Below, one piece after another: positions 1-64,000 of a DNA stretch of 64,000 bases (within the stretch, counting starts at the first letter, position 1; every line of letters starts with the position of its first letter). The stretch is taken from the NCBI GenBank assembly GCA_026770705.1, contig JANJGN010000018.1:93620001-93684000 (forward strand), written 5' to 3'. Source of the stretch: Isurus oxyrinchus (taxonomy: Eukaryota). The notes below the pieces were generated by a model. It saw nothing but the letters and a program-made list of their open reading frames with translations, ran no database searches and had not been told where the DNA came from. Both the position numbers and the translations under genes were made by a program.

Positions 1-640
1 TAGGTGTTAATGGAAGAATAAAGGTCAGCACTGTCTGAAAGCAAAATAGCAGAATGTGTTATAGCAGAATAAAGGTCCACGCTGTCTGAAAGCAAAAACA
101 TGAGAACAAGATACTGACTGGCACTTTGGGGAAAAAAAGAAAATTCAAAATGGAGGACAGAGTTCGTGGTCTGAAATTGTTGAACTCAATGTTGAGTCTA
201 GAAGGCTGTAAAATGCCTAATCGGAAGATGTGATGCTTGTGTTGGGCTTCACTGGAACATTGTAGCAGGCCGCTGACAGAAATGTAAGCATGAAAACATT
301 GAAACAGCAAGCAACAGGAAGGTCAGGATCATGCTTGTGGACTGAGCAAAGGTGTTCCATAAAGCGTTCACCCAGTCTGTGTTTGGTCTCTCAAAAGTAG
401 AATAGACCACATTGCAAGCATTGAATACAGTAGACTAAATTGAAATAAGTATAAGTAAATCGCTGCTTCACCTGGAAGGAGTGTTTGGGACCTTGGACAG
501 TGAGGATGGAGGAGGTAAAGGGCGAAGTGTTACACATCCTGCAATTGCATGGAAAGATGCCGTAGGAAGGTTTTGAGGTGTTGGGGATAATAGAGGAGTA
601 GACTAGGATGTTGCTAAAGGAACAGTTCCGTTGGAATGAA
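1..640 (-). mobile_element. Decayed Penelope-like element 3' fragment (GIY-YIG endonuclease region)
   Basis: Minus-strand ORFs read 'CNTSPFTSSILTVQGPKHSFQVKQRFT..NLVYCIQCLQCGL' and 'GLLQCSSEAQHK..IFRLGILQPSRLNIEFNNFR', matching the endonuclease end of the element at 3026-6043. Confidence 0.85.
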
Positions 641-799
641 TAATTTCCTTGATTTGAATAGCTGTGCAGCTTGTCATACAATATTTACTGAGCTGGAAAG
701 TCACTGCTACTTTCAGATAGGTAAAACTGAAACATGTGAGGATACTTCCACTAGTTGGGTGATGGTATGATCTACTGTGTTAAATACAATGGAGAGGCC

Positions 800-1960
800 A
801 AGAAGGGCAGGAGGAATAATAACAACTTACATTCATATAGTACTGTCAATAAAACATCACAATGCAGTTCAGAGAAACATTATCAAACAAAATATGACAC
901 AAAGCCATGCAAAGAGATATTAGGACAGGCGACCAAAAGCTTAATTAAAGAGGTAGGTTTTAATGATAATGAAAGAGAGCTGGAGAGGTGTATGGGGAAG
1001 AATTCAAGCTCGTTGTGCTCAGGTAGCTGAATACACAGCTGCCAATAGGGGAATGATGAAAAAGGTTGTGTAAAAAGCCAGAAATGGAGGAGTGTAACTG
1101 GAGTAGATTACTGAGATAGGGAGGGGTGAGACCAAGGTGGGGTTTAAAAACAAGGATGATGATTTTAAAACTGAAGCATTAACAGATTCAGACCCAGTGT
1201 AGGTTAGTGAGCACAGGAATGAGGGGCGAACAGGACTTGGTGTGAGATAGAGCACGTACAGAGTTTTGAATGAATTTAAGTTTATGTAGGGTGGGAGATC
1301 AGCCAAGAGAGCATTGGAAGAGACAAGTCTAGATGTAACAATGGCACAGACCTTTCAGCAACTGATGAACTAAGGCTGGACAAAGACTGGCGATGTTAAA
1401 GTGTGGAGAGTAAGCAATCTTGCTGATGGAATGGATATATGGTCGGAAACTCATCTTGGGACCAAATAAGACGTCAAGGTTGCAAATGGTTTGGTTCAGC
1501 CTCGGACAGGGACCTGGAAGAGACAGTGACTAGGAAATGGATGTGATAGGGATGGATAGGGATGGAAAACAATGGCTTCAGTCTTCCCAATATTTAACTA
1601 GTGGAAATTTCTGATCGCCTAGGACTATATACTTAACAAACAGCATGACTAATCAGAGACAGTGGAGGGGGGTCCAGAGGGGGTGTAGTGAGGTAGAGCT
1701 GGGTGTTGTCACCGTACAAGTGGAACCTAACATTGATAGTGTGGAGAGGTCAAGAAGGACAAGGAGGAATAAAGACATTGTGTTTTTGGATGTTGTTGTC
1801 AAAGGGCAGCACATGGATGAGAAATAGGAGCAGGCCAAGGATAGATCCCTGGAGGATACCAGAGGAAACAGTGCAGGAATTGGGAGAGAAGCCATTACAT
1901 ATGATACTCTAGCTATGATTAGATAGATGAGAATGGAATCAGGTGAGGGCAGTCCCAAAC
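800..1960 (-). mobile_element. Degenerate L2-type LINE 3' portion
   Basis: The minus strand around 1240-1350 resembles the L2 ORF2 C-terminus (TSRLD.SNALL-like); the purine-rich plus strand and the 3' end near 820-960 fit shark L2 remnants. No intact ORF. Confidence 0.55.
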
Positions 1961-3461
1961 AACTATATGCATTAAAGTCAGAAAAATTTAGTACTCTGTC
2001 AGACCATAATGTAAGGACTGAGAAGCCAGCTCTGGTCACAGGGGCACAAAGGAATCAAAGCCCCGGGGACAGTTCAGAGAAGTGACACAACACTGATTGT
2101 TCATGCCAGATGCCTGAGTGAGGAAAGATTGGCAAAACAATAGCTTTTCAGTGATGAAAGGAGAAGGTTTCAGAAGGGTGATCTCAACAAACTATACACA
2201 GTAAATAGTTTGGAAAAGTGGAATCTATTTCAAATTAAACCATGACAGTAGTTCAACAGGATACAGGTTCAAATTAGCAAAGGGCATATATGGGGCTGAC
2301 GTCAGGAAGTTCTTCACATGGACAATGATCAACACGTGGAATGGACTTCTGGAAAGTGGAGATGAAAATCCTGTCATCACTTAGCAATAGTTAGATCCCT
2401 TAATGGGATTTATTTCTGGATAGAGGAGCTAAAATAACTATATTTCTTTTCACATTTGTATCTTTCTTTCTGATGAGCCCTATCTGCAAATACTATAAGG
2501 AATAACACAGGCACGAAGCACATAACAAATCTGCAAGTTCTGATGTAATTACTAAATCCCTGACATAATTTGAACCCCTTACTGTGTCACTTACATTGTG
2601 TTACTGTGTGTTATATTCTTTTTTAACATGGAACTTCAACAGCAATATCAAGTTCCAAGCTAGGGAATAGCAAGGGGTAGAAGTGAAAGAAAACTGCTAC
2701 ATATCATTGCTATCTTCTTTCAAATTCTAAAGGCAGTCAAGCCTCTAGAAGATGAGCGATGGGACTGTAGTTCAAGTTCACTCAGTTTCTTTGTTGCTGA
2801 TGGAGATTAATTAAAAGCTTCACATGCAAGAAGAGAGACATGAAGTAGAAGAGATGGAACTTATTTCTCGTTACTTCGCTCTGAGAAACATCCCAAGGGC
2901 TCACAGGAAATGAATGATTCATTAGGAGCCATTTTGCATCTGGCAGATGTAGCGATGAGATGAATGGTGATCTGTTTTTACAAATGCTGTTGAAGGAAGA
3001 ATGCTGGACAGGACTCCGGGAGACTGTCTCCGTTTCCGACTTACCCCACGTGGATTTCAACTGAAATTCCACCCCTCATGTTTCGAACCCACCCAGGATT
3101 ACAGGTATTTCTGGGACATAAAACGTTTCTCGGACTGCTGTTCCCGTCACATTCTGAGATCCACACTCAGTGCCATGCGCCGCCATATGAACACACTCGA
3201 CCTCTCCCTCCAGCAGCATCGCCATACCCTTTTTCAAAGCTGCACGTGCCCCCAGTTTCATTTTATTCTTCGTCTTATCCGACGCCTCAACAAGAAACTT
3301 TTTCTCTTTCTCTCAAGTGCTAAGGAACGCATCGACACCAACACCCATCTAGGACCCTCCACCCCGCCTGTCCCTCCGTCCCCACCCCATCTTCCAATCC
3401 CAGCCCCAGCCATGTATTCGCTATACCCCCTGACCTTTCCCTCTCCGACGCTGAATGTTCA

Positions 3462-5586
3462 GTGCTTAGCAAAGGACTTAGTTTCATACCCTTACGCCCT
3501 CATCTCAATGAATTTTGGGCTCGGCCCGATGCTGAACTCTTCTTCTGCCGTCTTCGTCTCCGGGCGCACTTTGGGCAGGAGTCCTCTCCCCGTTCAACAG
3601 ATCCTTTTACCCACCTCCAATATTCTCACTCCACCTGGACCCATCCGTCTGGATTCTTACCTTCTCTTGATCTTTTCATTGAGAACTGTCAGTGTGACAT
3701 TAGTCGTCTCAATTTCTCTGCTCCTCTCACCCATTCTAATCTCTCTCTCTCTGAACTTACTGCATTCCGTTCTCTCAGGTCCAACCCTGACATTGTCATC
3801 AAACCCGCTGACAAGGGTGGTGCTGTTGTTGTCTGGCGCACTGACCTCTACCTCGCGGAGGCTGAGCGTCAATTCGCAGACACTTCCTTCTACCTCTCCC
3901 TGGACCATGACCCCACCACTGAACATCAAGCCATTGTTTCCAGGACTGTCACTGACCTCATCTCCTCTGGGGATCTTCCTCCCATAGCTTCCAACCTGAT
4001 GGTCGCCCAACCTTGGACGCCCCGCTTCTACCTCCTACCCAAAATCCACAAACAGAACTGCCCCGGTAGACCGATCTTGTCAGTTTGCTCCTGCCCCACG
4101 GAACTCATTTCTCGTTATCTTGACTCCCTTCTCTCTCCCCTTGTCCAGTCCCTTCCCACCTATATCCGTGATTCCTCTGACACCTTATGTCACATCAACA
4201 ATTTCCAGTTCCCTGGCCCCAACCGCTTCCTCTTCACCATGGACGTCCAATCCCTCTACACCTCCATCCCCCATCAGGATGGTCTGAGGGCCTTTAGCTT
4301 CTTCCTCGAACAGAGGCCCGAACAATCCCCATCCACCACTACTCTCCTCCGTCTGGCTGAACTTGTTCTCACACTGAACAATTTCTCCTTCAACTCCTCT
4401 CACTTCCTCCAAATAAAAGGTGTGGCTATGGGTACCCGCATGGGCCCCAGCTATGCCTGTCTCTTTATGGGATATGTGGAACATTCCTTATTCCAGTCCT
4501 ACTCCGGCCCCCTTCCACAACTCTTTCTCTGGTACATCGATGATTACTTCGGTGTTGCTTCAATCTCTCGTCGGGACTTGGAAAAATTTATTAATTTGGC
4601 TTCCAATCTCCACTCTTCCATTTTCACATGGTCCATCTCTGACACTTCCCTTCCCTTTCTTGACCTCTCTGTCTCAATCTCTGGTGATAGACTGTGCACC
4701 AATATCCATTACAAGCCTACCGACTACCACAGCTATCCCGACTACAGCTCCTCACACCCCGCTTTCTGTAAGGACTCCATCCCATTCTCTCAGTTCCTTC
4801 GCCTCCGTCGCATCTGTTCCGATGATGCTACCTTCAAAAACAGTTCCTCTGACATGTCCTCCTTCTTCCTTAACCAAGGTTTTCCATCCATGGTCGTTGA
4901 CAGGGCCCTCAACTGTGTCCGGCCCATCTCCCGCGCATCCGTCCTCACGCCTTCTCCTCCCTCCCAGAAACATGATAGGGTCCCCCTTGTCCTTACTTAT
5001 CACCCCACCAGCCTCCGCATTCAAAGGATCATCCTCCACCATTTCCAGCATGATGCCAACACCAAACACATCTTCCCTTCACTCCCCCCTGTCGGCATAC
5101 CGTAGGGATCGTTCCCTCCGGGACACCCTGGTCCACTCCTCCATCACCCCCTTCTCCTCAACCCCCACCTATGGCACCTCCCCATGCCCACACAAAAGAT
5201 GTAACACCTGCCCCTTCACTTCCTCTATCCTCATCGTCCAAGGGCCCAAACACTCCTTTTGAGTGAAGCAACATTTCACTTGCATTTCCCCCAACTTAGT
5301 CTACTATATTCATTGCTCCCAATGTGGTCTCCTCTACATTGGAGAGACCAAAATGGGCGTCCGCTTTGCAGAACACCTGTGGTCTGTCCGCAAGAATGAC
5401 CCAAACCTCCCTGTCGCTTGCCATTTTAACACTCCACTCTGCTCTCTTGCCCACATGTCTGTCCTTGGCCTGCTGCATTGTTCCAGTGAAGCCCAATGCA
5501 AACTGGAGGAACAGCACCTCATCCTCCAAATAGGCACTTTACAGCCTTCCAGACTGAATATTAAATTCAACAACTTTAGGTCTTGA
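3462..5586 (+). pseudogene. Penelope-like RT-endonuclease reading frame broken by frameshifts and a TGA at 5260-5262
   Basis: RT in ORF 3462-5105, linker at the end of ORF 4420-5262, GIY-YIG in ORF 5263-5586; the N-terminal part lies in ORF 3001-3987. Confidence 0.9.
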
Positions 5587-5942
5587 GCTCCCTCCTCCAT
5601 CCCCACCCCCTTTCTGTTTCTTCCCCCTTCCTTTTGTTTTTTTCCAATAATTTATATAGATTTTTCTTTTCCCACCTATTTCCATTATTTTTAAATCTTT
5701 TATGCCCCCCACCCCCACTAGAGCTATACCTTGAGTGCCCTACCATCCATTCTTAATTAGCACATTCGTTTAGATAATATCACCAACTTCAACACCTCTG
5801 TGTTCTTTTGTCTGTGACACCTTTTGATGATCTGCTCCTATCACTGCTTGCTTGTCTCTACAACACCCCCCCCCCCCCACTTCTCCCCCCCTCCCACCTT
5901 AAACCAGCTTATATTTCACCCCTCTCCTTGTAAAGAAAAATC

Positions 5943-5981
5943 AGTTCTGTTGAAGGGTCCTGAGGACTCGAAACGTCAACT
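5943..5981 (+). ncRNA. Minimal type I hammerhead-ribozyme-like motif in the Penelope 3' tail (variant core CUGUUGA)
   Basis: AGTT-CTGTTGA-A-GGGTC(ctgag)GACTC-GAAAC-GTC-AACT: stem I AGTT/AACT, stem II GGGTC/GACTC, GAAA, palindromic ACGT stem III, predicted cleavage after GUC at 5977. Confidence 0.7.
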
Positions 5982-6622
5982 CATTTCTTCTCCGCCGATG
6001 CTGCCAGACCTGCTGAGATTTCCAGGTAATTCTGTTTTTGTTTAGGACTCGGGGAGACTTGTTCTTCGGGTAATGTTTTCTGATCTTCTAAATCGACATT
6101 AATAGGATTTAGTGTAATATCACATCCAAAGAACATCACACCCAATATATCTAGCCCCTGGTGAGGCGCGGAAATACCAGCCGAGACTCATGCGACTTAC
6201 TGGAAGCCATAACTTTCTGTCTCCAAAGCTGGAAGCTCACCAAAACAGAAGGTACGGAGCGAGAGGGGAGTAGGATAATCTATTAATGAAAAGACTTTTG
6301 ATACCCAGGTTACCGCCCTAGAAACATCCAATCACCCTATGCAGAATCCCACATATGACACCCAATTCTCAGAATTGTCATCTTGTTCCAGTTCCTACTC
6401 ATTGACGTTGACATACAAGATGTGATTCCTTTTAGAAGTTTGACTAATTTCAAATAATCTGCGATATCAGTGGCCGTTTGCTAAAACTACAATTTGAATA
6501 CTCCCACTGTATGGGCAGCACTGCTCTCGCCTTCAAAGAGCATTGTCTTCGAGGGAACCTCTTGCAATTCTGACAATTACGCAATGTGTGCAACGGACAG
6601 AACCGAAGCTGCTGTTGGGCTC

Positions 6623-6644
6623 GGGGGGGGGGGGGGGGGGGGGG
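6623..6644 (+). repeat. Poly-G tract (22 nt) in a locally CpG-enriched segment
   Basis: Uninterrupted G run. Confidence 0.9.
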
Positions 6645-7174
6645 AGAGGGTGTAATAAGTAGCGGTCAAGTTGTTCAAGAGAAGGTGGGACGAGCCATGT
6701 CTGGAGTCCAATTGTACATCTCTAGCGTGTCAGCATCGAGAGAGGTAAATGTGGCGCAGGGCGATGGACCCAAGCAGCCTTCAGGCGGCGGCATAGCTCG
6801 TTACCAAACCAAACTTTCACCAAGTGTCAGTTTAATATTCTAGAAACATTGTTAATATAATTAATTTATTCGAAATACCTTGGGTATGAATTCTGATAGA
6901 ATTATTTATATATAATTAATTATTCGGTGTAATCAGCTGCCTATTTATGTATATATATATATATAAAATCAAGATTTCCCAATTTTAGTCATTGGAGATC
7001 ATTCATGATCGTTTTGGAGACTATTATATCTCATAAAATGTTGTGAGTGATCGCTAAGATAGTGAAGAGAAGCACGAATTACATTCGTAAGATATTTCGA
7101 CGCAAAATCATTTGAAAGCAGCTGCCCAGATCCGGTGGAACTTTCCCGAATTTAAAACTAAACAAAGGCTCTGG

Positions 7175-7266
7175 TGAAGGGTCATGAGGACTCGAAACGT
7201 CAACTCTTTTCTTCTCTGTCGTTGCTGCCAGACCTGCTGAGTTTTTCCAGGTAATTCTGTTTTTGT
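7175..7266 (+). mobile_element. Penelope tail-only insertion (92 bp) with 11 bp TSD
   Basis: Near-identical to 5951-6041; AAAGGCTCTGG at 7164-7174 and 7267-7277. Confidence 0.9.
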
Positions 7267-7549
7267 AAAGGCTCTGGGATCTCTGGCAGTTAATGAAAGC
7301 CCGCGCTTTAACATATAACACCCCATTGTCTCAGTCCACCACATTGACACACCTACTATTATTTCAAATACTGGCAGACTTCACCCATTCTTGGGTAAGT
7401 GGAACCTGTGGCGCACTGACCCATCAAACCTAGAAATCCCGCTTCTGATTCCTAACCTGTGAGGCTCATCGATTTCAGCCGGAGGCAGCAAGGGATTCTG
7501 TCTCGATTTCTGTCCAGACTTTCAGCGTATTTGGGCAATCACACTTGTG

Positions 7550-8640
7550 TCACTCTTTGAAAGAGCTATCCAATATTTTTCACTCCCTTCTCTTTTCACA
7601 ATGTCCAGCAAAGGTTTTCCTTTCAAGTATTTGCCCAGTCCCCTTTTAAAAGTGATTATTGAATCTGCAGACAGTGCAATCCAGCTGACAACTCGCTTCA
7701 TCATTTTTTCCCCACTTGTTGCCTCTAGTTCTTTTGCTACTTACCGCAAATCTCAGCTGTCTGGGTTACCCTTCTCCTTATTTACTGTATCCAAACCCTT
7801 CATGATATTAAATATTCTCTGCTGCTGTAAGGAGAACAATTCCAATTTTTCTAGTCTCTTCGTGTAACAGGCATTTCAGCCTTGATACCATTCTAGTAAA
7901 TCTTCACTGCACCCTCTAAGGCCTTGAAATCCTTCCTAACGTCTGGTGCCCAAAATTATGTCACCTAGCCAGTATTTTATATAGGTTTAGCATAACTTTC
8001 TTGCCTTTGTACTCTTTGTGCTAGAAATTCATCTCAGTCGGTGACATGGAACAAGTGGTGTCAGATCTGCTGCCTATTATATGCAGTGCCTGATATTCGG
8101 TTACATTGCAGTCAGTAGAACTAAATATCAGGAGTCGTATAGAACAGGTGACCGGATCCGATATTGCCTGTGACAAATTTCTTCTAGCCTGTTGCCTATA
8201 AATTAGACCAATGATTTTGTATCCCTTTTTTATCAGCCTTCTCAACAGACCCTGCCACATTGAAAGACTAGTGTCCGTAAATGCTCTAGGTGTCATTCTT
8301 ACCACCAAAATGAATCATTTGCCAATTCTCCATGTTCATTTTCATCTGCAATAGGTCTGATCATTTCACCAGCTTGTCTATGTCCTCCTAATATCTGTTT
8401 CTATCCTCTTCATTGTTTACTACTTTTCTGAGTATTGTCATCTGCAAACTTTAATAGTATGTGCTGTAACCACAAATCCAGGTCATTTATATCAAAAAGG
8501 AGCAGTGATTTCAATATTGGCAACAAAGGAACACCATTGCGCTCTTCACTCCTGTTTAAAAAATAACAATTTACTGTGGTTCTGAGCCAATTTAGTATCC
8601 ATGCAGCAACTGCCTTTGTTACCTAGTTCAATTTGCTAAT
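7550..8640 (-). mobile_element. Degenerate CR1 LINE 3' fragments
   Basis: The minus strand resembles CR1 ORF2 end and 3' UTR (e.g. 'aagtttgcagatgac' = KFADD at ~8437-8451). Confidence 0.6.
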
Positions 8641-9184
8641 GCCTATTACAGTGGTACATCTTCAATCAGAAGTGCAGACTGGATAATCCTTATCAACATC
8701 CTACTGAAATCCCTACCCATCACAGATGCCAGTCTTGTCATTTCAATTCACTCCACCTGATTTCAAGAAACAACTGAATGCATTGGATATAGCAAAGGCT
8801 TTAACTACTTCCAAACCATAGTGCTGAAGACTTGTGCTCCAGAACTAGCCATTCTGCTATCCAAGTTGTTCCAGAACAACTATAACACTAGTATCTACCT
8901 GGCCAAATGGAAAATTGCCCAGGTATGTCTTGTCCTCAAGAAAGACAAATCCAAACCAGCCAATTACTGCCCCATCAGTCTACTCTCGATCATCAGAAAG
9001 CTGGTGGAAAGGATTTTTTTTTAAATTAGTGCTATCAAGCAGTACTTACTCCCCAATAACCTGCTCAGTTTGGGTTCCACCAGGACCACTTGACTCCATA
9101 TCTCATTATAGCCTTGTTCCAAACATGGACAAAAGCGCTCAATTCCAGAGTGAGCTTACAGTGACTGTCCTTGACATCAAGGCA

Positions 9185-9530
9185 TCACATCACTGGCTCT
9201 CTTGAATTGAGGATGACGTTGACTCCAGGTTGCAAGCTTTTGCCATGGGTCTTCATGTAACTGAACAGGCCAAGGTATGGGAAGCGCTTGATGTATCCTG
9301 GAATCTCTCCTTCAACATATATGGGAGGTGGAATATTTGACTGACCAGGTGTGGGTTGATATGTATTTTGTTTTGGCGATAATCACAGAGAGGCTGAGTT
9401 TCTTGTATGCAGGATTGCAGAAGTCGAGATTGGCTTGTAAATCTGATGTGAAGTAGGCAATGACACTGCAGTCATCTGCGAACTGTAAATCATGTATATC
9501 TATGGTGGTCAGTTTAATTGTGGCACAGAG
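9185..9530 (-). mobile_element. RTE-clade LINE fragment nested in the family B LINE
   Basis: ORF 'IHDLQFADDCSVIAYFTSDLQANLD..AYKKLSLSVIIAKTK' is RTE-like RT; 12 bp duplication GACATCAAGGCA at 9173-9184 and 9531-9542. Confidence 0.8.
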
Positions 9531-10504
9531 GACATCAAGGCAGCATTTAACTGAAAGTGGCATCAAGGATCTCTTGGAAAATTGAAGTCAATGAACACCA
9601 AGGGGAAATTTCTCCATGGGTTTAGTTATACCTAGCAGAAAGGAAGGTGGTTATGTTTGTTGGAGGCCAATTATCTCAGCCTTAGAACATTGCTGCAAGA
9701 GTTTCTCAGCAGCTCATCAATATTCTTCCTTCCATCATAAGGTCAGAAGTGGGGATGTTTGCTGATGATTGCATAGTGTTCAGTTTCATTTGCAACTTCT
9801 CAGACACTGAAGCAGTGTGTGTCCATATGCAGCAAGACCTAGACAACGTTCAAGCTTGGGCTGTAATTAACAAGTTTAATATGTGCCACAAAAGTGCCAG
9901 GCAATGACCATCTCTAACAAGGAGGAGAAAAACAATCTCTCCTTGAATCACTGAATCCCCGTTCAATATTCTGGGGTTACCTTTGACCAGAAACATGACA
10001 GGATCAGCCACATAAACACCATAGCTACAAAGAGGTCAAACAGGAAATTCTGCAGGGACTAACTCATCTCCCAACTTCCCAAAAGCCTTTCCATCATCTA
10101 TAAAAAACACATCAGGAGTGAGATGGAACACTCTCCATTTGCCTGGATGTGTGCAGTTCCAACAACACTTAAGAAGTTCCACTCCATCCAAGACAAAGCA
10201 GCCCATTTAACTGGCATTTCATCCACCACCAGCAGTGCATCTGGACTGCAGTATGCATCATCTACAAAATGCACTGCAGCAATTTGCCAATGCTCCTTCA
10301 ACACCACCTTACAAACCTGTGACCTCTACTACCTAGAAGGGCAGCAGGTACATGGGAACACCACCATGTACAAGTTCCCCATAAGTCACGCAACATCCTG
10401 GCTTGGAAGTATATTGCCTTACTTTCATTATCACTGGGTCAAAATTCTTGAATCTCCTCCCTAACAGCGCTTTGGGAGTAAATACATGACATGGACTTCT
10501 GTGG

Positions 10505-10870
10505 GGGTTTTTTTGATTCATTCTTTCATCGTTTATGTGCGACACTGGCAAGGCCAAAATCTGTTGCCCATCTCTAACTGTCCCTGAACTGAGTGACTTG
10601 CTAGGCCATTTCAGAGGGCAGTTAAGTGTCAACCACATTGCTGTGTGTCCGGAGTCACATGTAGGCCAGACCAAGTAAGGATGGCAGATTTCCTTCCTTA
10701 AAGGACATTAGTGAACCAGATGGGTTTTTACAACAATTATTTTTATGACCAGCTTCTAATTCCAGGTTTTATTAACTGAATTTAAATTCCACCACCTGCT
10801 GTGGTGGGATATGAACCCACGTCCCAGAGCATTAGTCTGGGCCTCTGGATTACTAGTCCGCTACACCATC
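10505..10870 (-). mobile_element. tRNA-derived SINE with a family B LINE-like tail
   Basis: The minus strand reads 'ggactagtaatccagagg...gggttcatatcccacc' (B-box-like) and ends with 'gttagagatgggcaacagat', similar to the family B 3' end. Confidence 0.7.
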
Positions 10871-10999
10871 ATCTCCACTGAAGGTTCAAGAAGGTGGCTA
10901 CCAGCTTCCTGAGGGCAATTAAGGGTGTATAATAGATGCTGGCCTTGCCAATAATATTCACATCCCATAAACAAATAAAAATAAGTTTTAGCAGATCCC

Positions 11000-12100
11000 T
11001 TTTGAAAGTCCATCTAATCAATCTTTTACTTGATCACAGTCCAATTAGTCAAACATGACTATGTTAACTCTCCACAGATGCTGCTTGATCTGTTGAGCAA
11101 TTTCAGCATTTTCAATTTTTCTTTCAAATTTCCAGCATCTGCTGTGTTTTGCTTTTGCATATTATATTAGTCAAACATGATTTGTCTTTAACATACCCAT
11201 GCTGGTTTTCATTCCAAACCCATATTTTTCCAAGGGTCAATTAATTTTATCTTGGATTAATGACTTTAAAGCAGGTCCCCACCACTAACATTGGACTATT
11301 TAACCTGCAATTTCCACGTTCATCCCTCTCCCTCTTTTAAACAGGGGTATAACATTTGCCAGTCCTCTAGCATTGCTCCCATATCTAAGGTGGATTGGAA
11401 GATTATGACCAGAACCTCTGCCATTTCCATTCTTGCTTCCCGCAATGACCTAGGGTACATCCCATCTGGACCAGGTGGCCTGTCTACTTTAAGCACTGCC
11501 AATCCTTCAAGTACCTCTTCCTCCTCATCTATTTTTATCCTATTGAATTTTTACACAGGGAGGTCAAGTCCATGTCTCTGAGCCAGAAGCTCTGGGTTTA
11601 AGTTGCACTCCAGGACTTGACAGTCACAGACGTTCCATTCATAATGTGGCCAAACAGGTTAATTATCAACCTGCAAATCCTTCCAAGCAGGTGATGAGGG
11701 GAGTGTCTCTTGGTAAGCTATACTTGATGTAGAGTGTGCCCCTCAAGCAATAGCTGCTGGTGACAAGCTAGCGACCTGTTCCAAGAAAAACTAGTTATGG
11801 AAACAGATATTAGCATGTGTCTTGTCTGCTTCATGCACCCCTAGGTGTGGGAAGGGACTGAAGAATTTTTCTAATACTTTCTCCTTCAATGTCATTGGCA
11901 GCATCCTCTTCTTTAGTGAAGACAGGTACAAGGTACTCATTTAATACCTTAACCACCTCTGCCTCCATAAGGTCATCTCTTTGATTTCTAATCAGCCCCA
12001 TCCTTTGACTACCATTTTGCTATTTTCACAATAATAAAACACTTTTGGGTTCCCTTTTGTTACCCACTAATCTATTCTCATACAAATTCTCCCTGTATTT
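11000..12100 (-). mobile_element. CR1 LINE fragment with nested short insertions
   Basis: ORF 11320-11502 'LKVDRPPGPDGMYPRSLREARMEMAEVLVIIFQSTLDMG..EDW' is CR1 ORF2. Confidence 0.8.
11059..11165 (+). mobile_element. Older Penelope-tail-derived short insertion with 15 bp TSD
   Basis: 'ctccacagatgctgcttgatctgttgag...tttccagcatctgc' resembles the tail; ATTAGTCAAACATGA at 11044-11058 and 11166-11180. Confidence 0.8.
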
Positions 12101-14649
12101 CTTATTTCCTTCAGTTCTGCCCTGTATTTTTTGCATGCAATTTGTTCTTTGCTGTATTATGAACACAGCATTTATCACAAGTTTCCTTGCTGCTGAAGTG
12201 GGCATATGTGGACATCGGATTAGAAATGTAGGCCCTTGTCTTCTCAACTCCAAACTGCAAGAGCCTGCTGACACTTGCTCTCCAGGTTTTGACCTCTCAA
12301 CAGAAGATTAACTGGTAAAATACATGGCTGATTGTGGAATAAGGTGTCAGCCTTGATGTTTTTTCCTAATAGTGACCTGTAAAATTTGCTATAAATGCAT
12401 AAGTTCACAAAAATAAGATTCTGTCTGACAATCAGTTTGAAATATCTCAAAACCTGTCACCCAGTAACTCCCACATCATTCATCAGAAACAAGTGGGAAA
12501 CATACTCCAACATGTCCAACAGTTCACATTTATCTGCGTTGAATATCATCTGTCCACTTGCAAAATCTATCTTGATCTTCCTGCTTTGCTTCACTAGATT
12601 TAATTGCATACACTCCCCCATTCTCCACAAGTTCATATCATGTGAATTTGTCCATTTTGCACTGTATATCTGAATCTAAATCACATATTTAGTGAGAAAG
12701 AGTCAAAGGCCCCATCAGCAGTCTTGATATCACTCCAACTCAAGCCCAGGTTTTTCTCTACTAGCAAGCACCTCTTATCAGTAGTTGCCACAAAAGTTTT
12801 TTTTTTAAAAAAGTGGAGCATTACTACAGCAACTGCGTATGAATGCAAGTAAGTTTAGAAGTGGTGGGGTGGTGAGAGGTAGTGGTTGTTGGAAGGCAAT
12901 AGAAATTGTTTTTGTTTTTTCCTCATAACCCTGACAACATTCATTGCCAATCAGACCATTTCCATACATCCATAATTCTGAACCTATTACTGAAACATTT
13001 GTGTTCCCCACGTCCACCATGAAAAACCATTGGTAACTAAAAAGGGAGTAATTTATCTACAAACACCATAGTCCCTGCGGTTTAACATACATATGTTGTT
13101 GCTTGCTTTGACATGGGATATTCTTCCATTGACTGGCTCAAAATATTCCTTTCTTCAATAAAAAGATATAAGTTTTGTGGGCTGCTCCCAATGTGGTCTA
13201 GTCTAGTTACAGGGCCTAGCAGAATAAATCCTGGGCAGGCTCTCTTCCACATGGACCCTTGAGGCAGTAACACAATATTTAGAGCCAATATTAGAAACAA
13301 GACAACATAATCCTCGCAAACTTTTTTTGCCTGCCAAGAGCTGACTTATTTGTTTTTAATTATGATGTACTTGCTTGTGATGATTATTGTTTCCCAGAAA
13401 CCAGCCATTATACCCACTCTTTGAACAGATGTCAGAACTGTCTAATGGTTTTCTTGCCTTCCTGCATATAAATAGGGATATGTACTATCAATAGATTGTC
13501 ACTGGCAGCAGATGCATGGTAATTCCTACCCACTTTTGGGAAAGATGAGCTCTATACCCTTAATTGTGATTGGGCTCCAGTTCACCACAGATCCAAACTA
13601 CAGTGGCTGGAGGCACAGAAAACAACTATGTCTTTTCACTGTCCCTCCAACAAGGGCAAGAGAGAATTGGTGCAAAAAAGGCCAGATGGGGTAGAGGTAC
13701 CAGCTTCCCTTTGTTTTGAAATACAAATGTGAACCAGTTGGATTTTTACAATAATCCAGTACTTCTAAGTGGCAACATTTTTCTGGTGTCAGCCACAATT
13801 TACCAGAATGACTGCATTCTTTGAGCTCGAGCAAAAAGGTTACTGCCACAATGCTACCATATTCTCAGTCACATCTACAACTGGCTAACCATCAGCCTCT
13901 CACATGGCAACACTACAACACACTAGCTAAATGTATCAAAATGATCCTCATTTTAAATCAGCTTGCATTGGAAAGAGGCAAAAAGGCTCAGTGGATAATT
14001 GCATCTGCCAGTGTTGTGCTGAGTTATTCTCACCAGGAAGATCCCATGTTTGGTTCGCTCATCAGGCTGAGCTCCAACAGATTTGAATTCAATATTGCAT
14101 ATGTTAAGACTACATAAAACTTGCAGCATATCCGAGATGTATTTTGTACTAGTGAAGCCAGAGATAGCACTCCAGGAAATCTTGCTCCATAACAAGCCCA
14201 TCTGCCTTGAATTACATTTTTAAGGGTTTATGGTCCAGGTCAGAATTTAAATACTTTAATACTGCTAGTGAGAAGCTGTATACAAGAGCAGCTTCTGGCT
14301 GACAAGTGCCAAAGATGGCTTTCTATCTTAGTTCTTAGTGGATTCTTCACTGCTCCTAGGTCAGGTCTCAACAGTCAGAAGTGGAAAGGGTTTTGGAAGT
14401 AAAAAGAATAAAATACAAACGGATCGATATCTCAGTCAGTGAAACACTTCTGGAAGAAATGAGAAGCAGGGCAGGCAACCCGACCGCTCTTCCACCACAA
14501 ATATTCAATGATAACAGCTATTGTGGGGTAAGAGATCTTTAATTTGGCATTATGACCAGTGAAATAGAACATAATTTTCATTAAAATCATACATTTAATG
14601 TTGGATAAAATATCAGATCTCAGCTTAACATTCTCCAGTCAATTTGTCA

Positions 14650-14990
14650 TCCATCAGGAGGTGGTAGAGAAATTGACAGGATGAAAAGACTTAAAAGATT
14701 GGCAGAATTCAAAGCAGAAAAGTCACCAGGTCCAGATAGATATTGAGAAAAGTAGGTGTTGAGATTGTGGAGACTCTGGCTGCAAAGTACCAATCCTCCT
14801 TAGATTTGGGAATGATGCCAGAAGATTGGAGGATTGCAAATGTTACACTCTTATCCCTCATTTTTTTTGATAGAACTGGTTATTGCAGGTCAGTCAGCCC
14901 AGTGTTAGTGGAGGAGTTTCATATGTGTTAAGTTTGCAGATGACACAAAACTCAGAAATGGTGAGGATGGTAGCTACAAAAACATGTAAG
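14650..14990 (+). mobile_element. CR1 LINE fragment
   Basis: ORF 'EIVETLAAKYQSSLDLGMMPEDWRIANVTLL' and 'aagtttgcagatgacacaaaact' (KFADDTK). Confidence 0.75.
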
Positions 14991-17900
14991 CATGATGGTC
15001 TGCTGACCTAAAGTTAAAACTTTTAAGCACATCACCCAGCTCTGCCCTAATCACTCAATTGGTTAAGTATTTTACCTAGATCGTAATGGAACCACATACA
15101 GCAAGAATGCTTCAAGCTCAATTACTGGTCTATGCTATTAGCTGATCTTCACAATTGACCTCAACCTTCTTGATGGGAAGAAAAAACCAAACATGTTTCA
15201 GTCCTTAAGTGACTCCTGTTTAAAGATGTATGTGTTTTAATGTCACTTGAGGCCAGATTAAACTTAGCTCTAATATTCACAGTTCTTGAATGTCCTGCAG
15301 ATGTCCATTACTTAGGCATATAACAAATGGTTACACTGTCAAAGTGAAAACAGACCCATATTATCAGCTTCAGATTTTGGGGACAGTGCCTTTCACCGAG
15401 AATAGGTCAATGAAAATACAGTTGACTGCTATGTGCTATAAACCATGGGAGGGAACTGTGGAAGGCTGAGTTTTATTTATCTTTCATATTATGAAGTTTA
15501 TGAATTGATGTGTTTTAAAGCTGCTCCAACAGATTAAATATTATGGCTTAAAATGGTGCTGTACAAACACATGTGGGCATTATTCTACCAGCTGAGAAAC
15601 ACACATTTGTAATTCATCCCCCTACTGGTACATTTGTTAGGCATTTTCACACATACTTCACTACCAATTTGTGGCAGGTTGCTGATGAAGCACCAATTGG
15701 AATAGAGATATTGCCAGGCAGGAACAAACAGGATTGTACCTCGGGTCATATGAGGGAGTGTCACTACCAGCTATGGAAATCTTCACATGTCCTTGTCCCT
15801 TTGTCTATTACAAAACTCTGGATCCTTGGCAAACAAAAGGTTCTGGTAGCCAGAGCCCCCATATGTATCAAAAGATAGCACTGTCTCTCCCTCCCAGAGT
15901 CCACCACACCACATCACCCAATTGACAAGCAGTGAAATGTTTAATTGAATAATTTATAAAATATCATAGCTTATATAAACTAAAATGAATTTAATTCACA
16001 AATCTTTAAACAAAAACCTCTGTAGGATTACTGGCAGTTTTATGATGCTGTGGAAAATGAAGAGATTGATCACTTCTTAAAATTGGAACAGAAAGAGCAA
16101 CATGGCTGTGAACTTTCAACAGACTCCAATCAAAATTTTACTGCAGAAAGCTGATTCCACGGATGCAGTGCTGCTCATTTGTGATCCTTCCCTGCTATAT
16201 ATTTTGAGAATTGTGATAAAACAGTGTATTTTAAAATCACAAAAGTTGGTCTTTAGCTGTAACTGATAACCAGTTAAAAACTGCAGCAATTGTTTTTTAA
16301 AAATGTAGAAAGGTAGTAAAGTTCTGATGGCAGCACTGGACTCTCAAAAGATTTAAAATGCAGATCCTCTTGCTTTTTTTTTTTACAATGGTGCTCCTAA
16401 ATTCTGATGTTTGAGTTGCAGACCAGGCAGTGAGGGAGAAAAAAAGACATACATTAAGGTAAGGCACAAAGAAGTCCATGACTCAGAAAATCCTGTCTTT
16501 CAGTTTGGAGAAGAGCAATTGACTTACATTTATAAAGTGACTTTAAAGTAGTAAAATAGGCCAAGGTGCTTTGCAGGAGCACAACCAGGCAAACATTAGC
16601 ATCAAACTTAAACAGGAATCAGGGCAGCTGGCCAAATGCTTGATCAATGAGGTGGTAAGTTTTAAGCAATGTCTTAAAAAGAGACAGAGGGGTGAAGAGG
16701 TTTGGAGAGGACTTTACAGAGCTTAGACAGCTGGAGCATGGCCATCGATGGAGCAGCAAAGGAAATGGGGATGCACAAGAGGCCAGAGTTGGAGGAACAA
16801 AGCTCTGAGGGCTGCAGGAGCCCTCCCAAACAGCAAGTTTAAGAACGGCTTTATTTAGAGTCACATGCAAGGAATAATGTGCATTTTACCAGTAGCAATA
16901 GCAGTTGGGCTGCGATTCTGGAGTGCTTGTTAAACACTGGTACCATCTTTAGTAGGATTGGCGATGTCTTAGGGAGACAGTATGCCAATAATCCATTAAG
17001 AAAGAAGAATGGGAAGCTCAATTACTAAGATTATTGAGAAATAAGAGGCTTTGGTTCTCTGTTTTCTCATGCATAAATGATACAGCAGCTTCAGATGAGA
17101 CAAAGATGTGTGGGTAAACTCAAAAGCTCCTGTCCGAGTTGTGCCACTCTGCAATTAGCTTTGCAAGAAAGGCATTGCAATGCCTGTCTTCACTGCTGAA
17201 AAGTTTTGCAGTTGCTGTATTTGCATGGTAGATATTAACTATACTCATGACATGAAGTTGAATTTTGCCCATTTCCATCTAAGTACCCTTTTAATGACGT
17301 GACGTGTCAATTACTGCCACTAAACCTCCCTGGCACTGAAAATTAACTTTTACAAATGTAGAGTCTCATTCCTTCAAGTTTTAATCTTGCTGGAGATTTT
17401 TTAAAAGTGAAATTTAAACCATTTTTTACTTTTCCTTCCCATTTCTCTCTCTCAATTCTATTGTTCTTTGCCTCTCTGTACCCAATTTGGCACTAAATTC
17501 ATCCGCTTTAAATTACAACTCCTTCCTAGTCCTTGCACAGTTTATTTCACAGTTCTCCAATCGGATTCGTTAGGTGATGCACAGTTGCTTTCCCTGTTCA
17601 CTCAAGTTCCAGAAGCCCAGTTTCCCTCACTGCACTATCAACTCTCACTTTCAGCATCTAACATGTAAAAAAAAATTAATTAAATTTAAATGTGCAAGGG
17701 CATGTCTCGCTAATGGCAGACACTGGTAGATGTCTTGCAACAGCAACTAATATCTTTGAACACAGATAATAGAGCTTTAAGAACTAAATCTACAAGTTAG
17801 ATCTTGTGGACAAACAGAAATATCAGCTATGATTTTCAACCTGATTTGCAGAAAAAAACCATAAAAAAGGAGAAAAATGCATCTTCCTTAAAACTGATTA

Positions 17901-18339
17901 GAAATGCTGTTCCAAAATAATGTACTAGAGAAATAGTTCTTGTTCTTGTAAAGGTTGCATGCAATCATCTATAAATAACTGCATGATTCACCAAGATTTA
18001 ATTAAGACTATCAAGTTGCAGTGGTATTACTGGCATGAATCCTCTATACTGTGAACAAATAATAGCCTGGTGATTTTACCATGCCAGAGATTGCATCTGC
18101 ACGAGGGAAGGCAGAAATCTAAAACAATCGCTACTAGTTCAATACCCACCCCAGAAATGCTTATAAAAAGAGATTCACATTTCTGCTCTACCAAAGATCA
18201 GTTAGCTCCCTGTCCTATGATATTATTTACCTTCATTTGTGAAAAGTATTAGATTTCTTTTGTGTGCATTTTCAAGGCTGTTAAAGTTCCCCTTATGGCT
18301 CAGTGGGTGAAGGTAATTCTTTATGCAAAATTGAGAATC

Positions 18340-19030
18340 GGGGCAGGATATGGAGTTTGGCGAGCGGGGCCCGCTCGCCGAAGTGTGAAATGACGCAGGA
18401 TGACGCCAGGCGGAACTGCTGTCACCCCGCGTCATTTCAATTTTCAGGTCAGCGGGGGCGCAGCTGAATCAGCTGTGCGCCTGCCGACCTGTCAACGGCC
18501 AATTGAGGCCATTTAAAAACTAATTGAAGTACTTAAAGGACCTGCCCGTCCAACCTTAAGGCTGGCGGGCAGGCCGGGAGCCCTGGTGGGCTTCAGAAAA
18601 AGCATGAAACCTCATCCACGGGCGGGAGGGGGTTTCTTGAGGGTTTTTAAAAATTTAATAGAAGTTTAATTAAAAGTGATGGATATGTCCCAACTCATGT
18701 GACAGTGTCATGAGGGGACATCAGGGAAATTTTATTTTTCTATATTTCATACTTTTGAATTTGGCGCTGATCTCCCTGAGGTAGCACTTAGCCTCAAGGA
18801 GATGAGTGTGCTCTTTCGTGCGCATGCGCAAAAGAGCGCACGCTCAGCTTAGGGAATTCCACCCCCCACCCCTCCCGGCCCACACAGGGAGTGCATAGCG
18901 CTTCCTGGCAGACGTCATGATGGGCGGGCATTAATTGGCCAGCCCACGTAAAATGGCAGCACGTCCCCAGTCAGGGGCGCCGATCGGAGGCACGTCCACT
19001 CCTGAACTTCCCCCTCGACGGGGGGTGGGG
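18340..19030. mobile_element. GC/CpG-rich non-autonomous DNA-transposon-like element (related to 31570-32105)
   Basis: Sharp GC-rich island sharing blocks with 31570-32105 ('ctcatccacgggcggga', 'gtccaacctta', 'ctcatgtgacag'); internal palindrome GGCGAGCGGG-GC-CCGCTCGCC near 18359-18379. Confidence 0.6.
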
Positions 19031-20601
19031 GGTGGGGGGGTGGAATTTTCCTCAGGAGTTCATAGGTTTCATTCCCACGATATGCTAAAGTAAACAGCCT
19101 CTATCACGGCAGCACTGGTTTGCTACAATTAGCCTCATCACCTTAGGTCAACGAATGGAAAGATCTACCAGTGTGTTCTCGCATCCAACTGCTATCCAGA
19201 GACTCTTATTTGTATACTTGATATTGCCTGAAGACCAGAACGGGCACCGCTGTGATAATCTCTATGTAAAATATTCTGACCACATTTACATATTAGGAAC
19301 TGTTACTACAATTTAATAGGCCTTGGGACATACCATGTTAATTTAGATTACAGAAAATGTGTGCTTTACCGGCAGCGAAAGCCAAATTTCACACGTGGTA
19401 CGGAATGTATTATAAATGGATATTTGAGTTGCTTTAAATGGATCGCGACGTGAAATTGGAACAGGGATAGCTGGAAGAAAGAGTGTATGGAGGGGCTAAT
19501 TGAAATTTGAAACTGAATGATCAAAATGTTAAATGTCCATCATTTTTCCTTTGCTACAATTTGCATAGAGAGAATATTACCTGAATCCAGAGATCGAGCC
19601 TTTTGTCACCAAGTGGATGGTCATCTGAAAACATCCTGTAGGTCAGGATCTCTTCACACAAGCACACTGCCCCATAATGACCCCAGTGAAGTAAGGCTAT
19701 TGAAAAATGCTGACATCTGTAACTTGTTATGCAAGGATTTTTAAAAAAACACACATACAAAGACACACTGATGGGTACAACATAAATATAATTGTTGGGT
19801 GCAAGGGAATTCATAAAGCTTTGAGTGATCACATTTTTTTGGTGATAGCACTGAAGGAACAGGACTTTATTATTACAGCTGTTAGACATGGGCAGTAAAG
19901 AGTATTTTGGCGAAATTCCAGAAGAAGCTAACGGGGTAGAATCATTAACTGTGCGAGGGTTGTTCCACCAATTCAAATTAGCAGGTCTTCCAGCCCTATA
20001 CCTCCCACAAGGAGCACACTTTTAATACTGCACCTTTTAGTTACATTCCATTATGGAAAGAGGTAATGTAATGTGGTCTACTTTCTATACATAGCAAATG
20101 GTACTGAGATTCAATAAGGGCCAAAAATCCTATCCATGCTGTAAGTTCCTAAAAAACACCGAAAGCAACCAAATTCTTTCAGTTGTGACTATTTAAAGAA
20201 TGTAGTCATAGCACTGGATGTCTCTTGCTTTTAATTTGCTTTTAAAAGATAGTGGCTACATTCCCATCAATTTTAGAAGGCCTCACAGGTCATTATTTTG
20301 AAAATTGAGATGAAGAGCCATTTGTCCCGGAATCATGGAGAAAACACGAGAGACATGAGGTGTTGCATTACAGGGCTAATTCACGTTTGCGTTGCTGCTG
20401 TTCAGGATCCTTTACATTTAGAGACTAAACTGACACAAAAAGGCACAAGAGACACAAATCAAGGGACAATTCTAACTTTCACTGCTGGGCAGTAAATGCA
20501 GTCTTGTGGATGCAACCCACTTGATTTCCTTTTCTATTTAACTTCAACGCAATGGACAAGTAAGCAAGAGACACAACCAGTGGCTGATCCACAATGCCAC
20601 A

Positions 20602-20607
20602 TTTATT
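20602..20607 (-). terminator. Candidate distal poly(A) signal of the SH3BGR-family gene
   Basis: AATAAA on the minus strand followed by GT-rich 'ggttgtgtctcttgc'; a second AATAAA lies at 21094-21099. Confidence 0.55.
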
Positions 20608-21652
20608 GTCCAGCAATGAAAGTTAAAACCAAGTTTAAACAATATCCACCATGACTCTGTCACCTTTAATACTAGACAAGGGGAAAACAAGTAAGCAACA
20701 CAGGCAACCTTGGGGATTCAAATTTACACACTTATCCTTCCTTTAATGTAAACTGACAAAAAAAAAACTTTTGGTAAGAATATAGGGTGAGACATTTACC
20801 TCATATACTGAAAGGAGTCCTTTTCTCAAATAAGCAGACTGACATTTACAACTCCTGCATGAGTATCACTACAGTACTACATGCTAAACACCATGAAACA
20901 GAGAACAGCCCAGCTGTCTGCTTTAAGACAGAATGTGCACCTGATAATCTAGACCCAGAATAAACACTATCCAAATCTGGGGATGGACATTTGAATGCCT
21001 AAGAAAATAAGAGATGAAAATTTTCCATTGGATGGTGCAAGTTTAACCTAACTATTTTCTTCTGTTTAAAAAGTTGATGTAACACCAAAATGCTTTATTA
21101 AAATACATCATTAAGAGGAAAAGGAAAATAAGGAGATTTTTAAAAAAGAACTTCACTGCATCGTTTATCAGTAATTACTCTCTCCAACATTCACAGCAAT
21201 TGATTTTCAGTGAAGGGAACATTGGCAAAAATTAATAGGAAACAGAGGCAACTTGGCATAATTAAGGAGGAGGCAAAACTTTGCAAAAATTGGCAGTTCT
21301 TATCCTGGAGGCAAACTTTGATCTAAGGCTTTCACTGGCAGCTCCAAGGACAAAAGTTTCGGGTGTTAAAGAATTTAACAATGCCATGTTGTCACGAGTG
21401 CTTAGATCAGCTTCCAAAAACCTAATTTTGCTTCTACAAAGCTCACTGGCTCCAAGCATAACAGCAGCTAATCATCTACAAACAGAAAGAAAAGGTTGAT
21501 TGCGGCTCAATATTTGCAAAAATAGGAGTAGATGTTTGAAGGCTACTCCTCTGTTGAAATCCATGTTTTCTTTTAATTGAAGAACTTCTTGGGCAGTGCC
21601 AATGTTTTTACTGAGGTTATTATGGGTGGTGCAATGTTCCTGGGTCAAGTTC

Positions 21653-21688
21653 TTACACTTGCTTTTGCTCCGCAAGGGCTTCTGCTTC
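21653..21688 (-). CDS. SH3BGR: Terminal exon: coding (EAEALAEQKQV*) in the short isoform, 3' UTR in the long isoform
   Basis: Strong acceptor (long C/T tract ending ttcag), phase 0; the peptide resembles the human SH3BGRL C-terminus EAEVQAKQQA*. Confidence 0.8.
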   Translation of the reverse strand, partial: EAEALAEQKQV

Positions 21689-22982
21689 CTGAAAAAAAAG
21701 AGGGAAAAGCAGAAAGAGGGGATTAATGAAAGGCAACTACTGAATCACAGAAATCAGTGTAGTTTCTCCCAAGGTCAACGTGCTGTGCAATAAACTCTTC
21801 AATAAATGTGAAATGTATACTCCCAGTAAAGCTGGAATTCAAATCTAATCTAACAGAGAGCAGTTCATAATTTGAGAGCAAACGCTTTTGGTTGTTTTAC
21901 ATAGCAACAGTAGTGGCCATTTTTAGATTTCACATTTAATTAGATCCAACTATCCAGCCTAGCTGACATATTGCTTGGCTCTGGGTGCAGTGGGAAGGAT
22001 AAAAAGGAGGCAACATCCTCTGACCAGATGCTCACTCCAAGTAAAAAGTTCCTCATTGGTGTTAGATCACTGTTATAAGGCCACAAAAATTTCTAGTCTT
22101 CAAAGTTGGAAGTAAAATAACATTTAATGAGATGTTGCATTTCACACAAAGGTTTTACATTATTCATTTTAACTTTCTTGTGGTGACCGAGTTTAAACAG
22201 TGTCACTTTTCACAGTAAAATACATCGTTGAGAGGAAATCATAAGATTTTTGGCTTATGGTGATAAAAAGTGACATTGAATAATTTACCTAAAAGGCAAA
22301 AGACTTCAGCCACAAGTCAATAGTGACAGCTTCTCAAGACAGATTAAAACAGTCATTAAGCAGATAAGGCGGCTGAAGAACAAAGTTCTGTTATTCAGTA
22401 CTAAAAACCTACTTCACTGAAACCTTGGAAATGAAACTGAGAAAAGAAGACAACATTTTTCAAATTAATGTACAAACTTCAGTCAGTTGAGTGCAAACGT
22501 AATATGCAATACAAGCGTAACACACCATGCAAGGCCCAATTTAATGCTTTACACAGTAAGAGGTTCTTCAAATATCAAAGTGATGTAAATGAAGAGAAAT
22601 AGACGTACAGCCAAACAGCCATGTGCAATTAATTCCAAGTGGTCCATTCCAGTAGACTAGTCCAGATATGATGCAACTTAATGTAAATAGCTCACCTACA
22701 GTACAACTTTCAGAATAAAATAGAATTCTTCAAATGGAGGATGCTTGGGGAAATTATATATTTTACATATTATTACTGACTAATCAGATCATTATTCATG
22801 TTATAGTGATATACCACCCACTGAGGGTAGTTATGTCTCAAGCCCAAAAAGCAGCAGTGTCAACAGGCACGAAGTTAATTCTGTATGCTTAGTCTGAATC
22901 AGGATTAGGTGGTCAGGTGCGCATTCTCTCTCATTACCTTAAACCCTTGCAGATGAAATCATATAAAAGCAAAATCATATTT

Positions 22983-23009
22983 TTAAGATTCATCCACTTC
23001 ATCCTCATC
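22983..23009 (-). CDS. SH3BGR: Stop-containing acidic exon DEDEVDES* (exon continues as UTR to 22938)
   Basis: Acceptor 'ctttttctttatttcttattgattag'; resembles the SH3BGR ending EDEDS; donor AAG|GTAATG at 22937. Confidence 0.8.
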   Translation of the reverse strand, partial: DEDEVDES

Positions 23010-23529
23010 CTAATCAATAAGAAATAAAGAAAAAGAGAAGGAAAATGAGCACAAGCAAACAGATTGTAGTAAAACTAGTGGAACATAAAACAATAACAAA
23101 GGAGAGCATAGTTACCAACACTATCCATTCATATCAGCTGAGTCACTTAGATGTTTAGGCAAAGATTCAACAATTTTTATAATCTAATGATTCGCTATCT
23201 TTTTAAAATTTAGACTCACCTCCCTGCAAAAATTTTAGCCATTTAAAATAAGCTTTTTAAAAAACACAAAAGAATTGATGGATCTTTCTGAATGCAAGGT
23301 TACACCATCTAAAAAGTTATCAAGCCACCTTTAAAGTTAATGAAATTTCCATTTGTCATAAACTAATAATTATTCAACTTGTAATGTGGAAAATATTTTA
23401 GTGAATAATCAGGTCACACAAAGGTTTAGCACATCAAATTAGCTTGTTTAGGTGCATTTACAACCAGTCACTCTTAGGCATGGTGAGAAAGAGGCTGCTC
23501 ATATATAAACTGCTCTTATATTAAAGTAC

Positions 23530-23559
23530 CTCAGTCACTGGTTCTTCTTCATCCTCCTC
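23530..23559 (-). CDS. SH3BGR: 30 nt microexon EEDEEEPVTE
   Basis: 'ttttttttaatatgtttag' | GAGGAGGATGAAGAAGAACCAGTGACTGAG | GTACTT, phase 0-0. Confidence 0.8.
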
Positions 23560-25475
23560 CTAAACATATTAAAAAAAACGAGTGGGTGTGGAGAGAAAGA
23601 GAGAAAGGAGGGACAAAGCTTAATGAAAAAGGGAAAAATAGCAATATAGAAGAAAAAAATGCAGAAAACATCCCACAACAGAACCAAAGGACTGAAGAGG
23701 TGAAGAATAGTGGTGAAGTAGTAATGGATGAAGCTGTAGCAAAAGGAAATAATGGATGTGGTTAGAATATTTGGAAATTCCAATTATTCTCATTAGGAAG
23801 AGACTGATACCTCAAACACCTACTTCCATCTTTTTTTCCCCAAAGGCATGTTCAACCTTTCCAAGTTGAAAACAGGGAAGGGCAGGACTGAGCATGGATG
23901 AGTGTTTACAATGTTCAATTGTTCAAATTTCCTTTTGTTTTTCAGACTGGATGGTTTATTGGCAACGGCTCATGTTTTAATTTTGAAGAGCCGTTATTCA
24001 GGGATGTTTAGAGCTCAGTCACGCTATCAACTCATTAAGTTTGTTAGTTGCCAATGTGGAAAAGAGTTACCCAATAATCAACAGCAGGCAATCCCTAGCT
24101 ACCCCAGAATTGTAAAACCAATAATTGCTATCCAAGTACATTTATGCCATTTTTTTGTGATACTGGCAGTGGGGGCCACTAATGGGGGTGCAGGATCCAT
24201 TATTGTAATAGAAAAGTTTAAGATATTTGTAGTTTAAAGTTTGATTTATATATAATTTTCTCCCTCTCTCAAATAGTGCAAACTGTCTGCTTAGATATGG
24301 TTCCAAACCCAGCTAGTATCCTTTCCTTCGTGACCATGATTCATGTGTGACTCTTGCCAATAGGTGTTGACACATTGTTCAAGCAAGACAGGCATCAGAG
24401 CAGAGTCTGAATGTGCCATTTGTTGATATGTACTTTGTGGGATTTATTGGTGAGCAATTAAAAAGAACCTTATATGATTTTTCTCTCATCAGTTCAGGAT
24501 TGCTGAGCCCAACTCCAGCAACGTAACAGCCAACTGCCTGAGATCAGCTGAAATCAAACCTCAATCTTTGCTAGTCTGTACAGAGTAGCAGTTAAATGTA
24601 TATGGTTGTGGAATCAGAGGATTTAAAATTATACTTCTAATTCTAAACTCGCTCCATTGTAGAAACCTGCTTACATACCCTAGGATCCTGCTGGGGTAAA
24701 AGGAGTTGATGATGGACATTTCAAAGGATTTTCCTTTGTAATCAATGACTGGTCTCTTTACTCATTGTTGACATGTTCAATGGCCAACTCAGGAATGAAA
24801 ATTTAGGATTTGGAATAAACATCCTTCCTACTAAGCCAAAAATAAAGTATGCTCTTATTCCTCCTGCATCTTCGCACTGTTGAAATGAAGACTCTGTAGT
24901 GATCTATTCCAACTCTCTTTTGGAGTGGCTCAGTCTTTTCTTCCTGAGGCAACCGAATACCCAAGTTTGTCATCACCTGCCATCTACTCCATGATTTACC
25001 TCAACTTCTCGCCTGTTATCAACCTTAGCAACAGTCAGCACCATGAACCCTAGTCTATCCAGTAGGTAAAGCCCATCACAAGCATTAAGGCTTATTATTT
25101 AAGTGAACTGCCTGCACAAAAACTGTTTTCAAAAGTATACTTCATGCGAATCCATGCAACAATGTGATTGTCAGACTGTTGATTGTAAATACTCTTTCCC
25201 TTAAAGAAGTAATCATAATTTTGCTTATATCCAAGACACTTGTGACTAGAAGAGCCATTTATAGACATGGCCCAATCCCACAAATGCACCAAATTTCTCG
25301 ACAGCCTGAATGTTATCTGGCAACAGTCAATTCCAGTTCAAAAAAGTCAATAATTGGTCAATGAAGAATATGACAATGAAATGGAAACAACGAAATGGAA
25401 ACACTACAAAAAAAAAGGATGATTAGTTAGCATGAGATGACAAAGACTGATGAGCCATTGTAACAGATTATCTAC

Positions 25476-25502
25476 CTCAGTTACAGGCTGCTCTTCTTCA
25501 TC
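25476..25502 (-). CDS. SH3BGR: 27 nt microexon DEEEQPVTE
   Basis: 'ttcatttccttgtttag' | GATGAAGAAGAGCAGCCTGTAACTGAG | GTAGAT, phase 0-0. Confidence 0.8.
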
Positions 25503-25758
25503 CTAAACAAGGAAATGAAATTATAAAACAAAAGGAGTTGGCTAATTACAAATAAAAAGTGTGAAATATGTTGGTTAGTTATAATGAGAAATCGGCAAAA
25601 TGATATGTAATCTGTACAAAACTAATGAGAACATCTTCAAGCAGTTTGAATCTGAAATGCCAGGACATGCAGGAAAACTGCAATTGTTACAAAAGATTAT
25701 CAATTAGTTTCGGAATCACCAATGGTTTTTAGATGCCTAAAGAATCTATTGATCGAAC

Positions 25759-25788
25759 CTCTGTAACTGGCTCCACTTCTTCTTTTTC
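25759..25788 (-). CDS. SH3BGR: 30 nt microexon EKEEVEPVTE
   Basis: Long T-rich tract ending 'ttttactag' | GAAAAAGAAGAAGTGGAGCCAGTTACAGAG | GTTCGA, phase 0-0. Confidence 0.75.
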
Positions 25789-26313
25789 CTAGTAAAATTA
25801 TAAATAAAAACACAAGAAAAAAAAACAAGGATGATATGGGCAAGTTAAGTGTAAAAGCACACAACCTCTTAAGAACTTTCTGACCTGCTCTAACTCCCAC
25901 TATGGCTCAACATCTACTCCATTCATCTAATTATTCTTTTTCCTGTCAACATTATTTACTTAGAAAAGGCCAAATACACACGCATTTTTTTGTTAAACGT
26001 GTGCGGCAGATACAAGTTACTGCTGGTGCAAAGCTCATGGGAATACAGTTGGGAGTGGGGAGTGAGGAGGGAACACCATGGTGATTCTAAAATGCGAAGC
26101 CAGAAAAGAAGTGGGAGGAGAATGCAATCTAGGTCAAGAAAATTTTGAACTGGGGAGAGAAGATAAAAAAAGTTCCCCAACTCTACCCAAACAATAATTT
26201 GTATTGGAAGTGTTTCCCCCTTACATTTTACTATCAATATATTACAGCATCACACACATTTATAATTTGTTCCAATAAATCCTTAGGAAAAAAAAACACA
26301 CTACTGGCCCAAC

Positions 26314-26343
26314 CTTTGATTCTGGCTGTTCCTCTTCTTTTGC
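26314..26343 (-). CDS. SH3BGR: 30 nt microexon AKEEEQPESK
   Basis: 'ctgtttgttttcatgactttgccag' | GCAAAAGAAGAGGAACAGCCAGAATCAAAG | GTTGGG, phase 0-0. Confidence 0.7.
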
Positions 26344-28521
26344 CTGGCAAAGTCATGAAAACAAACAGATGAGACAGAAGAGTGGGAGACAGGCAAACCT
26401 CTGCATTCTTGTAATTAAACCAACGCTTTAAGAACCGATTGCTCACTTGAGACGATCATGGTTATTTCTATTGAATGGAAAGAGTAATTTCCCGTGACAT
26501 TGCTCAGAGGTAGTCTGGGATCTAGGAACATGCTTAAAGTAGTTAGCTGTTAACATAACCCATTCCTGTGGGACCCCTGCTCAGGTATTCCCTGTGGGGA
26601 ACTGATCGAAGCCCTGGACCCCCTCTGTGGAACTAACTCCCTGACTTTTCCCCTTCATCCCTCCCCACCTGACCACATCTACCCTTCTTGCTTCACCTTT
26701 TAAGAGCTTTATTAAAGCCCACCTTTGCAATGAACCTTATGGTCACCTCTCCTAACTCTTCCACCATGGCCTAACGTCCACAGCCTTTTTACCTTTCTCT
26801 CTCGTAAAGCATCTAAAAATGTTTTTCTACATAAATACAAGTTGTTGTTTTACAAATGCTGCAGTACAAGCACTACACACTAAGTACCGCTCTTTCCCCC
26901 TCATTCGCCTTCAGGACTAGTGTCCTTAGTGAAGGAAATTGGAATGAACAAAACAAAGAAACTAAAGTAGAAAACATGTATTTTTTAATACAATTTCAAT
27001 AACAAGAGGTTTCAAATATGTTAGAAGTTTAGAAGAAGCATATTTGTTGAGTAGAAAGATGAACACTATAAATATTAACATGTTAGATTAATGGATAATG
27101 TGTTAGTCATGTGCCCAAAAGGGTAAAGTATTCATTCCACACCATCTTAAAAGGTAAGAGTCAATACAAACACACAAACTAATGCAATATGGCAGACAGA
27201 GCAACTCTTTGATACTGCTACAGTGTCTCAAAAGCTTGGGACTGAGGCAGTGCAGGATTTCAGAGCTTGCTCTATTTCAGGTTATGGATGGTTTGGTTCA
27301 GGTCAAGCCAGGTTGGGTGGGGTTAAGGGTCATTCACTCATGGGAGTAGACTGGCACATAAGCAGTAAAGGGGATACAAGTCAGGTGACATACCACACCA
27401 ATGGAGTGCCGAGCCAAATTGTCTAGGCAAGTTCTTTATAATTTCACTCAATTAAAATTGATGTATGGCACATTCTAAAAATGTCCAGTTTTCAGACAAA
27501 TGTAGTTTTTGGACAGCCAGATTTGAGACACAGTAACTGTACAGTGGAAGCCTACACTCAACCTGCCACCATTATGGCCCTTCTACACATTACATACTAC
27601 GATTGTGATTGAAAAGAGTTATGTGTTGATCCTAGAACTCTAACACTAAACATATTCATTTGGTTAAATATTAGCACTTGGTTCTTTTATTGGAGAGAGA
27701 TCTTGCTTTTGTGTTTTCTCACTAACATGCAATGATGCAGTCTGGTCTTTTCCAGGGGTGTTAAGAGAAGCGAAACATGGACGAACAAGCCAGTGTGTTT
27801 TCGGCATGTTAAATCCTTTTTAACTCTTCACTTGATTTAAGGAGCAAGAAAGTGAAGTTGACAAGCTATAACAATTCCCTCTGACAATACAGTTACAAGA
27901 ATGCTCCAAAGTTATCCAGGCATTTTGGGCAATACAGATCAAATTATACTAACTGCATTTGGAAGCAGTCAAAGACAGCAAATTTACCATCGCCCAATAT
28001 AATGACCAGAACTACCCACCAGCCCCCCACCCGAGTATGGCATCCTAGGAGCTTTTCAGTGAATGAGAAATCTACATAAGGAGCTTGGCAAGTTCAATAC
28101 TTTTGCCAATAAACCAGGTTCACAACTCCAGAAAAAACATAGCATCAAAAGCATTATGCTCCAGAAGTACAACTTACTTTAAATATTATATTCAGGTTAA
28201 CTTACATTCCTGATTAGAGAAAGAACAATATTCTATAACACTATCTCCCAGTCTTACAAATCTTACCTCAACTTTAAAATTAAAAATCAATGTTCATACT
28301 TCCTCCCAATCCTATTTAAAATGCCTAATCTGATCAACTGGATAGCTGTAATTAAACTGATTGCTGGCTTGAACTTTAGGTGGTTATTAAGTGATCTGTG
28401 AGTTATTAGTGTGCCTTGTTAATTGAAATGGTTTAAAGTAAGGATTAACACGGAGAACAAAATGGTTAAGCCACTCAAATGAAAAGAAAGGACCGTTTAC
28501 AGGTTTGTGAAATTCTCTTAC

Positions 28522-28593
28522 AGCCTCTGCTGGTTCAATAGCTTGATGAACAGATTCCTCAATTTTCTTAGCTTCATTCTCACCAATGTTTTC
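28522..28593 (-). CDS. SH3BGR: 72 nt acidic exon ENIGENEAKKIEESVHQAIEPAEA
   Basis: tgtgcag acceptor, GTAAGA donor, phase 0-0, Glu-rich. Confidence 0.75.
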
Positions 28594-30067
28594 CTGCACA
28601 CATCAACATCAATGTTCAAAGGAAAGCAAAGTGCAAAAGAAAAAATAATCTACCAGGTTCTAGAAGTTTGGATAAAAAAAAAACAAAACTAGAAGCTGGA
28701 AATTCAAAACAAAACAGAGAATGCTGTAAACACTCAGCAATAGCGGAGGAGAAAACAGATATGACATTTCATCAGTACTGGAAGCTATTACTAATGAACA
28801 CCATTTCAAAAAGGAACAAAACCAAATGGATGAAAATTGGTGCACATACAGAATATAAAGTGGTTGAGTGGAAAAAACAGGAGATGGTTAAATGTCGGAG
28901 GTGATATTAGCATGAACACATATTATCTCTTCCTTTGATGTAAGGAGCAAAAAGAAATCTCATCCTATTACTCTCTTCTCTCGTGCTATTACTACATTCC
29001 CACAAGACAACAATCGATGTTGGATCAATTATTAATTTTAAATCTGAGATCGACAGATTATTGGTAACCAAAATAAGTACAAAGCACAAAGTTAGGCTGC
29101 ATATCAGCCATGAGCTCACTGATTGGAAAAATAGGCTATAGGAGCTAAATGGTCTACAGGTGCTGTGTGCTGATGTGAGCATGAGACACTGGCTTACCTT
29201 CCCTTCACAGATGCACCCTGGGACACAAGTGCTCCAGTATTTTCCATTTTTGTTTCTAGCAGTTATGATGCAGTTTGACAAAAGGTTGAAAGCTAACAGA
29301 ATTGATATTCAGGAATGGTTATCAGATAGTAATTTTATCAAGGGGCTTAGATACGAGTTTCAAGTTAAAAGGATGAGAGATGTAGCACTATTACCTGAAC
29401 CCGCAAACCAAACTTACTACCTTGAAGTTACTGCATTGAAATGATTGCATACATGTATTTTATGCCAATTGAAAGTGAAATGTAAGTGATAGAAATGGCA
29501 ACAGAAGTCACATTTCTTCAATAAATGTTATGGTCCACCTTTGGCATGTTGTAACGGTCTACAAATAAAAGTTCTACCAAAAGGTCCTTTGATGGCAGCT
29601 ACAAAGTATTTAAGTTACAAAACGCCTGAAGCAATTCAAGCTACTATACAAAATAGTATACTGCACTATACAATCAATATTTTGTGGTCCACAAAATATT
29701 GAGATTAGAATTGAACAGTCCAGTACAATACTTTAATGTTGAACTGTATTAATGCAGAACTAATTTTTGACAATCCTTCACTTCATTTACTACTGCTCCC
29801 AAGGAGCTCGCTCTCTTTACAGCTGTTAATTGTTTGTCTATGAGACATCCGTTGTAGCTTAAACCTCCTTACGTCAAAAAAGAAATCAAACTTGCATTAT
29901 TGTAAATTTATATTGACCCAGGACTGTGCTTGCACAACTAGATGACTTCCACCCACACACAAAATTATGTCAAAGTGAAAAACAGAATTAAAGAGTTGTA
30001 AAAAAAGCAAGCACAAAAACATACACCACACGCACACAAAAAGCAACGCAAGCAAATACATAATTAC

Positions 30068-30163
30068 ATTTATATCTGTTGACTGTTCAAAATGATTATG
30101 CAACATTTCAATATTTTCTTCAAGCTGATCTTCTGCAGCTATATGCAAATGCTGCTCATTGCC
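30068..30163 (-). CDS. SH3BGR: 96 nt exon GNEQHLHIAAEDQLEENIEMLHNHFEQSTDIN
   Basis: 'tcttgatttttcactttggtag' acceptor, GTAATT donor, phase 0-0, open frame. Confidence 0.65.
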
Positions 30164-31569
30164 CTACCAAAGTGAAAAATCAAGATAAGAGAAAACAGTT
30201 GCATCATGCGAAGATGTTGCAGACAAGATGAATAATTGAGACAGAGAGCAGGAGAGCAGTATTCTTTTCTGTTAACCAAGCTAAAAATGATTAGAGACAG
30301 AAAAAAATGCACATAGCATCCTGGCCTTTTCTGTATTCCAGTTTTTACAAATGTCTATGATTAGGGTAATTGAAAATTTGGTTTTACTGATTATCACTGA
30401 TAATTCTACATTTCTTTTGTGGCATGGTGATTTGGTTAAATCCAGTTTCCCCAATTTGAAATACACAAGCTTTCTTAATTTCCCAGCATTTTCTTTCCAA
30501 AAATTGCAGCTGGAGATTGCACAGGATTTACAAACCAGAAAGGATAATCCCTGAACTTACTCACGTTGATATTTGTCCGGTGTGTAAGCAATAATCCTAT
30601 CCTATGTACCTATTGTTTCCAAATTCCTATACTTCTCTTTCCTTTGATCACCCATCTTAAAAGTTCATATTGTCTCTATTCTAGGAGTGTACCCATAGCC
30701 TCAGAAGCCACAAAGGTCTTTCATGTTCTCTCCTGAATCTTCTACATTTAAATTTTTCATCTCTTATACACATTCCCATTTTAGACACCTCAATCAACGG
30801 AAGGGATCCATTTCTACCTACTTTATCCCTGCATAAATTTTAAACACCTGCAACAAGTCACCCTTTAATCATCTCTGATGGGGAAAAACTATTGATGCGA
30901 TCTTGTAGCTCAGAAGCATTCAGCATATTGTGCCAATGTCATCCCTCTGAAAGAACTATCCAATCAGCCCCATTTCCTTATTCTTTCCCCACAGACCTGC
31001 AAGTTTTTCTTGTTCAAGAATACATACAATTCTCTTCTGAAAGCTGCTGGTGAATTTGCTTCCAGAAGGCTTTTGGGTAGTGCATTCCAGATCAGAACTT
31101 GCTGCGTAAAATAAAATTTACATTTCCCCTCTGAGCTTTTTTGCTGATCATTTTATGCTGGTATCCTCTGGTTGCCAACACACCTGAGTGGAAACAATTT
31201 CTCCTTCATAAGCTTGAACACCCCCATTAAATGATCCTTTCAGCTCTGCTCCAAAACAACCCCACCTTCTCTAGTCTCTACAGGTCAGAAATTCCTCACC
31301 CCTGGTACATCTCCACTGCACTCTGCAAGTTCTTGATACCTTTCTGAAAATTAAGTGGTCAGAATTGGACATAATACAAGTGGAGACCCAACCAGTGACT
31401 CATAGAAAAGGGTTAGCATAACTTTCGTTCTTTTTTAATCATTTCCCTTTTTGTAATACCAAAGAACAACAGTGATCAGCTCTTAATCAAAGATCTCGGA
31501 AAGCTTCTCTTTTTAGCAGCTTTATTAACTTGCCCTGCCACCTTCGAACATTGGTGTATGTAAATTTCC

Positions 31570-32105
31570 AGGGACAGAACATAACCCTCGATGGGCAGAC
31601 AGGTGCCCTACCCGACTGAGCATAAAATAATGCGTGATGACGTCGGGCGAGCGTCCCGACATCGCTGCGCACTCACGCGATATTTCAGTCAGTGGGCACG
31701 CGCCGGAATCTGCAGCACGCCCGCCGACAATTAAAAGGCCTATTAAGGCCATTAAAATTATAATTGAAAAGAATTTTTTGCTGCCTGTCCAACCTTACCA
31801 GAAGTGGAGACCCAACCAGTGACTCACAGAAAAGGGTTAGCATAACTTTTGTTCTTTTTTAATCATTTCCCTTTTTGTAATACCAAAGAACAACAGTGAT
31901 CAGCTCTTAATCAAAGATCTCGTCTAGCTTCTCTTTTTAGCTTCTCTTTTGTGGTGCAGGCAGGCAAAAAGGCCAAGCAGCCTTTGCAATTTTTAGGAAA
32001 TCTCATCCACGGGCGGGATGAGGTTTCCAACAGCAAGTAAAAATAAAATTAAAATGTTAACATTTTGTTAATAACATGTCCTCCCTGCTCATGTGACAGA
32101 GACAA
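31570..32105. mobile_element. GC-rich non-autonomous DNA-transposon-like element interrupted by a 140 bp copy of flanking DNA
   Basis: Shares blocks with 18340-19030; 31802-31941 duplicates 31378-31517. Confidence 0.6.
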
Positions 32106-34180
32106 CTCACCTAATTGCACCCCTCGTAACCCTGCAAATTGTTTATCTTCTCTTTTGAAGGCCTCGCTTGAACCTGCCTGCACCACACCCTCAGGCAAGG
32201 CATTCCAGGTCCTAAATATCGGCTGCATAAAAAACTTTTGCCTCATGTCACCATTGTTTCTTTTGCCAATCACCCACCGTAAATATGTGCCCTCCAATTC
32301 TCAATCCTTCGGCCAATGGGAACAGTTTCACCCCATTTACTCCATCCAGGCTCTCATGATTTTGAGCACCTCTATCAAATCTCTTCTCCAAGGACAATAA
32401 CCCCAACTTTTCAAACCTATCCATGTAACGGAAGCTTATCATCCCTAGAACCACCTAGTGAATCTTTTCCACATTATAACACTTCCTAAAACGTGGCGCC
32501 CAGAACTGGGCACAATACTCTGGTTGAGGCTGAAGCAGTATTTTACACAGATTTCCTTATTCTTGTACTCTTTGCTCCTATTTGTAAAGCCCAGGATCCT
32601 ATATGCTTTATAAACCATTTTCTCAACCTTCCCTGACACCTTTAATTACTTGTGCACATATAAGCCCAGATGCCTCTGCTCCTGCATCCTCTTTAGAACT
32701 GTACCCTTGTATTTATTGTCTTTCCTTGTTCTTCTTACCAAAATGAAGAACTTCACACTTCTCTGCATTAACTTTCATCTGCAATTCCACCAGCCCATCT
32801 CCTCTAAGTTTATCACTATTGTCCTCACAGTTCACAATGCTTCCAAGTTTTGTGTCATTGCAAACTTTGAAATTGTGCCCTCAATTACACTCAAGTCTAA
32901 CTCATGAATACACACCAAGAAAAGCAGGGGTCCTTACACTGACCACTGGGGAGCCCCACTGTATACTTTGCTTCAGTTCAAAAAGCACCATTCATGACTA
33001 CTGTTTCTTGTGTCTCAGCCAATTTCATATCCATGCTACCACTGTCCCTTTCATCCCATGGATTCTAACTGTGCTGACAAGCCAGTTATGTGACACTTTA
33101 TCAAACTTCTTTTGGAAGACCATGCACACTTGTTCACTTTGGCAGGAATAATGGAGAAGTGGTATATTATTTAAATGCGGAGAGATTGCAGAATTTGATG
33201 GTATGGGGAGATTTGGGGGTCCTGGTACATGAATCACAAAGTTAATATGCAGGTACAACAAGTTATTAGGAATGTTAATGGAATATTGTTGTTTATTGCA
33301 AGGGGAATGGAATATAAAAGCAGGAAAAGTTTTACTGCAGCTGTACAGGGAATTGGTGAGACCACATCTGGAATACTGTGTAAAGTTTTAGTCTCCTTAT
33401 TTGAAAAAAAAATAGACAATTGCATTAGCAGCTCAGAGAAGGTTCACTCAACTCATTCCTGGGATGAAGGGGTTGGTCTTATGAGAAAGGTTGAACAGGT
33501 TGGGCCGATACCCATTGGAGTTTAGAAGAATGAGAGGTGGTCTTATTGAAGCATCAGATCCTGAGGGGACTTGATTGGGTGGATATTGGAAGGATGTTTC
33601 TCTTGCGGAAGAGACTAAAACTAGGGGACATAATTTAAGAATAAGATGTCGCCCTTTAAGACTGTGATAAGGAGAAAGTTTTCTTCTCAGAGGGTCATTA
33701 GTACGTGGAATTCCCTTCCCCAGAAGGCAGTGGAGGCTGGGTCTGTGAATTTATTCAAGCTGAGTTAGATTTTTGATCGAAGAGGGAGTCAAGGGGTTAT
33801 GGGGGCAGACAGGAAAGTAGAGTTGAAACCAGATCATTCACAATCTTATTGTATGGTGGAGCAGGCTTGACGGGCCAAATGGCCTACTCCTACCTTCCTA
33901 TATCAACCACATTACCCTCATCAACCCTCTCTATTGCCTCATCAAAAAAACTCAAGTGAGTTAGACATAAATTGCTCAAAAAATTCATGTTGGTTTTCCT
34001 TAATTATTCCACACTTGGTGAAGCAACTGTTAATTTTGTCCCAGATTATTGTTTCTAAAAGCTTTCCCACTACTAAGGGAAACTGACTGCCCTGTAACTG
34101 CTGGGCTCATCTTTACACACTTTTTTGAACAAGGTTTTAACATTTGCAATTCTTCAGTCTTCTGCCACCACCCTGTATCT
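32105..34180. mobile_element. Nested CR1 fragments: minus-strand copy (32105-33125, resuming 33895-34180) interrupted by a plus-strand 3' copy (33125-33895)
   Basis: Minus ORFs 'FQKKFDKVSHNWLV..HGMKGTVVAWI' and 'RQKFFMQPIFRTWNALPE'; plus ORF 'QVQQVIRNVNGILLFIARGMEYKS'. Confidence 0.8.
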
Positions 34181-34585
34181 AAACAGTAACATATCAGCTC
34201 CGCAATACAAATAACAACATGGTTACAACATGATCATTATGAGAAAACTGATGTTTGTAAAAACTGGAAACTTGAACTGCAACATTGCTTCAGTTGGACA
34301 AGTTCACAGTTCAAATAACGCCTCCATTTTGCCCTATCAATTGTCCCATATAGTTAGTAGTTGTAAAACATGTCGTAAACAGATCCAAATTCTGTCCTAT
34401 TACTATGTGCCAACCAAGAAGCAATTATGCAGCTCCTGAACAGAGTTCTAACCAGAAAATGATCTGCATTGCGTACTTCAAAAGCACCAAAGAAACACAC
34501 TGACAGTTGGATAAGTGTTAATTCAAATGAGGAAGTGGAGCAAGACAGAAAACATAAAAGAGAAAGAAATTTAAGGCTTAATTAC

Positions 34586-34648
34586 TAAGTCTCCTTTATC
34601 ACTTTCTGGAACTTCACCGTTCTGGATGATTGTAGCCTGATGTGCTTC
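34586..34648 (-). CDS. SH3BGR: 63 nt exon EAHQATIIQNGEVPESDKGDL
   Basis: Strong acceptor 'tttcctttgtttgcttttgctccgctacag', GTAATT donor, phase 0-0. Confidence 0.75.
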
Positions 34649-36109
34649 CTGTAGCGGAGCAAAAGCAAACAAAGGAAACCCAGAATTGTATATAAATTAT
34701 TAACTAGCACACAAGAGGAAAATATTTCATTGAACTCCCCCGTCTCAGATTCAGTGTAATAAAAACGACAAAACTGACATTTAGTAAGTTTGAGTGTTGG
34801 TCATCGTCCATTAAGAACTTAAGTCTTCATAAGGTTCAGAAACCAATTTTTTTGAAATTGCCCCTCAAGTTTTAGATTAGACCAAAAAAAAGCATATCAA
34901 TGAAGTAGCATTTATCTTAAGCTATGTACAAAATACCTACAACAGGACTCAAAAGCCCAACTCTTCCAATACACTGTATCTGAAATATGATTATAATGTG
35001 CAAGGTAAACATGAAAGCAAAAAATAAACATGGCATTATAGAAGTCATTTATCTATCTTACACATTGCAAAAATAGCATTCTTACATATGCTGTTAACAG
35101 CAACATGCAAGAGCTTGCAATGTGTAATCCAACATTTTGACCTGAATTAATTGCTAAAACTCTTTCTAGTTACTACATTCAAGAAATTGATTAAAACAAC
35201 ATGTGCCTTGTGAAGATAGTAACATTACTCTCATTTCTGGAATCTAGGCTCAAATGCAGTTCAGACTAATGGGATGAAAGTGACTTTTGCTTGCTACCAA
35301 GTAAACTGTATTGGGTAATTCTCAACTTAGTTCCTGGTGGTTGTTGGCCCAGTGTATGTACTGGCACCTTGCTGGCAATCTCACTCAGGCAGGTCATAAA
35401 AATGACTGGCACTCTAAATAGAAAAGTGTTATACTGGTGCAGAAGATGGCTCTCTTCTGAGGCTGGGCTTAAGGTGGAGATAGAAAAAGCTTACTTTTGC
35501 ATCCAACCACCCTGTCACCAAATGGAAGTAATCAATGCTCACACCAGGTTCCCACAACTAAAATAGCATTGCTTCTCCTAGCCCTCAAATCACACATGAT
35601 GAACAGAGAAAGTGCATGGGGCAAAAAAAAAAAAACCAGATTAAAGAAAACAATCTTTTTTTTCCTCCTACAAATTGGACAAATAAAAACATAAAACTTT
35701 GGTCTCCATTTTTAAGAACATATAAATGAATGAGTGGTACAGTGCACTAGATCTCTGGCCCCTGGAGTCATAATGCAGGGGGAATGCCAATTTCATTCCA
35801 GAAACCTGTACATCATTCTGTAGTGTGTCTACTGTCGATTTTATAGAGAAATATCTGATATTCGCCCTTTTTAATTTCCCCTGCTCCAACCATTTCACAG
35901 GTTGACTTTTCATTTGTTTATAGCCTGGGAGTAGGGTTCCCACTGGTTGGAAAGCACAGAAATCCTTTATAAGTAAAAGTGCATAACTCTCAAAAAATAG
36001 ATTTAAAGCTTTTGGGCTGGGAGTTTCCATTAGGTTGTGTTATTTTAATTCAGTACAATTTGCCCAAAATAGGCCAACGGTATCAACATTGCTGAGAAAA
36101 CACCAACAA

Positions 36110-36670
36110 TAAATTGGGAGCCACTGATAACCAGAACTGTACTTGACCAGCCACATCAACAATGGCGACAGGAGCAGGGCAGAAATTGACTATTTTGCTT
36201 CCTGATCCTGCAAGCTTTAACCACATTCTACAAGGTCCAAGTCACGAGTGTGATGGAATACTCATCATTCACCTGGACGGCTAAAGCCTCAATAACACTC
36301 ATGAAATTTAGCGCACTCCAGAACAGAGAAGTTAATTTTGATTGGTGTCCCTACCATCAGATTCAATATTCACCCCCTCCCTCTATCAATGGCACACTGT
36401 GGCTACAAAATATACAATTTAGAAGTTACAATGCAGCAACTTACCAAGCCCACCTTTACCATAAGAACATATCCAAGCTCCCTTCCAGGCAACCACACCA
36501 ACCTAATCTGTACACAAATTGCACCTTTCACCATAGTTGAATCAAAATCCTAGAAATTCCTACTCCACAATTGTAGGAGCAACTGTGCATCATGCAGTAA
36601 CTCTAGTAAAAGGCCAAACACCACAAACTAAGGATCATCAATAAATTTAGATTTGCTAGCATTTTCCACA
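36110..36670 (+). mobile_element. Old family B LINE 3' fragment
   Basis: ORF 'MMEYSSFTWT..' matches 'VMEYTPLTWM' in the copy at 40700-43290. Confidence 0.65.
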
Positions 36671-37017
36671 TCTGGAGAGCAAGCATAAAAAGCCAGCTCT
36701 GTGCTTAGGGTGAGACCACCAGTTAGTACCCAGAGATACAAAAAAAAGATGCTGCAGACTTGAACACACCAAGTACTTAGCAGAATACTCAAACTAAATC
36801 CACAATAGAACCCTTGGAGCTGGCAGAGATTAAAATGTCATCCCATCAGTCTGTTTAGTTCTCACCTCAAGTCTCAGGGGTGCAAGGAGATGTACTAACC
36901 CACTTTCTTCCCAATCCACTCAGGAAGGATTATTTTAATACTTAAAATGTTATAATTTTACTAACATTAAAAATTTAAACTTACTTTATCTAGAGATGAA
37001 TGCGTATGGTGTTATCA

Positions 37018-37158
<141 letters not shown>

Positions 37159-37883
37159 CTACAGTGTCAAGATAATCAATGACTTAAAAATCTGGAACAT
37201 GTTTGCATTGCATCAACAAAGAGGCATTTAGATAACACTGGAAATGTCAATAAAAGATCATTACAATAAGATCTGATGTGCAAGTCTCAGGAAGAAACCA
37301 GAAAATCATTCTTCATTTAAAAAAAAATTAGTCTTTTGTTCACATTTTTTCTTCACAATAATGCCCAATTTGATGGACCCAGATGAATGACACCTAATAA
37401 CAGCAAATAACAAAGTCCCTATATCTTTGCAAAGTAGGCCTAAATTTAGAGGTTTCAGAGGCAATTGCCTGGAGTAAGTTTTAATGTCAGGCTTGCCAGG
37501 GGAGGCAGGAAGTATGCTTGAAATGGCATGGCTCCATTACACAAGTCCTTGCTTTTTACTAAAAATTGGGTGGTGTCAAAATTGCTTCTGGTAATCAAGC
37601 AGGTTTCAATGCTAAAGGTTCAATAGCAGCCTGCATCAGTTGGATGAATGGTAATAAAGTATTACAAATATGCTATAGCCAAGTAAGAGGGCATGCATGC
37701 AGTAATGATAAAGTCATAATACTACTACAATTATAACAATAATTAACCACACCAAACTCATTTGGAGCTTAGGAATTAAAAATAATCAGAGGGATGTGAC
37801 ATGGTATATAATAGGCTTGCACACATCATCTCACGACCAACTATCCTCTAGCTCAGAAATAATTGTTAACAGAAATGCAATCA

Positions 37884-38159
<276 letters not shown>

Positions 38160-40339
38160 TCACTGTTGAGTTGTGTACGTGGAAATAAGCCAAATGAGGC
38201 AATAAATAAAGCCGAGGAAGAGGTGACAGTCCTATTATAATTTTGCTTATTAATCTTATAATGTAAATACATGAATTCCACGAGCAGTTTATTGCTGGAT
38301 GGCCATTCCTTCCAATAGCACAGTTAAGGATTTGTTAAATGCATTGTACATATAGATGGTGAATGAGATGTCAGTTAAAGGACACTAGATATACATTTCA
38401 ATTTACCCAACCACTTTCTCAACTGAAGCAATGATAGTTGGTGATTGCATGCAATCCAAATAACCTATTGCCAAATACCCAATACCGATGAGTACGTTTA
38501 ATGAGGGATGTTGCGGGGTGGGGGGGGGGGGGTGAGGAAGGTGGGAGATGGTAGTGGAGATTCGGTCCCAGTTTTCCAGGTTTCCCTAACATGATGCAGA
38601 ATTTTGATTTCACACAGTATGCAATTTATTTTGGTATGAGACCTCCATCTGGAAGTCAACCCATATAACAAGCTTGACTTCTAGTCAGGCGGGGAGTACT
38701 CTGAGGCAAATCACAGTTAAGGAGCCTGAAGCTACTAGCGGGAGCAATTCTAGGGAGGAAGAGAAACTTGTTGGGCTTTGAGGAGGCATGGGGTGTTTAG
38801 GGGGAGAACCTCAGGTTCTCCAGGCCCTCAGCAGTGCTGTGAGGGCACTTAGCTTTTCCCCCAAAGGTGTCCTCACCACCCTTGAGTTGCTGGGTTTCCT
38901 GCTAGGGTTAAACCTGGAAATCTGGACCAAGAGCTGGAAAGTAGGTTCAGGCTGAGTAGCTCATTTTCAGCTAGCAGAGCCATGATGGGCTAAGTGATCT
39001 CCTTGTGTGCCATATTTTTTTCTGTGCTTCAATGGATGCAAATCACATTAAAGTGAGGCTTCCACATCTGGTAACAGGTTAGGTATCACCAGTGTCATCT
39101 CTACTAAACACTGAAGTGAGTGAATTGGAAGCTGGATGGATTGGATTTCAGATTTTAAAAGGGTTTCACATCTTATCTGACCCCAACCAATCAGTTTTGC
39201 ATTGGGAGGTTAAAACTCTCACCAAAGTGTCTGAAAGGCAATTGTTTTTTTGAATGCCTACCATCAACAGTACCCTACATAAATCTCCCAACTTTGCAGC
39301 AAACCCCAAGTGTCAGACTCATTTCCACTCCCACTACTGAACTTAAAAATTATGCTCATCAAAACAGGCATTACACTTTCCACAGACCATAAATCCTATT
39401 CACAAAACCTGAACTAGAATACAGTGCTAGCGACATCTTGATCAGGTGGTGAGAATTATAAATAATTTTAAAGTTTTGGAATGTACAGGTAAATTAAAGA
39501 TTAAGGAAGGCATGACCAGAAATTTAGCATGGTAGCAAACTGTGTAGTAAAGAGAGAACGACAGTTACATTTTACAAAATCTTGAGAGAGGAGATGTACA
39601 AAACAAAGAACATGATTAAATATAAAACGGATAAGAAACATCAAGTCTTTAAAGAATTGCCATAAGTTAAGAGAATTCCAAAGTTTCTTATATTAGCACA
39701 AATGGTCACGACTAAATGGTCACAAGGTTTTGAAGGAAACCTTTAAATTTCCATTCAGAAATTCTCCAAAAGGAAGAACTAGGGAAAAGAAAATAAGTTA
39801 GCAAGCTCAGATGAACAATAAATAAGTCAGAAAACTCAGATCAACAATAATTTTGACCTCCATTGTATATTTTAGGAAAGGGACAATCAGGGGCACAAAC
39901 AGGAAATCTTTAATGACTACTTCTTGCTTTTATGAAAACTGTTAGTTATCAGATTTAATACAATAATTAACACATCTCAAAAAGCTCGAGTCAAAATAGA
40001 CTTTGAGACTTGAGTGGACCTGCTTTATGTACTCGTAAGGTCATTGGTTTACAGCAACTGAACAAGCCAAATTCAGTTTCGACTACAAGAGGTTCCAGTT
40101 TTATTAGTGTTCTGGAAAGCAAATTCTGAGGATTTATTATTAGTCCTAAATATATTTGACGACTAAATGTGTAATTTTTTTGTTTATAAAGATTAGGATT
40201 TTCATCACAGGTTTGAGAATCGCCTTCCGCAATTTGCATCTTTATGGAGAATAAAAATGCGATCAGCAGTCTTGGTTAATATTTATGTCGGAGCTAAAAG
40301 TGAGAAATTTAAGCAAATTTAAGTCTATAATTCTCTACA

Positions 40340-40665
40340 GTGTTGGCGGGATTCAGTTGATTGTATTCTCATCTGTGAATTAGGAATTGTTGGCTCAATG
40401 TATAAACTGGTAATTCAGAGAAAAGTGAACATGTGCAATTTTACTGCAGTTACCAATATTTGAACAAGATACTGAAGGTCAGTTATCTGCTTCACTTGAC
40501 ATGGGGAGATTAAAGATCCCTTGGCACTATCCAAAGAGAAGCAGAGAGCTCTCATCATATCCGAGTCATATTCTTTTCTCAGTTAGCACCACCAGAAAAA
40601 CTGATGACCTGGTCATGCTACTTATGCAATCTTGCTGTGTGCAAAATGGCTGCTGAATTTACCAA
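40340..40665 (+). mobile_element. Ancient Deu-domain SINE-like remnant (SacSINE/AmnSINE-like)
   Basis: 'taaagatcccttggcactat..aagagaagcag' and 'tcttgctgtgtgcaaaatggctgctg' resemble Deu-SINE core from memory; similar pieces at ~48345-48560 and ~60870-61040. Confidence 0.55.
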
Positions 40666-40699
40666 GTCAATATTCAGCACATTTATAATTAACTTATTT

Positions 40700-43290
40700 T
40701 TTTATTCATTCATGGGATGTGGACATTGCTGGTTGTGCAAGCAATAATACTCATCCCTAATTGCCCTTGAGAAGGCGGTGGTGAGCTGCCTTCTTGAACC
40801 GCTGCAATCCATGGAATGGCAATATATTTCCAAATCAGGATGGTGAGTGGCTTGGTGGTGGTGTTCCCATGCATCTGCTGCCTTTGTCCTTCTAGATGGT
40901 AGCAGTCGTAGGTTTAGAAGGTGCTATCTAAGGAGCCCTGGTGAGTTCCTGCAGTGCATCTTGCAGATGTTACACAATGCTGCCACTTTGCAACAGTGGT
41001 GGAGGGAGTGAATGCTTGTGGATGGGGTTCCAATCAAGTGGGTTGCTTTGCCCGGAATGCTGTTGAGCTTCTTGAGCATTGAGGGAGCCGCACTCATCCA
41101 GGTAAGTGGAGTGTATTCCATCACACTCCTGACTTGTGCCTTCTGGATGGTGGACAGGCTTTGGGGAGTCAGGAAGTGAGTTACTTGCTGCAGGATTCGT
41201 AGCCTCTGACCTGTTGTAGTCTCAGTATTTATATGGCTAGTCCAGTTCAATTTCTAGTCAATGATGGTTCCCACGATGTTGATAGTGGGGGATTCAGCAA
41301 TGGTAATGCTATTGAATGTCAAGGGGCAATGGTTAGATTCTCTCTCATTGGAGATGGTCATTGCCTGGCACATGTTTGGCGTGAATGTTACTTGCCACTT
41401 GTCAGCCCAAGCCTGGAAATTGTCCAGGTCTTGCTGCATTTGGACATGGACTGCTTCAGATCTGAGGAGTTGCAAATGATGCTGGACATTGTGCAATCAT
41501 CAGCGAACATCTCCACTTCTGACCTAATGATAGAAGGAAGGTCATTGATGAAGCAGCTGGAGGTAGTAAACCTGAGGAACTCCTGCAGTGATGTCCAGGA
41601 ACTGAGATGATTGATCTCCAACAACCACAACCATCTTCCTTTGTGCTAGGTATGACTCCAACCAGCAGAGAGTACCCCAGAGAGTACCCCCTCTCTCAAC
41701 CCCGATTCCCATTGACTCCAGTTTTGCTAGGGCTCCTTGATGCCACACTTGGCCAAATTCTGCCTTGATGTTAAGAACAGCCACTCTCACCTCACTGATG
41801 AACTCCATTCCGACGGAGAGTCACACGGACTCAAAACATTGACTGTCTTCCTCTCCACAGATGCTGTCAGATCTGCTGAGTTTTTCCAGGTATTTTTTGT
41901 TCTTGTTTCAGATTTCCAGCATCCTCAGTATTTTGCTTTTATCACTCTCACCTCACCTCTGGCATTCAGCTCTTTTGTCCATATTTGAACTAAGGCTGTA
42001 ATGAGGTCAGGAGCTGAGTGACCCTGGTGGAACGCAAACTGAGTGTCAGTGAGCAGGTTATTGCTAAGCAACTGCCGCTTGATAGCACTGTTGACGACCC
42101 CTTTCATCACTTTGCTGATGATCGAGAATAGAATGATGGGGCGGTAATTGGTCGGATTAGATTTGTCCTTTTTGTGTATAGGACATCCCTGGGCAATTTT
42201 CCACATAGCCCGGTAGATGCCAGTGTTGTAGGAACAGCTTGGCTATGGGCGTGGCAAGTTCTGGAGCATGAGTCTTCAGTACTATTGCTGGAACAGTGTC
42301 CAGGCCCATAGCCTTTGCAGTATCCAGTGTCTTCAGCCATTTTTTGATATCACTTGGAGTGAATGGAATTGGCTGAAGACTGGCATCTGTGATGTTGGGG
42401 ACCTCCGGAGGAGGCCGAGATGGATCGTCCACTCGGTACTTCCGGCTCATGATTGTTGCAAATGCTTCAGCCTTACTTTTGTACTAATGTGTTGGGCTCC
42501 TCCATCATTGAGGATGGGGATATCCATGGAGCCCGCTCCTCCAGTGAGCTGTTTAATTGTCCACCACCATTCATGACTGGATGTGGTGGGTCTGCAGAGC
42601 TTAGTTCTGATCCGTTGGTTGTGAGATTGCTTAGCTCTGCCCGTCACTTGCTGCTTACGCTATTTGGCACACAAGTAGTCCTGCACTGTAGCTTCACCAG
42701 GTTGACACATCATTTTTAGGTATGCCTGGTGGAGCTCCTGGTATGCCCTTCTGCACTCTTCATTGAACCTGGGTTGATCCCCTGGCTTGCTGGTAATGGT
42801 AGAGTGGGGGATATGCTGGGCCATGAGGTTACAGATTTTGGTTGAGTACAATTCTGTTGCTGTTGATGGGTGCCCAGTCTTAAGTTGCTAGATCTGTTCA
42901 AAATCAATCCAATTTAGCATGGTGGTAGTGCCATACAACACGATGGAGGGCAGCCTCAATGGGAAGACCGAACTTTCGCTCCATAAGGGCTGTGCAGTGG
43001 TCACTTCTACTGATACTGTCATAGACAGGAAGAACTGCGGTAGGCAGATTGGTGAGGATGAGATCAAGTATGTTTTTCCCTCTTGTTGGTTCCCTCACCA
43101 CCTGCTGCAGACCCAGTCTAGCAGTTATGCCCTTTAGAGCTTGGCCAGCTCAGTTAGTAGCTGTGCTACTGAGCCAATCTTGGTGATAGATATTGATGTC
43201 CCCCATCCAGTGTACATTCTTTACCCTCATTACCCTCAGTGCTTCCTCCAAGTGGTGTTCAACATGGAGGAGTGCTGATTCATCAGCTGA
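40700..43290 (-). mobile_element. Jockey-group LINE family B, long decayed copy (endonuclease end to 3' tail)
   Basis: Minus ORFs 'VREPTRGKNILDLILTNLP', 'WKIAQGCPIHKKDKSNPTNYRPI', 'CFINDLPSIIRSEVEMFADDC', 'KAQVRSVMEYTPLTWM'. Confidence 0.9.
41796..41942 (+). mobile_element. Penelope-tail-derived short insertion with a degenerate hammerhead-like motif and 14 bp TSD
   Basis: 'ccgacgga-gagtc(acacg)gactc-aaaacattgact..cagatgctgtcagatctgctgagtttttccagg'; CACTCTCACCTCAC at 41782-41795 and 41943-41956. Confidence 0.8.
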
Positions 43291-43469
43291 GGATAGCGGA
43301 AGCGATCCACTTAGGAGAGTTACTGACCAATGTGAAAGGCACTGTAAAATTTCAACTGTTCCTTCTTTATTTCAAGAACCTCTCCGGTAATTCCACTGCA
43401 ATAAATTGATCCACAATACTCACTACAACTGTTTAACAGTTTAGGATTAAGCCTAAAGAGACTTGAGTC

Positions 43470-46400
43470 TACTGAATTGGAATTTCTAGAATAACACAGA
43501 TAAGAGTAGCTCTGTTAATGGATGACATTAGTATAATGGTAAGAGATGTCCTTAGCTCTAAAGATCAAGACGTAGAATCTGTTTGAGTAGAGATAAATAG
43601 AAAAAGGTAAGAAGTCACTTGAGAGAGTAGCTTATTGCCCCCCTAACAGTAACTAGATTGTAGGACGCTATACAGGAGGAAATAATGGGGGCTTATAAGA
43701 AAGGCACAGCAATAAGCATAGGTGATTTCCATCTACATATAGACTGGATGATCAGACTGGCAATGGTAGCCTGGAAGATGGGTTCATAAGAGTGTTTTCA
43801 GGACAATTTCTTAGAGCAGCACCTTCTGGAGCCAACTAGAGAGCAGGCTGTTCTAGGCTTGGTAATGTGCAATGAGATGGGATTTAATTAATTACCTCAT
43901 ATTACAGGAGCCTCTAGGTAGCAGTATGATTGAACTTCGCATTGAGTTTGAGGAAGGAAGACTGGTTCTAAGACTAGTGTTTTAAGCTTAATTAAAGGCA
44001 ATTAAAAGGGTATCAAAACAGGGCTGGCTAAAGTGAACAGAGGAATTAAGTTAGGGGGTACGTCAGTAAGGATGCAGTGGCAGATATTTGAGATATTTCC
44101 TAACTCAGCAAAAATTATGTTCCAGTGAGAAAAGACTCTAGGAGAAGGATGAACCATCTGTGGCTGACTAAGGATGTTAAAGATAGAATAAAGAATAGAA
44201 TAAAGATCAAATTGAAATAAAAAGCATACACTTCTGCAAAGGTTAGTGGTAGGTCAGAAGATTGGACAGAATTTAAAAGCCAGCAAAGCATGCCTAAAAA
44301 TATAACAAGGGGGAAATTAGTATATTAGAGTAGGAAAGCTAGCTAGTAATATAAGAATAGATACTAAGAGTTTCTAAAAGTATTTAAAAAAGTAAAAAAG
44401 TAAGTCTTGGTCCTCTAAGACTGCGTGAGTCTGGGGAATTAATAATGGAAAATAAGGAAATGGCAGAAGCATTGAACAGATCTTGTGTCTGGCTTCATGG
44501 TAGAAGATAGAAATAACAGCCCAAAAATACTTATAAGTCAAAAGGTTAAAGGAAGGGAGGAACTTAAATCATTTACAATCACTAGGGAAAGGGTACTGAG
44601 AAAACTATTAGAACTAAAGGCTGACAAGACCCCAGGACCTGATGGAATTCATCCTAGGGTCTTAAGAGAAATGGCAGTGGAGATAGTAAATGCATTGGCA
44701 GTAATTTTTTTCAAAATTCCCTAGATTTTGGAAAGGTCCTATCTGATTGCAAAGTAGCAAATGTGACTCCTCTATTCAAGAAAAGAAGGCAACAGAAAGC
44801 AGGAAACTACAGGCCAGTTACCCTAACGTCTGTCACGGGAAATTGCTAGTATCTATTATTAAGAAGGTTATAGCAAGGCACTTATACAATCTTAATGTAA
44901 TCAGGCAGAGTCAGTATGGTTTAGTGAAAGAGAAATCATGTGTGACCAATTTATTAGCATTCTTTGAGTTTGTAACAAGCAACATGGATAAAAGAGAACC
45001 TGTAGATGTGGTATACTTAGATTTCCAAAAGGCATTTGATAAGTTGCCACATCAAAGGTTACTACACAAAGTAAGAGCTCCAGGTGTAAGGGGTAACATA
45101 TTAGCATGGATAGAGAAACAGAAGCAGAGAATAAGGATGAATGGGTCATTTTCAGATTGGCAAGATGTTTTACAAGTGGAGTGCCACAGGAATCAGTGCT
45201 ATGGCCTCAACGACTTATGTTCTATATAAATGACTTGGATGAAGGGACTGAATGCATGATTGCTAAATTTGCTGATGACGCAAAGACAGGTAAGGAAGTA
45301 AGGACAAAGCAGTCTGCTTGGTTGGCACTCCATTCACTACCTTCACCATTGACTCCCTCCACCACTGATGCATAATGGTAGAAGTGTGTACAACCTACAA
45401 GATGCACCACAGCAACTCACTGAGACTCCTTTGACAGCACCTTCCAAACCTACGATCTGACCACCTAGAAGAACAAGGGCAGTGGATGCATGGGAACATC
45501 ACCACCTGGAAGTTCCCTTCCAAGCCACACACCATCCTGACTTGGAAACATATTGCCGTTCCTTCACTGTCGCTGGATCACAATCCTAGAACCCTCCTAA
45601 CAGCACTGTGGGAGTACCTGCACCACATGGACTGCAGCGGTTCAAAATGGCGGCTCACCACCACCTTCTCAAGAACAATTAGGGATGGGCAACAAATGCA
45701 GGTTTAGCCAGAGATGCCCACATCCCATGAAAGAACTTTTTTTAAAAATTATGAACTGTACATGAGGACATAGATGAGTTAAGTGAATGGACAAAAAAAA
45801 TTGGCAAATGAGTATCATGTGGGAAATTGTGGACTTGTCCACTTTAACAGGAAGAATAGAGCAGCATAATATTTAAATGGAGAAAGATTGCAGAATTCCT
45901 AGGTACAGAGGGATCTGGGTGTCACGGTACATGAATCACAAGAAGTTAGTATGCAGGTACAGCAAGTTATTAGGAAGGCAAATGGATTGTTCTCATTTAT
46001 TGCAAGGGGATTGGAATATAAAAGTAGGAAAGTTGTATTACAGTTGCACTGGGCATTGGTGAGGCCATATATGGAGTACCTAGGTACAATTTTGGTCTCC
46101 TTACTTGAGAATATAATTGCAATAGCAGTTCAGAGAAGGTTCACTCGACTGATTTCTGTGATGAACGGGTTACCTTATGAGGAAAGTTTGGACAAGTTGG
46201 GCCTGTATCCGTTGGATGTTAGAAGAATGAGAGGTGATCTTATTGAAAAACATAAGATCCTCAGGGGATTTGACTGGGTGGATACTGAGAGGTTGTGCGA
46301 GACTAGAACTAGGGGACATAGTTTAAAAATAGAGGGTTTCCCATTTAACACTGATATGAATAGAAATTTTTCTTCTCAAGTCTGTGGCATTCTCTTCCCC

Positions 46401-46550
46401 AGGGAGCAGTGGAGGCAGGGTCAGTGAATATTTTTAAGGCTGAATTAGACAGATTCTCAATTGCCAAGGGAGTCAAAGGGTATCAGCCATGATCTTATCT
46501 CATGGTGGAGCAGACCTGAGGGTCTCAACAGCCTATGTGTGCTCCTAATG
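43470..46550 (+). mobile_element. CR1 LINE, long decayed copy, interrupted by a family B 3' fragment (~45302-45745)
   Basis: ORFs 'LKADKTPGPDGIHPRVLREMAVEIV', 'PVDVVYLDFQKAFDKLPHQRLL', 'YINDLDEGTECMIAKFADDAK', 'QVQQVIRKANGLFSFIARGLEYKS'. Confidence 0.92.
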
Positions 46551-47696
46551 CGTATGCTCGTACAACTATTCTTTGTTATGCAATCAATACCAAAACTAAC
46601 CAATTTACAAATTCATCCCGACATTTCCATCCTCATCCCAACCTCACAAATTCTTAAAACGGTCATAAAGATCTAACTTGTATAATATGCCCACTTCCAT
46701 ATACTTTATATAAAAATGCTCCAGACTCAATCACTGAGTTTGCACTAAACTGGGTGGGCAGGGCCATTTAACTTTGCAATTTTTTTTAGATTCAATGAGG
46801 TCATGCAAAAAAAATCTAATTACATGCTCTTGGAATAAAGACAGCCACACAAGGTAATGGTAGATTGTTCTATATTCGCCACCCAGTAAATCTTAATGAA
46901 CTTGTCACTATCCATATATTTTCCCCATTGTTTAAGTTCCAGGAAAATTCAGTTCATTTGCACATCACAGCTATATATAAAAAAACTGCAAATGGAAGTC
47001 TACTTTAATTTCCTGCACAATTCAGAAAAGCATTCAGCAACATACCAGCTGTATCTGTAACACAAGAATGCAAGTCAGCTCGTCTCCTTGTCAAAATGTA
47101 ACATGCCCACAGCAGAAGAATCTCTTGTGAACGACTGCTGACACCCCCCCCCCCCCACCGGCAGTGAAACATGAGCTACTGTATGAGGAGAAATGGCATT
47201 CCAACCTACTGCCCTGCACTTCAAGTTGAGTACTTACACATTGCATCTATAGGATATTATAATCAGCAAAGAACTACTGAAGTAATTTCACAAGCTTTAA
47301 AACATCTAAGTTGTTGGCCCCTTTTGCACTATCAAGATTTTCACAACGGTAGAGTTTGAGATTACACTGTACCAAAGACCCATATAGATTTGGACGTTTT
47401 GCTTCACAGAAGTATTTTTCTTGCACAAAACACAAATCAGCTTTAACAAATTAGCTTCCTGTATTATGAAATAAAATAAAAATTGATTAATTTTCACTCT
47501 ACATTGGCCTGGATTTAAAAAAAAACACTACCTCTCCCAGTCACAAAAGCTGCAGATACTATTTTTATACGACACAAAAACTATTATAGTTGTATCAACT
47601 TCTTGAGGGCAGCTCTCAAAACCACTGCAATGAAAGAAGATGAACTTTATCTTTGGCTTTACCAAGCTCCATCTAGCAAACACAGCTAAAAAGTAG

Positions 47697-47923
47697 AATT
47701 ACCTGGAAAAACTCAGCAGGTCTGGCAGCATCGGCGGAGAAGAAAAGAGTTGACGTTTCGAGTCCTCATGACCCTTCGACAGAACTTGTTCTGTCGAAGG
47801 GTCATGAGGACTCGAAACGTCAACTCTTTTCTTCTCCGCCGATGCTGCCAGACCTGCTGAGTTTTTCCAGGTAATTCTGTTTTTGTTTTGGATTTCCAGC
47901 ATCCGCAGTTTTTTGTTTTTATT
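47697..47923. mobile_element. Fold-back element of two inverted Penelope tails with 15 bp TSD
   Basis: Perfect inverted arms 47695-47785 and 47788-47878 with a TT spacer; ACAGCTAAAAAGTAG at 47682-47696 and 47924-47938. Confidence 0.92.
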
Positions 47924-49134
47924 ACAGCTAAAAAGTAGCTATTCCCATAATACAGGCAAGTGCACAAGACCCATTCATAAGAACTTAGTATGAGGGATAT
48001 TGACCTGCATGATAGCCCATCGTTGCTTTGGGCTCACAAATAAAATGCACAAAAGCTTTTCAATTTCAAGTCAGTTGATGTATCTGCTTATGCCTATCTT
48101 TAAGCCTATATATCTAAGTTCTAAAAATTAACATAGCAAATTAACATCCATAACTTATTTTTTAAACCAGGAAAATAACTATCAAAGCTACATAGTAATA
48201 AACTACTACATTTATCTTATGGTCACTACTGTTTTGAGAATTAAAACTTATAGAAGAAGGAGTTAATAACATTTTAAGATCAGAGTTTTTTTAAATTAAT
48301 AAGACAGGACAACCAGTTACTCCTAATAAAAATACTATGGAGCTCTCAGTTCAATTCAGTGGTGGTCTTTGACGTCTAAATCAGAAGATTGTGACTTCAA
48401 GGCCCAGATCAGAATCTGAGTTCATAATCTAACTTCCGCACTGCACTGGAGAAGTGCTACGTTGTCAAAGGTGGCGCTTTCTGATGACATATTACACAAA
48501 GATCTTGCCTACCCTGTTCAAGTGGAAACAGGACTATTGAAAGAAGAGCAGGGAATTTAATAACGTGTAAATTGTTGGTTTCCTACAGAAAGAGACTGAT
48601 ACCTTACTTAAAACCAAAAAACACAGGCAAAATAGTAGTTTTAGTGACATAAAAGATATTTCTTGAGCTTCGTATCAACATATTTTACAAATGATAAATG
48701 GGATGTTTCTACTGCCAGTTAAAGACACCATTCTAATACGTTACTTGAACTAGAGACCCAATAGTAACGCAGATCATTAAGCACCAAAGGAGGCGGGGGG
48801 AACAGCATCTTTGGGGATTAAGGGCTATGTAAACTGAAAGAACTTTAGTATATGATAATTAAACAAGGCATTTGAAACTGACAGGAAGCCAGGAAGCCAC
48901 AATTTCAGGAAGTGGCTATAGCAAGCCCAGAAAATAGAACACAGCCTTGCAAAGAACAAACCAATATTTTACTTGAACCTCCATCTACTTTGTTTCATGC
49001 TTAAATTTATGCTATAGCCCTAAAAGACTGGATAAAGAATAGTGCAAGATGTCACCTAATTCATTTATTGGGATTTCCACTTAAGAGCCACAAAATGCCA
49101 AACATGTCTCTTCAGCATTATAAAACATTACACC

Positions 49135-49890
49135 TTTCACCTTGGAAGGAGTAATTTGATAAGGAGCATGACACTAGGAAGTCCTGAGGAACAAAGGGAC
49201 CTTGGCGTGTGTGTCCATAGACCTGTGAAGGCAGAGGGGCATGTTAGTGGGGTGGTGAAAAAGGCAAATGGGACACTTGCTTTATCAATCGATTACAAAA
49301 GTAGGGAGGTCATGTTAGAGTTGTATAGAACCTTGGTGAGGCCATAGCTGGAGTAGTGTGTGCAGTTCTGGTCGCAACATTATAGGAAGGATGAAATTGC
49401 ACTGGAGGCGGTGCAGAGGAGATTCACCAGGATGTTGCCTGGGATGAAACATTTAAGTTATGAAGAAAGATTGGATAGACTTGGGTTGTTTTCGTTGAGC
49501 AGAGAAGACTAAGGGGCGACCTGATCGAGGTGTACAAGATTATGAGGGGCAAGGACAGGATGGATAGGGAGCAGTTGTTCCCTTTAGTTGAAGGGTCAGT
49601 CACGAGGGGACACAAGTTCAAGGTGAGGGGCAGGAGGTTTAGTGGGGGATGAGAGGGGAAACTTTTTTTGCCCAGAGGGTGATGACAGTCTGGAATGCGC
49701 TGCCTGGGAGGGTGGTAAAGGCAGGTTGCCTCACATCCTTTAAAAAGTACCTGGATGAGCAATTGGCACATCATAACATTCAAGGCTATGGGCCAAGTGC
49801 TGGCAAATGGAATTAGGTTGGTAGGTCAGGTGTTTCTCACGTGTCGGTGCAGACTCGATGGGCCAAAGGGCCTCTTCTGCATTGTGTGAA
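49135..49890 (+). mobile_element. CR1 LINE 3' fragment
   Basis: ORF 'EQRDLGVCVHRPVK..VVKKANGTLA..YKSREVMLELYRTLVRP' plus a typical 3' UTR. Confidence 0.88.
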
Positions 49891-50514
49891 CTGGGGCACA
49901 ACTTCCAAACTCCATGTTTAAAATGCAACAAAAGGTCTAACACAGACTGGCAATATCTGGCAGACTGAAATTCAGAGAGCATCATTAAAGCTAAAACACA
50001 ATCAGTGCTTTTACCTTGCTACCACAAGGAGTGGTTGAAGCCAATAATATAGATGCATTTAAAAGGGAGGCTTTTAAAAGGGAGAATGGAATAGTGGTTA
50101 ATGCTGATAGACTTAGGTGAGGAAAGACGGGAAAAGCGGCGCATTGGTACTGACTTGGACTGATTGGGCTGAATGGCCGTATACCCTATGTAATTTTACT
50201 TTACAGCAGGATGATCACAAAGTATTCCAATAGCGAACATTAAAGCTGCAAGGGTAGATTGGAAGGCAGGGAGTACAAAGGTTTCATACCTTCAGACCTT
50301 GAAAGCCTCAGCAAGTATAACAGTTCGATACCTCGAAAGCCTCAATCTGTACAAATCACAACAAATACTGCCACACCTGACACTGCCAAAACTGGTCTGA
50401 AGGGATCCATCAAGGAGGTAAATGGGAGAGGTAATTGTCCCTAGTTAAACCAATAAATTGCACAAATTGTTGGCCGGGTTTTATATTATAGTAGTAACTG
50501 AACTCCAAAAGTAC

Positions 50515-51974
50515 CACCTGGACCCCTCCCTCTGGATTCTTACCTTCTCTTGATCTTTTCATTGAGAACTGTCAGCGTGACATTAGTTGTCTCAATTTCT
50601 TGCTCCTCTCACCCAATCTAACCTGTCTCTCTCTGAACTTGCTGCACTCCGTTCTCTCAGATCCAACCCTGACATCTGTTCTAATGATGCCACTTTCAAA
50701 AACAGTTCCTCTGACATGTCTTCCTTCTTCCTCAACCGAGGTTTTCCACCCACGGTGCTTGACAGGGCGCTCAACCGTGTCCGGCCCATCTCCCTCGCAT
50801 CCCTCCCTCACACCTTCCTCTCCCTCCCAGGACCATGATAGGGTCCCCCTTGTCCTCACTTATCATCCCACCAGCCTCCGCATACAAAGGATCACCCTCC
50901 ACCATTTCCGCCAACTCCAGCATGATGCCACCACCAAACACATCTTCCCTTCACCCACCTGGCAGCATTCCGCAGGGATCGTTCCCTCCATGACACCCTG
51001 GTCCACTCCTCCATCACCCCCTACATCTCAACCCCCTCCCACGGCACCTTCCTATGCAACCGCAGAAGATGCAACACCTGCCCCTTTACTTCCCCTCTCC
51101 TCACCGTCAAAGGTCCCAAACACTCCTTTCAAGTGAAGTAGCATTTCAGTTGCACTTCCCTCAATTTAGTCTACTGCATTCGTTGCTCCCAATGCGGTTT
51201 CCACTACACTGGAGAGACTAAACGCAGACTGGGTGACCGCTTTGCAGAACACCTTCGGTCTATCCACAAGCATGACCCAGACCTCCCTGTCGCTTGCCAT
51301 TTCAATACTTCACCATGCTCTCATGCCCACATGTCCGTCCTTGGCCTGCTGCAATGTTCCAGTGAAGCTCAACGCAAACTGGATGAACAGCACCTCATCT
51401 TCCAACTAGGCACTTTACAGCCTTCCAGACTGAATATTGAGTTCAACAATTTTAGCTCATGAACTCTCTCCTCCATCCCCACCCCCTTTCCGATCCCCCC
51501 TTTTTTTTCCAATAATTTATATAGATTTTTCTTTTCCCACCTATTTCCATTATTTTTAAATATATTTCCATCCATTGTTTTATCTCTACCTTTTAGCTTA
51601 TTTTGATCCCTTCCCTTCACCCCACCCCCACTAGGGCTATCTGTACCTTGCTTGTCCGGCTTTTTACCCTTAATTAGCACATTCCTTAGATAATATCATC
51701 ACCTTCAACACCTCTTTGTCCTTTTGTCTATGACATCTTTTGGCTAACTCCACCTATCACTGGCCCTCTATCCAGCTCTACCTGTCACACCCCCCACCCC
51801 CCTTAAAGCAGCTTATATTTCACCTTTCTACTTTTACTTAGTTCTGTTGAAAAGTCATACGGACTCAAAACTTTAACAGTGTTCCTCTCCGCAGATGCTG
51901 CCAGACCTGCTGAGTTTTTCCAGGTATTTTTATTTTTGATTTGGATTTCCAGCTTCCGCAGTTTTTAGCTTTTA
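50515..51974 (+). mobile_element. Penelope-like element with internal deletion of the RT domain; GIY-YIG region and tail retained
   Basis: Colinear with ~3632-3793 then ~4814-6040 of the first copy; TCCAAAAGTAC at 50504-50514 and 51975-51985. Confidence 0.92.
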
Positions 51975-53165
51975 TCCAAAAGTACTTGATTGGCCGTAAA
52001 GTTCTTTGGAGTGTTGAGCTTATTAAAGGTGTTATGTAAATCACGTCTACCTGCCTGGAGTTAAAATTGAGCCCACAGTTTTCTGATTTCAGCTTAGAAT
52101 GAAACAGAATAGAACTGAAACAAACTGGCATTTCGGAACTTGGTTCTTTGGGGATTAGGAATCTGCAAGTGGATTCATAAAAGTCATTGGATTTCTGAAT
52201 TGCTCTGTATTTGCTGACTACCATGTGACTTTTATTGCTATGTACAAATGTACAATCACATTGCAGCTAGAGATCTTTCTGTCCTGATAGCATTGTTTGC
52301 ATTTTGATGGCTGGCATTGTCTTTTGGTAGTTAAGGCCACGATGTTCCCTGGAGTGTGTTAATATTTGCATGATATTCCCAGTAACATGTAAACACTGGA
52401 ACGATGTAATCGCTTGCTGATCAGGTGCCAAAATGGCAACTGAGCTAATAGTATGAGGGAGCAGCTCAGCAAAATAAACTCAAAGCAACTTTTCATGATT
52501 GTTACTGTAGAATGAAGCTTTCTGGTGGAACCATTAAATGTTAACAGAACAAGGTCAGTTGGACCATCATGTCAGGGTGGCTTTCACAAGCCCCCTATAT
52601 CAATCCGAGTCTTCTGCTTGCTCCCTATATCTATAACTTTTCCTCTTCAAGCAACTCTCCAATTCAATTCAAGTATGCGCATCTATGATTCGCTGTTGGA
52701 TTAACAACACCTATTCCCCCAGAGGTGCAGAGTGGCATAAGGATTTGCGATTGGTCTTCCCAAACTAGACAGCGAGACCCATCATGTCCATGCAGACCCA
52801 GCATGTCCATACAGACCCAGCATCCAAAAATCTGTAGTTCAGCAGAAGAAAGGAATGGTGCTAAATTGGAGTAGGAAGGGGAGTCAGGAGTACAGTGGGT
52901 GGCAATATTAGGCACCTTGGCTTGTGCATTATCTAAAATATCTTAAGCTTCTCTTGCTGATAGGCAGGGAGTTCCTTCGTGACACTTCAGCGTACATCAG
53001 CAGATTGAGGTAGAATCATAGTGCAGCCTGATTCTGATTCCTCCCATCAGCAACAATACCAACACAGCCACGACAAAGCAGTACCGTACTCACCTTGCCT
53101 CAAAAATGCAGAACAATACCTCAAATCCAGGAAATTGCTCAAACTCTTCACCTGTTACTGCAACA

Positions 53166-53252
53166 AAAACAGAATTACCTGGAAAAACTCAGCAGGTCTG
53201 ACAGCATCGGCGGAGAAGAAAAGAGTTGAAGAAAAGAGTTGTTTTTACACCA
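53166..53252 (-). mobile_element. Penelope tail-only insertion with 12 bp TSD
   Basis: Reverse complement of the tail; GTTACTGCAACA at 53154-53165 and 53253-53264. Confidence 0.88.
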
Positions 53253-53319
53253 GTTACTGCAACAGTTTGACTTTAATGACATGTTGGAGCCCTCAAAGTA
53301 AAGCTGGAGAATTTGGCTA

Positions 53320-53620
53320 AGACATAAGAACTAGGAGCAGGAGTAGGCAGTTCAGCCCCTTGAGCCTGCCCCGCTATTCAATATCATGGCTGATCTCATT
53401 TCAGCCTCAACTCCAATTTCCCACCATCTCCCCATAACCTTCCAACCCGTTACTAATTAAAAATCTGTCCATCTTCTCAAATTTATTCAGCATCCTGGCA
53501 TCCACTGGTCTGAGGTAAAGAATTCCACAGATTCACGACCCTTTGAGAAAAGTAAATCCTCCTCATCTCGGATTTAAATCTACCACCCCTTAGCATAAAA
53601 CTATGGCCTCTGGTTCAAGA
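53320..53620 (-). mobile_element. CR1 3' end fragment
   Basis: 'cataagaactaggagcaggagtaggc..ttcagcccc' is the reverse complement of the CR1 3' UTR seen at ~58210-58290. Confidence 0.8.
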
Positions 53621-53844
53621 CAATCACATAGAATTTAAATGCACAAAAATGTGTCATTTATCCCAATAGGATCGTGCTAGTATTTATGCTCCACACAAGC
53701 CTCCTCCCACCTTACTTCATGTCACCCTTTCTCCCTCATATACTTGTCTACTGGCCCCTTAAAAGATTTTGCGACTATTCGTCTCAAAACACTCCATGTG
53801 TTAAGAAATTTCACATTCTAATCACTCTGTCAATAAGTTATTTA

Positions 53845-54045
53845 CAAATGGAAGACAGCAGATTTCCTTCCCTAAAGGACATTAGATGGGTTTTTACAAC
53901 AATCAACAATGGCTTCATGGTCATCATTAAACTTTTAATTCCAGATTTTTATCGAATTCAAATTCCAACATCTGCCATGGTGGTATTCAAACCCGGCTCC
54001 CCAGATTGCCAGTCCAGAGACAATACCACCACACCACCGCCTCTC
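53845..54045 (-). mobile_element. tRNA-derived SINE 5' part (same family as 10505-10870)
   Basis: Shared 'gcagatttccttccctaaaggacattag..atgggtttttacaacaat' and a B-box-like 'gggtttgaatacc' on the minus strand. Confidence 0.7.
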
Positions 54046-54049
54046 CGGC

Positions 54050-55105
54050 ACGTTTCACAATTGTACATTAGCGAACGTGCAACCGGTGAGCTGCACTACT
54101 CTCAGATCTTTGAGGTTTGTTTGCCCTTCGGGCAGCACTGGCAGTCATCAGCGCCAGGCTTCGCAGGCAGCACCACATCACTTTTAGGGGGCTCACGGGC
54201 AGGTCTCTACCTACCAGACCAGCTGTAAGGTGGGGTGGCTATTCAATGACTACAGGGCTAGGGCTTTTTTGACAAAGGTAAGTGGTGGCCTCAGGCAAGG
54301 GAAGAGGCTGCAGGGTGAGGGCAGTATGGGAGAAGGGGGGTATCCCAGGGTGTGTGTAGGGGGGCAGATGTTGATCTGTGCAAGTGGCCTCAGGATGGTG
54401 AGGGCTGAGGAGGCAGTCTTCAGAGGAGATGAGGCCAGATGGAAAAGTGAGGGTGTGTATGAGAGAGTGAATGGTGATGGCCCTTGAGCTGGCAGTGAGA
54501 TGCCAGTGAATGTGTGATGGCCTTGTGACTGAGAGAGTTTAGAGTGATGAGATGGTTGCCTTACCCAGGCAGCACAGATGAGATCATTCACCCGTTTTCT
54601 CCAATGGATGGCTGATCTCATGTGCAGCCAGGGCACTGACCACCTCTGCCACCGCCTCCCAAGCCCGAGCAGTGAGATTGATGGGCCTCCTGTGGCCAGA
54701 GCAGGGGTACAGACCATTGTGATGGGATTCCAATGGCATTCAGAAATCCAGAAGGCGTCCCAGGGATGTGTCACTGAATCGGGGTGGGGAGGGAGCACTC
54801 TTCTTGAATTTTTTTGGGGCCATGTCTTCACCGGAGCTGTTGTGGGCTGCAAGCATTGAGATTGAGAAGTGTGCACGCATGGCTGCAGTTTAGAACTGCA
54901 TCCTGTGAGGAAGCAGCAAGGCAACTGTGTGACGCACAAATTGGAGGCCGCCTGCCAGTGAGACGGTGTGTTTCCTGTGGCTGCATAATGAGGCTGGAAT
55001 GGGGCAATACGGTGCGAAAACCCACTATTGTGCCCAGCAGGCAAAACCACTTTTTCCCCGCCTGCTGCACGTTCTGTGCAAATCTGGGAGGATTCTGCCC
55101 TGAGG
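54050..55105 (-). mobile_element. PIF/Harbinger-derived DNA transposon remnant with a broken Myb/SANT-like ORF
   Basis: Minus-strand frames give PRFSDTSLGRLLD..AWEAVAEVVSA..RSAIHWRKRVNDL, typical of the Harbinger Myb/SANT-like protein; terminus 'gggcagaatc' near 55100. Confidence 0.7.
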
Positions 55106-55923
55106 ACATAGCTGGTCTGCCTCTTCCCTTTGACTGCTGAAACACGCTGTAGACTTTCAGCATCATTCATACTTAGTATGGTAACTATGTTTACATTATA
55201 ATGAAAGAAGAAAGCTCCCACTTAAATTGCTATTATAGCAATTTACGAGGACAACTAATTCCTTACCAGATTGGTAAGAAGTGCAGCAGTCAAGAAGTTC
55301 CTCTGTCCAAGTCAAAGCATTGCGAGAACAATAGCAACGTAGTATGGAGGAGAAGAAAAATGCATTATTTATGCTTGCCATTGTTGACTGTTTTGAGTGT
55401 TGCAAAAGATCCACAAAGCAGTTGATCTTCTATTTGTAAGGAATATTTTCACTGATACTATTCCCCAAGTATTAACCACTAATACTCTCTACCTCCTTTC
55501 ACAAATCAGTTGAATATATTTAACATTAATATTTCTGTAAAAGCTTTGACTAATGATGACACCATTTATCATGGAATAGTTTAACATATGAAGAGAACCT
55601 GCCCTGTAGTTATTGAGTCTGTGGATAAGTGAATAAGTATCAGGAGTATAAACCTTCTAGTGTTTCAGCACTCTTACAAAATCAGACTTGGAAACTAATG
55701 TCAAGTTATATTGTCCTGCCATTAAACAGTATATACAGAGCTGAAAGCCAAAGCAATTAAGTTTAAAATATGAAAATGGAATGGTTCCAAGCACTTAAGC
55801 TGTGATTGCAGCAACTGCCAAGAAAGACTCAAGAAATGTCTGCCTGTTCCTCCAACAAACTGGTAGCATGTGTCGTACAGGCACTCTCTGAATATCACCA
55901 GCTCCACTATTTTAACTAGAGCG

Positions 55924-55925
<2 letters not shown>

Positions 55926-55983
<58 letters not shown>

Positions 55984-56003
55984 CACGCGCACACATGTGC
56001 ACG
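55926..56003. repeat. (TG)26 microsatellite continuing into CG/CA alternation
   Basis: 78 bp of unbroken purine-pyrimidine alternation. Confidence 0.95.
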
Positions 56004-57734
56004 ATGGCGTAGATTGTAAAAGAAAAGTTTTACTGTACAGAAATTTTGTTGCTATGCATTGCAATAGCAATGTGACTCTTTGCATCGAATAGCTCCTAAC
56101 GCATTTATTTTGCCATATTTTTGTGCCCATCTCTCAACAGCGACTTCAGTACATCAATCCCCTGCTTTCCCTTTGGCTGTTGGTTTTCAGTGTCCATAAG
56201 ACATGCTAGACTCTATTTTGTTGCACTCGACTGGCAATATGCATACATTTTTACTGTAAATCTCCACTCTGTAGGGAAGCACCACTATGAATAATACATC
56301 TAGAAGCATTTCATTTTTATGCTAAAATCAAGCACCTCAAAATTCACAAGAACATTTTTCACTTGAACAAGGAGGACTTACATTTACATAGCACCTTTTC
56401 ACATTCCTCAGAAGCATCTCCAAGTGTTTCACGTATGATGAATTTTCTGAAACTCCATAACCATTATGTAGAGAAAAGTAGCAATAGCTTTGTTTAATGA
56501 GATAAACAATTAGTCCATTTTTTTGGTGGGTATTGTGTAGAAACAACCCGGTCATCTTCGCAGAGTCATCAAATCAAGCTAAGAGCACCAGAATAAACAA
56601 ATTTGACTATAATTAACACAAAGGATACCACTTCCAAAATTGCCACTGGTGTGTTTGCCTAGATTATGTGCTCAACTTGTGCTGCTTGACCACATGAGAG
56701 AAAGCATGCATGAGGCAGAGCTTACATTATTAGTACTTCTGCTGTGTAAACATAAATATATCCTAAAACTTCAATGCATGGCCCGAAACTGGTCCATCTT
56801 CATTAGTGGCACATTTGTTTTAAGTTTGCACATTTGATTCTCTACAGACATCTATGAAAACGCAGGCAGAAATATCTGTATCGTAATGAGTTACCATTAA
56901 ATGACAAGTTACTTTTTTGGACTGAAAGGGCGCTTTCCTCTATATTAGCTTAATAGACGCAGGAAAAATGTCCACCTGGGTGGCAGTATGCTGAACTAGT
57001 TAACTAAGCCAAACTGCTGAATCTTTAGGCATGTCTTAAACCATGCTCTGCAAATAAATGCAGTGCTGCAAATAGCAATGCACTTTCTTTATTTGGAAAC
57101 TAATAACCTTCTAATATTATACAACTGAGTCAGGCTCAAGCACTTTGTGACAAGAGACATGTAAATCAAACTACAGCGAGACATTAATAACTTGAATAGA
57201 AAGAGGCCAAGATTGTGGTGGGCTTTGTAAAGTAAATTGAACTCATTAGGTTAGGGAACCAGAAATTAATGAAGCTTAGCTTGGACAGTGGTAATGAGAG
57301 AGTGCGCATCTGAACTCAGGTTGCAGAGTTCTGGATAAATTGAAATTTGTAAAACATGACAGTTGGTTGGGAGGCTGATTAGAAGGGCATTAAGAAGTCA
57401 ATCTTTAATCGATGAAGGCACAGATGGATGAATGAATGCAGCCCATTTGATCTCATCATTCCAGAATAGCTTCTGCTCTCTACAGCTTTTTAACATCTAC
57501 CTCAAAAGGCAGAACCTTAGCATTACATCCTGTGCATAAGACAATGGGCCAGAATTTGCTGCCAAAGTAAGGGCGAATTTAATTTACAAATTATGAACGT
57601 GTAAAGCACTCAGCAAACTGGGGAGAGAAAGAGAAGCACCTTGAATTCTAAACAGCCACAAGTTGCTGGATGATTGGGGCCGCTTCACTGTTAATCTTGC
57701 AAAAATAGCAGCTTGTCCTCAACAGAGATTATGT

Positions 57735-58290
57735 TTAGTTATAAAGGGCATTGGTGAGACCACATCTGGAGTACTGTGTACAGTGTGGGTCTCTTTATTT
57801 AAAGGATAGGAATGCATTGGAAACAGTCAGGGAAGGTTTATTAGACAAATACCTGGAATGGGTGGGTTATCTTATAAGGAAAGGTTGGACAGGCTAGGCT
57901 TGCACCCGCTGGATTTTTGAAGAGTAAGGCATCTTGTTTGAAACATAAGGGGTCTTCACAAGGTGGATGTGGGAAAGAAGTGGGAGAATCTAGAACTAGG
58001 GGTCACTATTTAAAAATAAGGCATCATCCATTTAAGACAGCGATGAGGAGAACTTTTCTCTGAGGATAGTGGGAATTTGGAACTCTCTTCCTCAAATGGC
58101 AGTGGAAGCAGACTTTGAATATTTTTAAGGCAAATGCAGATAGATACTTGATAATTAAAGGGGAGAAAGCTAATTGGGGGTAGGCAGGGTGGAGTTAAGT
58201 TTACAATCAGATCAGCCATGACCTTATTGAATGACGGAGCAGGCTCGAGGGGCCAAATAGCCTACCTACTCCTGCTCCTAATTTGTATGT
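57735..58290 (+). mobile_element. CR1 3' fragment, apparently nested in an older TIR element (~57546-58741)
   Basis: 'ggcattggtgagaccacatctggagtactgtgtacag' (ALVRPHLEYCVQ); outer ends GGGCCAGAATTT and AAATTCAGGGCC are near-inverted. Confidence 0.75.
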
Positions 58291-58959
58291 TTGTATAAGT
58301 TTTATGTTTTTATACGGTCACCAAGCTCTCCAACCAAGAGAGAGAACCACAAACTGCAGAGCCGCAGTCCAGCAAGTAGCAAATTGTTGTTAGAGATTTT
58401 TAAAATGTTAAATTTTATAATTTTTTTCTTAATTTTCCTCCCTTCATGAAACCTTTACCTCACTTTATTTCTTTTTCTGTAACTGCTTTGACTCTAATTT
58501 ACCCCATTTCCTTGGTTTCTTCCTCAATCCTGAAATCACATTGGTTAAGGAGATAAACTGTCCCCTCATTCACTAACCTCCCAGGTGCCCCTTATTAATT
58601 CGCACTTCCACCAATCCAAAAACAAAATACTGCAATGCTGGAAATGTAGCAGAAAATATGTTTTCAAGTTGAAGGGGGAGGGAATAAAGTCTGACTAAAA
58701 GGGCATGCTAGGAGATCTCCCACTCCAGAAAATTCAGGGCCAATTCCAGTGCGGCACTGGAACAGCTTAAAATATGGGTTCATATGCTGGGCTGGACTCT
58801 GAAGAAACATGAATGTGATCAACATGCAATAGACCACTAATTTCTACCCATTGCCTGGCTCACCTTCTTGAAACCACACTATTCTAGCTTGATTCCTTTG
58901 TTTCCCAATGAAATCAGTTCATCCCGAAAAAACGTGTATCTCACAAGTGAACAATTACC

Positions 58960-59590
58960 TGCTCGTAAGTATGGCTTCACATTCTGTCCCCTCCTATTTA
59001 TTATCTATACATGGCCATTTGGTAATATTATCTGTAAGCATAGGATCAGGTTTCATATGTATGTTAAATGATACCCAGCTAAATTACTTGCCTTCACCGT
59101 TGACTCCAAAGCTATCTGGTTCTAGTTGACTAACATCAAGGTCTGGATGAGTCACAATTTCCTGCAGCTGAAGTATTGACAAAAACGAAGCCATCCTTTC
59201 CGGTTTCTGCCAGCATCCATGACCCTTTACATCTGTCCTATCAACTTACTCAGCTGCTCACTCTTGCTAGCTCGGATGGCCCACAATGTCCACATCCAGT
59301 TTAATCTTGAGCTAATCTCTATCTGTTGGAAACTAACTTTTTTCTACCTCAGCAACATTTCCTATTTGCATTCCTTCCTTCCTCTGTCATAAAAATCCCA
59401 ATCTGTCTTAAAGACTGATTTATTTTCTAACCAGCCTCATTGTATCTATTGTTTACAAAATTCAATTGATCCAAAACTCTGAAACCCTGGCTCAGATCAT
59501 GCACTCCCATTCGCACTCTCCATGCTAAGCCTTAAGATTGTTAGTGAAAAGGAAACTAGTAAGTTTCTTGCCCTTGCTTAAAAAAATCCC
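58960..59590 (+). mobile_element. Degenerate L2 LINE RT fragment
   Basis: 'PLLFIIYTWPFGNIICKHRIRFHMY..DTQL' matches L2 RT around the YADD motif. Confidence 0.7.
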
Positions 59591-62149
59591 ACCACAGCCC
59601 TGAAAAACTCAGCAGGCCTGGCATTTTGTTTTTATTTTATGTATTCTCTGACTCTGGATCACAAAGTTCCAATTCGATTCCACTTCTCATTAGCCAAGAC
59701 TACAGTAAAACTGACAACAGCTAATATGGCAGACTTGCAAAGCAAAACCCGATCCTGCTTTCACCGAACATACATTTGAGCACTTTGCAACAGAGACCAC
59801 TGAACAGGATTCAGGCGTAGGAACTCTGGCAGATCATTTTTCTGCTCCCTGGCTCAGGGTATTAAGATCAATTCTAGCAAGGCAAACTCCTGCCCTTGAA
59901 ACCAGCTAAGTTAGCAGCGAATCAAGCCTGGGACTTTCTGGTCTATATGACATAGTGCCAGGTAGAAAATGTGATGCATTTAAACCACAATCCCATTGAA
60001 GGAAATATGAGAAATATTTTCTTAAATCTCATCATAACTGAATTTTGAAACAACTCAACTTTTACCTGGTGCCTCTGGGTACCATTTCAAAACACCACAG
60101 TGAACCACACTGAAAACTACAAACAACCAAAGGAAAAAAGACTATTGTTTAGTAGTATTTCTCTTCCCCTCCAAAAAATACTTCTTCAAACTTCATTCTT
60201 GCAATTTGGCACCACTAACAAGGTCTGCAATTATTGCAGAATGCTTGTCACCGTTAAGCAGGTGGTTGAGAACCACCTCTTTGAACCATAACTTGAGTAA
60301 AAATATTCCCAGGTTGTTATCTTTACCCAAGAGAAAATGGGTCTCAAGGGTGAAAAATAAAATATAAATAGGAATGCCAGATGATACACTTTTAAACATG
60401 TAAGCAGGCCAATCACTACGCAGTAGTCAGGCCTCAGCTACAGTCCTTCATAAAATAGATACAGATGAGGTAGGCCATTGGGCCCATTTTACAATAGCCA
60501 TCCAGCAAGACAGGCAATGATCACAGTTCCAAGAATACATGAGATAACAGCAGGTTTCCCTTTTGAGGGGGAATTAAATGGAACTCTGCTTATTAGAGCA
60601 ATGCTGTGCAATTTGCAAAACCATACAATGTTAGCAAATATACTACATAATTAGTATATGTATTAGTATTTAGTAAAATTAGTTAGAAAGCAGCAACTGG
60701 ATCTTTTCCTTTGCATGTGGATGGCATCTAGCTTTTAATTGTTTAACAACTGGGGAGCAAAATATCAGAACCCTATCCTTCCTAAAAAAAAGATTCAGGT
60801 GAAGATTTAAGTTGAAATGTACCACAGTTGTAAAATCAACTAGTTGTACAAATTTTAGGTGTCAATATGTTTTACTCCTCAGTCAACATCACAAAAGACA
60901 GATCTTGTGACATGATAGTCATTATTACATGTTAGTTTGACGGAGTTTGCTCTGCACAAACTGACTGTCACATTTCAGTGTTATAACAGTGACTACATTT
61001 CAAAAAGTACTTCGTTGGCTGTAAAGCACTTTGGGATGTCCTGTCTCTTAACCCCTCCGCTGCCCCGCCTAATCTATGACATGCTTCTACTTCTTTAACC
61101 AAGTCTCTGTCCTGATAACCCATTTTGCAGCACAGAGTCAAATTTTGCTTGATGTCTATTCCATGAAGTGCCTTGGAATGTTTTACTATAATGACAGCAC
61201 TATATAAAATACAAGTTGTTCTAGGATTATACCACTTGGCATGCCACACTTCCTTGTAAATGACCAAAGGGGTGCTGAAGGAGTTGTGTGTGCAGGTGCA
61301 TAGTTCTACGACAGATGCAAGTTAAAAATAGGAAATCAGGATAAATTTCATCTAAAAAGTGCTCTCTAATACGATCAGTTGTAAAGGTTATTGAGAAGCT
61401 TTTCTTAGCATTGGTCAGCATGACAAATGCAGTTAATTTAAATTATCCTATTGCCTTTTTAAGTTCTGGCTTTCATCATGTAAATACCATGGGAGAATGG
61501 AGGTGGTGATATGAATGCACAAATTATACATGTGCAACACCATTTATACATACTTTTACAGTGGATACCTGAACAGTGATCAGTAGTGAAAACCATGGTT
61601 GATATTTCCCCTCCATAGCTCAGGTGCACTGAGAACATGCGAGGAGGGAACAAAACTTCTGTTGACTATGAAAACTAGATTACATCTTCCCATCAATAGC
61701 ACGAGTAAACAAAACGAAGCTTCCCACTCTCTTGCTCTCCCCCTCAATAACCAGTGTATACGGTGGGCACCTTCTGATCAATTTCATAGTTAAAAAATAC
61801 AACCCCTGTAAAATTTAGAAGCACTTTTTCTGCAACTGAGTCCAAGAAGCATAATCAAAAGGAACTTTAGCCTTAGCCCTTTACTTACGGGTTCTGCTCT
61901 TTAATCCATTAACTAAAGAGGCTTAATAAAACGATATTTTAAGATAGAATTTAACTTGAAAAATTTAGACTATTTTTTGCCTCCTTTCAAAGTTTTGCCC
62001 CTCCTTTTTCTTATGCCATTGCCTTTGTTGGGATGCAGCTTTACTGATGGTCACTATCCAGGATTTTGCCACTCTTAAATGTAACTAGCGAAAGTTGCCA
62101 GGCCATTTTACCAAAAGGGCAGTAGGGCGAGCTTCATTTAGCTTTTAGA

Positions 62150-62520
62150 AACATACGCGCATAGATTTTCAGAGCCAGTTACCAGTCAATAATCAGGTAC
62201 AGGAACCCTTGCTGATGTTTCCCTGCCTGAGTCAGAGTACCACCATTCCCCCACCTCCATCATCCAGGCTGAGATCAATTAACTCAGCAGAGACTAGGAG
62301 GAGCATCACAGCTAAGGCCACATTAATACAGATACCCTGCCAACACGGATCTCTGGACAGCAATTAAGACCAGCAACCCCAAAAAACAAGTTTCTCTTCC
62401 CTAGCCCCGGAGGGCTGACGTCTTCCAAAACGCCGGCACATTCAATTTCGCTCAATCAACTTAGTGATCAGTGACTGGATTCGATACCTTGCAGTTCTGT
62501 ACAGCTCAGTTACCCTATTG
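62150..62520 (-). mobile_element. LF-SINE-like remnants (similar pieces at ~15050-15300, 19050-19260, 24300-24580, 59690-59970)
   Basis: Minus strand 'ctgctgagttaattgatctcagcc...catcagcaagggttcctgtacctgatt' resembles LF-SINE consensus from memory. Confidence 0.5.
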
Positions 62521-62845
62521 TCTTAACCATGGTGGAAACCCAAAACTTGTAATCTGCAATATAGTAAATACAGCTCGCGCCCTGCTACACCAAACTGTTA
62601 AAATGAGTGAAATACTTTATACACGAAAACAAAATTAAATGATTTTAATTATTTATTACTAATTTTTTTTACGGGTAAGTTTAAGTTCTGGAAAATTCTG
62701 TGTGCAGTGTGGGGAAGTGTGTGTGTGTGAGAGACTGATTGCTGTTCTGGGTCTGGTATGCGTTATCAGCTGTACTGGATATAAAAAGAAACGCTGCTGC
62801 GCGGTGCATGGAGAAGGAGACGAAACTTAAATAAGCCTCACTTAC

Positions 62846-62890
62846 CGCGGTGGAACCGGACTGGCTTGCAATAAAGACTTTGATAACCAT
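62846..62890 (-). CDS. SH3BGR: SH3BGR-family exon 1 coding part, MVIKVFIASQSGSTA
   Basis: ATG in strong Kozak context (atcATGG), 45 nt, GCG|GTAAGT donor; matches the family N-terminus MVI(K/R)V(F/Y). Confidence 0.95.
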
Positions 62891-62989
62891 GATTTCTCTC
62901 AGCGATTGACCCCAGAAAAAAAGAGCAAAAAAAAAAAGACGAGGCAAGAATGTCTGCAATGATCCCCGACCTTCTCAGCTCCCACCCAT

Positions 62990-63260
62990 GCACAAAAAGC
63001 AGCTTCAGCGCACCACAAGGCAGCACAGTTGCGCAAAAGCCAGCGAAGTACGCCTCGGAGAACTAAGGCCCACCCCTCTAGAGCGCATTGATTGGCTACG
63101 AGCGGCTTCAATAGCGCTGCACCAATGGTAGGAGAGCTTATGATTGGTCGATCGACCCGTCAATCATTATACCCTCCCCGGGTGTGAGCGGCGCACCCTC
63201 CCTACATGGCAAGTGAACGGGACGAACCAATGAGATTGTAGGACGGCCAACTGCAGCGGT
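62990..63260. promoter_or_regulatory. CpG-rich promoter with four CCAAT boxes in both orientations
   Basis: ATTGG at 63091 and 63143, CCAAT at 63122 and 63227; CpG density far above the window background; directly upstream of exon 1. Confidence 0.75.
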
Positions 63261-63679
63261 GTAGTTTGCACATGTTTAGAAGTTAAACATTAATTTTAAT
63301 CATTTTAAATGCCTGTATTTTGTCCTTGCATAGTGAAAACTAAAATACAGAGTACTCAACTATTTACCTTATCGATAGAAAATAGCAGCAGCAATTTCCT
63401 TTCCACTCCGTAAATGGGGCTTGTGTGGGAATGGTCAGATTGACAAGTCAAGATATATGAAAAATAAATCCGCCACTGCTAAATATGCAAACTATAAACA
63501 AAAATTACTGTATTTTTACAGCAGGTGAGCTAGTTGACCAGGAAGGTTAGCTATAAACTAAGGTGGAAAGAGAAAATGCCACAGAGAACTTGTAGATCAA
63601 TAAAATTGTTAAAATGGAGATTGTAAAGGTGCAGAATATATAGATAACTACTTCACATTTTAGGGCACTGTAGACAGCT

Positions 63680-64000
63680 AAAGAAGCTTGACACCATCCA
63701 GGACAAAGCAGTTGCTTGATTGGCACCCCATCCACAAACATACATTCTCTCTACCACTGACACACAGTGGCAGCAGTGTGTACCATCTACAAGATGCACT
63801 GCAGGAACTCACCCAGGGTCCTTAGGCAGCACCTTCCAAACCCACGACCACTACCATGTAGAAGGACAAGGGCAGCAGAAATGTTCACAGCACTACCTGG
63901 AGGATCCCCCCCCCACCCCCCCAATGGGGCTAAGGACCGATACATCCCCTGGACCTGATGGGTTGCATCGCAGGATATTAAAGGAAGTAGCTACAGAGAT
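63680..64000 (+). mobile_element. Family B LINE 3' fragment followed by the start of a CR1 fragment
   Basis: 'AAVCTIYKMHCRNSPRVLRQHLPNP' then 'tcccctggacctgatgggttgcatc' (SPGPDGLH). Confidence 0.75.

Follow-up and report, generated by a model that had tools for sequence, protein, structure and literature searches.

The window, a stretch of 64,000 nucleotides from the shark Isurus oxyrinchus, carries the SH3BGR gene on its minus strand. The gene consists of three core exons, eight acidic exons and a last exon that begins at 21688. All exons are in phase 0 with AG acceptors, and all except the last have GT donors. An SH3BGRL3-type gene lies beside it on the plus strand. In the feature lines below, designations from X1 to X12 are public sequencing runs, and P0143 is the Carcharodon RefSeq isoform X1.

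62846..62890, minus strand: SH3BGR exon 1, coding part (15 aa), with a GT donor; identical to P0143 residues 1-15
37962..38147, minus strand: SH3BGR exon 2 (62 aa), predicted thioredoxin-fold core, PF04908; exon 2-exon 3 joint in 4/4 runs
37078..37158, minus strand: SH3BGR exon 3 (27 aa); phase-0 donor at which the two routes diverge; joint to 21688 in X1, X6 and X7
34586..34648, minus strand: acidic cassette a1, the 'NG' cassette, 63 nt; counterparts from chimaera to mammals; joints absent among the contig matches listed
30068..30163, minus strand: acidic cassette a2, 96 nt; RefSeq isoforms occur both with and without it
28501..28593, minus strand: acidic cassette a3, 72 nt long with the donor at 28522, 93 nt with an alternative one at 28501
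26888..26924, minus strand: probable degenerate cassette, 37 nt, with an in-frame TGA; resembles a cassette used in rays, Heptranchias and Pristiophorus
26314..26343, minus strand: acidic micro-exon a4, 30 nt, from contig joints and translation
25759..25788, minus strand: acidic micro-exon a5, 30 nt, from contig joints and translation
25476..25502, minus strand: acidic micro-exon a6, 27 nt, from contig joints and translation
23530..23559, minus strand: acidic micro-exon a7, 30 nt, from contig joints and translation
22938..23009, minus strand: stop cassette a8, 72 nt; 8 codons, then TAA at 22985-22983, 45 nt before the donor; joint 22938-21688 in X2 and X6
21653..21688, minus strand: coding start of the last exon (11 aa and TAA); supported homologue of SH3BGRL exon 4; 3′ UTR if a8 is included
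19044..21652, minus strand: SH3BGR 3′ UTR of the last exon, to the contig limit; X7 record 19044-21687
6697..6744, plus strand: SH3BGRL3-type neighbour, predicted exon 1 (16 aa), outside contig cover
14360..14527, plus strand: SH3BGRL3-type neighbour, exon 2 (56 aa), PF04908; closest solved relative SH3BGRL3
16026..16154, plus strand: SH3BGRL3-type neighbour, exon 3 to stop; contigs start at 16022 and 16034

The initial annotation described two splice routes out of exon 3, and its coordinates check. The long form passes from exon 3 through the eight acidic exons to give 228 aa, with 225/228 residues identical to P0143. The short form joins exon 3 straight to 21688 to give 115 aa, of which 110 are identical to Heterodontus XP_067897266.1 (P0161). 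Products of both lengths are already annotated among the RefSeq models of sharks and rays (Carcharodon XP_041067640.1; Heterodontus XP_067897266.1), which are automatic and often named “adapter SH3BGRL-like”. A search covering few subscription journals found no publications that describe or interpret these isoform models, and none that deals with how SH3BGR isoforms evolved, with SH3BGR in sharks or with additional genes of the SH3BGRL3 type.

Transcript evidence comes from contigs of public runs that are presumed to be RNA (none is recorded as such), four of the 23 listed runs having been aligned to the stretch. The run organisms differ slightly from the window, the runs carry no tissue names, and contig depths were not used for expression. 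The exon 3-21688 joint (37078-21688), on which the short form depends, was found in three of the four runs. The joint between the stop exon and the last exon was found in two. Among the last six acidic exons there are five joints, all of which occur in X2 and X6, with three in X7 and two in X1. The a3 joint 28522-26343 is present in 4/4 runs, and the longer form of a3 appears in Scyliorhinus and Mustelus models. Every contig joint listed is of the GT-AG type. The joints 37078-34648, 34586-30163 and 30068-28593 are absent among the contig matches listed (15 of 190 rows) and rest on the RefSeq models of related sharks.

Position 21688 had been proposed as an alternative end of the gene. The splice from exon 3 to this position exists, and the same exon also serves the long form as 3′ UTR. 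Rather than an alternative end, it is the last exon that the two forms share; the long form leaves it untranslated because translation stops in the preceding cassette, a8. There is a third RefSeq class in which acidic exons are followed by the short tail. It accounts for most of the tail-bearing proteins, with cassettes before the tail in 26/29.

The acidic tail of the long form has 124 aa, with 47 D+E and 6 K+R, a composition that suggests disorder. The micro-exons a4-a7 resemble one another, with five of six pairs at p<0.05, uncorrected. The 37-nt degenerate element is likely homologous to the cassette of rays, Heptranchias and Pristiophorus, being the best BLOSUM match within the intron. 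A separate candidate relationship, in which a1 would have been copied from the last exon (both start GAAGCA), is unsupported against codon shuffles (p 0.92 and 0.56).

Any subset of cassettes keeps the reading frame because every cassette is in phase 0. Only a8 has a stop. Its inclusion would end the protein in an acidic motif and turn the old last exon into 3′ UTR, and its omission would let the SH3BGRL-type tail be read, whether or not acidic cassettes precede it. The a8 stop, 45 nt before the last junction, would fall in the zone that usually escapes nonsense-mediated decay. This zone is described by the 50-55 nt rule. None of six muscle splice-regulator motifs counted in up to 200 nt around the eight cassettes was clearly prominent, in counts made without a significance test: RBFOX occurred once downstream and once upstream (0.6 expected), QKI four times downstream (1.1), CELF-type 17 times (9.5) and PTB-type 21 times upstream (9.8). 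No CArG box was found above position 60000 of the window.

Three long-type family genes are present in the shark genome, on the chromosome-scale contigs C18 (SH3BGR, the window gene), C9 (SH3BGRL) and C6 (SH3BGRL2). Upstream of the window gene on C18 lie a GET1-family (CHD5/GET1) exon at 93.78 Mb on the minus strand, a Lebercilin-family exon at 93.707 Mb on the plus strand and a BRWD-family match at 94.02 Mb. These matches are at family level, and their paralogue names are inferred. Human SH3BGR is located on chromosome 21, where the order presumably places GET1, LCA5L and BRWD1 on one side and B3GALT5 downstream. In the shark, the GET1, Lebercilin and BRWD families were recovered in this order on one side, but B3GALT5 was not found beside SH3BGR. 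The nearest PF01762 match on C18, in a search that gave at least 30 matches from 34 candidates, is at 95.58 Mb, 1.9 Mb off and on the opposite side. The missing adjacency is read as a local rearrangement or loss, and is not defining against the three other neighbours. Each of the three BRWD loci has one long-type family gene at a distance of 0.36-0.6 Mb, and the relative orientation of the two is alike in all three cases.

In a tree of exons 2-3 (89 columns), the window gene groups with SH3BGR at a support of 85/89, but other placements are not rejected, either with SH3BGRL (p-AU 0.395) or outside SH3BGR and SH3BGRL together (p-AU 0.293). Duplication within sharks alone as the source of the window and C9 genes was rejected (p-AU 0.032). 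Under midpoint rooting, SH3BGRL2 is the outgroup (100/99). The C9 gene groups with SH3BGRL (91/79) and is 96% identical to Chiloscyllium SH3BGRL over exons 2-3, a region in which the window core is about 62-64% identical to SH3BGRL. The possibility that the window gene is itself the SH3BGRL orthologue was discarded, as C9 holds a separate SH3BGRL. By its neighbours and the tree, the window gene is classed as the SH3BGR orthologue. This assignment rests on synteny since the short tree leaves other placements possible. The view that the locus preserves a pre-duplication state does not hold, given the SH3BGR neighbours and the separate SH3BGRL and SH3BGRL2 genes. Comparison with SH3BGR of bony vertebrates (Latimeria XP_064413282.1, Acipenser XP_058886800.1) gives a core that is 74-84% identical, with the same acidic tail modules; the shark gene differs in additionally reading an SH3BGRL-type last exon.

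The core had also been described as a mosaic of the two paralogues. The motifs regarded as SH3BGRL-like occur in SH3BGR of sturgeon, gar and teleosts as well, and YCG, regarded as SH3BGR-like, is found in every SH3BGRL2 row and in every SH3BGRL row from outside the mammals. The “mixed core” is instead retained ancestral sequence, because its motifs occur across SH3BGR, SH3BGRL and SH3BGRL2. Family membership is clear from PF04908, which scores 152-153 bits for P0143 and P0161 and 95.6 for exon 2 of the window (cut-off 21). The window gene lacks CXXC/CXXS, has a single cysteine (YCG) and carries PLPPQIF in exon 2. Absence of CXXC/CXXS and presence of PLPPQIF are features of the family (PMC12827327). 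A full-length match to PDB 1u6t (E 1.5e-53) points to a thioredoxin fold. A search of the ESM Atlas gave family-level leads only.

One study has reported that SH3BGRL proteins (TPEC) cap the pointed ends of actin, with tail contacts derived from simulation, and that the C-terminal tail is the main difference among isoforms, with an effect that is still unclear (PMC12827327). SH3BGR is the muscle member, linked to heart defects in Down syndrome, and lies outside the analysis and capping tests of that study. At the actin Zone-1 contacts (8-17, 39, 40, 46), 12/13 residues of the shark gene are identical to mouse and tenrec SH3BGRL. On this likeness, pointed-end capping of actin is predicted for both shark forms. 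The SH3BGR core would bind the pointed end as SH3BGRL does, and the short tail would retain the contacts with actin and tropomodulin that have been suggested for SH3BGRL. The acidic tail would replace or displace those contacts, likely in muscle.

The short isoform is of the same length class as SH3BGRL/TPEC (PDB 1u6t, 1wry; Chiloscyllium XP_072450853.1) and has the same exon plan and tail, with 85/115 residues identical to tenrec SH3BGRL. Human SH3BGRL in PDB 1u6t aligns through the short tail. SH3BGRL differs in being a separate gene, devoid of acidic cassettes. At the nucleotide level, the last exon matches that of SH3BGRL from the same genome at 21/24 positions (p 0.001 against 1000 codon shuffles). 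These matches support the short tail as a homologue of the SH3BGRL last exon, and the last exon is regarded as ancestral because of the 21/24 match. The EAEALA-type last exon directly after exon 3, as in the window short isoform, is a shared ancestral trait and no sign of SH3BGRL membership.

Such a likeness could also have arisen later, by gene conversion or by the copying of the SH3BGRL exon into shark SH3BGR; 21/24 nt is a high value for a pair of genes with 64% protein identity over exons 2-3. However, the two genes are on different chromosome-scale contigs, their likeness does not extend past the coding sequence, and the two stop codons are displaced by two codons relative to each other. 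Furthermore, the motif persists in SH3BGRL of animals ranging from chimaera to birds, and the high identity is attributed to this strong constraint. Conversion is the least probable of the explanations considered and is given hardly any credence.

The short tail is conserved as coding in sharks and rays, as the initial annotation anticipated for other chondrichthyans. It is present in 29/164 cartilaginous-fish SH3BGR proteins, directly after exon 3 in three of the 29, from six named species: Scyliorhinus torazame, Mobula hypostoma, M. birostris, Hemitrygon akajei, Narcine bancroftii and Heterodontus francisci. The retention of a 9-11 residue frame in all six argues against the short form being an exon-skipping by-product with no role of its own, in which the last-exon likeness would reflect only slow shark evolution. 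In addition, X1 and X7 have the direct joint on their main 3′ UTR contig, and likeness to SH3BGRL covers the 24 coding nt but, by eye, does not continue into the UTR that follows. It could be said for a by-product that the short form lacks protein evidence, that in chimaera the corresponding tail has diverged strongly (P0192, P0196, P0197) and that bony vertebrates seem to manage without it; such an origin is nevertheless considered very improbable. An SH3BGRL-type tail end was found in 0/191 bony-vertebrate SH3BGR-type proteins retrieved, a top-hit sample of proteins, not DNA, with many isoforms per species. Bony vertebrates have apparently lost the coding short tail in SH3BGR. Teleosts do have short SH3BGR forms, which end in a 5-residue acidic exon (P0448).

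The acidic modules are common to chimaera, sharks, coelacanth, sturgeon and amniotes, and are therefore at least of jawed-vertebrate age. Acidic tails were found in 0/62 SH3BGRL and 0/93 SH3BGRL2 proteins, so the acidic exons were likely added to SH3BGR after the duplication. A scan that recovers 4/7 of the true internal cassettes of the window found no acidic cassette in the 23.5 kb intron 3 of shark SH3BGRL and none behind exon 3 of shark SH3BGRL2. The comparison is one of jawed vertebrates. Within it, a four-exon ancestor would have been duplicated with its chromosome segment before the shark/bony-fish split. SH3BGR would then have gained cassettes, partly through tandem micro-exon duplication. 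Cartilaginous fish would have kept the old tail coding, and bony vertebrates would apparently have lost it. The short form is likely the ancestral product.

A different history, judged unlikely, is that the common ancestor of SH3BGR and SH3BGRL already made both tails, with SH3BGRL losing the acidic exons, bony SH3BGR losing the short tail and shark SH3BGR keeping both. The presence of both forms in a shark gene with a slowly changing core, the age of the acidic modules and a putative acidic tail of the fly homologue count for it. A bony SH3BGR specialising on the long form also fits the count of bony-vertebrate proteins given above. It would, however, require separate complete losses in SH3BGRL and SH3BGRL2, and neither shark paralogue yielded a cassette, though relics are not expected to last so long; one gain is simpler. 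Similarly doubtful is an extended version, in which the vertebrate ancestor had a single pointed-end capper gene whose transcripts were spliced to either a short or an acidic tail. Genome duplication would then have assigned one form to SH3BGRL and the other to SH3BGR, leaving the original switch in cartilaginous fish alone. The reading held to be probable is that SH3BGR has a short and an acidic route, that its last exon is homologous to that of SH3BGRL, that the cassettes were likely inserted in intron 3 after the duplication, and that both proteins are predicted cappers. Within this reading, the exons, both routes, the sharing of the last exon and the existence of separate paralogues are established directly, and the history and function are proposed from them.

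The plus-strand neighbour encodes a predicted protein of 114 aa, and no splice joints were seen for it among the contig matches listed (X5, X7, X11, X12; 15 of 56 rows). Its exon 2, at 56 codons, is likewise shorter in SH3BGRL3 (PDB 1t1v, 1j0f, 1sj6), to which it is closer (E 1.5e-16) than to SH3BGRL2 (7e-6). The closest SH3BGRL3 candidate in the shark is on C21. The neighbour is identical to it at 43/77 residues and differs by a 21-residue longer end and by its tail-to-tail position with SH3BGR. Intact SH3BGRL3-type genes are tail-to-tail with both SH3BGR and SH3BGRL2, and six family genes are present in the shark genome. It is slightly more likely than not that an SH3BGRL3-type gene already stood tail-to-tail with the family gene at the ancestral locus. 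SH3BGRL3 would then derive from this partner and not be a fourth SH3BGR copy, and sharks would keep six genes against the four described in mammals.

The two-tail finding is a modest surprise because cassette exons and a stop in the second-last exon are ordinary and the isoforms are already in RefSeq. The SH3BGRL3-type neighbours are the more novel element; two extra genes of this type would, if confirmed, change the family history. SH3BGR shows how a new protein tail may be built inside an intron, with the old last exon demoted to UTR. The shark gene offers a natural series of short tail, acidic tail, and acidic spacer with short tail. As these three variants share one identical core, the role of the acidic tail is directly testable.

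The window (G000:C18:93620001-93684000, in a genome of 4.98 Gb) carries on its minus strand a gene whose nearest named proteins in a protein search are shark SH3BGR isoforms, with exon 2 identical. Mapping of shark isoforms to the window yields 12 exons, each in phase 0 with an AG acceptor and, except for the last, a GT donor. The motifs of the initial annotation that are confined to single exons were all found on this strand where it had placed them. Exons 1-3 followed by eight acidic exons (a1-a8) encode 228 aa, with 3 differences from Carcharodon isoform X1 (P0143). Exons 1-3 joined to the exon at 21688 encode 115 aa, with 5 differences from Heterodontus XP_067897266.1 (P0161). An alternative N-terminal exon of Cetorhinus isoforms (P0024, P0025, P0031, P0036) is matched at about 56432-56382 (-), where the window has a GTG first codon, an in-frame ATG five codons on and a GTAAGT donor. 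Upstream of exon 1, 63091-63290 holds a MEF2-like site and four CCAAT boxes in 140 nt. As an opposite-strand Lebercilin gene lies beyond this region, the SH3BGR promoter may be bidirectional.

The two proposed splice routes from exon 3, through the acidic exons or directly to 21688, are supported by contig joints as well as by the exon mapping. One search of public sequencing runs listed 23 runs, 0 recorded as RNA and 17 guessed to be RNA; assembled contigs from 4 runs, which carry no tissue names, were placed on window 19500-38400. In these contigs, guessed to be RNA, exon 3 is spliced directly to 21688 in runs X1, X6 and X7. The stop exon (23009-22938) is joined to the 21688 exon in X2 and X6, and five more joints in the same two runs connect the last six acidic exons. 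Since both the stop exon and exon 3 are spliced to it, 21688 is the last exon common to both forms. Among the joints listed (175 others lie beyond the list), X2 has no direct exon 3 to 21688 joint, X1 and X7 have no stop-exon joint, and a joint from exon 3 to 34648 is absent. This pattern fits sample-specific switching, the contigs being guessed RNA from unnamed tissues. The long-form stop codon is located 45 nt upstream of the final exon junction, and a stop this near the last junction usually escapes nonsense-mediated decay. Very high summed contig depth, seen in every run placed, marks interspersed repeats at window ~3000-7700, 9700-11000, 31500-34000 and 35900-36500.

The gene itself is known and both isoform types are already present in automatic annotation. 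It shows real, conserved alternative splicing, of which no discussion for shark SH3BGR was found in the searchable literature. Conservation of the tails is seen among 577 retrieved proteins, less 67 without a full exon 2-3 core; the set counts isoforms and cluster representatives rather than independent species, in classes assigned by best core match. Of the 164 SH3BGR proteins from cartilaginous fish, 29 have an EAxALA-type end, which follows exon 3 directly in 3 of them and comes behind cassettes in 26. The same end is found in 44/62 SH3BGRL proteins, and in 0/191 bony-vertebrate SH3BGR-type and 0/93 SH3BGRL2 proteins. It is carried by six named species, counting sharks and rays together, which bears out the EAEALAEQKQV-type tail as conserved coding sequence in other sharks and rays. 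A diverged exon of 18 residues closes three chimaera proteins and may be its counterpart. Among the 120 of 211 matches listed for short relatives of sturgeon SH3BGR, the SH3BGRL-type tail is absent and teleost short forms have acidic ends. The teleost SH3BGR isoforms P0440-P0450 also include short forms. In the unnamed P0448, exon 3 is followed by just five acidic residues, from an exon that may correspond either to the shark stop cassette or to the old last exon. Another unnamed protein, P0398 (324 aa), holds three tandem SH3BGR-type domains.

The genome contains three long-type genes, on contigs C18 (window), C9 and C6. A phylogeny built from exons 2-3 (40 rows, 89 columns) places the window gene with SH3BGR (85/89), the C9 gene with SH3BGRL (91/79) and the C6 gene with SH3BGRL2 (100/99). 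Topology tests reject neither the shark gene with SH3BGRL (p-AU 0.395) nor its position outside SH3BGR+SH3BGRL (p-AU 0.293). A shark-only duplication is rejected (p-AU 0.032). The tree alone is weak on orthology and synteny decides. Upstream of SH3BGR on C18 are:

93.707 Mb, opposite strand to SH3BGR: Lebercilin gene
93.78 Mb, same strand as SH3BGR: GET1-family gene
94.02 Mb: BRWD gene

Human SH3BGR has its neighbours in this order. Of the neighbours expected at an SH3BGR locus, those of the GET1, Lebercilin and BRWD families were present, and B3GALT5 was not found adjoining the gene. There are three BRWD loci, each in the same orientation relative to one long-type gene and 0.36-0.6 Mb away from it, and a second Lebercilin gene is beside the C6 gene. 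The three loci look like copies of a single chromosome segment, which would fit genome duplication early in vertebrate history.

In the C9 gene, exon 3 lies at 49708634 and the last exon at 49685011; the latter matches the window last exon at 21/24 nt (p 0.001). The shark short form is aligned, tail included, by PDB 1u6t (human SH3BGRL). The initial annotation had proposed an ancestral gene with both isoforms, later divided between paralogues. This is unlikely, as it requires two losses against one gain in SH3BGR, and the acidic tail, present in 153/164 cartilaginous-fish SH3BGR and 113/191 bony-vertebrate SH3BGR-type proteins, is absent from SH3BGRL (0/62) and SH3BGRL2 (0/93) proteins and from a scan of shark intron DNA. 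That scan, which recovers 4/7 internal cassettes of the window, gives no candidate over 23.5 kb within C9 intron 3 or in the DNA following C6 exon 3; a looser scan of C9 gives 4 weak candidates. A single gain of the cassettes in SH3BGR, simpler than two losses, is probable in this comparison, which covers jawed vertebrates.

The NG cassette, PVTE-type micro-exons and final acidic-Ser motif are shared by chimaera, sharks, coelacanth and sturgeon, and partly by amniotes, so SH3BGR already had the tail when jawed vertebrates arose. Micro-exons a4-a7 resemble one another, and a likely dead cassette (26924-26888 (-), 37 nt, in-frame TGA) resembles a cassette that rays, Heptranchias and Pristiophorus use. 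The acidic block thus appears to gain and lose by exon turnover. The core had been read as a mixture of SH3BGRL-like and SH3BGR-like motifs, a reading that fails: SH3BGR of sturgeon, gar and teleosts shares QQDV(V/L)GF, most fish SH3BGR rows have DIA-NE(E/D), and YCG stands in every non-mammalian SH3BGRL row and every SH3BGRL2 row, with YRG in the three mammalian SH3BGRL rows. The shark core is simply less altered than the mammalian genes that served as comparison.

A genome search returns 7 family matches, including the three long-type genes, an SH3BGRL3-type gene on C21 and the following:

6697-6744, 14360-14527, 16026-16154 (+): window neighbour, SH3BGRL3-type gene with three exons, intact, predicted protein of 114 aa, GT-AG
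G000:C6:139888961-139897682 (+): C6 neighbour, a second intact SH3BGRL3-type gene, more diverged, 97 aa (L035, L037, L040)
C9:53035549-53035658 (+): intron-less piece of C6 neighbour exons 2 and 3, the seventh match (L036)

The best solved-structure match of both neighbours is SH3BGRL3, and the window neighbour is distinct from the C21 gene. The C9 piece matches the C6 neighbour at 69/71 and 37/39 nt for exons 2 and 3 (96% identical) and is best read as a young processed retrocopy fragment. The C6 neighbour must therefore have undergone splicing in germ-line cells. For the window neighbour, no splice joint is among the rows listed from public-run contigs, and exon 1 is without contig cover. 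Cover at 14530-18451 breaks close to both splice sites; X5 and X7 span it unbroken through intron 2, exon 3 and further, nearing the SH3BGR 3′ UTR (19044). It may represent a retained intron, long UTR or read-through, on either strand.

Both neighbours are tail-to-tail with a long-type gene, the window one with SH3BGR and the C6 one with SH3BGRL2 (candidate last exon at C6:139941898). A search of the 90 kb surrounding the C9 gene gave no SH3BGRL3-type neighbour. Low identities between the two neighbours (27/78) and with the C21 gene (43/77 for the window, 28/77 for C6) suggest old age. The accessible text of PMC12827327 describes four family members. Since the same layout recurs on two sister segments (C18 and C6), an ancestral pair of a long-type and an SH3BGRL3-type gene is slightly favoured from this genome, the only one compared.

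In the available portions of PMC12827327, where SH3BGR is outside the analysis, SH3BGRL proteins block actin pointed-end growth. The simulated SH3BGRL tail touches actin V43, M44, M47 and I63 and sits close to tropomodulin, and Tmod3 improves binding for SH3BGRL, unlike tail-less SH3BGRL3. Mammalian SH3BGR is located at the sarcomere of striated muscle in the accessible part of PMC8541172; the portions available of PMC11377721, PMC11954525 and PMC7662092 do not mention SH3BGR isoforms. The shark core keeps 12/13 Zone-1 contact positions, and the long-form tail has a net charge of -42 in P0143. The short form would be a second SH3BGRL-like capper, and the strongly negative tail of the long form may alter partner contacts.

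Follow-up and report, generated by a model that had tools for sequence, protein, structure and literature searches.

In titin, repeated in-frame cassette exons encode the disordered PEVK and polyE sequence, rich in proline, glutamate and valine, which forms an elastic array under load and is far larger than the free protein end, with four units of 9-10 residues, that is dealt with here. Small alternative exons (exons 4-8) set how acidic fast troponin T's variable N-terminal region is, according to the accessible part of PMC8559874. In vertebrate SH3BGR, described as heart- and skeletal-muscle-specific (PMC12827327), a glutamate-rich C-terminal extension is present (PMC12827327, PMC5424795), and the human gene adjoins LCA5L and WRB/GET1 (PMC12147916); these statements, too, follow the accessible parts of the papers. 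The related SH3BGRL proteins are actin pointed-end cappers whose C-terminal stretch varies among isoforms and may contact tropomodulin, and SH3BGR itself lies outside the capping analysis in the accessible text of that study (PMC12827327).

We analyzed a window of 64,000 nt of genomic DNA from the shark Isurus oxyrinchus, in which an earlier note had described four short segments as an array of duplicated acidic microexons. The gene that carries them has a PF04908 head, a Glu-rich tail ending in DES, and LCA5L and WRB/GET1 as neighbours in common with vertebrate SH3BGR, but while one tail is described in the accessible parts of PMC12827327 and PMC5424795, the shark tail is assembled from eight cassette exons, and an SH3BGRL-like end can take its place. 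It resembles SH3BGRL and the TPEC cappers in its fold, in a homologous short terminal exon and in 12 of the 13 Zone-1 contact residues, which are unchanged when compared by eye with the list in PMC12827327. SH3BGRL, however, has no acidic extension, and capping is a property of SH3BGRL that we infer for SH3BGR from sequence, a structure model and analogy. The likeness to troponin T drawn in the earlier note is a fair analogy, with no homology shown: in both cases small alternative exons set the acidity of a terminal segment in a thin-filament-associated muscle protein, but the variable end is N-terminal in fast troponin T and C-terminal in SH3BGR, and regulated, functional combinations are established for the former whereas a switch of the whole block dominates the data for the latter. 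None of the papers listed on SH3BGR splicing and on shark microexons describes the array, although Xenopus and cloning work may cover splice forms; these exact exons are present in RefSeq-type models of many sharks and rays. The exons, with the evidence for each, are as follows.

62846..62890 (-): SH3BGR exon 1, coding part, 15 codons; a loose end of an RNA contig at 38148 leads into it
37962..38147 (-): SH3BGR exon 2, 186 nt, thioredoxin-fold core; PF04908 and identity with great white, joint 37157-37961
37078..37158 (-): SH3BGR exon 3, 81 nt, which completes the folded domain and is donor to both the tail block and the short form; joint 21687-37077 in runs X1, X2 and X3
34586..34648 (-): tail cassette exon A, 63 nt, phase 0; joint 30162-34585 in X2, X3 and X10, loose ends in X2, X6 and X9, orthologous isoforms
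30068..30163 (-): tail cassette exon B, 96 nt, phase 0; joint 28592-30067
28522..28593 (-): tail cassette exon C, 72 nt, phase 0; contig joints
26888..26924 (-): dead microexon m0, 37 nt with an in-frame stop; shuffle test, bypassed by joint 26342-28521
26314..26343 (-): microexon m1, AKEEEQPESK, 30 nt, net charge -2; flanking RNA joints
25759..25788 (-): microexon m2, EKEEVEPVTE, 30 nt, net charge -4; flanking RNA joints
25476..25502 (-): microexon m3, DEEEQPVTE, 27 nt, net charge -5; flanking RNA joints
23530..23559 (-): microexon m4, EEDEEEPVTE, 30 nt, net charge -7; flanking RNA joints
22938..23009 (-): stop-carrying cassette exon, 72 nt, DEDEVDES followed by a stop; joints 23008-23529 and 21687-22937
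19500..21688 (-): terminal exon (to at least 19500); record 1 of X1, and 7 of 8 residues shared with the last exon of the SH3BGRL paralog

The four segments were confirmed in position, peptide, codons and flanking pyrimidine-rich AG and GT, and lie on the minus strand, which the earlier note had not given. They are very short, internal, GT-AG spliced and frame-preserving (phase 0). Microexons are defined by a strict limit of 27 nt or by looser limits of 30 or 51 nt; m3 alone falls within the strict limit and all four within the looser ones. The designation as a PVTE repeat holds for three of them, the fourth (26314-26343) ending in PESK. As had been noticed, PVTE is written in different synonymous codons, with third positions of P, V and T differing in 7 of 9 pairwise comparisons and first or second positions in none, and the intron flanks are dissimilar, since in 20 comparisons over 120 nt, taken around the four microexons and the stop exon, no pair exceeded shuffles at p<0.05 (the smallest p was 0.076). 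The proposal of an old duplication with selection on the peptide agrees well with synonymous sites near saturation, flanks that cannot be aligned and the identity of DEEEQPVTE in chimaera. A scan for AG, an acidic exon of 21-36 nt ending in P[VAL][TS]E, and GT gave three distinct exons on the minus strand (five raw matches, 23530-23559 being scored three times through alternative AGs); the plus strand gave none, and neither did any of 30 shuffles. Exon candidates at 58503, 35652 and elsewhere from a first scan were rejected for want of a joint or an orthologue. The m4 exon opens with tandem GAG GAG, giving possible alternative acceptors 3 bases apart (23559, 23556 and 23553 on the minus strand), and no alternative is seen in the joints listed. 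Twelve motif tests gave no clear splicing-regulator signal around the microexons: TGTG downstream reached p 0.015, uncorrected, and the upstream pyrimidine excess is trivial.

To judge from homology and gene order, the host of the four microexons, which the earlier note had missed, is SH3BGR, read from the minus strand. An SH3BGR-family domain is encoded by the frames at 62846-62890, 37962-38147 and 37078-37158, and a Pfam search with exon 2 found PF04908 with an E-value of 8.7e-28 (96.8 bits against a curated cut-off of 21). The PLPPQIF motif is present, and exons 1-3 carry a single Cys, consistent with a thioredoxin fold without CXXC. Exon 2 matches great white SH3BGR at 100% and is the same as in SH3BGR-named proteins of Carcharodon, Cetorhinus, Scyliorhinus and rays, and the nearest relatives of the tail sequence are those of Carcharodon and Cetorhinus. 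An exon-2 tree of 62 columns, with two rows lacking the pattern left out, placed five rows all named SH3BGR nearest and left the paralogs unseparated, so that orthology leans on synteny, identity and the tail. A lebercilin-family gene lies at C18:93.71 Mb (+), about 24 kb upstream of SH3BGR, and the sole WRB-family match in the genome at C18:93.78 Mb (-), about 97 kb upstream; both neighbours are oriented as expected for SH3BGR in WRB-LCA5L-SH3BGR synteny. The Glu-rich C-terminal extension comprises 124 residues with a net charge of about -41 and is spliced in RNA contigs.

Other members of the family occur in the window and on other contigs. Three open exons of an SH3BGRL3-like gene (6697-6745, 14360-14528 and 16026-16155, plus strand; the first assigned by pattern match only) lie tail to tail with SH3BGR, and contig C6 has a like convergent layout, beside lebercilin, of an SH3BGRL2-like gene and, at a distance of 94 kb, a divergent copy of the family, the two layouts suggesting an ancient gene pair. 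A further copy at C9:53035551-53035670 has the exon 2-3 junction without an intron and a truncated start, and probably represents a processed pseudogene derived from the divergent copy on C6. Basking shark models use an alternative first exon whose peptide is readable in intron 1 in the window (56429 region, minus strand), with GTG where Met is. Retrotransposon reverse-transcriptase-like frames and fragments were seen at 2971-5600 and 50500-51460, the longest frame being of 593 aa at 3324-5105, with fragments at 8700-10500, 40900-43400 and 44700-46400.

Transcript evidence was drawn from 7 of 22 listed runs, as assembled contigs whose RNA status is guessed and from which rare variants are dropped; strand, expression level and rare skips are not readable from them. 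Runs X2, X3 and X10 represent one organism, about 1% from the window, and X6 and X9 another, in which 388 nt of the terminal exon match the window without a difference. X9 is labelled 'probably DNA', yet its contig is spliced at seven GT-AG introns. The earlier note had staked its proposal on the presence of the four segments in transcripts, and all five flanking GT-AG joints (23008-23529, 23558-25475, 25501-25758, 25787-26313 and 26342-28521) were found in 5 of 7 runs, namely X2, X3, X10, X6 and X9. Three of the five were found in X1, at low depth, and none in X12, which is almost uncovered (2 records). The modular acidic tail that had been postulated is thus borne out by spliced phase-0 acidic exons. 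The array exceeds the four segments of the earlier note, with three longer cassette exons (A, B and C) upstream of them, the stop exon downstream and the dead m0 as a fifth microexon. In the five runs covering the block the four microexons are joined in series, and a single contig of 1442 nt (record 19 of X9) runs through exons B and C, m1-m4 and the stop exon into the terminal exon.

The main switch, missed by the earlier note, is between the whole block of eight phase-0 cassette exons that sit between exon 3 and the terminal exon (A, B, C, m1-m4 and the stop exon) and the short, SH3BGRL-like terminal exon. Both splice forms exist. The short form, in which exon 3 is joined directly to the terminal exon and translation ends with EAEALAEQKQV and a stop, has 115 aa and a net charge of -4; the long form with all eight block exons has 228 aa and a net charge of -43, of which m1-m4 contribute 39 aa and -18, and uses the terminal exon as 3' UTR. 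The joint that skips the whole block (21687-37077) is present in X1, X2 and X3, and the corresponding contig is dominant in X1 (492.8 vs 11-46). No exon 3-to-A joint was found among the RNA contig joints listed. In X10 the block-skip joint is missing among the joints listed, and this is not used as evidence on tissue because the exon 2-3 joint is missing there as well. Stops less than 50-55 nt from the last junction usually escape nonsense-mediated decay, and because the stop of the long form lies 45 nt 5' of the last junction, inside this distance, the long form is expected to avoid it.

On contig C9 the SH3BGRL paralog has a terminal exon identical to that of the window at 7 of 8 residues, and no acidic small-exon candidate was found in its 23.6-kb last intron. 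Because the terminal exons are homologous and the matching intron of the paralog gave no acidic cassette, the tail block was likely inserted into the ancestral last intron, the ancestral ending being kept as an alternative. Exon A (window 34586-34648) starts, in gar, bowfin, bichir and sturgeon, with a peptide like that of the short terminal exon (window 21656-21688), and the sequences hint at an origin of the tail block by duplication of this exon. In chimaera, three SH3BGR entries (P0406, P0410 and P0411) have a proline-rich terminal peptide in place of the SH3BGRL-like end.

The earlier note had made conservation in related species decisive for its proposal, and orthologous peptides were found in 18 of 18 cartilaginous-fish groups. 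Microexons m3 and m4 each occur in 17 of these groups and m1 in 9, with none among 7 ray groups, where assignment of a unit to m1 or m2 is ambiguous; the survey took cluster representatives only, which makes absences weak, and the exon C column was left out because its pattern also matches exon B. Exon B is frequently missing in isoforms of relatives, and an alternative donor of exon C at 28501 would add 7 codons, this longer version occurring only in Scyliorhinus and Mustelus models. Modules of the PVTE type are carried by sharks, rays and chimaera, by sturgeon, bowfin and gar, and by coelacanth; squamates carry a related copy. Of the four PVTE units in chimaera one is identical to m3; there are five or more units in sturgeon, three in coelacanth and two or three in bowfin and gar, and the single related unit of squamates, 10 residues long, differs between isoforms. 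A 10-residue unit at the corresponding position distinguishes isoforms in deer and in pocket gopher, and this is the only variable unit in the mammalian isoforms examined. Teleost units have diverged, and teleosts and mammals mostly lack the PVTE letters but have an acidic tail. Exon boundaries beyond the window are deduced from isoform differences. As units range from chimaera to sturgeon, coelacanth, squamates and mammals, the array is, by these comparisons, a feature of jawed vertebrates with gains and losses rather than an invention of sharks. Some catshark and ray models are mixed, combining tail exons with the short terminal peptide, and the switch between block and short end is therefore not strictly binary.

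A further exon of 12 codons between C and m1 is used in rays, sevengill shark and sawshark. At 26888-26924 (-) in the window, m0 has an AG, the matching start, an in-frame stop and 37 nt to the GT; its score was reached by 0 of 1000 shuffles when anchored and by 2 of 1000 when unanchored, and the RNA contigs skip it by way of joint 26342-28521. Judged by this resemblance, m0 is a dead orthologue of the 12-codon exon.

With regard to function, the reading that we regard as moderately probable is that the switch swaps the C-terminus of a pointed-end capping domain, the muscle form being the acidic-tailed one, with skipping of single microexons secondary. The thioredoxin-fold head would cap pointed ends as SH3BGRL proteins do, the long form would be that of striated muscle and the short form that of other tissues. 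The AlphaFold model of the great white protein has a confident thioredoxin fold in the head (pLDDT 82-96 as means of 10-residue blocks, residues 1-110) and no secondary structure in the tail (39-58 beyond residue 120), and it matches SH3BGRL (1u6t, E 3e-15) and the pointed-end-bound SH3BGRL2 (8iah_Z). The disordered tail may take the place of the C-terminal part through which SH3BGRL touches actin and possibly tropomodulin, and the swap would weaken or retune capping. Leaving out a single microexon would finely adjust the tail, each one accounting for about 10 residues and 2-7 charges.

A broader version, which we offer as speculation, has SH3BGR as a capper with two modes, a short form and a muscle form whose exon-by-exon 'charge dial' would tune cooperation with tropomodulin and the length or turnover of thin filaments; it would date from the first jawed vertebrates, have been expanded and pruned by lineage, and be a target of repeated splicing shifts between benthic and pelagic Arctic charr. 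The charr gene, given as 'SH3BGRL', is probably sh3bgr, because databases use that '-like' name for an acidic-tailed charr protein with many isoforms.

It is possible, though we would not expect it, that each microexon is separately regulated, muscle types or stages setting the length and charge of the tail through distinct combinations, as happens in fast troponin T. Among 15 isoforms modelled for great white, 8 of the 16 on/off patterns occur and each microexon is skipped alone at least once; the S. canicula models have 7 patterns in 13 isoforms, and chimaera entries carry 0, 1, 3 or 4 PVTE units. Database isoforms, however, are automatic predictions in which any supported junction is listed, without inclusion levels. 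The depth step in X2 from 151.6 to 106.9 between m2 and m1 hints at a branch, as does the depth in X6 at exon B (37.5 vs 206.6), but no single-microexon skip joint among m1-m4 was found among the joints listed in 7 runs. For charr, the identity of the gene is itself deduced and the direction of change differed between lakes. The combinatorial tuning suggested in the earlier note thus finds single skips in isoform models of relatives, while the shark contigs show m1-m4 included together, and for this reason it is unproven in Isurus oxyrinchus.

Another explanation, unlikely in our judgement, is that the PVTE end is a short linear motif whose copy number matters, each PVTE and the acidic exon after it creating a T-x-x-E site of casein kinase 2 type or a repeated docking site. 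The three PVTE junctions are the only S/T-x-x-D/E matches in the whole tail, and the letters are kept from chimaera to sturgeon and coelacanth, despite saturated synonymous sites and an acidic part of the units that tolerates 3 amino-acid changes per pair. The casein kinase 2 consensus, on the other hand, is weak in any acidic tail, PVTE is eroded in teleosts and mammals, and we know of no partner of the motif.

It is about equally doubtful that the array reflects near-neutral birth and death, in which the tail need only be long and acidic, small phase-0 purine-rich exons, partly under enhancer constraint, duplicate and decay freely, and skipping is tolerated noise. The dead m0, a copy number ranging from 1 in squamates to 5 or more in sturgeon, a purine content of 70-80% in the microexons and the predicted disorder of the tail are consistent with this. 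Enhancer constraint, however, acts at the nucleotide level, yet synonymous sites changed while P, V and T stayed, and m3 is letter-identical between this shark and chimaera. Separate regulation, a linear motif and near-neutral turnover overlap as explanations. That the segments are chance intronic matches, or their joints products of a processed copy elsewhere, could draw only on the guessed RNA status of the runs and is refuted by exact-boundary GT-AG joints in two organisms and 4-5 studies, by the orthologous peptides in all 18 groups and by the 7 family matches in the genome, none of which is an intronless SH3BGR copy.

Arrays of acidic cassette exons are known from muscle proteins and this one is already in database models, and the surprise is accordingly modest. 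SH3BGR is a heart and muscle gene of the Down-syndrome region, and the job of its acidic tail is not known. Its paralogs have lately been shown to cap actin pointed ends, the C-terminus being the part that distinguishes them. The shark gene naturally yields spliced variants in which the head is identical and the tail ranges from absent to full length, and because the variants share that head the role of the tail is directly testable.
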